DNA of 64,000 nucleotides. Source: Eledone cirrhosa. Its lineage: Eukaryota. The stretch covers positions 68,014,001-68,078,000 of the forward strand of contig OZ024743.1 of the NCBI GenBank assembly GCA_964016885.1, written 5' to 3'. This document shows positions 1-64,000 of the stretch, piece by piece. Position 1 is the stretch's first letter; the number at the start of each line of letters is the position of its first letter. The translations under genes and the position numbers were made by a program. The notes beneath the pieces were generated by a model. That model was not told where the DNA came from and ran no database searches. It was given only the letters and a program-made list of their open reading frames with translations.

Positions 1-20
1 ATATATATATATATATATAT

Positions 21-99
21 CGACAGTCGATTGACTTTCGTCAAATCGGTCCGAGGAAACAATGTTTCTGTTGGTCTTTCTAATTGCTAATTCTATTAA

Positions 100-165
<66 letters not shown>

Positions 166-733
166 GTTTGAAAGGGCTGAAGACGAGCACTTACTTCTTC
201 GGTGATGCCCTGATTAACCTTTTCAAATCTCATTTGAAAAGGAAAATTAGGGTAGAGAGGAAAGTGCTCTCTTCCCAGCATTTTGTTGAAAGATGGGTGA
301 GAGAGGCAAGAATGGCCCGATTGAATGGGCCTACTCTGAATATGTGTCTGTAAATTAAAGGTGGAAAATTGGGAGAGGGCACATGCCTTGGTGGTCAGGG
401 TCACTGTGGCTTTTTAATGGGCTTTCTCCAGGAATGTCCCTCGGAAGTCTCCCCCCTATTGGGGAATTTTTTCATTTGTTTTTTTACACGCAGAAATGCC
501 TTTTTGTACCGTCCTGTATTCAAATGTACTGTCCTTAATATCTACTTTGTGTAAACCCTTGTGGTTAATAAAGAAAGCATTATTATTATTATTATTAGTT
601 TCTATTAATAGTATCTATCGGTTGCAATTCCAGGTAGAATGAGCAACCGGAAATAAAGTGTCTTGCTCAAGGATATAACGCATTGCCCGATCCGGGAATC
701 GAACTCACAACCACTCTAACCACTCAGCCATGC

Positions 734-736
<3 letters not shown>
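21..736 (-). mobile_element. tRNA-head SINE (family B), split by a LINE 3' fragment
   Basis: 21-101 plus 600-736 is the reverse complement of the intact copy at 17803-18017 (GTTCGATTCC B-box, CCTTGAGCAAGACA core). TTCTATTAATA is duplicated at 91-101 and 600-610. Confidence 0.8.
164..597 (+). mobile_element. 5'-truncated Tx1/L1-clade LINE (end of ORF2, 3'UTR and (TTA)n tail), same family as 41072-46980
   Basis: RLKGLKTSTYFFGDALINLFKSHLKRKIRVER...MCL and the 3'UTR are nearly identical to 46543-46962; (TTA)n on both sides. Confidence 0.92.
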
Positions 737-810
<74 letters not shown>

Positions 811-855
811 TGTTATACTTTGGAAAGACCACATAAACAAAGAAAATAATCCCCA

Positions 856-898
856 GTCACTGAAGAGGTCACAGAATGTGTGACGAAAGAACTTTGAC
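856..898 (+). ncRNA. Minimal type I hammerhead-ribozyme-like motif (degenerate)
   Basis: GTCA-CTGAAGA-G-GTCACA/TGTGAC stem II-GAAA-GAAC-TT-TGAC; stem I is GTCA/TGAC. Confidence 0.5.
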
Positions 899-949
899 AA
901 TATATAAACAACCACCTGGTTGTGGAACCAACCAACCAACCGGAAATTT

Positions 950-1106
950 ATAAATTCCTAACTTTATAAATGTATTATAATAAATTGAAGTGAAAGCAAC
1001 TGGTGCGTGTGTTTCTTATTGGCAACAAGACCCTCCCAAAGTATAACAATATCGGTTTCAACACACGTTTTCAGATAAAGAATCTTGCTAAACAAATTCA
1101 GAAACG

Positions 1107-1154
<48 letters not shown>

Positions 1155-1155
1155 G
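950..1155 (+). repeat. Dispersed repeat, also present as a fold-back copy at 23420-23680
   Basis: TTGAAGTGAAAGCA..CTGGTGCGTGTGTTTCTTATTGGCAAC..GACCCTCCCAAAGTATAAC..CAGAAACGAAAT is near-identical at both sites. Confidence 0.8.
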
Positions 1156-1220
1156 AAGTAGTTCGCTCGGAAAAGTCCAGGAAAAAAGATTGCTCTATGT
1201 AGGTAACAGAGCTTAATAGT

Positions 1221-1495
1221 TATGTAATAAACAACATAAGGCAATTATTCCATTTACCAGTGGTTTCTTAAAAGCAAACAATTTTGCTTTCAATCCTCAG
1301 AACTAAAAAAATCCTGGCCTGTTTATTGAATTTGGATTTTAAAAACCTAATTCAATTAAAATTCAATTAAAATTCAATTAAAATTCAAATTCAATAAACA
1401 GACCATGATTTTTTCATTCTGATGATTGAAAGCAAAATTTTTTGCTTTTAAGAAACCACTGGTAAATGGATTAATTGCCTTATGTTGTTTATTAC

Positions 1496-1499
<4 letters not shown>
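1221..1499. mobile_element. Fold-back (palindromic) element in (TA)n, probably a Penelope pseudo-LTR derivative
   Basis: ~120 bp arms TATGTAATAAACAACATAAGGCAATT.../...AATTGCCTTATGTTGTTTATTACATA; each arm carries a hammerhead motif. Confidence 0.75.
1413..1470 (+). ncRNA. Type I hammerhead ribozyme motif (canonical core)
   Basis: Stem I TTCATT/AATGGA, CTGATGA, stem II TTGAAAGCAAA/TTTGCTTTTAA, GAAA, stem III CC-ACT-GG, GUA triplet. A minus-strand copy with CTGAGGA lies at ~1249-1302. Confidence 0.75.
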
Positions 1500-1534
<35 letters not shown>

Positions 1535-1744
1535 AAATTAAGATAAATCAAAGTGAATTTAATCTAAATCAAAATTATGGGTGTCATTCCAGAAAGGTAT
1601 GCGCCATATCACCCGTAAAATAAGCTCCAAGATTCTAATGAATAGGTCCGAGCATTTTATAACAACTAGAAATTGATTAACATATAAATAAACATATGTA
1701 ACAATCACAGGGGATAATTTTCACAAGTGTTTAAGCACGCATAG

Positions 1745-1814
<70 letters not shown>

Positions 1815-1945
1815 AGAGAAGCAAAAAGTTGCTCATTGTGATCCAGTTTCTGGTTAAGAAAGCCAGTTTCATGGATGGTTTCAACGTACGGTTAGGGGTA
1901 ACTCCACAAGTTTGTAAGAATTCCGTTCAATCTTGGAGTATAAAG

Positions 1946-2252
1946 TATAAAAGAGAAAACACAGGTAAGCATTAAGAGAAGGATTTTATCCAGGTATTTA
2001 CGACCGTTTCATAGGTAAGTGCAACATTATATTGCTATACTGCAAATAGCAGCCACTCAATTATAATTGTTGTTCATAGTCAAAATTTTCAAAATTTTCA
2101 AGTTTTGAAAATTTGGACTGTGAACAACAATTATAATTGAGTGGCTGCTATTTGCAGTATAGCAATATAAGGTTGCACTTACCAATGACACGGTCGTAAA
2201 TACCTGGATAAAATCTTTCTTTTAATGCTTACCTGTGTTTTCTCTTTTATAC
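1946..2252. repeat. Long palindrome (~150 bp arms) in a (TA)n-rich stretch
   Basis: GTATAAAAGAGAAAACACAGGTAAGCATTAA... pairs with ...TTAATGCTTACCTGTGTTTTCTCTTTTATAC; centre near 2095. Confidence 0.85.
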
Positions 2253-2287
2253 TATATATATATATATATATATAAAAATATATACAC

Positions 2288-2347
<60 letters not shown>

Positions 2348-2354
2348 TTTTATA

Positions 2355-2396
<42 letters not shown>

Positions 2397-2399
2397 TAT

Positions 2400-2526
<127 letters not shown>

Positions 2527-2615
2527 GTATATGATGGCTGCCCCCTCGTTATCGAGTATGGCCATTGCACGAGACGAAAAAAAAAAAAAAATAATAATAG
2601 ATAAATAAATTTAAA

Positions 2616-2691
<76 letters not shown>

Positions 2692-2893
2692 CATACACAT
2701 ACACACACACACACTCACACACACATATACACACACATACATTAATAACAATAATAATAATAATAATAATAATAACAACAATAATAATAACGACAACAAT
2801 AATAATAACGACAACAACAATAATAATATACATATATATATACACACACACGCACACACATAAGCATATCTACACACACACACACGATAGCAA

Positions 2894-3325
2894 TTAACAG
2901 CGCTGCGATCGAATGTGGCTTTTTAGCCCAGCCAATGATCTAAAATGTCTTGCACAGAGTCGGCAACCAAAACATTCACTGGGAATAGCCGGCTGTGGTT
3001 GGAGTTCGTGTACTTTTGCATGTCGCTTGAGCCCTCCTGCTGATTTACATTCTCTACCACATGTTTGGCAAGCATGATGAGTAGCATCTCCAACAGCAGC
3101 CTGGTAGTCAACCACTGGTCTTACTTTATGACTGCGAAGATGACTTTCGAGTCCAGCTTTGCTTAGGCAGAGTCTCGCACATACGCTGCATGTCAGCACC
3201 ATAGGAGGACCGTCGCCGTCTGGAAGTGCAACAGCAATGCCCTTCCTCACATCCCGCTTTACTTTCTCGTATGCGATTCGAGATGCCTCAAAGGCAACTT
3301 TTCCCTCATATAGTCTTTTCTCCAT
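2894..3325 (-). pseudogene. RTE ORF C-terminus with three C2H2-type zinc fingers
   Basis: CSVCARLCLSKAGLESHLRSH, CQTCGRECKSAGGLKRHAKVH, CRLCARHFRSLAGLKSHIRSQ; overlaps the RT frame. Confidence 0.85.
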
Positions 3326-4735
3326 TTATTACGATCAGCAGCAATATTCTCCCATGTATCAGCAGAGATGTTAGCGTCTTTCAGAGAGGCTTTCAAGGAA
3401 TCCTTATACCTCTTTTTTGGTTTATGTGGCGGTCGTTTTCCTTTAACCAACTCTCCATAAAAGAGTTGTTTTGGTATTCTAGAATCCTTCACCCTGGCAA
3501 GGTGACCACTCCAACGGAGTCGTTGCTTAAGCACAAGAGCTTCTATACTGTCACACATAGAGCTTTCCAAAATCTCGACAACACTGATGTGGTCCCTCCA
3601 GTGAACGCCATGGATCCGTCTGAGACACATCTGATGGAAACGCTCCAATTGCTTAAGGTGGTGTCGATATGTGACCAAGATCTCGCAGGCATAAAGAAGA
3701 CAAGAGAGCACACATGCCCTATACACCTTTACCTTTGTCCTCCTGCATATGTCTCGCCGACCCCAGAGTCGCCTTTCTAGCTTTCCGAAAGCATCGCTTG
3801 CTTTCCTAATCCTAAGTGAGATTTCATTGTCAAGGTTGCTGTATCGATTGACAGTGCTTCCCAGGTAGACAAACTGATCAACCACTCCAAGTCGTTTGCT
3901 ATACACATAGATGTTTGGTTCAGTGTACTGCTTACCAGGGGCAGGTTGGTACATGACGACCGTTTTCTTAAGACTGACAGTCAGACCTAGGGCAGTGCAA
4001 GCGTCAGAAAATGCATTCAAAATGTGCTGCATATCACTCTCTCTGTGCGCTACAAGATCGCAATCATATGCATACAAGAGGTCTCTTATGATTGATGTAA
4101 ATACTTTTGTCTTCGCAGCAAAGCGCCTGATGTTAAATAAGCTGCCTGAGATTCGATATCGGATGTAAACACCATGCTCGCAATTCCTGAATGCAATGCA
4201 GAAAACCATTGCAAAGTATATGGCAAACAGGGTCGGTGCTGGAATATCCCCCTGTTTCACTCCATTTTTTACTGAGATAGGCTCCGACATGTTACCCCCG
4301 ACATTAACCCAAGCCTTCATGTCGTCATGGAAAGACCTAACTAAAGCAAGGAACTTATCAGGGCAACCAAGTTTCTGGAGAACCTTCCATAATGCATCTC
4401 TGCTAACAGTATCGAAAGCTTTTGTCAGATCGACAAAAACCTGATACAGATCCAAGCCTTGTTCCATGCACTTCTCCTGGAGCTGTCTAGCTGAGAAGAT
4501 CATATCAGTAGTGCCGCGTCCAGCACGAAAACCAGATTGACTTTCAGGAAGAACACAATCTGCAATGTGTGTCAGCAGACGGTCCAGAAGCACCCTACAT
4601 AAAACTTTCCCTACGACAGAAAGCAATGATATACCTCTGTAGTTCCCACAATCGTTCCTGTTACCCTTTCCCTTGTACAAGACCACCATTACTGCATCTC
4701 TCCAGTCCTCAGGTACGGATTCATTAGCCCATATA
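3259..4735 (-). pseudogene. RTE reverse transcriptase (truncated; YADD reads YAYD; frameshift near 3315)
   Basis: CGNYRGISLLSVVGK, LPESQSGFRAGRGTTDMIF, FVDLTKAFDTV, GVKQGDIPAPTLF, LLYAYD, FVYLGS, RLRWSGHLAR. Confidence 0.92.
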
Positions 4736-4825
4736 TATGCATATATATATATATTTATTTTTCTGTATATGTGTGTATCTATGTATGTATATACAAATGT
4801 ATATATGTATATATATATCCGTATA

Positions 4826-4868
<43 letters not shown>

Positions 4869-5627
4869 ATGACAAGGCTGTATTCAAGTTTGCTGGGGTT
4901 TTTCAGCTATTTGCGGGAAGGTGACAGTTGAGTGTAACAGCCTCACCACTTAGCCGGTACATTATTTCATCGTTCTAGGAATGATGAAAGAAAACATTGA
5001 CCTCGGCTGCATTTATGCTAGGAACGAAGAACCTCGTAAGTATACACCGCAAAACAATTTGTCTTGAATATGAAATAAGTTCTATCTAGTTATTACTTTA
5101 GACGTGAATGTCAGAATATGATACTGTGCCACCAAATCATCAGAATAGTTTGAAAGTTAGATTGCTTTGAGGTATACATTACCTTGAATCAACTGAGGCA
5201 GGTTCAAGTGTGTGTACATGTTTTTTTTGTGAATGCATGGAAAGCTAAAACTCTTAGCGTATACCTGATGTAAACTATGAAGTCATTCTCGATAGCATCT
5301 GATGATTGTAGTTTTAAGTTATCCTCCTTATCTAGCCAGCCAGCTAAAACTAACTTGCATAACAGGATTTCACAGAAACGAATGAAATGATCGTATCAGC
5401 TTATCAATTTTAGCTTCTGGCCATACACTTAAAAATGGAAAAATGCTGAATTGTTTGACCTTTCAATGTGTACAAATTCAAATTGACCTCAGTATAGAAT
5501 CGAGGCAATGTATCGATATAGATTTGTTTATCATATAAGCGGTGAGATTACGCGTGTGTATATATACACACACATTCATACATATACATACATACATACA
5601 TGCATACATACATACATACCTACATAC

Positions 5628-5697
<70 letters not shown>

Positions 5698-5800
5698 AAC
5701 CAGATGGATCAGAAATAGCCATCGAAACGGCATGAGCTCTGCCGTCGAGGTTAAACATTTTCCATATATATATATATATATGTTTATATACATATTTACA

Positions 5801-5854
<54 letters not shown>

Positions 5855-6220
5855 TAAATACATATATACATTCATACATTCATATATATTACAACATTTG
5901 TTTTTGTAGATGTTTTTAATAGAGGTCATGCGGAAGGAATTCTATTTCTTACAATATTATCTATTCTATTATTGGAAGTTGTGAAAATTTGGATTAACAT
6001 AGAATTCCTGAGAAAGAAAGGAAAGATGAGTTGGAAAAACAAATAATTGTTGAGAGAAAAAGTCTGCACAAGACTAATGTTTACCATAATTTAATAATTC
6101 AATTGACAGGTCTTTGAAAATAACAGACACTCCTCGCCTTACAGCAATATATATATAAAGCAATATATATATATATATATAAAGCAATATATGTATATAT
6201 ATATATATATATGAATAAAG

Positions 6221-6320
<100 letters not shown>

Positions 6321-6924
6321 TTAATAGATTAAAGTCTAAGCAAAGAATCGCTGCTTTCACCCTTGTATATGTATGTATGTGTTCATTTTATTATTATAGA
6401 AATTACTTCTACAGAGCTAGACCTGTTTCATTCGTATGACCGGTGTGTGTGTCAGTGAACAAGTACTCTATATCACCAACTGTAGGAATAAGTTGCGATG
6501 TCGCTGGTCCCCAGTTGCATGATTAACATTTCATTGGACAGCATCGTTGACCTGAAGGGGGAGGAATGGTATGCATGGGTGAATGCTGTTCATCCACATA
6601 AAAAATTGTCCAGATTTGTGCCTCAGATGGGGAACTTTCTAGGTGCAGATCCCATGTTCATTCGTGAAGAAAGGGTTCTTTAACCTAAATATATATGTGT
6701 TTGTGTTTCAATTATATATGTCTGCTGGGCACACATGTAACAGGACGTTTGCTTTTTCCTGCCGGCGGCATAACGCGTATCATCTGAGGATACCGTTCTC
6801 ATAACAACAGCAAATTCATGAAGGCCATCTCGATTGCATGGAGGTAATTATAATCATTAAACGATCTATGTAACCTCAGCATATTATTTTATTATTCATA
6901 TATATATATAGAGAGAGGGAGAGA

Positions 6925-9405
6925 GATAAAAGATGAAGTTGGAAATAGCACGGGAGATATGTTTAAGGGTCTGTTTTTCTTTTTTGATTCGTCAAAGTGA
7001 CATTATTAAAAAGACAGTGTTATTAAAAAATATTGTTATTAAAAAAAAGAGGGACAATTCTTTTTTGAAAATGTTTTATGAAGTATATAAATTGTATGAA
7101 AAAATTACCGGTTTCGATGTATTAGGATCCATCTTCTCAAATTCAGTGAAAAAAGTTAATTAAAAACGGAGTAAAAAAAAGGGTTTAAAATTAAACGTAA
7201 AATCAAAAACGAATGTTTGAGCAAAATTTCTTCCATCACGCCTTCTGAAAAGTTGGCATGGAATGAGGCCAAGTTGTTTTGTTTAATCTAGTGGTCAATA
7301 GTTCAAAAGGGGGTAGGGGTTGTAGGAGGTGAATACTGTGGTAGGTTGGAATGTGTACATACGCACACGCATACATATACACACAATCACACACACACAC
7401 TCAAACACATACAAGAGTACGCATACATGAGTGTGTGCGTATATGTATGCATACATATGTGTGCGTATATATATGTGGGGTTGTTGTGTGTGTGTGTGTG
7501 ATTTTATAGTTTGTCTGTTAAAGTTACTTTTGTAGAGGGGAACAAAGAAAAAATTCTTCTCTCTCCAAAATTCAGAAATTCAGAAAGTTAAGAGATGAAA
7601 CCCAAAGGATTCGCAGAATCCAAAAATTTAATAATTAAAGAAGATAAGTTTGTTAAGAGAACTCTTCCAAAAAACTTCAAAAGATACCTTTCAAAAGAAA
7701 CTTTAAGCAGTCTTTCTCTACAAAAAATCATTCTTTAGAAGACATTTTAAAAAAATCTTAAAAAGTATTTTCAAAAAACGAGACACAGTTCGTGTGTATA
7801 TGAAAATGAATGAGTAAATAAATAAATATATACACAGAGGGAATTAAGTAACATTTTTTTCTACACAATTCCGAAAATTGTGTGTGTGTATTTTTACAGT
7901 TTGTCTGTTAAAGTTAATTTTGTAGAAAGTAACAAAGAAAAATTCTTCTCTCTCCAGAATCCAAAAACTTAAAAATTAAAGAAGATAAGAGAGTTAAGAG
8001 AAACTCTTCCAAAAACTTCAAAAAATACCTCTCAAAAGGAGCCTTAAAAAAACTCTCTCTCCAAAAAATTATTCTTAAAGAGAAATTTTTAAAAGATCCT
8101 AAAAATTTTTGCAAAATCGAGACACAGTGAGTGTATATAAATGAATGAGTAAATACATAAATATATACAGACAGAGGAAATTAAGTAAAATATTTTTCCA
8201 CAATATTCCGAAAATTGTCAAAAGTTAAAAGAAAATTGTCAAAAGAAACAAATGGTTCTCAGAATCGAAAAGTTTAAAAATCAGAAAAAAATTCAGTGCC
8301 CGTGTGTGTGTGTAGGGCGAGGGGGAGACTAATGAGGGTGATTACATATTTAGTTTTGGTTTAAATTTATTAATAAATAGTTTTTCCTTATTTATTCTTT
8401 GTTGTTGAGTGAAAGAATCGAAGCACTTGTAAAGGGGGAATATTTTTAAGTTTGAGAGAGTCATTCCTGCACAATCTGCAATGTGGATGCTTAAGGTGAT
8501 TTTCCTTGTGTTTACGTCTCGGATTTGTTGGCGATGGATGGTTATTCTTTTGCGTAATGACACCCACGTCAGTCCTATATAGGTAGGTTTACAATCATCA
8601 CATGTGATTACATAGATTAGGTACTCCGTGTTGCAAGTGAAGTTGTTTTACACTGTGAAAGTTTGGCCATCTTTGAACGTGAATTTTTGCCCTTCAATTA
8701 TGTATAGGCATATTCCACAGTTCGTTCTTACGCATTTTGTTACCATAAGATTGGAGATAGGTTTGTGTGACTTTGTTCCTGTGAGGATATGTTTTAGTGA
8801 TTCAGGTTACCTTTTGCTTTTGATGATCTTGTGCGTTTCTAGAATTTTTTTCATTTTTTCATCTTTAAATGGAATGAGGTGGTTTATGTGTAGGAGGTCA
8901 AACTTTTTCTTAATTCCCCTCTACAAAAGTAACTTTAACAGATAAACTGTAAAAACACACACACAACAACCCCACACATATATACGCACACATATTTATC
9001 CATACATATACGCACACACTCACATGTGTGTACTCCTGTATGTGTGTGTGGCGGGTATGCACACATCCCAACCTACCACAGTAGTCAGCTCCTACAACAG
9101 TATTCACCTCCTACAACCCCTACCCCCTTTTGAACTATTGACCACTAGATTAAACAAAACAACTTGGCCTCATTCCATGCCAACTTTTCAGAAGGCATGA
9201 TGGAAGAAATGTTGCTCAAACATTCGTTTTTGATTTTACTTTTAATTTTAAACCCTTTTTTTACTCCGTTTTTAATAAATTTGTTCACTGAATTTGACAA
9301 GATGGATCTTAATACATCGAAAGCGGTAATTTTTTTATACACTTTATATACTTCATGAAACAATTTTCAAAAAAGAATTGTCCCTCTTTTTTTAATAACA
9401 ATATA
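6925..9405 (-). mobile_element. Penelope-like remnant: GIY-YIG end, pseudo-LTR and an inverted pseudo-LTR copy
   Basis: Minus strand 8342-8740 reads TKCVRTNCGICLYI...NFTCNTEYLIYVITCDDCKPTYIGLT...HRQQI...INKFKPKLN. 7025-7555 is inverted at 8905-9405. Internal duplication 7490-7885/7885-8220. 6928-7010 recurs at 9665-9750. Confidence 0.8.
7102..7144 (-). ncRNA. Minimal hammerhead motif with U3-A8 core (second copy on + at 9290-9332)
   Basis: GAAT-TTGAGAA-GATG/CATC-GAAA-CCGG-TA-ATTT; palindromic stem III ACCGGT. Confidence 0.6.
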
Positions 9406-9410
9406 TTTAC

Positions 9411-9522
9411 AATAATTGTTTCTACTTTAGGCACAAGGCCAGCAATTACCCAGTGCATCACTGGTACTTTATTTTATCGACCCCGTAAGGATGAAAGGCA
9501 AAGTCAACCTCGGCGGGATTTG

Positions 9523-9523
<1 letters not shown>
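9411..9523 (-). mobile_element. SINE family A, 5'-truncated
   Basis: Reverse complement of TCAAATCCCGCCGAGG..GCCTTTCATCCTTACGGGGTCGATAAAAT..GGCCTTGTGCCTAAAGTAGAAACAATTATT. Confidence 0.85.
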
Positions 9524-9558
<35 letters not shown>

Positions 9559-9565
9559 ATATATG

Positions 9566-9627
<62 letters not shown>

Positions 9628-9750
9628 CGGAAGAGAGGTTCTATACAAAACAGTGGGTATATAGAAAAGATGAAGTTGGAAATAGCACGGGAGATATGTT
9701 TATAGGTCTGTTTTGCTTTTTTGATTTGTCAAAGTGACATTATTGAAAAT

Positions 9751-9818
9751 ATTCTGAGTTCAAATCCCGCCGAGGTTGACTTTGCCTTTCATCCTTACGG
9801 GGTCGATAAAATAAAGTA
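9751..9818 (+). mobile_element. SINE family A internal fragment
   Basis: TTCTGAGTTCAAATCCCGCCGAGGTTGACTTTGCCTTTCATCCTTACGGGGTCGATAAAATAAAGTA. Confidence 0.8.
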
Positions 9819-10108
9819 TATATATATATGAGTGACGTAAAATAAGAAAATTATAAAATTAACTTACTTACTGAAATTTCACTCCCAACTAATTAGTTTC
9901 TGAAATGGAATAAATATACTTTCCCAAGAAAATATAGAGAACCATTTCGTCGTCAGGGAAGACTATTGTCAGCTAAGTATCCAGGCAAAGCGTGGACTCT
10001 GGAAACTTATACAAAAATAATTCAGTGGATAGAAAATAGCAAAGCGTGGACTGAAATCCTATCCATTGAGAAAATCACTGCCAACTGCGTCGGTGGCAAA
10101 TTCAAAAA

Positions 10109-10193
<85 letters not shown>

Positions 10194-11677
10194 GAGGTCA
10201 CACTTAAGCGTGTAACCTAAAATGTTACGTTGTTGGGGTGTCCGTAACCGTCCAGTTCCATCATAAACGCTTCAGCTTTAGTTTGTAGAATAGCCAAATC
10301 GTGAGCTTTGTCCAACTACTTTTCATCATGAAACGGAACTTTCATGCGCGTTATGGTATAAGACAATTAAGAAAAATAGTCACCAGACAAATGAACTCCG
10401 AATAGTCAAATGTCATCCAATGGTGTGTAGACATGGTTGCATATATATATGCGTATGTATATGTTTCTGGAAGAATACATAGACGAGAAAACTCTTACTG
10501 CAAACCTGCATTATCTGTAGTCACTATCTATCTTGCTTATTTTCCTCTCTTTGTTCACATGATTTCATATTAGCGGCTACAAATATTCAGATGGTAGTTC
10601 TCTTGTTACACTTCAGAGCGATAATTGTGCAACAAGTTTGATATTGTTTTGTATTGAGCTAAGTTATTGTTGTATGTCTGCTCTTAATATGTAATATATT
10701 GGTTGAGTTGTTTCCTGGGTCTAAGGAGGAGTTATTTTTAGCCGCACGGACGTCTTCCCTGCTTATATCTGCTAATCGATATATTACGAAACACACGGGG
10801 ATTTCATTGACTCAATTTTGACAAAATTATGGATGGTTGATATCTTGTGCAATTAGAATAAGATGTGCCCGCAAAAATAGTGCTTTCATCTTAACTTTGC
10901 TATTTATTCATATAATAATGGCTATAGGCATTGTCTCTACCAGCTCGAAACACATTTGTCTAGGCTCTGTGATTTATCATTCTATTGTAAGATAATTACG
11001 CTTTCTATCCCTTTTCTTATGTGTTGTTTTATGTCTACACAAGCTATTCAATATGTTGTCTCTATAATATTGTCTTTTATGAATGCACACTGAACTAACG
11101 TTCTTTTTGCAACGGTTTTTCATTGCACTATTATTAAGCGACAAAATCGATATTAGTTTGTAATGATCTAAAAAAAAAAAACATATATATATATATATAT
11201 CAGGAAAGAAGGTTGACATGGTCTGCTATACAAAAAAGGTTTTTAATCTCATAGCTGACAATTGTTTCTCTGAACTGGTAGGTCTAGAGATCGCTATTCG
11301 CTTATTTTCACGTTACACGATCGCCAATACAAAATTATAACCAGTCAGATCTTCGGAGTATACGAGAATGAAGAGAATACACAGGCAAGAAAAGAATATA
11401 CAGGCTACTATATGAAGTAGTAATGGCATTCAATTAGAACAATAACAACAATTACAACAATGCTATTAATAAATTATTTGAGGAGACCCTGATATTACTT
11501 AGGTGGGGGGTTTTATTACTCCAGGTGTTTACAACATAGGAATTACGGCATACCCGCAGCATCACTATGAACACGCCTTGTTGAGTCATACCAAGCCAAG
11601 CGTTAATATCATCCACTACCTGGAATACCATAACTGGACTATACCTAAGTGGACTGCATTTAACTATTATTTGTTAC

Positions 11678-11770
<93 letters not shown>

Positions 11771-11921
11771 ATGAGTGTGTATCGGCATTAAACTAGTATT
11801 AAACTAGTTAGACCATTATTCAACAGAGTACTCGATACTTGGGATTGTATAGCTATATTAGAAAGTGCCGGGGACCTGTGGCTAAGCTCTTCCCGTTTCA
11901 ACAGTTAGTTCCACCTATGTT

Positions 11922-12149
<228 letters not shown>

Positions 12150-12225
12150 TATACGTATGTGGTTGACGATTCAGAGAAAAGAGTACTATATTCCGAACTA
12201 GGTTTTTAATATTCAATATTCAAGA

Positions 12226-12278
12226 ATTCTTGTCTGATGAACCCGTGTTAAACAGGCGAAATTCCAGAGTAAGAAGAC
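12226..12278 (+). ncRNA. Degenerate hammerhead-like motif in a short insert between (TA)n tracts
   Basis: CTGATGA-ACCCGTGTTAAACAGGC-GAAA-TTCCAGAG-TA-AGAA; stems are imperfect. Confidence 0.4.
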
Positions 12279-12590
12279 TCACTTTTTAGGCCTAATAATA
12301 TTGAATATATATATATATATATATACAGAGGATAGAGAGAGGAGATTAAGAGAGAAAGGGAGAGAGGGGGAGAGAGAGAGAGGGTAAGATAGACAGGTAG
12401 AGGGAAGAAAGGGCAAGAGCTTTTAACAGTTGATGTTTTAATACGTTTGAAAAGCCAGTGACCTAAATTTTCAGATTATATAATATCCTATAAACGAAAC
12501 TGGTTTTGGGTCTGGTCGCTAGCGACAGTCGTGTAATGGAAGAAACATATTAAACTGAATTGAAATCTCTCTCTTCCTGTTATTTATATA

Positions 12591-12754
<164 letters not shown>

Positions 12755-12908
12755 GTGTGTGTTTGTGCGTCTGTATAATTATATATATATTTATACAAGA
12801 TGTCTCAAAAAGCTCTATAGCCATACATATCAGAATGATTTTGAAGTGTGTATACATATTTTTGGGACAACCTATATATATACATATATATATATATATA
12901 TGTGTGTA

Positions 12909-12990
<82 letters not shown>

Positions 12991-13820
12991 AAGAGAGTGA
13001 GAGAGGGATCTGTGCGTGAGTATGTGTAACAGAGGGTGTGTCAACCACATAACGGAAAAGGAATTGCCAACGAAGTAAGAAAACAAAAAATAATAATAAT
13101 CTAAAAATTATAATCATTTTTATTTCATTTGATAAGGTGTCAACATTTTCATCACTCATCTGTAAACTGGTCACAAGCACAAATCAACAGCAGCTGTTGA
13201 AATTAGTTCCTCGCGTGTTTCCTGTCCATTTATATGTCTGGTTTTTTTTATTATTATAATTTGTTATGCACTTTATATTTTTTTCTGTTTCCCATTCCTG
13301 TTTCTCACATATTTTTATTGTTGAACTATTGAGCATATGTGTCTGGTGTATAGGTGTTGTTTAATCTCTTGACACGGATTGCTGTTAGTCGTATTTAGGC
13401 TCAATTCCGCTTCTTCATTATAAACGTTTACGTATTCCTACGACCATTCCATCATTTTATGTTTCTTTTGTTACAGTGATAGCTTTTGAATGCTTGCCAA
13501 CTCCGTTTGCTATGTATAAATAAAATATTATATTCTTATAAGGAAAACTTCTTATTTTAAAAGTCTATAGAAAATTCGATACTTGCTATGTTGATTTAAT
13601 TTAAACGTATGTCGAATAATAAAGGTGACGAATATTGCATTAGAAAAAATAGAAGAGATAATCATAGATAAGAATATAACTGCATATAGCTATATATATC
13701 TACATCGGCATATACTGCATATACCTATATATATATTTATATATATACATATACAAACACACACACATATACACACGCACACACACATATATATATATAT
13801 ACACATGTGAAGACACTCAT

Positions 13821-13874
<54 letters not shown>

Positions 13875-14773
13875 GTGTATATACATATATATATGTACAT
13901 GTCTGTGTATGTGGGTGAGTGTGTGCATGTGTGTCTGTGTTTGTGTGTGTATGCGTTTGTTAGATTGTGAGTGTGACGTACTGTAAAGTATGTGATTAGG
14001 AATAGTTTGAGACACAATGATACAATGCAACTTTGAAAGACATGAAAATGAGAGAAGATTGATGTAAGAAACACAAGATATTTGAAATGTTTCCATATAC
14101 TTCTAATTTTTGCAGGTATGTAGCCCTTTACCAAAACGAAATCGGAGGGTTACTGACTTGCGCTGATAAGTATGGTAAAATAGCATATGGGGGTCTTGTA
14201 TCCTTCCTCTGCTAGTTATTAGAAGTTTCATTTTAATCAAGAATATAGCCACTTTGATACTTAAATTTCCCGTGTTATGTATGGTGGCGTCTGTTGTAAT
14301 GTTGATATATTAAGAGTGACGTTTCCATTGATGCATTTTAATATATACGGATCTATATCTTATATGGTACGCAGTATATAGGATAGATTGTAACAAATGT
14401 GGATACTCATTTGTTTCCTCATTTTGAAATGTCAGTGAAAATATTTGCAAATATGTCAGAAAGTAATTAATTGAGATATGATTGCCTTTAAAATACATCG
14501 TTAAAAAATGCGTCACACTTGCGTGCATTTTCAAATGTCGTATGCAGTTTGATTAAAGAATTACCAACCCCATCTGAAGTGTAAATTCCGAGAGGGCATA
14601 CATTAGAAGTGCCTATTTACCCACATGAATTAGATTACTTATTTGCTCATATACCTGTCTATATACACATATACTCACCCTAACACAAAATCCATATCCA
14701 CTTTAACACAAACACACGAAAGACACAGACAATCATACACACAAACACACACACACACACATACACACTCTCT

Positions 14774-14823
<50 letters not shown>

Positions 14824-14919
14824 TGTGCACATAGAGATGAAGCGAGCACACTGAAATTTGAAGTTTCTCATCCTTCTGTAAATAGCAATTACAATTCTGT
14901 AAACTTCTTCTATACGTCG

Positions 14920-15830
14920 ATTAGCGGTGCCATGACGAAGTCTCTCCTCCACCTCACCCTGTCAAGCCTGATCGTCTGAATGTCTCCTGCTTCCAACGCG
15001 GTATCATCTTCAAGAACATCCTATAGCCTGGTGCTTTGTGTCACAACTCGTTCAAACATCATGTTTCCACTAATGTCAGCCTCCTACGTCTTATGTTGTC
15101 AGAAAGACGTACGTGTGAAACATAGAGATGATTTATTTGCTACGTTTGTTTCTCAGAACATTTTCAGGACCGTTCTCAGCATGCGGGTGACTGTGTCATT
15201 AGTCCTCATTGTCAGTGTTTTCGTTAGTGTCCATCACTCCTATCTTTAGAGGAGAATGGACTCAACGGTTTATTTGAATAGACTCATTTTCGTAGTGTTC
15301 TTCATTGGAGACACCCACACCTTTGATAGGGAGTTGAGAGCCCCCCATGCCTTGCCTATCCTGATGTGCACACCGTACTCTGTGTTCATAATACTGGCAT
15401 GGTAAAAGAAATCTTCCACTCCCTCAATCTCCGATCTGGTGAACGCATGCATTTGTTTATTTAAGATACATGGATTTTGTTTTGTGAGCATTCAAGAAGA
15501 ATCCAATAAACTGCACGGCAGCTTACATATTCTGTGGCATGTCGTCAGCGTCTTTTTAGATGTTTTCCAGGAGAGGTATGTCATCTGCGTAACCCATTTC
15601 AGATGGAACTTCCTCCGGATATCAGATACTTTGTCAACTTTTCAGCATTATTCCGTCTGACGATGTAATGGCATTACGCAGTGCATAATCAAAGCATATC
15701 CCAAAAAGGGAAAAAGACAGAGGATCTCCTTGGAGAACTTAGTGTCAATGAGACTAGGTCTGAGTATCTCATAGCTGTTATCACCTGTGTGGAATTATTC
15801 TGATACATAACTTCTGTAACCTACACAACA
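14920..15830 (-). mobile_element. Decayed RTE/RTE-X-like LINE fragment
   Basis: IEGVEDFFYHAS..VHIRIGKAWGALNSLSKVWVSPM..TKMSLFK, a post-RT region; multiple stops. Confidence 0.65.
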
Positions 15831-15864
15831 TAACTGAGTGTTCATTACTATCATAATGTCAATA

Positions 15865-16048
15865 CGGTGAATTGGCAGTATCGGTAGAGGATCGGACGCC
15901 ATGCTTTCTAGCATAGTTACGTCCCTTTACGGTCTGAGTTCAAGTCCCGTCGAGGTTAACTTTGCCTTTCATCCTTACGGGGTCGATAAAATAAAGTACC
16001 AGTAATGTACTGAGTAATTGCTGGCCTTGTGACAAAAGTAAAACAATT
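15865..16048 (+). mobile_element. SINE family A (tRNA-type A/B boxes, Nin-domain-like core; resembles octopod OR2)
   Basis: TGGCAGTATCGG A-box, GAGTTCAAGTCC B-box, GCCTTTCATCCTTACGGGGTCGATAAA core, GGCCTTGTG..AAACAATT tail. Confidence 0.85.
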
Positions 16049-16357
16049 AAGTTAATGTCATTTAAAACACGCATTATTACCACCGCCCCGAAGGCTCCGA
16101 GCCCAATCACCCTCACCCCCTCATCATTATTCTGTGGCACTAGAACCCTTTCCTTTCCCTTCTTTATCCGTTTTTTTTTGTTCATATTTTCTTATTTTGC
16201 ATTCTATTCTTTCTTCTCAATCTACTTTTTCTTTAATCTCATATTATATATACATATTCAAACGATCATTGATTTCGTCATGTATTGTAAAATTGAATAA
16301 TAAACATCACTACTTTCATCTTCCAGTTTTTATTTTTCTTATAAATACACACATACA

Positions 16358-16412
<55 letters not shown>

Positions 16413-16437
16413 TATACACACACACACATATATATAC

Positions 16438-16499
<62 letters not shown>

Positions 16500-16590
16500 G
16501 ACGTAGAATAAGAAAATTATAAAAATTAACTTAGTTACTAAAATTTCACTCCAACTAATTAGTTTCTGAAAGGTTGGTAGATATACTAAT

Positions 16591-16630
<40 letters not shown>

Positions 16631-16817
16631 CGAAGGAAATGTGGTAAGGAACCAGGTGGACCATAACGCACCAAAGTACTCAATACTTGAGGTAGTAGAG
16701 TGGGTAATAGGAACCAGTAAGACCCCGACAGCTGGGCTCAAGCCGTTTCGACGGCTAATTCTGAATTAGCCGTCGAAACGGCTTGAGCTCAGATGTCGGG
16801 GTCTTACTGGTTCCTAT
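16631..16817. mobile_element. Short fold-back element in (TA)n (family also at 5693-5765, 11810-11870, 62185-62377)
   Basis: Palindrome at 16707-16817 centred on CGACGGCTAATTC-T-GAATTAGCCGTCG; shared leader ATAACGCACCA(A/G)AGTACTCAATACTT. Confidence 0.75.
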
Positions 16818-16949
16818 ATATATATGAAAAATATGGGGGACAAGAATACTGCATGGTTGCACATGGATAACATGTTATAAAATGAGTCCCTCATCAGTGA
16901 TTTGCCAACGATCATTGGTATTTCATCGCATTAATATATATATATATAG

Positions 16950-17142
16950 ATGGCGGTGAATTGGCAGTATCGGTAGAGGGTCGGACGCCATGCTTTGACG
17001 CATAGAGTTACGGCCCTTGCCATTCTGAGTTCAAATCCCGCCGAGGTTAACTTTGCCTTTCATCCTTACGGGGTCGATAAAATAAGGTACCAGTAATACA
17101 CTGGGAAATTGCTGGCCTTGTGCCAAAAGTAGAAACAATTAA
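16950..17142 (+). mobile_element. SINE family A, full length
   Basis: GGCGGTGAATTGGCAGTATCGGTAGAG...GAGTTCAAATCCCGCC...GGCCTTGTGCCAAAAGTAGAAACAATT. Confidence 0.9.
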
Positions 17143-17802
17143 TATATATATATATATATATATATACGCACTCACACTATCCACACACCCTACTACCACA
17201 ACTAACCCTCACCCACACATCCACTCTGACCACCCCACAACTGACATCACTAACCTCCTCGACCCCACGCACACGAACACACACCATCACACACACACCT
17301 ATGTACACAAACCACTCTATACACCCAACCACCACTAACCCTCATTTACACACCCGCTTTCAACCCTTTCCCCACCATATATAATACTAACACCCACTAA
17401 CACCCCCTTTACCACACACACACACTAATCCAACTCTCCCAACTCCACCCTCCAACACCCTTACACGCCACATACCCTTCCACCACTTGTTCATTTTATT
17501 GATTATTTTTATGTATATTTTTATTTTTATTTTTATTTTTATTTTTATTTTTATTTTTATTTGTTGTCCTACCCCATTTTTTCGAAATGTCATTCCACCC
17601 CTCCTCTACACACCCTCACAACTCTCTTCCTACCCAATTTTCTCCCGAAGAAGGGCTTATGCCTGAAACTTTGCCCCCCCCCCCCCCCCCCACACACACA
17701 CTCTCAAGAGCGTGAACCTAATAAACCTTTTTTTTTCTGCTCTCTGTTTTTGTTCCCGTCCAAATTTTCACTATATATATATTTAAATGTTCACTATATA
17801 TA

Positions 17803-18017
17803 GGCGTGTGGCTGATTGGTTAGAGAACTGGATTCGCAATCGTGAGGTTGTCAGTTCGATTCCTAGACCGGACGATGCGTTATATCCTTGAGCAAGACAA
17901 TTTATTTCACGTTGCTCCCTCTACCTGGAGTTGCGACCAATAGATAGTATTAGCAATTGGAAAGACCAACAGAAACATTGTTTCTTCGGTCCGATTTGAC
18001 GAAAGTCGATCGATAAA
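17803..18017 (+). mobile_element. tRNA-derived SINE family B, full length
   Basis: TGGCTGATTGG A-box, AGTTCGATTCC B-box, CCTTGAGCAAGACA core; matches 21-736. Confidence 0.8.
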
Positions 18018-18945
18018 TTATATTTATATATATGTGTGTGTGTGTATATGTGTGTGTGCGTGTATATATATGTATGCACATGTTTGTGCATATATATACA
18101 TGGATGCATTCTAGCTGTGGGATACCACTCACAATCCACTTGTCAAACTGATGTTACATTTGGAAATATTTGTTTTCGAAGCTGCACAGTTTGAACTAAT
18201 TCAGAACCCCGTAGCTACGAAGCTGATTTCTCCACCACATGGCTAAGTGAAGTTCGAAACTTTGTATTAGTTACTAAGCGATAGGGTTAAATGGAATAAT
18301 GACGTCTCACGAGAAACTTCTTTTTTTTTTGCTGAGATAGGAACGTCAATATTCTTTCTTCCACAGGGTAATAGAAACTCATCCAAAATTTTATGCGCTT
18401 CACTAAATAAGTATTTTTTTCTCTTCCAATGCAAACGGCGATCACTAGTTGTATTACTGATTTATAGAAGACTGAATATATTTTACATCCAAAGCAACTT
18501 GGCAGATTCTTCGACATTAACGTCCATTTCTCTACTGCGAATATATACTGAAAAATAACAATAAAAAAACACCAATAAAAATATATGTATATCTGCGGAT
18601 ATTTTATTGGAATATCAAACCATTTCTTAATTTTCTCTTACCAATTCCACTAGCTGACAATATGGCATTAGAGATTCTCTTTCTTAATGTCTCATATTTC
18701 TTTAGACCGTAAAAGTTGCGACAATAAATATTTACGCCATAAATATAGACGTATCTGAATTTTCTCTTCTGAAATTTGCAATCAAATCAATCTGGGGTGC
18801 CTCCACACACACGCAAGCGCTGCACACAAACACAATCACACACAGACACATACGCATATGCACACATACACACGCACACCAAAAGCACCACTACGCTCTA
18901 CATAGGTAGAACAAATAGTCAAGCATATATACATACACACACAGC

Positions 18946-19001
<56 letters not shown>

Positions 19002-19092
19002 AATATATAAACACATATATATATATGTATATATGTATATGTGTATATATATATATCTTTGTATATATATATGTATATATATATATATGTAT

Positions 19093-19285
<193 letters not shown>

Positions 19286-19745
19286 CATACGCAAATATGC
19301 AAATATATATATAGAGAGAGATACGGAGACAGGGTGATATTTACAAATATATGTCAATATATTCAGAGATGCAGTGTTCAATACAGTTCAGTATAAGAGC
19401 ATTATATAGAAATTTGACGCATATAAACATACATAATTTTAATCTTCTCTCCTTCAACTGGTTTAGTACATTAGACTGTGAAGATGCGGAGCCAATACCT
19501 TAAGGTAATTTAACCAAACGTAATGGCACGAATTCTTATTTTTTCGAGACTGTTAATTATTTTATCGATCTACTTTCGTTGAAGTTACTGGACTTATACA
19601 GAAACATCAAGAAAACTTCGATGGGACCACCCATGTAAATTCGCATATCGGAAGATTTGTCTATTATGTGTCGGCATCCAATCGCCTGATCAAACCCGAG
19701 ATGATCAATATCGAAGTTTTATAACAATCTTTCTCCTTCTCTCTC

Positions 19746-19821
<76 letters not shown>

Positions 19822-19849
19822 CCCTCTCTCTATCTCTCTCTCTCTCTCG

Positions 19850-19928
<79 letters not shown>

Positions 19929-19947
19929 TACATATATATATATATAC

Positions 19948-20016
<69 letters not shown>

Positions 20017-20018
20017 AT

Positions 20019-20049
<31 letters not shown>

Positions 20050-20129
20050 CATACATGTGTGCGTGTGTATCACAGGTTCTAGTCCTGTAGAAGCCATTTC
20101 TGTATTAAATATACATATATATATATAAT

Positions 20130-21805
<1,676 letters not shown>

Positions 21806-21812
21806 ATATTAC

Positions 21813-21863
<51 letters not shown>

Positions 21864-21866
<3 letters not shown>

Positions 21867-23366
21867 CGCGTGTATATTATTGTTTTCCTCATTTCGTGAG
21901 TTGTCTCCCCTTCCCGCTCCGTGTCGCTATGATACTTCCTCAGTAAAAAAACTGCTGGAATTTAAAATTTGGCGGTCATTCGAGGCGATAGAGAGCTACT
22001 TTACGGACATGATTTTTGACAGCGGTAAGAAATTGTTTTCTAATATCAATGTTTAATGGGCTTCCACTGATGATTTATAAGTGCCCACCTAAATATATTC
22101 TTACATGAATATATATTAGGCTTCTACATAAACTGGAAACATTCTCCCAAACTTGTAGAAAACTTATAATGAAACAATTGTTTGGAAAGAGAGATATACT
22201 TTAACTTTAATTATATCTCATAAAATAATACAACTGGTTTTTCCACATTATACATATTGTTAGCACCCCAAACACTTAAATTGGGTTTATATTTTAATAT
22301 AACCTAATGTGTGTTGAGTGAGATGGTTACCAGTCAGAGTTTAGCTTTAAACTATCTCTGTTATTGTATTAAATATTTACTCTTGATTGGCCAGATGTGT
22401 TTATTTCCAGGTACCTTATGAATTTGACTTTCCGTATTTATTACTGTTGTGAAATATTGTGGCTTTTTTTGGTTGTAACTTCTCTGTTTTTTAGCCTAGG
22501 AAAATATATATATATGCCTACGTATATAATTACATGCATATATGTATTTATTTTCTTTTATTAATTGAGTTCTTTACACGAGGAATTAACATTGGTTTTG
22601 AAATAACTAATTAACCCGCGTGTGTTTTATATTTTACTCTTAATAATTCGGCCGGAGAATTATATTCCCATTTGCCCTTTATAGCATAACTTTCTGCATT
22701 TACTGCGGTTATGAGAAGCGGTTCTTATTCGGGTACAACTTCTGATTTAGCCTAAGAAAATATCTATATGCGTGTGTAATTTATACAAGCATATATTTAT
22801 TTTTTTATTTTCAATTGAGTTCTTAAACACGTAGGATTGATAATGTTTTCAAAAAAACTAATTAACCCGCGTGTATATTATTGTTTTCCTCATTTCGTGA
22901 GTTGTCTCCCCTTCCCGCTTCGTGTCGCTATGATACTTCCTCAGTCAAAAACTGCTGGAATTTCAAATTTGGCGGTCATTCGAGGCTAGAGAGAGCTACT
23001 TTACGGACATGATTTTTGACAGCGGTAAGAAATTGTTTTCTTTTATCAATGTTTAATGGGCTTCCACTGATGATTTATAAGTGCCCACCTAAATATATTC
23101 TTACATGAATATATATTAGGCTTCTACATAAACTGGAAACATTCTCCCAAACTTGTAGAAAACTTATAATGAAACAATTGTTTGGAAAGAGAGATATACT
23201 TTAACTTTAATTATATCTCATAAAATAATACAACTGGTTTTTCCACATTATACATATTGTTAGCACCCCAAACACTTAAATTGGGTTTATATTTTAATAT
23301 AACCTAATGTTTGTTGAGTGAGATGGTTACCAGTCAGAGTTTAGCTTTAAACTATCTCTGTTATTG

Positions 23367-23370
<4 letters not shown>
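21864..23370 (+). repeat. Direct duplication with ~1.0 kb period and an internal ~250 bp subrepeat
   Basis: 21864-22370 is nearly identical to 22865-23370; 22480-22625 resembles 22735-22875. Confidence 0.9.
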
Positions 23371-23422
<52 letters not shown>

Positions 23423-23938
23423 TTATACTTTGGGAGGGTCATGTTGCCAATAAGAAACACACGCACCACATGCTTTCACTTCAATTTATTATAATAAATT
23501 TATAAATTTAGGAATTTATAAATGTATTATAATAAATTGAAGTGAAAGCACTGGTGCGTGTGTTTCTTATTGGCAACATGACCCTCCCAAAGTATAACAA
23601 TATCCGTTTCAACACACGTTTTCAGATAAAGAATCTTGCTAAACAAATTCAGAAACGAAATATATATATATATATAAATGAAAAGTATAGAAATTATTGT
23701 GAGCAAGAAGCCAACAGTATTTCATAATATATATATATGTGTGTGTGTATATACAAACATAAATATTTTATATACATATATATGTACTTCTGCAGTTTCT
23801 TCTAATCTATTTCATTGACACGTCATTGATCTGTTTTGAAGGTGTGGTTTCCTCTTTGAAACGCTGGCGGTGCAAACTTAAGTTAAATATTTAATATAAA
23901 TACACTATATGTGAATTGCAGCTTATCTCTTTTGTAAC

Positions 23939-23990
<52 letters not shown>

Positions 23991-24754
23991 CACACACACA
24001 CACAAACATACACACACACATAAACACGCACATACACACATAAACACACACACGAGCGTGCGCGCGCACACACACACATATATATATATGTATGTGTGCG
24101 TATGTGTGTGAGTGAGTGTGTGTGTGTCTGTGTGTCTGTGTGCATGTAATTATACGAGTTAAAAGTACTAATGATTTATTTAAATGTATATAAGACATAT
24201 ATGAAATTATAAGTTATTTCCTTCAACTAACGAACCTTGGTAAGAGACACACTGACCATTGGTAACAGACACATTAACCATAGCAATGTCAGAAATCATT
24301 TTCTTTTACGTCTTTAGTTTAACGGTTACGATTTGTTTTGTGTTTTCCACAGTCCCAAAATGATGACCGTTGAACTTCGATTTGAAATTTGGGAAGAGGT
24401 AGAAATCACACCGAGATTCGTCTGGGCTTTAGATAGGATGTGGTGGAATAGATATACTTTGTAGCAAATTTTGACACATATCCAACTGATTTACGTTTTG
24501 CTCCACATACACTTCTTTGAGTTAATGGTCAGTGAAATTTCTGTGAACTGCACGTGAACTACATAATCGGGGCTCTTTCGCCAGCCCCGCTTGTTCCACT
24601 AACATATTTTGTTCATTTGTTGACAAGATTGGCCTTCCAGGATGAGTTTCGTCTTTAAAATGTTCTTGGTCCTTTTGGAAAACTTTGTACTACTTAAAAA
24701 CCTTACTTCTCGTGTAACCTTAAGCTTGTGTTGAAAAAATTGAATGATTCTGTT

Positions 24755-25013
24755 GTAGATTTATTGAGTTTCACACAACATTTGATCCTGTACTGCTGTA
24801 GCTTTGTTGATTTTCACACAAAATTTGACCCTGTACTGCTGTAGGTTTGTTGATTTTCTTCACAAAATTTGATCCCGTACTGCTGTAGGTTTGTTGAGTT
24901 TCACACAAAATTTGATCCTGTACAGCTCTAGATTTGCTGAGTTTCACACACAATTTGATCCCGTACTGCTGTAAATTTGTTGAGTTTCACACTAAATTTG
25001 ATCCCGTACCACT
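24755..25013 (+). repeat. 43-bp minisatellite, ~6 copies
   Basis: Unit GTAG(C/G)TTTGTTGA(G/T)TTTCACACAAAATTTGATCC(C/T)GTACTGCT starting at 24755, 24798, 24841, 24885, 24928 and 24971. Confidence 0.9.
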
Positions 25014-25324
25014 GTTCGATATTTTACTGCATCAGAAACATTACAGGGGTTATAAATACCCCTGTATATAAACAACAGTAACCCATGACTGACTTGTATA
25101 TATATATATATATATATATTTGTCTCACTCGCTTTACGCGACTCACTTGTCCCAATAGCTTATTTTAGTTATTGCTCGCACCAACCTGATGTATATGATT
25201 TTTAATGCGATGCAATACCAATGATGGTTGGCAAATCACTGATGAGGGACTAATTTTATAATATGTTATCCATGTGCAACCATGCAGTATTCTTCTCCCC
25301 ATGTTTTTCATATATATATATATA

Positions 25325-25464
<140 letters not shown>

Positions 25465-25494
25465 TATATATATATATATATACACACACAAATA

Positions 25495-25552
<58 letters not shown>

Positions 25553-25593
25553 CACACACAAATAGACACACACACACACATATATATATATAT

Positions 25594-27412
25594 AGTATTT
25601 ACGTATCGAGAAAGAGAGAAAAAGGAGGGATAGGTGATACATATAGTTATTTGCCAATTAGCGTATGCCAAAGGTGCTCGATACTAGTGCCGGCAGTATT
25701 AAATATTCGAAGTGTTAATATTTAGTGGGCTAGAGAGTTAGCAGAGCGTAAGCACGTGGGAAAGTAAAAAAATCGGAGAATAGACCGTTAAGACATGTTT
25801 ATTTAAAATATCACCTACGTACGTTTCGCCCAGTTGGGCTTCTCAAGGGCATAAATAATCACAAGTGTTCCTTATATAGTTCGGAAAGAGTTTTGGGGGT
25901 TAAATCTACATCAGGATTCATTGCTCGCAAAAATATCTTGTTTTGATTTTGCAGCAGGTCAAGGGAGGTAACTCTGGCCGGTGTTAGGGCAGTCTTTCCT
26001 GGATAATTTTTTTTTTTTTTTTTTTTTTTTGCCGCATCCGTTTGTCTGAGGCTGGGTCTGGTATGCAAGGATTGTTTTCTGGGTGTTATTTTGCTGCGCC
26101 TGCCCGCCGGGGTGTTAAGACTTGTTGCAGGGAGATCCACTGTACTATTTCACTCTTCATTCTTAACCCATCTAAAGAAGGATATTTTTAAGCGATGTGT
26201 ACAACTTATCGCTGTTTCAGCTCTGCTGTTGATGAGCTCGTGGGGTGCAGTTATGATGTGGTAGAGCTCCATGGGGCAAAGATCGCATTTCCTCTTGAAG
26301 TTGTACGGTGCAGCCCTGCCGACAATCTCCCAGTGCGTGGAGAAGCTGATGTTTAAGTCCTTTAGTGATGTGATGTAGTCCGCGAGCGAAGTGGAGTGCC
26401 TTAGTTTTCTATTTGTGAAAGAGTGGAGATGTGTTCGAAACCTAATTTTGAACGGGCCGGAGGTGGCCCCTATATAATGTTTAACGCTATTGTGGCTAGT
26501 AATAGTGCATCTATATATAACCCTATCAATCAAGCAGTATCCTCTAAGGGGGCAGCGTCCTCTGTCGCCGCAGTTGCAATTTCTGTCGCGGTTCCGTCTA
26601 TTTCCCACTGTAAGGCTATCATTATTGCTGCCTACGTTGTTACCTACGCTACCGCAGCTGTCGTTAGCACAATTACAACCCACAGCACGCGGGATGGTGC
26701 GATTGTTATTCCGCACGTCATGTTCTGCATGTTCCCCAGTCACTTCGCGGTCATTCTGGTTGCGTCTGCGGATGCCGCTGCCAACACTATTGGATGCTGT
26801 CAGGGAGTTGTTAAGGCCGATATAGTTATTGTCAGGTGTAGGTGCGTCTGTGTCGAGGTGCTGTGTCTTGGTGATCTTACTGTGGTTCGTTGTTCCTATG
26901 ATGTCTGCTAGGTTAGGAGTAGTAGAGAAGGATATTTTTATATTGTTCCTATTAAGAATTTTTCTATACCTATGTTTATGTACACGAAGATGTTGGTTGG
27001 AAGGCGTTGGTAGTAGGCCGTCGCCTTTGTTGGTTTTGTAATAGGGGAATAATTTGAGTAACCTACAGTATTCACCGTCGCAGGGGACGTGATCTTTGGT
27101 GCAGTTATCTATTCTATTATATCCGACTTTAACGAGGTCGCCGCGTGATCGGTTATAGGTATGGCTTACTATAACGTTAGTTTTATGAGGGGGTGGTTTC
27201 TAGAGCAAGCGTTAGGGATGTAGGAAATTACTCGGTTAAAGCCGGCGCTGTGGTTGAGGTCCATAGTTACGGATAGGCTGTATGACTTAAATAACCTGTG
27301 TATATGTTTGTGAAGGTTCTCTATCCTACGGGTCTATGGTTCCTAACGGTAAACAGGGCGTCGTCCCTATATACACCTCCTTGTAGGGCCGGTATTTCTT
27401 CCCTAAGCTTAT
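25594..27412 (-). mobile_element. Inverted, 5'-truncated and internally deleted copy of the adjacent Penelope-like element
   Basis: ORFs 26150-26743 and 25859-26140 mirror 30178-30770 and 30780-31064; includes the pLTR and a hammerhead at 25809-25853. Confidence 0.92.
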
Positions 27413-27728
27413 GGGTTAAGAATGAAGAGTGAAATAGTACAGTGGATCTCCTTGCAACAAGTCTTAACACCGCGGCGGGCAGGCGCAGCAAAATAACACC
27501 CAGAAAACAGTCCTTGAATACCAGACCCAGCCTCAGACAAACCGATGCGGCAAAAAAAAAAAAAAAAAAAAAAAATTATCCAGGAAAGACTGCCCTAACA
27601 CCGGCCAGAGTTACCTCCCTTGATCTGCTGCAAAATCAAAACAAGATATTTTTGCGAGCAATGAATCTTGATGTAGATTTAACCCCCAAAACTCTTTCCG
27701 AACTATATAAGGAACACTTGTGATTATT

Positions 27729-27773
27729 TATGCCCTTGAGAAGCCCAACTGGGCGAAACGTACGTAGGTGATA
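27729..27773 (+). ncRNA. Penelope pLTR hammerhead motif with U3-A8 core (copies at 31070-31114 + and 25809-25853 -)
   Basis: TTGAGAA-GCCC(AACT)GGGC-GAAA-CGTACG-TA-GG; palindromic stem III; stem I short and imperfect. Confidence 0.62.
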
Positions 27774-28033
27774 TTTTAAATAAACATGTCTTAACGGTCT
27801 ATTCTCCGATATTTTACTTTCCCACGTGCTTACGCTCTGCTAACTCTCTAGCCCACTAAATATTAACACTTCGAATATTTAATACTGCCGGCACTAGTAT
27901 CGAGCACCTTTGGCATACGCTACTTGGCAAATAACTATATGTATCACCTATCCCTCCTTTTTCTCTCTTTCTCGATACGTGAATACTATATTACCGTGCT
28001 CCTTTTGTAGAGCATCTCACCTTATTTGCCATT

Positions 28034-30770
28034 ATGTTGGAGAACCAACTGTTACCCATGTCTCTCAAGTGTATTCCCTTACCCAGCAGAAAAACCTACC
28101 TTAAACTGCTTATAGACGCTACTAATCCGTTTATACGGAGAGTCAGTTGGAAGGCATACCACCTGGATAAGAACACCCGTAACCTTCCTGAACCCAAAGA
28201 GAAGTATGGTTTCAAAACATACCGAAACCCACCGCACAACACCTTACTGGACTTATTTGAAGAGGACCTGCTGAAAATGATCAAAAACGTTAAGCTCAGA
28301 AAGAAACACCAATGCAGCAATCCATTCTTAACGTCCCTTGATACACTAATAACTAAGATCAAGAATGACCCGCACCTCTTTGTCACCTCCGACAAAACCA
28401 AAAAGCTGTACAAGATGGACGCGAGTGAGTATAAAAAATTAATCTATAAGGAACTACACAAAGACTACAAAAAGACACCCTCTAGTACCCTAAATGACAT
28501 AAATAGAGTAGGGAAGGATATAGTCACCAGCTTAGAAATAGAAAAGTACACTAACCCGTACGTCCCTCTGACGCCTAAATTCTCTCTTAAGGATCACAAA
28601 TATGACTTTAATGAAAGCCCCTCTATTAGACTAATATGCCCCTCTACATCAGATATAGGTAAGATTAGTAAAGTGATCCTCGACAGAGTACTACTCGAGC
28701 TTAATAGAAAGGCTAAGGTCTGCCTCTGGGGCAACACCGACCAGGTCATAAATTGGTTCACCGAGTTGCCGGATAAAGCCACCCTGAAATTCATCCAGTT
28801 TGATATAGATAGCTACTACACCTCTATCTCCCCCATACTCTTAAATAAGGCACTTATCTTAGCTAGATCTAACACTAGCCTCACCAAAAAAGAAATAGAC
28901 ATAATTCTAGCGGCACGTAGAACCATTATCCAGTTCGAAGGCTCCCAATGGACCAGAACCAACCGTCCTGATAACTTCGATGTCACGATGGGGTCCAGCG
29001 ACTCAGCGCAAGCAACTGACCTGGTTGGGATATACCTCCTACATAAGCTTAGGGAAGAAATACCGGCACTACAAGGAGGTGTATATAGGGACGACGCCCT
29101 GTTTACCGTTAGGAACCATAGCCCCCGTAGGATAGAGAACCTTAACAAACATATACACAGGTTCTTTACGTCATACGGCCTATCCGTAACTATGGACCTC
29201 AACCACAGGGTTGTCAACTTCTTGGACGTAACCCTGGAGTTGAGTACGGGCTTATACAAGCCATACCATAAGCCTGGAGAGTGCCTCTCTTATATTAATT
29301 ATGCCTCCAACCACCCTAAGCAGACTCTCAACTCCATAGTCTATAGTATCTCACATAGAATCTCGAGGCTATCCGCCAATGAGGATATCTTCAACCAAGC
29401 GGCTGATTACTACAATAGGGCCCTGATAAGCGCCGGCTTTAACCGAGGAATTTCCTACATCCCTAACGCTAGCTCTAGAAACCACCCCCCTCATAAAACT
29501 AACGTTATAGTAAGCCATACCTATAACCGATCACGCGGCGACCTCGTTAAAGTCGGATATAATAGAATAGATAACCGCACCAAAGATCACGTCCCCGGCG
29601 ACGGTGAATACTGTAGATTACTCAATCTATTCCCCTATTACAAAACCAACAAAGGCGACGGCCTACTACCAACGCCTTCCAACCAACATCTTCGTGTACA
29701 TAAACATGGAAGAGGTAGAAGGAGTGCACCCGAGCATAACGTGAAAGGGGCACCGAACGGGCGACAGCGCATTAACACACATAAGAGCGATCACTTAGAT
29801 GGAACCACCCGTAGCAAAAGTACAAGGACACGTAATCGCCACCGTAACGTCCTATGGTTCCACCCCACCCCCCTACTCTCGAAGTGTGGCCTCCAACATA
29901 CCCCGGATATTCTTCGAAGCCTTAGAGAAGAACTTCCCACCCAACCATAGGTATAGAAAAATTCTTAATAGGAACAATATAAAAATATCCTTCTCTACTA
30001 CTCCTAACCTAGCAGACATCATAGGAACAACGAACCACAGTAAGATCACCAAGACACAGCACCTCGACACAGACGCACCTACACCTGACAATAACTATAT
30101 CGGCCTTAACAACTCCCTGACAGCATCCAATAGTGTTGGCAGCGGCATCCGCAGACGCAACCAGAATGACCGGGAAGTGACTGGGGAACATGCAGAACAT
30201 GACGTGCGGAATAACAATCGCACCATCCCGCGTGCTGTGGGTTGTAATTGTGCTAACGACAGCTGCGGTAGCGTAGGTAACAACGTAGGCAGCAATAATG
30301 ATAGCCTTACCGTGGGAAATAGACGGAACCGCGACAGAAATTGCAACTGCCGCGACAGAGGACGCTTCCCCCTTAGAGGATACTGCTTGACTGATAGGGT
30401 TATATATAGATGCACTATTACTAGCCACAATAGCGTTAAACATTATATAGGGGCCACCTCCGGCCCGTTCAAAATTAGGTTTCGAACACATCTCCACTCT
30501 TTCACAAATAGAAAACTAAGGCACTCCACTTCGCTCGCGGACTACATCACATCACTAAAGGACTTAAACATCAGCTTCTCCACGCACTGGGAGATTGTCG
30601 GCAGGGCTGCACCGTACAACTTCAAGAAGAAATGCGATCTTTGCCCCATGGAGCTCTACCACATCATAACTGCACCCCACGAGCTCATCAACAGCAGAGC
30701 TGAAACAGCGATAAGTTGTACACATCGCTTAAAAATATCCTTCTTTAGGTGGGTTAAGAATGAAGAGTGA
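28034..30770 (+). CDS. Penelope-like RT plus C-terminal GIY-YIG endonuclease, one frameshift near 29860
   Basis: SDKT, IRLICP, QFDIDSYYTSI, VTMGS, YRDD, NFLDVTL, YINYASNHP; then WF/TPPPYS across the shift; PLRGYC..VIY..HYIG..H..SF, CDLC..E, N..CTH. Confidence 0.9.
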
Positions 30771-31166
30771 AATAGTACAGTGGATCTCCCTGCAACAAGT
30801 CTTAACACCCCGGCGGGCAGGCGCAGCAAAATAACACCCAGAAAACAATCCTTGCATACCAGACCCAGCCTCAGACAAACGGATGCGGCAAAAAAAATAA
30901 AAAAGAAAAAAAAAAATTATCCAGGAAAGACTGCCCTAACACCGGCTAGAGTTACCTCCCTTGACCTGCTGCAAAATCAAAACAAGATATTTTTGCGAGC
31001 AATGAATCTTGATGTAGATTTAACCCCCAAAACTCTTTCCGAACTATATAAGGAACACTTGTGATTATTTATGCCCTTGAGAAGCCCAACTGGGCGAAAC
31101 GTACGTAGGTGATATTTTAAATAAACATGTCTTAACGGTCTATTCTCCGATTTTTTACTTTCCCAC

Positions 31167-31213
<47 letters not shown>

Positions 31214-31704
31214 TAATAAGGTAATGTGACTCCATTGTAAAAGAATTAATTACCTTATTAATTTTAACTGCTCCTAGTTTGAGCTGCAAACCGTCTCATA
31301 TATACGACTGTTATTTCTAGCAGTACGGTTATGAGACTAGTTAGATACTGTAAAGCCATGTGCGTCACGCAGTCTTTTAAATCATTTAGAAGTGAAGCAT
31401 ATCAATTTGTCTCTGGATGTTTACTGAGGAGAGCGGGACATGATATTCCTACACTTATTTAACTCGAAACATATTTGGATCTTAAAGTCTAAACTTATCT
31501 ACGGAACAGGTTTGATTTTGAAATTTAAATGTGTCTAAACATCACGGCCTTTTGCCAATACAGTTCGTCTCCGTTGATTTATTATTTTAAATCGATATGG
31601 ACAAACTGTAGTATAATAATTAGTATACTTCAATCTGGCTAAATGTTTCTTTTGCAATATATATACAGATATGTTGGTATCTGTGTTTCATCACTTACAT
31701 ATTA

Positions 31705-31832
<128 letters not shown>

Positions 31833-32195
31833 TTATATGTATATACGTATAACGAGAGAAAGTATATATATATATATACAAATAAAGATTCAGCGCGAAT
31901 CGCATTTCGGCGGGCAGGAAAGGCGAAGCGAAACGCAAAAATCAGAAATGATACTGGTAAAGTGTTCAATAGTTACAAAAATGTAAACAATGTGTTAAGA
32001 AGCCATACAAAACTGAAAAGGTGGTCAAGAAGGCATTAACCACCTAAGCCAAAAACCAAATCAAGCTAAACAAGTCAAAACAAAATAAATGATAAAAAAT
32101 AAATGATAACCAATAAATGATAACCAGTATGAGTGTATGTGTATATGTATGTGTGCGTGTGTGTTTGTTTGTCTGCATACATATATATATATATA

Positions 32196-32385
32196 TGGTG
32201 GTTTGGCAGTATCGGTAGAGAGTCGGGCACCATGCTTTGAAGCATAGAGTTACGTCCATTTATGATCTGAGTTCAAATTCCGTCGAGGTTAACTTTGCCT
32301 TTCATCCTTACGGGGTCGATAAAATAAAGTACCAGTAATGCACTGGTGATTGCTGGCCTGGTGCCAAAAAGTTGAAACAATTATT
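32196..32385 (+). mobile_element. SINE family A, full length
   Basis: Same head, core and tail as 16950-17142. Confidence 0.88.
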
Positions 32386-32814
32386 TATAAATGCCTAATA
32401 CCATACACACATACATAGAAACATACCATGTATGCAGACGTGTGTGTGAGTGTATACGTGTGGGTCTCACTGTTGATGTGGTTGGTGATGTTTTGAGCCA
32501 TATTCTTTTTATCGATATTACAGATTTTCCTCCTGTTGTATTTCTTGCTTGTAGTTGTCGATTCTTTAGTGATGTACTTATTAACATTGTTATTGCTGTT
32601 ATTATTTTCCATATTTTAATCCTAAAGAAACATTGGCCACCACCTGACAATTCGCCAATGGTAAGATTGATGAAGTCAAAGTTTATCTTGAAACTCTCTA
32701 AGTAAGAATTCTTTCTCTCATAACAGTTATTGATTTTAGGCCGTTATTTTTGTAGTAATTATTGTTGTAGTAGTTAGTGTTGTTGTTATTGCTGTAGTAG
32801 TTATTGGTGTAGTA

Positions 32815-33165
32815 GTTATTGTATGTTCAGGTGTTCCGAGGAAATTTCTATTGGGCCTTGCTTTTGTTTTTGTTGATTTGCTGTTTGTTGTTGTTGCTAT
32901 TGTTGTTGTTTTGTGTGTGTTTTCCTGCCGTTGTTGTTGGTGTAGAATTTGTTGTTGTTACTATTATTTTTGTTATGTATATTCAGTTGCTAAATGGAAA
33001 TAACTTTTGGGCTTTGCCATTGTCTTTTTTTATTTGCTTGTTGTTTATATTTGTTTTTTGTCTTGTTGTGTAGATAATATTGCTGTTATAGTTGTTCAGG
33101 TGTTACGAGGAAATTTCATTTGGGCCTTGTTCTTGTGTTTGTTGATTTGCTTGTTGTGTGTTTTC
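32815..33165 (+). repeat. Three diverged tandem units in GTT-rich sequence
   Basis: GTTCAGGTGTT(C/A)CGAGGAAATTTC..TTGGGCCTTG at ~32825, ~32980 (diverged) and ~33094. Confidence 0.6.
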
Positions 33166-33605
33166 GTTGTTGCTGGTGTAGATGTTGTTAGATGGTTGTT
33201 TAGTGGTCAAGGTGCATAGATCTCGATCCTAAGGTCGTGCATTTGGTTCAATGTGGTGCAACACTTTATTTCTCGTTACTCCAAACCTCTCAGATTTTAA
33301 CAAAGATTTTTACCTGTATATCAAACGGTCATGCTTGTCACATATTATTTCAAGATGAAGCTCTCTGAGAAATAGAATAATACTGCACGTCTCTCTAGTA
33401 TTCTGAACCTGTAGCGGGTTAATTTCACGAGAAAGTGGGCCCGTTATTCGAAAAACTGCTACACGTGTTTTGGGGAACGACTTTGGTTCAACAACATTGC
33501 TGAATCCACCTATATTGTTGTAGATGTAGGGATGTTTATTCGTTCTTATTTTTGTACGTATTTCTACCGTTATTTAGATACTGTTTTCTATCATTATTTA
33601 GATAC

Positions 33606-34800
33606 GGTTGGTGGATTGGCAGTATCAGTAGAGGGTCGTTCGCCATGATTTTCAGTACAGAGTTACGGCCCTTTTTCCTTCTGAGTTCAAATCCCGCCGA
33701 GGTTAACTTTGCCTTTCATCCTTACGGGGTCGATAAAATAAAGTACCAGTAATGCACTGGCATAATTGCTGGCCTTGTGCCAAAAGTAGTAACAATTATT
33801 ATAATTGTAATTATTATGAGTTTAAATCCAGCCGTAGTCAATATCAACTTTTATCTTTACGGGGTCGAAAAAAATATATCAGTCACGCACTGGGGTCGAT
33901 TTAATCGACTTCTTTACCCCCAAAATTGCTTGTCTTGTCCCGAAATTGGAAACCATTACTATTAAGAGTCCAAATCCCGCCGAGGTCAATATTTTATTTC
34001 ATCCTTCCAATTTCAATAATATAATGTAACTAAAAAAAAACAAAAAACAAAACACTCTGGGGCAAATTTAATCGATTTCCTTTTCCTTCGAATAAGCAGG
34101 TGTTGTGCCAAATACAGAAATAGTCACTGTTGTGTGTTTAAATAGATATAAGAACAACTTTCCCTTGCATACTGTGGTCAATAAAATAACTACAAGCCGA
34201 GTGCTGGAGTTGAATTGACTCATGAATTCCCCTTAATTTTTGGGCATATGCCTCAGTTAGAAATGATGATGATGATCATCATCATTATCATGATGATCAT
34301 CATCATGATTGTCATCATCACTATCATCATCAGCATCATTATTATTTTGGGGGCTTTCTCTATAAGTCACCCTCGGTGGTATCCCTGCTTTTGGGGGATT
34401 TGTTATGTTTTATTTTAAATGTTTATTGATACGTTTCTTTATAAAACTTTCTCACACAAAAATCACCACTGTGTGCTGTCCTGTACCCTCCATATTACCC
34501 TCTTATTTGAAGCCCCGGGTGGCTAATAAAGAAACCATTATCATTAATATTGGGTTGTGGATTAGTAATATCGGTAGAGCATCGGACATTAAGCTTTACG
34601 GCAGAGAGATACGGCCCTTTACGTTCTAAATTCAAATCCGGCAGAGCTTAGCTTTGCCTTTCATCCTTGTGAGGTCGATAAATTAAAGTAATAGTCACGA
34701 ACATGGTTCGATTTAATCGAATTTCCCTTTTCCAAAAAACATTGCTGGCCTTGTGCCTAATTTAGAAACCATTATTATTATAATTATTATTATTATTATT
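33606..34800 (+). mobile_element. Head-to-tail stack of SINE-A copies and fragments plus one Tx1-like 3'UTR fragment
   Basis: SINE 33606-33800; fragments ~33818-33963, ~33966-34125, ~34160-34265; LINE 3'UTR ~34345-34545 ending GTGGCTAATAAAGAAACCATTAT; SINE 34552-34800 with (TTA)n tail. Confidence 0.78.
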
Positions 34801-35008
34801 GGTCTGTTCGGACGCATTTTTGCTCGCTCCCAGTAAGTCGTTTTATTTACCTGTTATAATCATTTGTTGTTTAATATTTCTTGCTGTGTAAGGGATATAA
34901 GCCCTTGGACTTTGCCCTGTGAAGAGGAAAGTATAATATGTGGGCCTTTTGGCCCAAATATTTGAACTATATTTGAACATTTTACTTTTAAAAATTAAAA
35001 AAAGAAAC

Positions 35009-36759
35009 ATGGCTGAGCCACGGCCCTCAGCAGTACGTCTGTTGTCGTGTGACAACGGCATAAAAGTCGAGAGGAGGGTTACAGAAATTGATACAACAAA
35101 CACCACCACAAACAACGTGAACAAAGACAACAACACCAACAACAGCGTTTGTAGCAGTAGCAACCATCAACAACAAGACCAGTAGCAGCAGTAGCGGCAG
35201 AAATAATGATGCCGCTGCAAAAGAGGCAACTTCTTTCGCAGGTGTGGCCCGAAATATAGAGACAGTGATAGTCACGAAGAGATGGAAGTCGCGAGAGACA
35301 TGGTGACAAGAAATGACAATAGAGTTACCCTGAAACCTCAACCCTATTTCTTCAAAGTCCAGCAGCTGCGCACGGTGACTTACCGCACCGTAAGCAAAAT
35401 GTCACATCGGGTGGAGAGAGCCACGGAGGCTCAAATTCAAAAGGACTTGGGGTGTGTCTGGGCGCGCAAAACCCACACCACTCGAGGCAAAAAGTACGCC
35501 ATAGTAGACGTATTTTTCGCTAGCCCAAGAGGCTAAGTCTCACTCTTTGGAAACCATAAAGAGTGAGGAGATAGTCTTGGTGCCCTGCTACTGCGGGCAG
35601 AAATTTGTGAGGGTCAAAGTGACCCAGCTAACGACCGACGCTGGCCGCGTCTGTACTTGCTGGAATCAAGGAGAAGACTACCATACTGCAAGTACAGAGA
35701 ATGGGAAGAGACAACTGGTCAGGAATAGGCATGCAAATAGTTATACAAACTTACCAGGACTGCATCGAGACCATCCCAGATATCATAGATATCGAGGAAA
35801 GACTCCAACTCCCTATAAACATGGAAGGAAGGCGCCCAAAGTGCTATCTCTGTGGGCAGAAGGCTTAAGCCAGGACCTTCTTCCGGCAGATAACAGCCAA
35901 GAAGAGCCGCCCCCCTACTTCTGACGCCTGATCCGTAACTACCAAGAGCAGGGCAGGCAACAGAGGCAGAAGACCCTTCCATGGAGAGTAGGAGGGCAAC
36001 GTCCGTGGCACCCATACCAAAGCCAGGGACAACTAAAACAGCGGCAGAAGTGGCGGCAACACCAACAGTTGCAGTAGATACACCGGCGGCAAAATCGCCA
36101 GAGCGGGCTCCACTACCACCACCAACAGCAGTGGAGCTCATACCCCTCCCACACACACGGAATCTGACATGGAGTATGAGGCGGGAGAGAATTGGCAAAC
36201 AGTCTGCCAGAAAAAAACAAAAAAGAAAAAAAACCCTAGCTTCACCTTCCTAAAGCGAAGGCAATGAAAGAGGGGTAAAGGCTGAAAAGAGACTTGCAGC
36301 AACACCACCACCATCACCATCACCACCACAAGCATCACTACTAACAACAACCACATCACCACTAGCATCACCAAAAACACCAACATCGCAAACACAACAA
36401 AGCACACACATCCAAAAGCAACAACAAAAAAACAGCAACAAAACCACCACTCCCCCAAAGAAAGTACACAGCCATAAACATGGCAAATAAAGAACTCTTA
36501 CAACATAAAGCAGCACACAGAATCACAGAAGACAATTGCTATATCCCACCAACACCAAGAACTCTCCCGAAAAATATAAAAAATCATTGAAATTAAAATA
36601 CAACATTACAAAATTTTAAAAGAAAAATCCCCCAACGCAGTTGGAGACTTCAGAGCGTCGGTTACCAAGAGGATATACATCGACATCATCTTGGAAACAA
36701 CCATGACCAGCCAAAGAGACGGTTCTACTGTCCCTTCCCCCCACGATCAAGGTAAGTGA
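35009..36759 (+). pseudogene. Element 1 ORF1 (RRM-like region, CCHC, P/T-rich linker, C-terminal domain), frameshifted
   Basis: MAEPRP..; LRTVTYRTV..RVERATEAQIQKDLGCVWARKTH..KYAIVDVFF; EGRRPKCYLC. Confidence 0.75.
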
Positions 36760-36791
36760 TCCTTTCTCACTTACCCAGTTTCTCATCCATC

Positions 36792-39700
36792 ATGGCCGTA
36801 TCTAGAATAGGCAGTATAAATGTACGTGGCCTGGTGTCATCTTGGAAGCAGGGCCACCTGCTCAACAACCTCAGGTCACTAAACATAGATGAGGTGGCCA
36901 TTAACGAGACCGGAATCTCCGAATCACAAGCCTTAGCACTGATTTTCGGCGGCTACGATGTATACGCATCTCCCAGCCGTCCCGGTTTTGGGGGAGCAGT
37001 TGCTGTGCTTTTTCGGAGAGGTTTGATTTCGCCATACGGGCCATCTTCCTAGAACCAGAAGATAACTCGGCGGTGTTGGACGTGACCGGCAGCGAAGGCA
37101 ATGCTTTCATGCTAATAGCCGTCTACGCCCCAACAGGGGCAGGACGACCAGTTTTCCCCAGACGTCTAGAGACCTTTCTTGGAACGTCCCGCTCTTTGGT
37201 GTTAGTGGGCGACTGGAACGGTATCTTAGATGCACGCTGGGATTATGTGAGGATAGTAGACAGGGCAGGAGGGTGTAAAATCCTCAAAAACCTTCTCAGA
37301 CGTTTTGAACTGTCTGACAGGTATAGACTGGGTTATCTGAATGTGCCAATGTGGACATGTGCAAACCGCATCGGGTCATCGAGTTCGTATTTAGATAGGA
37401 TATTCTGTAAGGAAACAGATGAGGTTAGTGTAGGTGTCCAAAATTTAATGTAGTCGACTACACGGACCACAAATTTGTGATCTGTGAAGTTGACTTAGAT
37501 AGACTCCATAGGCAAGGGCCCATCTACAGGAAGCTGAACGCGTCGTTCCCGACACTCAAAGCATACAGAGATCGGATTAGCGAATTAGTTAAGCGTGCGT
37601 AGACGGGTGCGATCGTCAACAACAGGTGGTGGTTTACCCTGAAAAGGGCTATTAGAGTAAAATCGATAAGGTTTAGCAAAGGAGTAGTGATAGAGGGAAA
37701 TAGAGTAGCGGGAGAGTTAGTTAGAAAGCTAGAAGAGACGTTTAGGACAGGCATCGCAACCGACGTGCTTGCGGTGAGATTGTCACTCGACCAATTCTTC
37801 AATGCAAAGTATGAAGGCTGCGTTGTCAGAGCTAGAGCACGTGTACTAGGACACGAGGTGACGAACGCCGTTCAATGGGCCCGGGTGCTGGAGGCGTGAC
37901 GCGCTAACAAGTCCACAATTCGGTCTTTGCCTGATCAAAACGGGCGCATGTTGCTCGAACCCCAGCAGATGTGGTCGACTTTTCAACAACAGTTTGCTCA
38001 ATTGTTCGGGAGCGGCGTCGGGCCGGATCGGTGTATGGACTTCGGTGCATACCTCGACGGCTCTCGACGACCGCAGCGCAGTGCTGCGAAAAGCCGATAA
38101 CAGTAGTTTTATGAGCCGGGGAACGGTGGCGCCGCTGTGAAAAGACCTGAACAAGTGGGATGTTATAGACAACTTCAGGTCCATAACTCTGCTAAACGCA
38201 GAGTTTAAGATTTTGGCCAAGGCGTTACCAAAGAGATTGGCGCTTGTCGTCTGTGATCTGGTGGGAGAGGCGCATACATGCGCCATTCAGGACAATTTCC
38301 ATCCACGACAACCTCCATCTCATGCGATACATCATAGAGAAGGTGGTTAAGGAACTTGGCCCGAGGGGGGCTATGATCAACTTGGATCAATCTAAAGCAT
38401 TTGATAGGGTCGACCATCGGTACCTCGCGGCGGTCCTCAAGGTGGCCGGTTTAGGCCCGTTTTAGGGGCTGGATCGCTGTGATGCACAGCGACATCTGCT
38501 CGATTGTGAGTGTGCATGGTCACCTGTCGCAGCCTTTTGGCATCATGCGCTCGGTCCGACAGGGTTTCCCACTCTCGTCCCTCATGTACGTACTGGCCCT
38601 CGAGCTGTTACTGCACAAATTGGAGACGATGAGGGCGATCCCATGGGAATTGGGATGCGGGAGATCCGTATCACTTTATGCCGACGACGTCACCGTGGTG
38701 GTCTCGAGCACCAAACATGTCCAGATGCTCGGCACCGCTCTCAAGGAATACGAAGCGGGGACAGGAACAAAGATAAACAAGGAAAAGTCGGTGGGCTTGC
38801 AGCTCGGCATTTGGAGAGGGAAGTCCATGATGTCCGACAGCGTCGTGGAGCGCTGGACGGAAGGACCGGTTAAATTGCTCGGGGTCAGGTTCGGTCCAGA
38901 CCTCCTGATGGAGAAAAGCTGGAGCCAGCTGACGAGCAGGGTGGCCTCTCTCACCCAGAAATGGGCCGAGAGGAGGCTGTCTCTGAAAGTTCCGGCGGAG
39001 GTGGCGAATGCGTACATAGCGTCCGTCATCTGCTACCGCCTGACCGTCGTACCTTGCCCCCGCCCAACTCTGTCCAAAATGGAGCGCCTTTTCTTCCGCT
39101 TTTTGTGGAATGGACATGCTCACATGGTCAGACGATCCGTTTGCTGTCAACACCCGTTACGTGGACGACTAGGCATGCCGTGGCTGATGATGCGCAAACA
39201 TGCGCTGAGGCTGCGACATCTCTGGTGTTTCCTTGACGGTGAACAGGTGTGGTCGCCGTTTGCCAGACGAGCTTTTCCCCTGCTCGTCTCCTCGTTGGAG
39301 CTGCAGTCCTGTATCAGGAAAAGACCGAGGGATAGCACTTGGAAGCTGGAATGTCTCCAAGCGCTCACCACCCTCTACCGGCTGGGCACTAGTATCGATG
39401 GAACTTCCACCTCGGCGTCCTATAGAGGGCTAGTGGAGGGAAAGCGTAACGACGTTCTCGGGGAGACCTTGGGCGTCGAAGACGATCAGCTGTTCGCTCT
39501 CTTCAAGAGAACTTTCAGACCGGGGCCTATGGACAACTTCCATAAATCCCTGGCTTGGCAGTGCTACCGGCGAGCGTTGCCGGTTCGAGATAAGCTCTAC
39601 AGGCACGGAGGTGCTGACAGCCGAGCCTGTCCGAGATGCGCACAGGGTGACGAAACCCTCCTGCATCCACTTATTCAGTGCCCGAGGATTTGGGACTTGT

Positions 39701-39845
39701 GGAGCTATGTCGAACAGCTGCTGTCCCGTGTAGAACGGATCCGGTTATCGACTGAGTCCATTGTGCAGATAGCCCCGCCATCCTTCTTTAAAGAGGAGGA
39801 AGGGCAGGCAGTTTTCATCTGCCATGTGGCCATTGGAAAAGTGAG
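36792..39845 (+). pseudogene. Element 1 ORF2 (APE-RT-zinc knuckle) with stops, frameshifts and internal deletions
   Basis: IGSINVRGL, AVYAP, VGDWN, LDQSKAFDRVDH, SVRQG, YADD, CPRCAQGDETLLHPLIQC; segments missing near 38100 and 39840 relative to elements 2 and 3. Confidence 0.9.
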
Positions 39846-40103
39846 AGAGGGCGCTTGCCCTGGTGGTCAGGGTGGCTGTGATCTTTTGTGTGGTTTTCAC
39901 CACAAGTGACCGTCGGAAGTTTCCCACTTCTTGGGGAAGTTTTGTTGTTTGAATTTTTTTTAATTTCTAGCCCGATTCTGTTATAACCTGTTTACACGAC
40001 CAAAACCCACTTTGTATCGTCCTGTAATGTCTGTGCCGTCTCTAATGTTTTTCTTCGTGTCAGTCCTTGTGGCCAATAAAGAAACCTTTATTATTATTAT
40101 TAT

Positions 40104-40197
40104 GTCGATAAAATAAAATACCAGTAATGTACTGAGTGATTGCTGGCTTTTTGCCAAAAGTAGAAACGATTATTATTATTATTATTATTGTTGTTAT
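40104..40197 (+). mobile_element. SINE-A 3' fragment in the tail of element 1
   Basis: GTCGATAAAATAAAATACCAGTAATGTACTGAG..GCCAAAAGTAGAAACG-(ATT)n. Confidence 0.8.
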
Positions 40198-41035
40198 TAC
40201 TCTTTGAGTCTCAGTCATTGATGTTAGTTAACTGGAAAGTTTGTTAAAATGAATATCAAGCCACTACCTGCAGCCTCAGATATTCAGGACGTATCGGAGG
40301 TTTCTTGCTGTTCCGAGCAAGCATGCCTTTTGAAGCGTTCGAAAAAGTGTGAAGGGGCCAATTTTCTTTAACCATCCCAGGAAACTTTTTGAGATAGTCC
40401 CTAGTGCGCCTATGACAATCGGGATCACTTTGACTTCATGGCAGTTCCACATCCTTTTTACCTCCCACTTTAAGTACTGGTATCGGTTAATTTCCTCCCT
40501 CTCCTTCTCTTGCACTCTCGTGTCGAATGGGCAGGCCACATCCACAATCAGGCACGATCTTTTTTCTTTGTCCACAACCACCAGGTCAGGTCTATTGTGT
40601 TCCAGTTTCTTGTCCGTCTGTATCCTAAAATCCCACAGCACCTTCACCTGATGGTTTTCTATCACCGCCTCTGGCTTATGCTCATACACTTCTCAGAATG
40701 TGGTAAATTGTTTACTTTGCATAGGTGCCAGTGGATCACCCTGCCCATCACATCATGTCTCCAACCCTTATAGTGAGTCTGCGCTAGGTGTTTACACTCG
40801 GATAAAATGTGAGCCACAGTCTCCTCTCTCTCTCCACAGATCCTGCACAGTGGGCTAGCCTGCTCCTTGTAAATATGGTGTTTCAACCACTTCGTTTTGA
40901 GGGCCTGCTCCTGCGCAGCCATTAACATTCCTTATGTAGCCTTTTTAAGGTCTCCTCTTTTCAACCAGTTCCATGTCTGTGGATCTCTAAATTCAGTTTT
41001 CTCAAAGAAGGTACTATGAAGGGATTTTTCCTGAA

Positions 41036-41036
<1 letters not shown>
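40198..41036 (-). mobile_element. 5'-truncated R4/Dong-like non-LTR retrotransposon (restriction-like endonuclease end)
   Basis: AAQEQAL, CRICGEREETVAHILSEC, RHD, NRPDLVVVD..IVDVACP, VIPIVIGALG, QKACLLGTAR; (TAA)n on both sides of its sense strand. Confidence 0.88.
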
Positions 41037-41071
<35 letters not shown>

Positions 41072-41278
41072 GGCGACCTACGTAGTAAATCGTATCATCG
41101 TGAGCTCCGCAAAGGTTTGTTATTTCCGTTTGTTAAAAATTGTCATTTATGGAAAATTTTATTGTTAACTGTTTATAAGCGCACATACATTGTTTTCCGA
41201 AAAGGACACCCAAAAAGATTGGGGCATTGTGCCCAAAATTTAAACTTCTATTATTATCAAAAAATTTCTTTGAAAAAA

Positions 41279-43283
41279 ATGGCTAATTCACCTCTGCACG
41301 AAGCAGCTGAAAGCCTTCCTCACAAATTAACACCTCACACCGACACCACCATTGTAAATGTTACTACGTTTGCCAACACAAAAAAAAAATATAAGCACTA
41401 GTAATATTTTAAATTTGTCTCAGGCAGACATTCATTTCCCGCCATTATCAATGACTGCAGGTGTTAAAGCCTCCACCACCACCACCACCGCGACAACCAC
41501 CACCACCTCCACCACCACCGCGACAACAGAAACAAAAGAAGAACAAAATAAATTAACTCGTGATGTCGAAATGAAATCAAGCAAAATGGACTCTTCCCCA
41601 CCAAAGACGACTGACGTCACCACCACCACAACTGAAACTAAAATTAATATTAACACAAATAACGATAGCATCAACAACAACAATGACATTATAAAACCGA
41701 CCCTCAGTTTCGCCAGAGTAGCAAAACAATTCGAAGCATTTACGGTAACTCAGGAGGATTTAGAAAATGCCAAACAAATGATAAAGAAAGATGGGTACAG
41801 GGTCAGCCTCACCCCCCCCCCCACCTAATAAAATGGAGCATCGGCGCCTATGCACCGTGTCGTATCGAACAATAAATGTAAAATCGCGCCGAGTGGAACG
41901 GGCATCCGAGTCCCAAATCCAAAAAGCTTTAGGACATGTGTGGGCAAGAAAAACCCACATCAGACGTGGGCAAAAGTATGGAACCGTGGACGTGTTCTTT
42001 GAAACACTAGAGGAGGCTAGAGAACACTCCATGGCCCCATTAAAAAGTGACGACTTCACACTCGTCCCAAGCTATTGTGGCCAGAGACTCGTAAAGATCA
42101 GGATGACCCACGTTCCACCGGCCATCGAATTTCCCTGGCTAATAGCGGCCGTCCTCGCCGGCATCGAAGCCAACACGAAAATAATAGCAATAGCAAAAGA
42201 AAAGCAGGAAAACTGATCCGGATCTGGGATGGAGCTCCTGAACCAAGCGGACCAAAAAAGCATTGAGGAGATCCCAGAGGTAATAGACCTCACTGACGGC
42301 AGCCACCTCACGGTAATTGTCGAGGGCAGAAGACCTAGGTGTGTCGTTTGTGGTGAAGAACCCACCTAAGGGCTTTCTGCCCTCAGGCTAAAAGGTTGAG
42401 TCCACCTCTCCTACCCACCCCTGAGACACAACCATCAACACCACCAGTAGCAGAGATGGCAGCAACAAGTGTAGCAGCAACAACAGAAGCAACTATAACA
42501 GCAACAACCCCAGCAACAGTAGCAAAACCAACACCACCACCACCACCACCAGCAAAACCAACACCACCACCACTCAACGCTTCAGAACTAGCACCAGCGC
42601 CTACACCATCCACCACGCCACAACCAAAACTAACGGCTGTGGAGGATTTTCCACTCCCCGGCCTATCACAACTGGAGACAGATTGTGACGACGAGGAGTG
42701 GGAAACGATATCCGGAAAAAAAAAAAGAAACCAAAAAAGAAAAAATTCTCTTCCTTCCCCCTCCAAAAACAAAATACAGAGGGAAACAAATAAATTAAGA
42801 AACAAAAAAGTTAGGACAGATATGCCACCATCCACACCAGCATCACCAACCCCATCAACCCAAACACCAACACAATCACCATCATTAACCCCAACACCAC
42901 CATCACCTACACCACAAAAGTCACCAAAATGCGAAACAGAAACAAACCCACAACAAACGCAAACAAAACAAGACAACCAAAACGATACACACTACACAGC
43001 ATTAAATTTGAACAACAAGCAATTATTACACTACATCCAACACAACACCAGCATCACAGAAAAAGACTACACAACAGCCCCAAATTTCACACCACCTCCA
43101 CACATACAAATCACTCGCATCACACAGAAAACGTACATGACACTAAAACAAAAATTCCCCAAAGACATCGGAGACTTCCGACAAGCACTCTCCAGGAGGA
43201 TTTATGAGGACATCCTTCCTGAGGAGGCCACAAGCAGTGAAAAGGATGGAAAAACCGTCTTTCCCCTACGAGAAGTAAGGTAA
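41279..43283 (+). pseudogene. Element 2 ORF1, several frameshifts, some in homopolymer runs
   Basis: SFARVAK; RVERASESQIQKALGHVWARKTHIRRGQKYGTVDVFF; EGRRPRCVVCGEE..H...C; P/T-rich linker; C-terminal NNKQLLHYI..LKQKFPKDIG. Confidence 0.82.
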
Positions 43284-43317
43284 GTGGTCTTTCCCATCTT
43301 TTCCACTCCTTTTCAAC

Positions 43318-46300
43318 ATGTCCTCACTCAGAATAGGCAGCATAAATGCGCGTGGCTTGGGGTCGTCATGGAAGCAGGGCCACCTGCTCAACGACCTCAG
43401 GTCACTAAACATAGATGCAGTGGCCATCAGCGAGACCAGAATCTCCGAAGCACAGGCTTTCGCACCGATCTTCGGCGGCTACGATGTGTACGCATCTCCC
43501 AGCCGTCCGGGATCGGGGGGAGGAGTTGCTGTGCTTTTTCGGAGAGGTTTGGGTCTTGCCATACGGGCCATCTTCCTGGACCCAGAAGGTAAGTTGGTGG
43601 TGCTGGACGTGACCAGCGGAGACGGCCAAGCTTTCAGGTTAGTGGCCGTCTATGCCCCGACAGGAGCAGAGCGGCCTGATTTCTTCCGGCGTCTGGAGAC
43701 CTTTCTTGGAACGTCCCGCTCTTTAGTGTTAGTGGGCGACTGGAACGGGATCTTAGATGCACGCTGGGATCGTGTGAGATTAGTGGATAGGGAAGGAGGA
43801 TGCAAGAGTCTCACCAACCTGCTCAAACGTTTTGAACTGTCTGACAGGTACCGAATGGATTTCCCGAATGTACCAATGTGGATTTGGACAAATCGCATAG
43901 GGTCATCCAGATCATATCTAGATAGAATATTTTGTAGGGAAATAGATAGGTCTAGCATAGGCTGTCCACAATTCAAGATAGTCAGCTACACGGACCACAA
44001 ATTCGTGATCTGTGTGCTTGATTTAGATAGGCTTCATAGACGAGGACCCGGCTACTGGAAGCTAAACGCGTCCTTACCAGCGCGCAAGGCCTACAGAGAC
44101 CGGATTAGCGAACTAGTTAAGCGGGCATTGACGGGGGCCATCGTCAACAACAAGTGGTGGTTTGCTCTGAAAAGAGCAATTAGAATAGAGTCCATTAGGT
44201 TTAGTAAGACTTTAGCAATAGAGAAAAATAGAGCAGAGGGAGAATTAGTTAGAAAATTAGATGAGGCGCTTAGCAAAGGCATCGCGACCGACATACTTGC
44301 GGCGAAATTGGCCCTTGACCAATTCTTCAATGCAAAGCACGAAGGCTGCGTTGTCAGAGCTAGGGTGCGTGCTCTCAGACACGAGGGGACGAAAGCCGTT
44401 CAATGGGCCCGAGTGGCGGAGGCGCGTCGTGGCAACAAAGCCACGATCCGGTCTTTGGTGGACCACGACGGGAGCATGCTACTCGATCCCGGGCAAATGT
44501 GTGAAGCTTTTCAGGGACACTTCGCTCAACTGTTCGGGGGCAGTGGGGGTCGGATCGAGGGATGGACTTTAGTGTCTACCTCGACGGACTGCCGCGGCTT
44601 TCGGCCACTGAGGCGGAGTGTTGCGAAAAGCCGATAACAACGGCTGAAGTACGGGATGCAATGACTAGTTGCACAAGGGGAAAATCGCCTGGTTTGGATG
44701 GTCTGCCCTATGAACTTTACTTACAAGTGCCAAACTTGTTCGGAGGCCTCTTGGCGGACGTCTACTGCAACTGGCAACAGAACGGGAGAATTCCCAGCTC
44801 TGTGAGCCGAGGAGCGGTGGCGCTGCTGAGAAAGGATCCGTACAAGGGGGATAACATAGATAATTTTAGGCCCATATCTCTGCTAAACACAGAGTTCAAG
44901 ATTTTGGCCAAGGTGCTAGCAAAGAGGTTGGCGCTTGTCGTTGGTGGTCTGGTGGGAGAGGCACAGACATGCGCCATTCCCGACAGATCCATCCACGACA
45001 ACCTCCACCTCATGCGATACATCGTAGAGAGGGTAGCTAGGGAACCTGGCACGGGTGGGTGTTTGATCAATTTAGATCAGTTGAAAGCCTTCGATAGGGT
45101 CGACCATCGTTACCTAGCGGCAGTCCTGAGGGCGGCTGGCTTTGGGCCCGTCTTCAGAGGCTGGATCGCTGCCATGCACAGCGACATCTGCTCTGTAGTG
45201 AGAGTGAACGGTCACCTTTCGGAACCGTTCAACATCATGCGCTCGGTCCGCCAAGGATGTCCCCTCTCGTCCCTATTGTACGTATTGACTCTCGAGCCAT
45301 TACTGCACAAACTGGAGACGTTGAGGGGGGTCCCGCGCGAACTAGGATGCGGAAGATCCGTGTCAGCATATGCCGACGATGTCACCGTAGTGGTGTAGAA
45401 CGCCAAACACATCGAGGCGATCGGCACTACAATAAGAGAATACGAAGCGGTGACAGGAGCAATGATCAACCAGGAAAAGTCAGTGGGCCTGCAGCTCAGC
45501 ACCTGGAGAGGCAGGTCCATGCTGTCCAACAGCGTCGTCGGGCGCTGGACGGACCGGTTAAATTGCTAGGGGTCTGGTTCGGTCCAGACCTCCAGACAGA
45601 CATAAACTGGGACGAGGTGACGAGCAGGGTGGCTTCTCTCACCCAGAAATAGGCCGAGAGGATGCTATCCCTGAAAGGTCGAGCGGAGGTGGCGAATGCG
45701 TACATCGCATCCGTCATCTACTACCGCCTGACCGTCGTACCTTGTCCTAAGCCCCGCCTGACTGGGCTGGAGCGTTTGCTCTTTCGCTTTTTGTGGAAGG
45801 GACGCGCTCCGATGGTCAGGCGGTCCATCTGCTGTAAACACCCGCTACATGGAGGGCTGGGCATGCCGTGGCTGATGATGCGCAGACACGCGCTAAGGCT
45901 ACGACATCTCCACCTCTTCCTCGACGGTGATCAGGTGTGGTCGCCGTTTGCTAGACGCGTTTTTCCCCAGCTCGTCTCCTTGACGGAGCTGCAGTCCTGG
46001 GTCAAGCGAAGACCGAGAGGGAGCGCTTGGAGACTGGAATGTCTTCAGGCGCTCACAGCCCTCGACCAATCGGGCAATGTGATCGGTGGAAACTCCACAT
46101 TGGCGTTCTATAGGGGATTAGTGGAGGGGAAGAGCGACGACGTACTTGGAGAAACTCTAGGCGTCGACGAAAATCAACTAGCTAATCTCTTCGGAAGGAC
46201 TTTCGGGCCGGGGCCTATGGACAACTTCCAGAAATCCCTGGCCTGGCAGTGCTACCGAGGAGCTTTGCCAGTTCGGGATAAACTCTACAGGCATGGAGGT

Positions 46301-46732
46301 GCCGTCAGCCGGGCATGTCCGAGATGCGCGCAGGGCGACGAAACCGTCCTGTACGCACTCGTCCAGTGTCCGAGCATTGCTGACTTGTGGGTTTATGTCG
46401 AACACATGCTGTCACGTGTAGGACGGATCCAGCTATCAGCTGAGTCCATCGTGAGGATTGCCCCGCCCCCTTACTTTAGCCGGGAAGGGCAGGCAGTTTT
46501 TATCTGTCTGGTGGCCATGGCGAAAGAGATAGTATGGTGGACACGTTTGAAAGGGCTGAAGACGAGCACTTACCACTTCGGTGATGCCCTGATTAACTTT
46601 TTCAAATTTCATTTGAAAAGGAAAATCAGGGTAGAGAGGGAAGTGCTCTCTACCCAGCATTTTGTTGAAAGATGGGTGAGAGAAGCAAGTATGGCCCGAA
46701 TGAATGGGCCTTCTCTGAGTATGTGTCTGTAA
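43318..46732 (+). pseudogene. Element 2 ORF2 (APE-RT-CCHC) with 2 frameshifts and 2 premature stops
   Basis: GSINARGL, ISET, VYAP, GDWN, YLDRIF, TDH; KSPGLDGLP, FRPISLLN, KAFDRVDH, SVRQGCPLS, YADD; CPRCAQGDETVLYALVQC. Confidence 0.93.
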
Positions 46733-47191
46733 ATTAAAGGTGGAAAACTGGGAGAGGGCACTTGCCCTGGTGGTCAGGGCCACTGTGGTCTTTTAATGGG
46801 CTTTCTCCACAAATGTCCCTCGGAAGTCTCCCCCCCTATTGTTATTTTATTTCAACCTCTGTTTTTTTTACACGCAGAAATGCCCATTCGTACCGTCCTG
46901 TATTGTCCTGTACTGTCCTTAATGTCTACTTTATGTAAACCCTTGTGGTTAATAAAGAAAACATTATTATTATTATTATTGACGAAAGTGGATGTACGTT
47001 TTTTGAAGCTCCGTGAGTAACAATTTTTTGAGGATTAATTGTGGAGAATTGTTTATTTTTTTGTACCGCTGAAGCATTATAAGACATTCATTTGTATCCT
47101 GTGAAGGAATAACTCATAATATTTGGGCCTTTTGGCCCAAATATTTGAACTTTATTTTGGAAAAATAATAATTTTTTTTACTAAAAAAAAC

Positions 47192-49101
47192 ATGGCGGAG
47201 CCACGCCCCCTAGAGGCGGGTCTGCTGTCGTGCAACGGCGACTTGAGCGTTGAGAGGAGAGGTGGGGCGAGGAGCGCCACCAGCACGAGTGTGAGCAGCG
47301 ACAGTGCCAGCACAAACGGGCCGAGCGGCGCGGAAAGTGGTAACAGCGACAACACCAACACCAACAAGCCGAACAGCGCAGAAGGTGGTAATAGCGAGAG
47401 CACCAACAAAACGAACAGCACAGAGAGTAATAGTAGCGACAGCAGCAGCACCAACAAGGCCAACAGCACAGAGGGTAACCACGACACAGGGGAGAACAAC
47501 AACAGCAATAGCAGCAGCAACACCAACAAGAACAACGACAGTGACAACACCACAAGAACACCTTCGCTGCTTTGGCAGCGGCTAAAAGGAGACCATGCTA
47601 CAGCATCGACTTAACCAACAGAGAGGAAAAGTTGGCCCAGGCCTGGAAAATCATAAATCAAGAGCAGACCTGGGCAAAATTAACTGTCCCGGCAGAAGCC
47701 ATTGAGGCAGTGGAAAAAAGAACGGTGCATTTCAGATGCATCTCAGTAGAGACAAAGAGGGCAGCGATAATCGCCCAAGCTGATATAGAAGCCGCACTGA
47801 AATACATCAGAGAGGACACAGACTTCATAGAGAGGGGCAGGCAATACGGCACCGTTTCGGTGCTGTTCAAGTCTGAAGCCCTCGCTGTGAAGCATTCAAT
47901 GACCCCTTGCAAAACCAGCAAGGTCATAATGTACCCCTCCCACATGGGAAAACGAATAGCACGTGTGCACATTCCCAGGATTCCACCAGGACTTGATATG
48001 TGGTGGCTCCTGGGTTGCGTAATCGTGGAAGGAACGGATACAGTCCCGGTAGAGGCAACGAGAACTGCCAGGGACGACTGGTCCGGGGTTGATCTGGAGA
48101 TACTGCTCCAAATCAGACCCGAAAACGTAAAAGCAATCCCGGACCACATCCGCCTCCAAAACGGGAGGGTGTTGCATATAATGACTGAGGGCAAAAGGCC
48201 GCATTGTTTCCTTTGTGGGGAAACGACACACTTGCGAGCCTTCTTCCCTCAACTGCCGAAAAGCGCAAGGGGTCGAAAGATTCCACTGCTGGCGACGCCG
48301 GGACAAAGACCACCAGCAACACCGTAAACAATGGAACCACCAAAATTGCACACCCAGGGGGGAAACGAGGAAAGCTCTCCCATTCCCCCTCCCCCCCAAA
48401 ATACACACACGAACAATAACATAAACACTCACTCAGACACAAACACGCTCACAGCCACAGACCCCTCATCCTCCAGCAGTGAAGATGAGGGAAAACCAAA
48501 GTCCCCCAAAATACAAAAAACAAAACACAAAAAAAAAAAAGAAATCCACAAAGCACAAACACCCCCACAAAAAAATACACACACCACCCACACAAACATT
48601 TTCCCCACAGCATCACCAACACAACCACCAAAATCCCCCAAACGCAAACAAGCTAAACAGACACAAGAACAAATAGACACACAAACATCAGAAACTACAG
48701 ACACCCCACCCACAACAAACGCAGACACAATAGAAACAACACTAACAAAGCTATCACCACCACAATCACACGAACAAATAAAACCCGAGCAACAAAACAT
48801 TAAAAACTTCGTGCTTGCCAGAAGGGCCAACAAGGAATTGATGGCCCATGTAGCACGAAGCACAAACATCGAAAAAGAGGGGGAAACATTTGAAGCGAGC
48901 ACATTTCGCGTACCAGATAATTTGCTTCTGATGCGAATGTCGCTCGCTTCATACAAAGAAATTCGAAAGAGCTTTCCTCGGAATGTGGGAACCCCGAACG
49001 TAAAACCCACTTCAAGACTATTAAAGGGGTTCCCAAAAGAAACCCCACAAACCATGGAGGTCGAACCACCCGACCTTCACAAGACCCCGGAAGGTAAGTA
49101 A
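47192..49101 (+). pseudogene. Element 3 ORF1 (frameshifts near 47560 and 48250-48330)
   Basis: MAEPRP; N/S-rich; RGRQYGTVSVLF; EGKRPHCFLCGETTHLRAF; C-terminal ANKELMAHV..IRKSFPRNVG. Confidence 0.82.
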
Positions 49102-49130
49102 ACCTTTCCTCTCCCATTCATCCTGCCAGC

Positions 49131-52100
49131 ATGGCCATAAGAGTAGGAAGTTTAAATGTTCGTGGCCTGGGGTCGCCCTGGAAGCAAGGTCACTTGCTCA
49201 ACGACCTCAGGTCACTAGGAATGGATGTAATTGCCATCAGCGAGACCAGAATTTCCGACACACGCGCACTGGCGCCGATTTTCGACGATTATCAGATCTT
49301 TGCATCTGTTAGTCGGCCGGGAATGGGAGGTGGAGTGGCTGTGCTGTTTAGGAAATGTCTGGATCTCGAGGTAAGGTCAATCTTCCGGGATCCTGACGTA
49401 AAGTTGGTGGTCCTGGACGTGAGCAATAGTGAAGGTGGTGCCTTTAGACTGGTGGCCGTCTACGCCCCTACTGGGGCCGGTCGGCCGGACTTCTTTAGGC
49501 GCCTGGAAAACTTTCTGCTTACGTCTCGCCCTTTACTGTTAATAGGGGATTGGAATGGCATCTTAGAAGCACGCTGGGATTGTGTGGGAGTATCTGATAG
49601 GAGCGGGGGTGCAAAAGCCTCAAGTACCTGATCAGCCAGTTTCAACTGTCTGACAGGTACCGACTAGATTTCCCTAATGCGCCAGTATGGACCTGGACCA
49701 ATCGCATAGGGTCATCTAGATCGTACATAGATAGGATTTTCATTAGGAAAAGAGATAGAAATAGTGTAGGATGTTCACATTTTAAAACGGTTGCCTATTC
49801 AGATCACAAGCTTGTGATCTGTATGGTCGACCTAGATAAGACACGTAGGTTAGGACCTAGCTACTGGAAGCTAAACATGTCGTTTCCGGCACGTAAAGCT
49901 TACAGGGACCGGGTCAACAACTTAGTTAAGCAAAAGTTGACAGGGGGAGTTGTCAACAACAGGTGGTGGGGGGCTCTCAAAAGAGAGATTAGAGCAACCT
50001 CGATAGGATTTAGCAAAGAAGTAGCAATAGAGAAAAATAGAAAGGAGGAGGGGCTGATAGCTAAGTTAGACGAGGCTATTTGTAGTGGCATTGCAACAGA
50101 CGTGCTAGCGGCGAGAATGGCACTAGACCATTTCTTCAATGCGAAACACGAAGGTTGCATTGTCAGAGCTAAGGCGCGTGCTCTGAGGAACGAGGGAACC
50201 AAAGCTGCCCGATGGGCTCGCTTTGCAGAGACGCAGCGTGGAAATAAAACCACAATTCGGTCTTTGACGGATCGAGATGGACACGAACTGAGCGATTCCA
50301 AGCAGATGTGTGAGGCCTTTCGCCAGCACTTTGCTCGATTGTTCGGGAGGATGGGTGAGTCGGAGACGGCGGCGGACTTCAGTCCCTACCTCGACGGCTT
50401 GCCACGCCTCTCGACCGCCGACGCTGAGCGCTGCGAAGAGCCGATAACATCAGTCGAAATTCAGGACGCCCTTGTCGGCTGCTCGAGTCGCAAGTCACCC
50501 GGTTTGGATGGTCTGCCCTACGAGCTTTACGTAAATATGCCAGACTTGTTCTCCGATCTCCTCGAAGCGCTCTACTGCAACTGGCAGCAGAACGGGAGCA
50601 TTCCCAGTTCTGTGAGCCGTGGCGTAGTGACGCTGATAAGGAAAGACGAGAACAAGAGGGACACACTAGATCATTTCAGGCCCATAACCCTGCTCAACAC
50701 AGAGTTTAAGATTTTGGCCAAGGTGTTAGCGAAAAGGTTGGCGCTTGTCGTCAAAGATTTGTTTGGGGAGGCGCAAACTTGCGCAATCCCGACCAGGTCC
50801 ATACACGACAACCTCCACCTCATGCGATACATCATAGAGAGGGTTGGGTGCAAACCTAGCTTCGGTGGGGCTCTGATCAATTTAGATCAATCGAAAGCAT
50901 TCGATAGGGTCGACCATCGGTACTTGGAGGCTGTCCTCGAGGCGGCTGGCTTCGGCCCCGTCTTCAGAAGCTGGATCGCTGCAATGTACAGCGGCATCTG
51001 CTCGGTGGTCAAAGTTAATGGCCTCCTCTCGGAACCGTTTCAGATCTCTCGATCGGTCCGTCAAGGGTGCCCTCTCTCCTCCCTTCTGTACGTATTGACT
51101 CTTGAGCCTCTACTGCGGAAGCTGGAGTTGCTGCAGGGCATCCCGCTCGAACCGGGACGTAGAAAGGCTGCGTCCGCTTATGCGGACGACATCACCGTGA
51201 TGGTGTCGGACACCTCGGAAATCGAGGTGATCCGCACCCATTTGGAGGAATATGAAAGGTTGACGGGAGCAAAACTTAACCCGGAAAAGTCGGTGGGCTT
51301 GCAGCTCGGCACCTGGAGAGGCAAGTCCATGCCGTCCAACAGCGTCGTTGGGCGCTGGACAGACGGACCGGTAAAGTTGCTCGGGGTTTGGTTCGGACCA
51401 GACCTCCAGGTGGATAAGAATTGGGACGAGGTGACGAGCAGGATAGCCAACCTCACCCAGAAATGGGCTGAGAGAAAGCTATCACTGAAAGGGCGGGCGG
51501 AGGTGGCGAACGCGTACATCGCGTCCGTCATCTACTACCGCCTGACCGTCGTGCCTTGCCCCCGTCCACGCCTCGCCAATTTGGAACGGCTCCTTTTCAA
51601 ATTTTTGTGGAGGGGACGGGTCCCGTTGGTGAGGCGGTCCATCTGCTGCCAGCACCCTCTTCGTGGAGGGCTGGGCATGCCGTGGCTAATGATGCGCAGA
51701 CATGCGCTGAGGCTGCGACATCTCCAGATATTTTGCCTAAACGGTGAACAGGTGTGGTCGCCGTTTGTTAGACGGGCCTTTCCGCAGCTCATCTCTTTGA
51801 CTGAGCTGCAGTCCTGGGTCAAGAAGAGACCGAGACTGGGCGACTGGCATCTGGAATGTTGCCAGGCGCTCACTGCACTCTGCAAGGTGGGCAATGCGGT
51901 CAGTGGAACTTCCACTCAAGATTTCTATAGAGGATTAGTGGAGGGCAAGTACGATGACGTACTAGGAGAGGCTCTAGGCGTCAACGAAGTAGAACTGACC
52001 AGTATGTTCCGGAGGACTTTCGAACCAGGGACGATGGATAACTTCCAGAAATCCCTCGCTTGGCAGTGCTACCGGGGGGCGCTGCCGGTGCGGGATAAAC

Positions 52101-52549
52101 TCTACAGGCACGGAAGTGCTGTCAGACGAACCTGCCCGAGATGCGCGCAGAGCGACGAAACCGTTCTGCACGCACTCGTCCAGTGTCCGTGCATTGCTGA
52201 CTTGTTGGGTTATGTCGAACAGCTATTGTCGCGTGTAGAACGGATCCGGCTATCGTCCGAGTCCATAGTGAAGATTGACCCGCCGCCTTCTTTTGGTCAG
52301 GAAGGGCAGGCAATTTTCCTCTGCCTGGTGGCAGTAGCGAAAGAGGTTGCATGGTGGACCAGGTTGAAAGGACTGAAGACAGACACTTTTCTCTTCGGCC
52401 AATCCCTCATCAACTTCTTCAAGTTTCACTTGGAAAGGAAGGTGAGGGTGGAGAGAGAAGTGCTGCCCCCCAGTACATTTACTGAAAGGTGGGTGAATGT
52501 AGCGAGAATGGCCCGCGTGAGTGGGCCTACTCTGATCATGCGCCTGTAG
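49131..52549 (+). CDS. Element 3 ORF2 (APE-RT-CCHC), single frameshift in a G-run near 49605-49610
   Basis: GSLNVRGL, ISET, VYAP, GDWN, then YIDRIF, SDH, KSPGLDGLP, FRPITLLN, LDQSKAFDRVDH, QGCPLS, YADD, CPRCAQSDETVLHALVQC; 911 aa open stretch. Confidence 0.92.
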
Positions 52550-53399
52550 GCTGGTGAATTCGAGAAGGAGAGGGGTGCCCTTCCCGGGTGCCCTAGGAGT
52601 GTCGGGTGGCTCAGGACTGGTGGGGTGCTTGAGTCAACCCTGGGTGGTGATCCCTCTTATTGGGGAACTTTCATTGTTGTATTTTTATTGTTATTTTGTT
52701 TTTTGTTATTTATACTTACTCGATCTCTATGTAAACCCCCACTGTCCCTGTCTATTGTGTTGTCCCCTATATATCGGCCCTTGTGGCCAATAAATGAAAT
52801 CATTATTATAATTATTAATATTATTATTATTAGTAGTAGTAGTATCCTTCTCACGATTTGTGTTTAAACGCTACGCATTTAATAAGAAAAGACTAGAAAT
52901 TCCACTAGTTCTATATGCCAGTCATGTGGGACCGAATCAAATGCATTCCTGTTGTCATTTGAAGCATTTGATGTTCTCATTTTCTCCTCATTTTACTTGA
53001 CATTACATGTACATTTTCAGTTCTTCATTTCCATAGTAATTTGGTCAATGGTTTATGAATGGTTGCTAGACAACTGATGAAGTGAGATTGGTTTGACTGG
53101 TTAGATGCGGTTTTTTTTTATTGTTGCTCTCTATTATTCCATGTTGTGGGCTGTTTAATAAAAAAGCGGATCATATCTGTTGCCTTCCAGTGCAGTATGT
53201 CAAAATAAAACTAACAAGAACTGGGTAGTTTCTATGCTAAGCTCTTCCCAGATACACAAGCTGTTTAAATCAAACAATTTACATATGGCAATGTTTATAT
53301 TTATATTTTCATTTATATTGATTTTACATATTTTTCTAATCGATTCCCATCAACTTTATTAAAATAGTTTCAATTAAATTATATATTGTTTGCATTAGA

Positions 53400-53620
53400 A
53401 TAATAATATTTTGTTCTACTTTAGGCAAACAGCCAGCAATTTTTTGGGGAAAAAAAACATCGATTGAATCAACCTCAGTTAATTTATTTTATCGATCCCG
53501 TAAGGATGAGAGGTAAGGCTTACCTCGGTGGATGTGAACTCAGAACGAAAACGGCCATAACTCTATGCCAAAAAGCATGGTGCCTGATGCACTACCGATG
53601 CACTACTAATCCACCTCCCT
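53400..53620 (-). mobile_element. Diverged SINE-A (older copies also at ~4950-5020, 54565-54700, 55040-55315, 56930-57040)
   Basis: TTTATCGATCCCGTAAGGATGAGAGG..CTCGGTGGATGTGAACTCAGAA. Confidence 0.7.
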
Positions 53621-54699
53621 CAATAGAATAATAATACATACTAAAATAAAGTAATAGAAAGGGGATTAGAGGAGAAGACGCTCCATACCAGTCTAGGTGG
53701 TATATCTCAGTGACAATCGCTGAAACTACCTCTCCGATTAACAAGACTTCTTCCTTATATGTGATGCACACTTCACAATTTAACTGAAGAAAATGGCAGT
53801 ACAGGGTCTGATTACATCGGAGGTCTCATAGGTGACCGAACAAAAAGGATGCGATCGGTTAAATCCCTGTATTTGGATATCATTGACTCCTCTAAGTTAA
53901 GGGTGTCAATGCCGCCATGTTTGGCGAAATCGACAAAATTGGTGAGGAAGGGTGTTTCGCCGACGCTGGTGTTCAAGACGAATGATTTGATTTACTAAAC
54001 GCGAGTCTGGGTTCTTGCCTCACCTTATACCGTTGTTTTTCTCCTGTTAGCTTATTTTCACAGTAAGGTTTTCAACATGTCTATACTGGGTGTTTTATCA
54101 ATTTCTCTATTGTTACTAAATGTTGACCAACAGAAGTTTTGTAGTTTGTTATTAAAAGAGTGATCTCGCTGTACCGTTTATCTCGAAAGCAATACCTTTT
54201 AAATCTATTATTTACGTGGAAATTTATTTTCGTTTGAAACACTCCAATGTTAACGGTCGTGTTTGTGAATTATTTATATTGTATTTAATAATCATACACT
54301 AAGTATTTTTTGTTAATTTTTCTAGAAATGTTAAAAACTTTTATTTGGGCTGTTTTGCTTGCTTCGTTGTGCAGAAAATCTATTTTTTATTAATTTTCTT
54401 ATTCATTTAACTATATAATATGTTAGAAATTGTTTTGTTAACGCTACATTGTTTATTTAATCCCATATAGCCTATTGTTTTGAGTATGCAAGTGTATAGG
54501 AAATTGTTTAATCGGGTAATAGAATTAATATCACGATATTAATATAGCCAATAGAATTAGAAATATTATTGATTTCTAATTTTAACACAAAGAGGAAAGG
54601 GCAAAGTTGGCTAAATCCACACAATTACTTGACTAGCAGTTTATTTTATCGACCTTGGAAGAATGAAAGATAGTTTTGACCTTGGCGGCATTTGAACAC

Positions 54700-55030
54700 T
54701 TCTTCTTCACCCACTTATTCCTGAGAGGCTCGTGGGGATAGAGTCCTAAAACACTCTTTTCAATGTGTCCTGTCAGAAGTAACCGTCTCCAACTGACCCG
54801 GCTGGATCCACAAATGACCAGCCAAGCTCATGGATATTATCCAACTATTTTGATCGGGGTCTACCCCTCGGTTTTCCGCTGGTTGGTTTTGCCCGTAAAA
54901 TCTGTCCAGTGATTCTTTCTTGAGACATTCTTACTACATGTCCCATAGTATCGGAGTTGGGATCTCTGAATTCAGAGATAGCGGCTCTATCTGGAGTAAT
55001 TCTCTGATCTCCAAGCTACGCAACTGAGTA
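54700..55030 (-). mobile_element. RTE-like LINE 3' fragment (homologous to 59360-59610)
   Basis: Shared GACCAGCCAAGCTCATGGATATTATCCAACTA...GGTTGGTTTTGC..AAAATCTGTCCAG; (GAA)n-like tail at 54700-54708. Confidence 0.6.
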
Positions 55031-55844
55031 ACTTTACACGATTTGAACCCAGATACAGAATAAACACCATCATTACATTTTATCCGATGCTCTACCAATT
55101 CTGACGATCCACCAACTTTAGACAGAAGGCCATCAATTTTGAAAAGTCGTTTAATCAGAGCAAAGTATTAGACCATTACTTTATTTAAATGACCCCGGAA
55201 GAATGAAATGCAAACTTGAAACTAACAGGATTTTAACTGAGTAAGTAAACAGTCGGAACACACATCACAATGACATTTTATTCGACGCTCTACCAATTCT
55301 ACCAATACACCGTCTTTTGTAGAGATTAATATTGTGATTTGTAATATATATTTGCTGATACTGTCTTTATATCTATGTTGGTTTTTAAGAGAGTCACTTA
55401 AACGTATGCCAACAATTCATATGACTGATTTAAGCCTGTTTTAAGTATTTTAACAAGCTTTTACTATATGAATCGTTGGTTTTTCATTCAACAACTATGG
55501 AGTATTGCCAAGTTACAACATCCATAGACGCCAGATGTGTTACCAATAAGATTGCTTTGTTATGCTCATCGGTAAACAGTAATATTACTATTTCAATAAA
55601 TACTGTTACGCCATTATTACTATTATTACTAATATCATTGCCATCGCTGGTATCAGTGCTATAAAATATATATTGTAACGGTCACTCTTTACAGTATTGA
55701 TTTCTATCTTCGATAACCAATATTCTCTCTTTCTGGGGATTTTACTATTGCCAATGTGGTGGAATATTTGATTTGTTTGTTTGTCTTTTAATATGCTAGA
55801 CATTTTACAGTTACATGTCGAATTTATGATTATTATTGTTGTCA

Positions 55845-55856
55845 CTCCTCCTCCTC

Positions 55857-55890
<34 letters not shown>

Positions 55891-55914
55891 CGCCACCACC
55901 GCTACTACTACTAC

Positions 55915-55947
<33 letters not shown>

Positions 55948-56545
55948 GACCAACGCAACCACCACCACTGCTACTAATTTTAGTACTGATATTGTTATTA
56001 GTATTGAATAAATGTCGTGGGCCCTTGTGGCCAACGAAATTCATCACCATCATCATCACCATCATGATCATCGTCGTCATCATCATCATTATCATCATCA
56101 TCATTATCATCATCATCATCATCATCATCACCACCTTCATCACCACCACCATCACCACCATGATCATCGTCGTCATCATCATTATCATCATCATCATCAT
56201 CATCATCACCAGCATTATCATCATCATCATCATTATCGCCACTATCATCATCACCACCGTCACCATCACCACCACCACCACCATCATCAGCATCACCACC
56301 ACCATCATCATCATCATCATCATCACCATCATCATCACCACCATTATCACCACCACCATCACCATCATTACCACCATCATTAGCATTATCATCGTCATCA
56401 TTATTAATAGTATTATTATTGATATACTCACGTATTTCAGATGAGATTACATACTGCTTTCATAGTTGTTGTTGTTATTGTTGTTGTTGTTGTTGTTATT
56501 GTTGTTGTTGTTTTTGTTGTTGTTTTTGTTGTTGTTATTATTATT
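55845..56545. repeat. Compound trinucleotide microsatellite (CTA/CCA/CAT/TTG) containing a LINE-like 3' terminus
   Basis: GGGCCCTTGTGGCCAACGAAAT at 56018-56040 followed by ~360 bp of (CAT/CAC)n. Confidence 0.85.
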
Positions 56546-58753
56546 CAATATTTCCTATAAAGGGATGAGCTAACGAAATGGAAACTATATTCCAAAAATA
56601 GATAATTTACAATAAACAAGACAAGAATACACATACACATTCACACCCAAACACGCACACTCACACACAAACACTCCCCCCATACACACACTCTCTCTCA
56701 CACATAGACACTCACTCTCCCACTCTCTCTCACACATACCCACTCACTCCCAGACACTCATATACACACACAATTCCACATTCACAATCAAACACACACT
56801 CACAAACACACACACTCACACACACATACAAACACACACACACACTCTCTCTCACGCATGTCCACTCACTCCCACACTCACTCATATACTCACAGATTCA
56901 CATATACTGAAAGAAAGAGAGCAATTTGTTAGACTGTTGGACTTGCGGTATTTGACTCGGTATTTTGAAATATGAGTTCAAATCCCATCGATGCCACTTT
57001 TGACTTAATTCTTTTGGGACTAGATAAAATAAAGTACCTTTCGACGGAGCGGAGCCGGCTTAAACATGTCACTTTGCCTGAGATATCTTGCTCAGTACGT
57101 CTATAACTCGTTTTAACTGTAATAGTATCGGTCACATTCCAATAGATTTTTCCTCGAGCATGTGGCAACGGAAACTTCTACAGCTGTTGGCCCCCGAACC
57201 ATTTCCATACTCACTGCTATTGGGGTGGAGTTGTCTCAGTAAGAGTCAGCCTTGTGAGCTGTAGTGGCTTTTCCAGCGCGACTCCCTCGCCATTAATCGG
57301 GACAACGCCTTTTCCATTCTGCCCGCAAGGACTGTAACGTGGATTAACCATTAAATGAGAATCAAGACATTCATGTTTTAAACATATTCTAAATGTATGG
57401 ACAAGTGTGTGTGTTAATGTGGTGTGGTAAGTAAATATAAATGTATACACCAGGTCCGAACACGATGGAACCAAACTCCGACTGTCACTGCCTCCGGATC
57501 TCCCGCTCTCCTCATCTCTCACGATTATAAGCAAAAAGGGACCCACGCGCTGGCCGCCCCATGGGCCCGGTAGGCAGAATAGTGAAGGTGTTTCACCGGA
57601 GAATGGTGAAAGAGACACGCTGGAAGAGCAATTCCAGTACGCAAGGCTCCCACCTGCAGGAAGTCAACTCTGTGTCGATAATGGTGGATAGAGAGGTGTT
57701 CTTACGGCCATGGACGCCATGAGTCTCTACTGCTACGGGCTAGAGCGCAAACTTGTCGGACAGCTTTATTTGGAGAATTTACCCTGCTCGGGCCGAAGTG
57801 CAGCAAATCCTGGATTAGTTGCAGACTGCACATGATTGCCACTGGAGAATGTGTCACTGCATGTGACACCCCACATGAGGTGTTTACCACGTTGAATTAT
57901 TGGTTGTGTTGCTGTATTGTTGTGGTAAATGATTCTTATCGAAGACATTAAGTAGCAACACCTTCCATTATTATTCACAATTTCCTGTCGGTCAACAAAT
58001 TAACTATAATTTCTTGTCACCATTGTTATCATTGCTGTTGTTGTTGTAGCTGTTATTGTTGTTGGTCTGTCGCTATTGTACATATTGTTAGATTTGTTAT
58101 TATACTTGTTGGTAGAACTGTATATGGTAGAGGTGGCAGATCATACTACTGAGTGAAGGGGGGGGGGGGTAATGTATGTTGTCGAGGTAATAGTTGATGT
58201 TTGACACGATGATGATGATGATGGTGGTGGAAGTATTGATCATGATGATGATGATGTTGCTAGTAATGTCGATAAATTCTTAAGCCAAGTAGTTAATAGG
58301 TTACGGTGAAAAGCAGCCATACTTTATATATCCTCGTATGATCAATGGAGTGAGAAGCTAGCGTGACAACTTGTTACTCTGGCGTGTGTATGTGTGTGTT
58401 TGTATGTGAGTGAGTGTGTGACAGAGAGATTGTATGTAAGTGTGTATATTTGAGTGCGCGTAGAATTATTTGTTCATTGGCTTTGTCTACTTGTTTCTTT
58501 TACGAACAGTTCTTGAAAAAGGATCTTTCTGGCAAGGAGGAATGATTGAGAATGAAAGAGAAAGGAAGTTGGGGGGAGGGGGAGGTGAAGGAATCAGTAA
58601 GAGAGAATAAATAAGAGAAGAAAAAGTGGAAAAGTGACAGTGGACAAATATAGAAAAATATATCCCATTTTGCCTCTCCCCCTTCTCTATCTACGTATCA
58701 AGTAGAAATACACGGACACACACACGCACACACGCACGCATACACACACACAC

Positions 58754-58800
<47 letters not shown>

Positions 58801-58845
58801 CATATATGTGTGTGTGTGTGTGTGTATATATATAACGACGTTTTT

Positions 58846-58888
<43 letters not shown>

Positions 58889-58930
58889 ATTTATGTATCT
58901 ATTTATTTATAGGTATATGTATGTATAATG

Positions 58931-58968
<38 letters not shown>

Positions 58969-59014
58969 CATTATACATACATATATCTATAAATAAATAG
59001 ATAAATAATATACC

Positions 59015-59083
<69 letters not shown>

Positions 59084-59359
59084 GCAAAAAAACGTCGTTT
59101 TTCTGTTATATTTATTGTGTGGTGCAATATAAAATATAATCTCAATAAACCGCTGTATTACTACAGGTAGAATCAAATGATTTTTCGGTTGACAGCAAAT
59201 ATCAATCTACCAGACCAGTTTCAAATATTGATTGCGAATCATCCGAGATATCAAAAAATATGATCGGCTCACTGTGACAAATATAGCTAATAAACGTATT
59301 GCTATTTATATATAGTCACTAAATATATTGGGAAAATGAATAGGCATTTGACAAGACAA

Positions 59360-60310
59360 ATGTCCCTTGAGAGGGTACTGGGCGCAGAGTCCTCACACAA
59401 TCCTTCCAACGGTTCCCGTAAGAAGCAACCATCTCCAAATGATCGAAATGTATCCGCAAGCGTGACCAGCCAAGCTCATGGATATTATCCAACTATCTAA
59501 CATGGATTCTGCCCATGGGTCTACTGTTGGTTGGTTTTGCTCTCAAAATCTGTCCAGCCTTTCTTTCCTGAGAAATTCTAACCCCATAGTGTGACTCTCT
59601 GGTTTCCGAGCTCCGTACTCTATAAAATAATTGTTTCTACTTTAGGCACAAGGCCAGCAATTACCCAGTGCATTACTGGTACTTTATTTTATCGACCCCG
59701 TAAGGATAAAAGGCAAAGTTAACCTCGGCGGGATTTGAACGTACTCTATAAAATAATGTTACTCGAAAGACCATTCGGAGGAACCCCCTTTCGGCCGCTT
59801 CTATTTCATGATCGTATTCTTTCCGTCATTACCCAAGAATCATGATCATATGTGAGGGTTGGCACGAATACCGAATTGAAGATAGCGTGTTTGGCTTTTA
59901 TGCCTACCTCCCTTCTTCTGAATATTAAATGCTGAAGTTTGCACATTATTGCACCAGCTCCTGCAATTCTTGCACTCAATTCAGTTTCCTGCATTCCATC
60001 ACTCGTGAACACGGTCCAGAGATACATAAACTTCTCTACTTGCTTCAATGGAAATTCATTTAAATGCTGAGTACATGGAGGGGACGAACTTCTCAGTTTA
60101 CGCAGCACTTATTTTCATTCCAGCCTAGCAGCACTCGGCCTCAAACCTATCCAGTGCAAGTTGGAGCTCACTTCTATACAGTTAAGTAACACCATGTCGT
60201 CTGTAAATTACAGTCGACTGATTTTACAGCCAGCTGTTATGATATCGCTTCCAACCTGGCTGCGCATGTCAATCCTGTTCATGTAAATAATGAACAAGTG
60301 AGGATACATG
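59360..60310 (-). mobile_element. Decayed RTE-clade (Rex3/Expander-like) LINE interrupted by SINE-A
   Basis: LKQVEKFMYL..FTSDG..ELSARIAGAGA..AKHAIFNSVFVPTLTY..SWVMTERIRS. Confidence 0.8.
59632..59739 (-). mobile_element. 5'-truncated SINE-A with an 18-bp target-site duplication
   Basis: CGTACTCTATAAAATAAT at 59614-59631 and 59740-59757. Confidence 0.9.
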
Positions 60311-60815
60311 TCATATAACTATATTTTCACTAGTGATCTGAATTGAGTACTAAATTCGAACTGTTCTCCATTACTCTTATAATAATAAAACTAACAAATA
60401 TATATATATATATATAGTCAATAAATTCATTGAGTTTTATAAATCGCTTAATTTCAAAGAAAAATAAATTTGTTGAAAATTGCCCAGATAGTGTGAATTC
60501 TCTTGTGTGTTGCGAAAACAAATTTACTTTGCAACACGCTGCAATTATGGCAGAAAATAAACACTCTTTAGTGTATAATTAATTAATTAATTTGAATAAA
60601 TCGCCAAATAACATCTAGTTATGTAAATCGAACTAGTCAGTTGTGAAATCTCATTAGATTTGTTGATAATATGCAGTTGTTAGCTATTTCTATCCGTGGG
60701 CAGATCAAATGGTATTCTATCACTGACGAGTTTATTTACAAATGTCAAAATATGACGAAAAATTTCTTATCATGCAAAAGAGGTTAAACCTTTGCCTGAT
60801 TACACACATACACAA

Positions 60816-60855
<40 letters not shown>

Positions 60856-60941
60856 GCGCACGCACACAGATATATATATATATATAAAGTATATGTGTGT
60901 ATATTGATATTATATATATAAATGTATGTATATATACATAT

Positions 60942-61005
<64 letters not shown>

Positions 61006-61022
<17 letters not shown>

Positions 61023-61207
61023 TGTTTCTACTTTAGGCACAAGGCCAGCAAATACCCAGTACATTACTGGTACTTTATTTTATCGATCCCGTAATGATGA
61101 AAGGCAAAGTTAACCTAGGCGGGATTTGAACTCAGACTGTAAAGGCACGTAACTATGCTAGAAAGCATGGCGTCCAACCCTCTACCGATACTGCCAATTC
61201 AGCGCCC
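61006..61207 (-). mobile_element. SINE-A, full length with (TTA)n tail
   Basis: Reverse complement of the 16950-17142 consensus. Confidence 0.9.
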
Positions 61208-61209
61208 TC

Positions 61210-61365
61210 TGACTATGAGTAGGAAGCTGTCATTCCCTGACGTTATCTGACGGGAATCAGTAGACAGGACCTGGGGGCAGCGATGGGGGACAGGGAATTC
61301 TGGGGCATGAGAGTGAGATCCGTCATCTCGACAGTAGTCGACGAATGATGATGATGATGATGATA
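61210..61365 (+). mobile_element. RTE-like LINE 3' end with (GAT)n tail
   Basis: DLGAAMGDREFW-like coding end, TCGAC/GTCGA stem-loop, (GAT)n. Confidence 0.55.
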
Positions 61366-61569
61366 TATAATAATAAAAATGATACTATTTATAGTTATGT
61401 ATATACTATAAACAACTATAAAGAGGAAAGGCCAGTAGTTTATTACTACCAGTAAGAGAAATAGCTCAATTACTACCAGCTTTATTACTATAGCTTTATT
61501 ACTATAGCTTTATTACTACCAGTAAGAGAAATAGCTCAATAAGACCAGGTGTTTTATAGAGCAGGAATA

Positions 61570-62185
<616 letters not shown>

Positions 62186-62396
62186 GAAGGAGGTGTGGTA
62201 ATGTTCCAGATGGATTATAACGCACCAGAGTACTCAATACTTAGGGTAGTAGAGAGGGTAATAGAAAAATGTTTAACACCGACGGCAGATCTCAAGCCGT
62301 TTCGACGGCTATTTCAGGTTCAGAAATAGCCGTCGAAACGGCTTGAGCCCTGCCGTCGGGGTTAAACATTTTCCTATATATATATATATATATATA

Positions 62397-62972
62397 TGGT
62401 GGCTGCCAACTCGTTTTCGAGTACGGCCACTACTTTATATCCATGTATGAGAAACTGTACCCATGCGCTGAACGAGTGTGACTTTTTAGTGCAGCCAGCG
62501 ACTTGAAAATACTGGTACAAACACTACACTTGTGACAATTATTGACACATAGTGCTAGGCCTATGGTACCATGTCACGACAAGTGCAGAGAGATCTGCAG
62601 ATATAAAGCAATACCTGTGCTGTGAAGCTTTTATAGTCACCAAAGGCACTGCACAAAGCCAGTCCATCTCTCTTAACCAAGATGATATTTTCCAAAAAGA
62701 AGAACAAGTCAACATCATTGGATACCATCAGAGATGCAGGTGTTATATCAGAGTTTTCCTTCTCCTAGAATTCTGCCTTGACAAAGGCTAAGGGGTCATC
62801 TCTCCCGGTGATTTTGGCTGGCCATTGACTCTTAAGAGCTCCTTTGCCCTTTGACAGGTTTTGTTTTTAGTCCTGCAGGATGTCCAAAGTCACCCTCCTC
62901 ACCAAGAAACCTTGGTGGGATTGCCTGTTTAATCACCAACAACCCGACCATGAGACAGGTTCTACTGGGATA
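62397..62972 (-). mobile_element. Internally deleted, non-autonomous RTE derivative in (TA)n
   Basis: 3' part encodes HKCSVCTSIFKSLAALKSHTRSAH and ends GGCCGTACTCGAAAACGAGTTGGCAGCCACCA, like 2531-2563. The 5' part resembles an RTE 5'UTR; no RT. Confidence 0.65.
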
Positions 62973-62991
62973 CATATATATATATATATAT

Positions 62992-63051
<60 letters not shown>

Positions 63052-63094
63052 CGTGTGTGTATGTGCATATATATATATATATATATATGTATGC

Positions 63095-63130
<36 letters not shown>

Positions 63131-63138
63131 GTGTATGC

Positions 63139-63208
<70 letters not shown>

Positions 63209-63219
63209 ATACATACGTG

Positions 63220-63288
<69 letters not shown>

Positions 63289-63835
63289 ATATGTATCTAT
63301 CTATGTATCTATGGATATATAGATATATATGTATATTTGCGTGTGCGTATGTATATGTCTATGGATGTGTATTGTATGCGTAGGCACATGCCTGGACCGT
63401 AACTATTATTTACTTTACTATTTTATTAAACTCTGGATCTGGAAATCACTCGGTTATTCTAAACAGAATATTAGTCTCCATTTATACCATAAATTTGTTT
63501 GCAAGAATTTGTCCTCCCCGCTTCACATAACGACGTAATTATATTCGATTTCTTTCCGTTCATTGCCAGTGAACGTCTTCACGAACCAAAGTATCGTCTA
63601 TCTGTTTTCCTTCGGTTGTAACGTTTTTCTAATTATTTACTTCTGCGCACACAGATTGATTTTTTAAAGTTTCAGACGTGAAAATGGTGAAAGCTGCGAT
63701 TATGTGCTTTAACTTTAATCTGTTCTTATAAAAAATATTTATTTATATATAGATATATATAGATGTAATCCTTATCGAGCCCTCTTCGGATTTTAGTCTT
63801 CACATTTATTATTATTATTATATATATATATATAT

Positions 63836-64000
63836 GGGTGGTGGATTGGCAGTATCGATAGAGGGTCGGACGCCATGTTTTGACGCATAGAGTTACGGCC
63901 CTTGCCATTCTGAGTTCAAATCTCGCCGAGGTTAACTTTGCCTTTCATCCTTACGGGGTCGATAAAATAAAGTTTCAGTCATGCACTGGGATAATTGCTG
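63836..64000 (+). mobile_element. SINE-A, cut by the window end
   Basis: TTGGCAGTATCGATAGAG..GAGTTCAAATCTCGCC..GCCTTTCATCCTTACGGGGTCGATAAAAT. Confidence 0.88.

Follow-up and report, generated by a model that had tools for sequence, protein, structure and literature searches.

The question raised by this locus is which LINE copies SINE-A, a short, non-coding repeat of 180–219 nt found beside L1/Tx1-type LINEs in the 64,000-nucleotide stretch of DNA analysed here (the window). The first-pass annotation had proposed that these LINEs mobilise the SINE by stringent recognition of its 3' end. In our study, the last 22 nt of SINE-A were probably copied from the terminal 3' sequence of the window's L1/Tx1-type LINEs, a lineage whose ORF2 protein would mobilise SINE-A via a predicted hairpin, likely with AUU priming. 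Partnership with the lineage was well supported, because the 22 nt are shared, the stem covaries around a fixed loop, the hairpin recurs in distant relatives, the ATT targets lie on the same strand, the duplications are in the L1 range and the rival ends in the window fail; the proposal was supported in part only, LINE elements 1–3 being candidate partners that differ from the SINE at the second stem pair.

The full-length reference copy of the young SINE-A subfamily (187 nt; 16951..17137, +) contained an A box near +11 and a B box near +77, followed by the body and the 22-nt LINE-like tail, with an ATTAAT(AT)n duplication on its flanks. Matches to the consensus of the internal Pol III A box and B box were present in 6/6 full-length young copies, and T4 runs were absent from four of these six. 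SINE-A would be transcribed by Pol III. No tRNA was found in the SINE-A head by ARAGORN (0) or Rfam (0 at E≤10), and the ends of the head pair without a cloverleaf. Rfam gave no hits at gathering level in the whole window, and E-value scans of the SINE and repeat B regions returned microsatellite or hairpin noise only. Membership of SINE-A in the Meta-domain group, considered first, was not supported: when SINE-A was compared by eye with bivalve sequences of the Meta, V and CORE types (PMC4824008 supplement), no match was seen.

Other young copies were located at 15866..16045, 32194..32379 and 33606..33794 (all +, the last forming the left edge of the array), at 61023..61207 (−, with an (ATT)5 tail) and at 63834..64000 (+, cut by the window end and inserted after the ATT tail of a different repeat). 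The older subfamily was represented by a 5'-truncated copy within the ATT tail of the 33606..33794 copy (33818..33954, +), by a full-length copy whose tail is closest to those of the LINEs and in which a C-rich tract and an A run precede the hairpin (34552..34770, +), and by a copy with a 16–17 bp duplication (1 mismatch) starting with ATTATT (53411..53623, −). Further 5'-truncated copies were found within the element 1 ATT tail (40104..40168, +), at 9417..9523 (−) and at 59632..59738 (−), the last with a perfect 17–18 bp duplication also starting with ATTATT, and two degenerate fragments (33966–34124 and 34129–34276) occupied 33966..34276 (+). The young copies were 85–97% identical pairwise and the single LINE pair was 91% identical, so that the ages overlap loosely on few copies. 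The bodies of the young and older subfamilies differ by ~25%; the hairpin was kept in both.

Element 1 (5286 bp; 34801..40086, +) contained an ORF1 ATG at 35009, ORF2 from ~36792 and a tail at 40065–40086, with many frameshifts and stops and a deletion at the border of ORF2 and the 3' UTR. Element 2 (5893 bp; 41070..46962, +) contained an ORF1 ATG at 41279 and a broken ORF2 at 43318–46732, and element 3 (5821 bp; 46981..52801, +) a broken ORF1 (ATG 47192) with a CCHC-like knuckle, followed by ORF2 at 49131–52549 with a single frame break near 49600. Each carried a 5' UTR hairpin on the + strand: TGGGCC-TTTT-GGCCCA in element 1 (34941..34956), GGGC-ATTGT-GCCC, similar to the SINE tail, in element 2 (41222..41234) and a 12-bp stem with a TTTT loop in element 3 (47118..47145). 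A 5'-truncated copy of the element 2 family (164..578, +; 91% identical) was flanked by two ATT runs and splits a second SINE, and a LINE 3' UTR fragment, Lx, was present at 34346..34536 (+). The ORF2 of the window LINEs was found to contain an N-terminal AP endonuclease, an RT and a C-terminal zinc finger (PF03372, PF00078, PF13966). The closest structures to the endonuclease were L1-EN; among solved structures only, the RT matched L1 ORF2p with E 3e-46 and R2 with E 3e-21, and in an RT tree built without a labelled reference the RTE-like element was a far outgroup. ORF1 was of Type I and not Transposase_22, with atlas matches to CCHC and ZCCHC3-type RBD clusters (0.90–0.93), and the CCHC knuckle was intact in ORF1 of the relative L003. 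Type I ORF1 is associated with Tx1 (PMC5203782); no named Tx1 element was among the homologue matches.

All four 3' ends quoted by the first-pass annotation were found on the + strand, that of the SINE at 17114–17137 and those of elements 1, 2 and 3 at 40063–40086, 46939–46962 and 52776–52801, respectively. Two more LINE 3' ends, at 557–578 and 34515–34536, and a short, isolated piece resembling a LINE tail (56023–56044, within 56020..56044, +; GGCC-CTTGT-GGCC before an (ATC)n run) had been overlooked by the first-pass annotation. SINE-A and the five L1/Tx1-type LINE ends have a 22-nt terminus in common, in one gap-free register preceding the ATT run. The mean ungapped identity of SINE and LINE tails over these 22 nt was 56% (55 pairs), with 18/22 in the best pair, and identity in the 40 nt upstream was 22–31%. 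A LINE-only 22-nt matrix, scored without the ATT run, placed 8/11 SINE ends among the top 20 non-LINE positions (~128,000 positions). Column-shuffled matrices (n=300) placed a maximum of one SINE end there and 0/300 reached 8, so the match is real and beyond chance, but it is limited to the last 22 nt. A SINE-trained matrix found its best match 0–1 nt from the 3' end in 6/6 LINE tails and scored 7.1–13.9 bits in 4/6, a 1-nt insertion lowering the tail of element 3 to −3.2 bits. Alignment of the last 60 nt, the span suggested earlier, gave P<0.05 in 7/15 SINE/LINE pairs, a weaker signal than the last 30 nt (P<0.05 in 13/15), since the longer span dilutes it. The (ATT)n end ascribed to the SINE was present but short, with 1–3 perfect units in 9/11 copies and one unit at the quoted copy; the beginning of the target duplication coincides with it.

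The shared tail was predicted to form a 3–4-bp stem with the loop CUUGU and compensatory changes in the stem. The predicted hairpins were TGGC-CTTGT-GCCA in the SINE (17113..17125, +), AACC-CTTGT-GGTT in element 2 (46938–46950, +), GGCC-CTTGT-GGCC in element 3 (52776–52788, +) and AGCC-CCGGGT-GGCT in Lx (34511–34524), the last followed by AATAAA-GAAACC. Stem covariation was 0.458 versus 0.187 in shuffles (20 rows), with only ~4–5 events behind the compensatory cells and a shuffle control that ignores relatedness; it was ≤0.184 in slid registers and 0.431 after adding the foreign, sister-clade ends. The fair figure for paired stem cells is 85.5%, from all 20 rows with degenerate copies and 5' UTR hairpins included, 93% being obtained from 15 hand-picked clean rows that omit Lx and degenerate SINE copies. 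RNAalifold on the five LINE UTRs alone predicted the same hairpin, which lay within the minimum-energy fold of 4/5 LINE tails and of only 3/6 SINE tails. The folding energy z ranged from −2.2 to +1.1 and did not single out the hairpin, and in the young SINE a competing stem could sequester it. The folding of SINE and LINE tails proposed earlier thus yielded a common predicted hairpin with a fixed loop and a covarying stem, whose predicted thermodynamic stability is marginal.

Distant relatives belonging to a sister clade, with ORF2 40–44% identical to that of the window LINEs and ~1.1 substitutions per site in RT separating the two, had 3' UTRs that were unalignable with those of the window LINEs apart from the hairpin. 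The conserved GGC-CTNGT-GCC was placed directly before the terminal AATAAA in 49/51 sister-clade loci (GGC-CTYGT-GCC in 45/51 and CTAGT in 4/51, the remaining 2/51 being cut short). Near-matches to the SINE 11-mer in 167,732 positions numbered 13, of which 12 sit 18–22 nt before the terminal AATAAA. A 13-nt matrix of the foreign ends, applied to the window, ranked SINE hairpins 1–7, 11 and 12, with the LINE hairpins of the window outside the top 25. In a 42-nt foreign-end matrix C runs dominate; it did no more than place one old SINE third, and extended homology upstream of the hairpin between SINE and foreign ends is regarded as a lead. The SINE body was not found in the foreign loci. Sister-clade elements form head-to-tail arrays.

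A same-strand ATTAWT motif was present ≤25 nt upstream of 5/5 LINEs, 9/13 SINEs and 5/9 dispersed SINEs, against a background of 2.8%, or 8.5% in AT-rich DNA. All LINE copies (5/5, a small number from one locus cluster) follow same-strand ATT repeats. Clean SINE duplications (2/11) were 16–18 bp, and those of the LINEs are unmeasurable inside ATT runs; the reported ranges being 7–18 for the L1 clade and 7–15 for RTE (PMC6007223), the SINE duplications fit the L1-clade range better. ATT-initial duplications can arise from RNA-tail priming alone (PMC6007223), so shared targets are no proof of a shared nuclease. Stacking in one orientation, as first described, held in the array at 33.6–52.8 kb, where 10/10 were on the + strand (6 SINE matches, 4 LINE ends), but not outside it, where 14 SINE matches were divided into 6 on + and 8 on −. 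One-way stacking is a by-product of ATT-run insertion and was rejected as independent evidence for pairing.

In the proposed mechanism, the ORF2 protein of the lineage would bind the predicted short stem with its CUUGU loop on the SINE RNA, the loop being read specifically and the stem as structure only, and reverse transcription would then be primed on the AUU repeat behind the hairpin. By analogy with L2 and with L1 target-primed reverse transcription, the endonuclease would nick the AAT strand, whose released AATAAT end would anneal with the AUU tail of the RNA, and every insertion would renew an ATT target, leading to a one-way array. Loop-specific recognition with swappable stems was demonstrated in zebrafish L2 (PMC4176376, where 'TX1' denotes mutant proteins and not the clade). 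Judged from sequence, SINE-A and this animal L1/Tx1 lineage probably form a SINE/LINE pair of the stringent type, with stringency as a candidate property, and the hairpin, not a poly(A) tail, is likely recognised when the lineage copies SINE-A.

A variant compatible with this explanation, which we hold to be a serious possibility without quite favouring it, places the partner outside the window, as another family of the L1/Tx1 kin whose stem is GGC/GCC and whose end is expected to read AATAAAGAAAC-(ATT)n, with elements 1–3 as target-sharing cousins. At the second stem pair the resident LINEs contained C-G or U-G, whereas the SINE and the sister-clade elements contained G-C, so that the stem polarity of the SINE is that of both foreign families and not that of elements 1–3. 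Older SINE-A and foreign family B have a C-rich tract plus an A run in common (22/27 nt, E 0.27), and O. vulgaris has 80 L1-Tx1 families. However, what follows the hairpin in the SINE (spacer, GAAAC, ATT tail) is as in the resident families and not as in the foreign families, where there is a second hairpin and no ATT run, and stems are exchangeable in L2 (PMC4176376).

It is unlikely that mobilisation is relaxed, with the tail a relic of capture and the protein needing the AUU tail alone, as mammalian L1 needs poly(A). The weak hairpin energy, a hairpin-less repeat in the window that also terminates in (TTA)n and the scarcity of L1-clade elements sharing SINE tails (3/58 pairs; PMC3472496) agree with such a mode, but the hairpin was kept with compensatory changes over the RT divergence at which the UTRs are otherwise unalignable, the foreign families keep it without an ATT tail, and both SINE subfamilies retain it despite the difference of their bodies.

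We consider it quite improbable that another clade (CR1, L2, RTE or Dong/R4) mobilises the SINE and that the resemblance is secondary. A 5'-truncated LINE with a restriction-like endonuclease (RLE; 40190..41036, −), which we take to be Dong/R4-like, lies in the same ATT run as the SINE/LINE array and served as an internal control; its polarity is opposite and its sense tail is (AAT)n. The four clades are the source of most known partners (PMC3747384 table), and CR1, RTE and Dong-R4 were recently active in O. vulgaris. However, with the SINE-trained matrix the RTE-like, RLE and Penelope-like ends of the window scored −13.7, −11.7 and −4.1 bits, eight rival 3'-end regions scored ≤0.7 bits, and the SINE duplications are long; neither a CR1 nor an L2 element was observed in the 64-kb window for comparison of ends. 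Chance likeness of short A-rich ends, or origin of the SINE tail from the hairpin that element 2 carries in its 5' UTR (8.1 bits), is hardly credible and already largely refuted: the match spans only 22 nt and unrelated palindromic repeats at 1008 and 23461 reach 9–11 bits, but the rank statistics and the terminal position of the match argue against it, and the foreign ends independently recovered the SINE hairpins.

The nearest known systems to the L1/Tx1-type pairing favoured here are maize ZmSINE2/3 with LINE1-1_ZM and Chlamydomonas SINEX-3_CR with L1-1_CR (PMC3472496, PMC3747384), in which an L1-clade LINE and a tRNA-type SINE have a common 3' end hairpin with compensatory changes and a conserved loop. 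Those pairs belong to plants and algae (maize/sorghum and a green alga in PMC3472496), share 50–80 nt and have A or T tails, whereas the octopus pair is animal, shares 22 nt, has an ATT tail and inserts at ATT. Crocodilian SINEU, for which targets only point to mobilisation by Tx1-Mar (PMC4494074), is similar in its common target preference and tandem insertion but carries poly(A) and a head of snRNA type, and no LINE resembling its 3' half was found; the octopus link is a structured tail. The L2 pairs UnaL2/UnaSINE, ZfL2-1 and ZfL2-2 (PMC4176376) also have a stem-loop followed by a short microsatellite, with a conserved loop and an exchangeable stem; they belong to the L2 clade and were shown by experiment, whereas the octopus pair has an L1/Tx1-type ORF2 and a much shorter stem and is known from sequence alone. 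The Tx1 families Kibi (TC)n, Koshi (TTC)n and crocodilian (TTCC)n (PMC4494074) insert into simple repeats with stacked copies, and are likened to the octopus LINEs by target habit, the target here being ATT.

If true, the pairing would show that in animals, too, a member of the L1 group can recognise its tail by sequence, bearing on whether the ancestral L1 group was tail-specific and mammals later relaxed to poly(A). We advance more tentatively, as somewhat short of probable, that a cephalopod-associated L1/Tx1 lineage keeps an ancestral stringent C-CUNGU-G hairpin, which its ORF2p reads whatever the terminal repeat and which recurs in its own 5' UTR, that it drives a major part of octopus SINE expansion and that this is the first structured-tail pair of the animal L1 group. 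The pairing would also name a driver of octopus SINEs, to which 11.6% of the O. vulgaris genome belongs (PMC13282606). The minimal 13-nt hairpin, conserved over deep divergence, would offer a compact system for tests that can be set beside the solved structures of human L1 ORF2p.

The window was found to be repeat-rich, with 39% GC and abundant AT and CA microsatellites. The SINE profile matched 20 SINEs in the window, and its sole additional matches were two LINE tails. The young SINE copies were 85–97% similar and the older subfamily about 75%. The SINE head contained A- and B-box motifs in 6/6 full-length young copies and matched none of the tRNA models. The SINE and LINE ends quoted in the first-pass annotation were all present in the window, and the match that it described between the SINE tail and the LINE 3' ends was confirmed. 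In a gap-free alignment made without the ATT run, the mean identity of the 55 SINE–LINE pairs was 56% over the last 22 nt and 22–31% farther upstream. In the pairwise shuffle test (15 pairs, using 3 of 11 SINE copies), only 7 pairs reached P<0.05 over the last 60 nt, whereas 13 did so over 30 nt. A matrix built on five LINE ends ranked 8 of the 11 SINE ends among the best 20 of about 128,000 positions; 300 column-shuffled LINE matrices placed at most one there. The reverse (SINE) matrix found its best site at the extreme end of 6/6 LINE tails, with scores below zero for element 3, which carries a 1-nt insertion, and for a tail-like scrap. Eight rival 3'-end regions of the window (repeat B, the second SINE, and others whose motifs suggest RTE-like, RLE and Penelope-like elements) reached at most 0.7 bits with the SINE matrix. 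The shared terminus is itself real.

At the start of the shared part, a C-G pair closed the CUUGU loop. The stems were different yet paired, with AACC/GGTT, GGCC/GGCC and GTC/GGC in the LINEs and TGGC/GCCA or GGC/GCC in the SINE. In alignment A1, used with all of its 20 rows, 85.5% of cells were paired. Covariation was 0.458, compared with 0.187 for the shuffles and no more than 0.184 when the register was slid; it represents some four or five events, and the shuffle control takes no account of kinship. RNAalifold predicted the hairpin from the LINE UTRs alone. Against the hairpin, it was present in the minimum-energy fold of 4/5 LINE and only 3/6 SINE tails, with unremarkable z-scores, so that it would need a protein to hold it. 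The pattern of a fixed loop and a variable stem is the same as in zebrafish L2, for which the loop is described as specific and the stem as exchangeable (PMC4176376).

The near full-length LINEs (elements 1, 2 and 3) were located on the + strand at 34801–40086, 41070–46962 and 46981–52801, and three further LINE 3' ends (two truncated copies and the scrap) were found in the window. ORF2 contained AP endonuclease, RT and zinc finger domains and, among solved structures, was nearer to L1 than to R2. The three ORF2 copies were 70–80% identical, so we treat the elements as separate families; all three were broken. The closest named relative of the element 3 ORF2 was an Argonauta hians protein (67%); a cuttlefish protein was 37% identical, which makes an octopod the probable host. 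ORF1 was of the CCHC type, which has been tied to Tx1 in non-mammalian animals (PMC5203782). From their domains and ORF1 type we class the elements as L1/Tx1-type, with Tx1 membership putative. The LINE UTRs contained 3–5 T4+ runs upstream of the tail, and speculatively this is why a Pol III element would have kept the end only. A hairpin was also found about 55 nt upstream of the ORF1 ATG in all three elements (34941–34956, 41222–41234 and 47118–47145). Elements 1 and 3 had strong versions (z −3.7 and −5.7), and that of element 2 was similar to the SINE tail (8.1 bits); the hairpin might serve as a second binding site or be the remnant of a captured upstream 3' end.

A scan of genome contigs returned 57 loci, of which 51 (L001–L048, L051, L056 and L057) were on contigs CAXXMW01. 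These are filed as a bacterial MAG and consist of intact eukaryotic two-ORF LINEs, head-to-tail, with a period of about 6.4–6.8 kb and no ATT spacer. They are likely host contamination, and they supply intact members of the L1/Tx1-type lineage. Their ORF2 was 40–44% identical to that of the window's LINEs and formed two families about 70% alike. The tree placed them as a clade sister to the window's elements, inside a 27-row clade (99/99), with one family adjoining the cuttlefish protein; the closest row beyond the window's own clade was 1.11 substitutions per site away. The foreign and window 3' UTRs gave no alignment (E≥0.29). GGC-CTYGT-GCC was nevertheless present once per element in 45/51 of the CAXXMW01 loci, CTAGT was found in 4, and the other 2 were incomplete. 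In 9 representative loci, 12/13 near-matches to the SINE 11-mer were 18–22 nt before the terminal AATAAA. The remaining 6 loci of the scan (29–33%) were incomplete or, by eye, contained no such motif. Conservation in a sister clade with unalignable UTRs points to the hairpin as an old feature of the lineage's 3' end. In the CAXXMW01 elements, a second hairpin, of variable sequence, separated the conserved one from AATAAA.

With a 13-nt matrix built on 8 foreign ends, the SINE hairpins took ranks 1–7, 11 and 12 in the window, and no resident LINE 3' hairpin was in the top 25. The SINE agrees with the sister clade in stem polarity, and with the resident families in its distal spacer and ATT tail. 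These findings strengthen a link at the lineage level and weaken the case for elements 1–3 themselves as the partner. The earlier proposal that the LINEs mobilise the SINE is partly supported, at the level of the lineage.

On the strand of the element, the 25 nt upstream contained the motif ATTAWT in 5/5 LINEs and 9/13 SINEs. Outside the array of stacked SINEs and LINEs (33.6–52.8 kb) it was present in 5/9 SINEs, against a background of 2.8% overall and 8.5% where DNA is AT-rich; for this dispersed set the binomial P was 4e-4, with a motif picked after the flanks were inspected. Two SINE copies had clean 16–18 bp duplications beginning ATTATT; a third was obscured by an AT run, and the remaining copies (8/11) were uninformative. 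Duplications of 7–18 bp are given for the L1 clade and 7–15 bp for RTE elements, and the first duplicated base can be set by the RNA's own tail (PMC6007223). One-way stacking, as first annotated, was found within the array (10/10 on +), but dispersed SINEs were split 6/8. An RLE-type fragment sharing an ATT run of the array was in reverse orientation, with the sense tail (AAT)n, so that polarity is element-specific. This 5'-truncated LINE, at 40190–41036 (−), gave a weak R2 endonuclease match (E 0.0015) and is putatively Dong/R4-like.

The SINE is probably one half of a stringent-type SINE/LINE pair, with an animal LINE lineage of L1/Tx1 type as the other. We consider it fairly likely, on L2 and L1 precedent for binding, nicking and priming, that the lineage's ORF2p would recognise the CUUGU stem-loop, nick ATT-rich DNA on its AAT strand and prime reverse transcription on the AUU tail. 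Every insertion would regenerate an ATT target, and one-way stacks would follow. Among 58 tabulated pairs (PMC3472496, PMC3747384), L1-clade tails are listed for three SINEs, each from a plant or alga. The crocodilian SINEU, which has poly(A) and lacks a LINE-like 3' half, is linked to Tx1-Mar through targets (PMC4494074), whereas the SINE studied here has its tail in common with the LINEs. The mostly open-access literature searched reported neither an animal L1/Tx1 tail-sharing pair nor a partner for octopus SINEs; the SINE may already be named elsewhere.

The older SINE subfamily (33818–33954, 34552–34770 and 53411–53623) contained about 30 nt more ahead of the hairpin, a palindrome, C-rich tract and A run that were absent from the young subfamily; the C-rich tract was similar to foreign LINE ends (E 0.27). 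A second tRNA-type SINE, likely of the CORE type, was found at 17772–18033 (+) and at 3–96 and 606–767 (−), with a 13-nt motif in common with BivaCORE-SINE1. The LINE fragment that lies between ATT runs interrupted one copy, and an 11-bp repeat was present at either side of it. Repeat B (20096–21805 and 63613–63836) was about 200 nt long, with palindromic clusters, a (TTA)n end devoid of a hairpin and no Rfam match. A 5'-truncated RT element at 2895–4902 (−), putatively RTE-like, ended ahead of a (TG)n run. The element at 25590–31168, presumably Penelope-like, contained RT and a GIY-YIG-like motif with inverted duplications 97–99% identical, and had no Pfam match. Palindromic MITE-like repeats were located at 944–1128 and 23417–23679 (a family in which one stretch resembles the tail motif at chance level), 1216–1503, 1939–2258, and 16707–16817 and 62261–62377. 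A 516-bp direct duplication (98%) was present at 21864–22379 and 22865–23379, and a 43-bp tandem repeat of 6 copies at 24750–25009.

Follow-up and report, generated by a model that had tools for sequence, protein, structure and literature searches.

A U1-type splice donor, AAG/GTAAGT, lies on the ORF1 stop of all three LINEs in the window, a 64,000-nt stretch of the Eledone cirrhosa genome, and sequence comparison supports the view that this donor is under selection. We see an even chance that it serves as an alternative donor, with ORF2 as a retained intron and an ORF1-only mRNA as the spliced product, much like the system of plant Ty1/Copia elements.

Three LINEs share a donor at the ORF1 stop

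All features described here are on the + strand. Element 1 (34801–40090) is a decayed L1/Tx1-type LINE of a G-type family, with a 5'UTR, ORF1 from 35009, ORF2 from 36792 with its terminal part deleted, and AATAAA at 40075. Element 2 (41070–46965) is a member of family 2, and its junction recurs in at least 4,793 genome copies of that family; its ORF1 runs from 41279 and its ORF2 (43318–46732) contains stops and shifts. Element 3 (46981–52803), from the young family 3, has ORF1 from 47192, ORF2 at 49131–52549 with one shift, and AATAAA at 52789, and its ORF1 end was found in 340 genome copies. ORF2 encodes an N-terminal APE endonuclease, a reverse transcriptase (RT) and a C-terminal zinc domain (PF03372, PF00078, PF13966). 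ORF1 (636 aa) contains CX2CX4HX4C and has no Pfam match; its Atlas matches to zf-CCHC and ZCCHC3-type RNA-binding clusters (0.90–0.93) are a lead only. The elements have two ORFs, an APE endonuclease and AATAAA plus a simple-repeat tail, with neither LTRs nor a single gag-pol frame. The Tx1 label is provisional; the RT tree only orders homologues, nearly all of them without names. As regards the target preference for a repeat that marks the Tx1 clade, ATT or ATCT repeats were seen on the flanks of copies, which also form head-to-tail arrays.

The donor was predicted from the window alone and was confirmed at G+1 = 36752, 43280 and 49094. It occupies 36749–36759 in element 1 (ORF1 phase 1, stop TGA 36757–36759), 43277–43285 in element 2 (phase 2, TAA 43281–43283) and 49091–49101 in element 3 (phase 1, TAA 49099–49101), and the ORF1 proteins end in GK, R and GK, respectively. 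Each donor is followed by a pyrimidine-rich spacer (36760–36791, 43286–43317 and 49102–49130) running to the ORF2 ATG at 36792, 43318 and 49131, so that G+1 and the ATG are 37–40 nt apart in all three. AAGGTAAGT occurs four times on the + strand of 34941–52810, whereas 200 dinucleotide shuffles gave 0.095 occurrences on average and never more than 1. Besides the three ORF1-stop donors, there is an occurrence at 43589 within the ORF2 of element 2, which the original prediction had overlooked. Weaker donor-like words were found near the 5' ends: GTAAGT at 34830–34838 in element 1 and GTGAGT at 47010–47018 in element 3, both 33 nt from their element's 5' end, and GTGAGC at 41100 in element 2.

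The donor is conserved independently of reading frame

A motif-blind search of the genome for ORF2 starts gave 10,735 matches, and about 95 of the 100 that were listed and read by eye carry the donor. ORF1 passes through it in phases 0, 1 and 2. In family E, the donor is read through as E/VS or E/VG, and ORF1 stops 38 nt further on. Whichever ORF1 frame crosses it, and also when it contains no stop, the donor is retained, so its conservation is independent of the reading frame. The original prediction, that the motif persists while flanking residues diverge and the stop shifts, holds in three phases, far beyond the window and in the sister group described below; absence from most related families, one of the outcomes that would have counted against it, was checked for and not seen.

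Among 12 junction types, G-1 and A+3 are conserved in 12/12 and A-2 in 11/12, compared with 4–10 of 12 at flanking positions; positions +1, +2, +5 and +6 are fixed by the procedure used to locate the site. As a scale for this conservation, fourfold-degenerate ORF2 sites are only 51–57% identical between lineages. The complement of the 5' end of the genome's own U1 is CAGGTAAGTAT, and the donor shows the complementarity to U1 expected of a major-class 5' splice site. It is the best U1 match of 249–305 GT sites in seven of eight intact copies and the second best in the remaining one, and its duplex energy with the genome's own U1 genes ranges from -9.6 to -12.3 kcal/mol over 16 junction types. 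No donor matching a minor-class intron was seen by eye. A more remote element, L174 (31% identity), lacks the U1-type donor, which counts against the splicing model.

An ORF1–ORF2 fusion through a mini-intron was rejected because the three ORF1 phases at the donor argue against it and most families have no AG before the ATG. The CAG of element 3 at 49127–49129 does give the 36-nt, out-of-frame intron calculated in the original prediction, whose doubt about a simple fusion is upheld by the three phases.

The donor in a sister group from another host

Relatives in another host, located in host-derived contigs and 41% identical in ORF2, carry the same donor as the families of this genome. It was present at 77/78 sister ORF1 ends (counted in overlapping loci). 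The sister ORF1 stop, TAA, lies on the exon side and ends 1 nt before the cut, matching what a spliced ORF1 mRNA would need. In the families of this genome, ORF1 stops on the intron side of the cut. Splicing would therefore give ORF1 a short tail differing from family to family, which counts against splicing there. The pyrimidine spacer is absent after the sister donor. A second sister donor is located 14 nt downstream of the ORF2 stop (35/35, with A or G at +3), and a pyrimidine tract followed by TAG, about 240–280 nt into the 3'UTR, is a conserved candidate acceptor (42/42). No spliced copies were found among the 78 sister ORF1 ends. A metagenome scan gave two unrelated loci, and viral scans gave no match.

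Candidate acceptors and the search for spliced copies

Acceptors were ranked with an ad hoc score, on which the antisense strand is equal or higher in this genome's own families. In the seven lineage-3 families, the TAG of the ORF2 stop ranked 1, 1, 4, 2, 1, 2 and 1 of 250–269 AG sites; in families 2 and B', where the ORF2 stop is TAA, a 3'UTR acceptor ranked 1–2. The candidate of element 2 is a 3'UTR T tract with CAG (46855–46877; CAG 46875–46877), which in intact relatives ranked 1–2 among about 260 AG sites, and that of element 3 is the ORF2 stop TAG followed by G (52527–52549), both by the same ad hoc score. The acceptor at the ORF2 stop ranked 10 of 260 AG in family 3, where the T-rich half of the 3'UTR contains no AG. 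In G-type families, the best acceptor at or after the ORF2 stop ranked only 19–62, and no acceptor was common to all families. A site at about +450 was rejected as an acceptor, being partly circular in its derivation, broken in family K and without a joined copy in families 2 and B'; it is a Leu codon, TTA, in 7/7 families, the sole such case among 111 Leu columns.

Searches for deviant junctions in the genome gave 3, 67, 22, 9, 8, 3 and 0, none of them spliced: they were point changes, small deletions, one microhomology deletion, two local inversions, one short fragment and chance matches. ORF1 ends of family 3 with a non-G at +1 numbered 0/340, so there is no spliced genomic copy there. Junctions with a non-G at -1 were 5' ends in 0/83 cases, and copying of a cut-off 3' piece was rejected. 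A spliced RNA would have no ORF2 in cis, so it should seldom give rise to new genomic copies.

Contigs of X1, X2, X4 and X5 were placed on an intact family-3 copy; X4 is possibly RNA, though not recorded as such. One X4 contig spans the donor unspliced (L031:2517-3092) and another spans the ORF2 stop (5954–6259); the only joint listed alone (4312–4558) has no GT...AG ends. X4 contig depth fell from about 190 in the 3' half of ORF1 to 7–21 in early ORF2 and reached 350 at the 3' end. We rejected it as evidence of splicing, as the depth of contigs is no basis for ranking parts of the element; the only A tract of the element (1973–2017) lies in the middle of the high zone, and capture bias thus explains the depth equally well. 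A break at 2546 was likewise rejected as a splice signal, being accounted for by a variant at 2516.

U1 binding without splicing

A rather unlikely, though still substantial, alternative is that U1 binds the donor while splicing is rare, and that the bound U1 protects the intronless RNA of 6 kb against premature cleavage and polyadenylation or directs its export. U1 binding at the HIV-1 donor controls polyadenylation of retroelement RNA without splicing. For the foamy virus major splice donor, PMC3694450 describes the same control, and PMC5580714 reports for the Arabidopsis Ty1/Copia element EVD that U1 also blocks early termination. Foamy virus and HIV-1 involve LTR polyadenylation sites and a structure switch; the LINEs show neither a conserved structure nor a conserved signal. 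This reading agrees with the conservation of U1-pairing positions only and with the failure of the genome junction searches to find spliced copies. Donor-like words also lie 31–36 nt from the 5' end in 6/7 delimitable 5'UTRs and, in the sister group, after ORF2. AATAAA is found 313–491 nt upstream of the donor in 7/7 families; however, this is the chance level for an A-rich region (1 seen versus 0.7–1.2 expected; 3 in family E). ORF2 has only 0–2 poly(A) signals, and in one sister copy both ORFs are free of them. Moreover, U1 binding alone leaves unexplained the conserved sister acceptor and the position of both sister donors within 14 nt of a stop. Two of the outcomes named in the original prediction, ORF1-only RNA and U1 protection, remain live readings; the hairpin gating attached to the switch was not supported, as described below.

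Reinitiation, a DNA-level site and a hairpin gate

It is quite improbable that the motif and spacer form a termination–reinitiation signal for ORF2, for example through pairing with the 3' end of 18S rRNA. In family E both frames are intact (ORF1 613+12 codons; ORF2 1141–1142 codons), but ORF2 starts with ATA instead of ATG, overlapped by the TAG of ORF1. This stop/start overlap of the SART1 type was found only in family E; elsewhere a 25–45 nt spacer intervenes. Spacer pairing with the genome's 18S 3' end exceeded shuffles in 5/16 families, but it was nothing special in the other 11, and the match had been spotted by eye prior to the test. The sister group has no spacer, and the exon-side AG and the GT..GT follow U1, not 18S. 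Reinitiation may well operate beside the donor without explaining it.

We likewise give little credence to a DNA-level site, such as a transcription-factor or promoter word that merely resembles a donor. Such a site has a precedent in the human L1 donor, placed within a RUNX3 site in the portion of PMC5860796 dealing with it, and similar words occur at +31 to +36 of unrelated 5'UTRs. The variation, however, obeys a donor rule (A or G at +3 and +4, A at -2, G at -1), and 5' ends showed no peak just upstream of the donor among 100 listed copies and none at the donor among 83.

Slightly less probable still is a structural switch in which the donor is masked by a hairpin that has to be opened. The predicted stems can be drawn at each window donor, and in most families, but those of the window are no better than shuffles (z -1.57, +0.16 and -1.34). 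Spacers of families D and G exceeded shuffled ones, and one sister 5'UTR donor sits, by eye, in a 13-bp perfect inverted repeat. Against this, only 2/16 families beat shuffled spacers at 0.01, z fell below -2 in 1/15, the stem register varies between families, and opening the donor costs less than the U1 duplex energy in 16/16. The covariation-type test of inter-ORF spacers that had been proposed, run over 16 families, went against gating: native halves paired no better than halves exchanged between families (p 0.15; 0.66 within lineage), and we found no conserved or covarying stem over the donor. Because the sister group keeps the donor without the pyrimidine spacer, and given the swap test (p=0.15), a hairpin gate is not needed.

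A two-mRNA model and its relation to known systems

In the model of ORF2 as a retained intron, the donor on the ORF1 stop would be used in part of the transcripts and joined to the predicted acceptor at or just past the ORF2 end, cutting out ORF2. The resulting ORF1-only mRNA would supply surplus ORF1 protein, and the unspliced RNA would serve as ORF2 message and copying template. U1 bound to the unspliced RNA may in addition protect it from premature cleavage, as reported for EVD.

In EVD and plant Ty1/Copia, as presented in the relevant part of PMC5580714, spliced shGAG RNA yields the structural protein and unspliced RNA is the genome. What the LINEs have in common with shGAG is a U1-type donor that is conserved where the structural-protein frame ends. 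They differ in being non-LTR elements with two ORFs, whereas the Ty1/Copia elements described there carry LTRs and a single gag-pol frame, with a short intron closely followed by an early terminator; the predicted intron here is about 3.5 kb, and ORF2 has no shared early-termination signal (one near +1150 in 4/7 families, none in 3). Human L1 is also a LINE with a conserved donor, which the sections of PMC5860796 on L1 splicing place in the 5'UTR and describe as rarely used, its retention being ascribed to the RUNX3 site; splicing there is harmful, and spliced copies (SpIREs) do occur, at about 2% of full-length copies. Our donor is on the ORF1 stop, with no spliced copy found. SART1 and mammalian L1 share the bicistronic RNA, and family E shares the stop–start overlap, albeit with ATA; the mechanisms covered in the portion of PMC5972666 on these elements include no splice-donor motif.

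We tentatively extend the model, at somewhat less than even confidence, to the L1/Tx1 branch across hosts: these elements may run a two-mRNA programme in which ORF2 is a retained intron that runs from the ORF1-stop donor to an acceptor at its own stop or beyond it, the ORF1p:ORF2p ratio is determined by the spliceosome, and unspliced ORF2 is translated by AUG-free reinitiation. In listings of freely accessible literature, we found no report of a donor motif at a LINE ORF1 stop. If true, a two-mRNA programme would be tied to non-LTR elements for the first time. That one LINE RNA yields much ORF1 and little ORF2 protein is usually explained by translation only; the retention of a donor on the ORF1 stop between groups 41% identical points to spliceosome control, convergent with plant Ty1/Copia. 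The donor gives an exact nucleotide for RNA-seq testing, and the more than 10,000 such donors in this genome may be relevant to host gene splicing wherever a copy sits in an intron.

The ORF1-stop donor in three LINEs

The sequence AAG|GTAAGT was located at window positions 36752, 43280 and 49094 (all on the + strand), at the ORF1 stop of elements 1, 2 and 3, respectively, where the original prediction had placed it. The three LINEs are arranged head-to-tail in a 17.9-kb array, in which the 9-mer occurs four times (0.095 expected); the fourth occurrence is within ORF2 of element 2. ORF2 contains APE endonuclease, RT and zf-RVT domains. An intact copy of ORF1 is 636 aa long. ORF1 contains a CCHC knuckle, and Atlas pointed weakly to RNA-binding domains of the ZCCHC3 type. 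From this ORF1/ORF2 anatomy we call the elements L1/Tx1-type. A table of 13 recent octopus L1-Tx1 families does not mention splicing (PMC13282606).

Pure or mixed-family head-to-tail arrays were found at window 34801-52803 and, in the genome assembly (G000), at C1:423365000-423418000 and C1:26572000-26591000. Their elements are joined via ATT or ATCT repeats, which suggests that they inserted into one another's tails. 5'UTRs and ORF1 starts have been exchanged among families (window 34801-35010 versus loci L043 and L044; window 41070 versus L036), and element 1 combines a D-type 5' end with a G-type junction. Another family 2 3' end lies at window 1-600, and at window 3259-4902 (-) and 27983-30770 (+) there are a frame from a different LINE that encodes RT and two further long frames, of 655 and 323 aa, without a Pfam match.

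Conservation across the genome and match to U1

We searched the 3.0-Gb genome with an ORF2-start pattern blind to the donor, which gave 10,735 matches versus 22 for a control pattern. The donor, read by eye, was present 37-57 nt upstream of the anchor in about 95 of the 100 ORF2-start matches listed, so the motif is not absent from most related families; in four of the others it was mutated or deleted, and in one its position lay beyond the printed sequence. Family 3, that of element 3, is young, since 150 of 150 scored matches, mostly within a 1150-codon frame, were identical across 80 ORF2 residues; its ORF1 end is common to 340 copies.

Twelve, later 16, junction types were hand-picked from these matches and one further search. 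Among the 12, G-1 and A+3 were invariant, A-2 was found in 11 and +4 was A or G, positions +1, +2, +5 and +6 having been fixed beforehand by the rule used to locate the site; the flanks agreed in 4-10 types. The types form three lineages with a similarity of 67-75% in ORF2 and of 51-57% at fourfold sites. The match to U1 held: against CAGGTAAGTAT, to which the 5' end of this genome's U1 is complementary, the donor scored best of 249-305 GT sites in seven of eight intact copies and second in the eighth.

All three phases occur where ORF1 meets the donor: 2 (R*), 1 (GK*) and 0. This rules out a conserved ORF1-ORF2 fusion protein, already considered unlikely. In the abundant family E, ORF1 continues through the donor, reading either E|VS or E|VG, so that the residue differs and the donor is kept, and stops 38 nt further on. 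As judged from these junctions, the donor is not a by-product of coding. Two copies of family E in which the frames of both ORF1 and ORF2 are intact (L065 and L070; G000:C1 near 11265436 and 19470944) have ATA, overlapped by the ORF1 TAG, in place of their relatives' ATG at the ORF2 start. Because no Met occurs in frame until 30 codons beyond the anchor, within the endonuclease, ORF2 of family E is likely started without AUG, in agreement with LINE reinitiation models (PMC5972666).

The donor in a sister group

GTDB contigs were scanned with an 11-sequence ORF2 alignment. This gave 45 loci, 42 of them in one bacterial bin (L132-L172 and L176), whose contigs, at least 17, are tandem eukaryotic LINE arrays with a 6.4-6.9-kb period and thus most likely contaminating host DNA. 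Their ORF2 is 41% identical to that of the window genome, and a quick tree placed them as sister with full support. Their ORF1 ends in TAA G|GTAAGT; the ATG follows 13 nt past the cut, and the junction has no pyrimidine spacer. Counting over overlapping loci, 77 of 78 ORF1 ends carried the donor; the one without it was a decayed copy from a second bin. Another donor follows the ORF2 stop at a distance of 14 nt (35/35; +3 is A or G), and the 3'UTR has a pyrimidine tract and TAG at 240-280 nt (42/42). In three copies this TAG ranked 1-4 by an ad hoc score over 260-275 AG sites; in two, an AG about 50 nt past the ORF2 stop came first. Coming from one host sample, the group counts as one independent point. 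The more distant L174 has no donor, and L175 is without an ORF2 start. We conclude from these comparisons that the ORF1-stop donor is a real, deeply conserved signal.

The sister 5'UTR also has a donor, within a 13-bp perfect inverted repeat (L137:2348-2660, L158:9164-9480); some 200 nt beyond it stands a CAG acceptor, strong and T-rich, and the pair resembles a 5'UTR intron.

Hairpins, acceptors and spliced copies

The hairpin predicted at each donor was not borne out. The window junctions folded with z scores of -1.57, +0.16 and -1.34, and z fell below -2 in one of 15 junctions. Pairing between native halves did not exceed that between swapped ones (p 0.15, or 0.66 for swaps within lineage), and two of 16 native junctions beat shuffled spacers. 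A drawable hairpin needs no more than a purine-rich exon end adjoining a pyrimidine tract.

In lineage 2 and family A the spacers can pair over 9-12 bp with the 18S rRNA 3' end (window 36757-36767, 43285-43295). At about 2,870 nt, the 18S genes (G000:C25:22125279-22128146, L110) exceed the Rfam model by over 1 kb; an 18S rRNA of 2,868 nt points to a cephalopod.

Scored over AG sites in the same ad hoc way, the ORF2 stop TAG reached ranks 1-4 of 250-269 in each of the seven families of lineage 3; its rank was 10-17 in lineage 1, and the G and K types had it at 19-37. The rank 1-2 AG of families 2, B' and I lay in the 3'UTR, and G types had no good acceptor among the scored sites. Since antisense controls scored as high, these ranks give no more than a hint of an acceptor at the far end of ORF2. 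Upstream of the donor, poly(A) signals were at chance level, and none within ORF2 was common to the families. A rare Leu codon, TTA, before the GDWN motif is kept in 7/7 families (window 37199-37213, 43726-43740, 49536-49550), an acceptor-like site about 450 nt past the donor.

Genomic copies of spliced RNA were sought as a non-consensus base just after the exon end; each search detects only joins differing at the tested base, and the closing filter removes about one quarter. Deviant junctions numbered 0 in family 3 (at +1), 3 at +1 and 67 at +5 in families 2/B' (versus at least 4,793 intact), 22 at +5 and 9 at +3 in C/C'/F, 8 in 3/D/I, 3 in E and 0 in A. None was a spliced copy: all were point changes, small deletions or chance matches. 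Four breaks near +2 proved to be one microhomology deletion, two local inversions and one short fragment. Trans copying of ORF2-less RNA is inefficient for human L1. The missing copies weigh against frequent germline splicing only as far as such RNA can be copied in trans (see also PMC5860796).

Possible roles of the donor

We regard it as an evenly balanced proposition that the site is an alternative donor that removes ORF2: in part of the transcripts, splicing from it would excise ORF2. We prefer this reading because it accounts for why the donor sits on the stop, why the sister group has its stop on the exon side, why both sister donors have NMD-safe spacing by the 50-nt rule and why candidate acceptors lie at the far end. 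That U1 binds the donor without splicing is a lesser, rather doubtful prospect; it would account for the missing spliced copies and for the weaker donor-like GTRAG words at +31 to +36 in six of seven delimited, otherwise unrelated 5'UTRs (window 34833, 41100, 47013; L036, L038, L043). The two are not exclusive: the Arabidopsis Ty1/Copia element EVD uses both (PMC5580714). Three further explanations are very improbable: a termination-reinitiation signal for ORF2, a DNA-level site, and a hairpin gate, which the sister group does without.

Among the papers listed by literature searches, none was seen to describe a LINE with a donor on its ORF1 stop. Removal of ORF2 from this donor would be a strategy of a known kind in a new class of element, its use in splicing being predicted from sequence.
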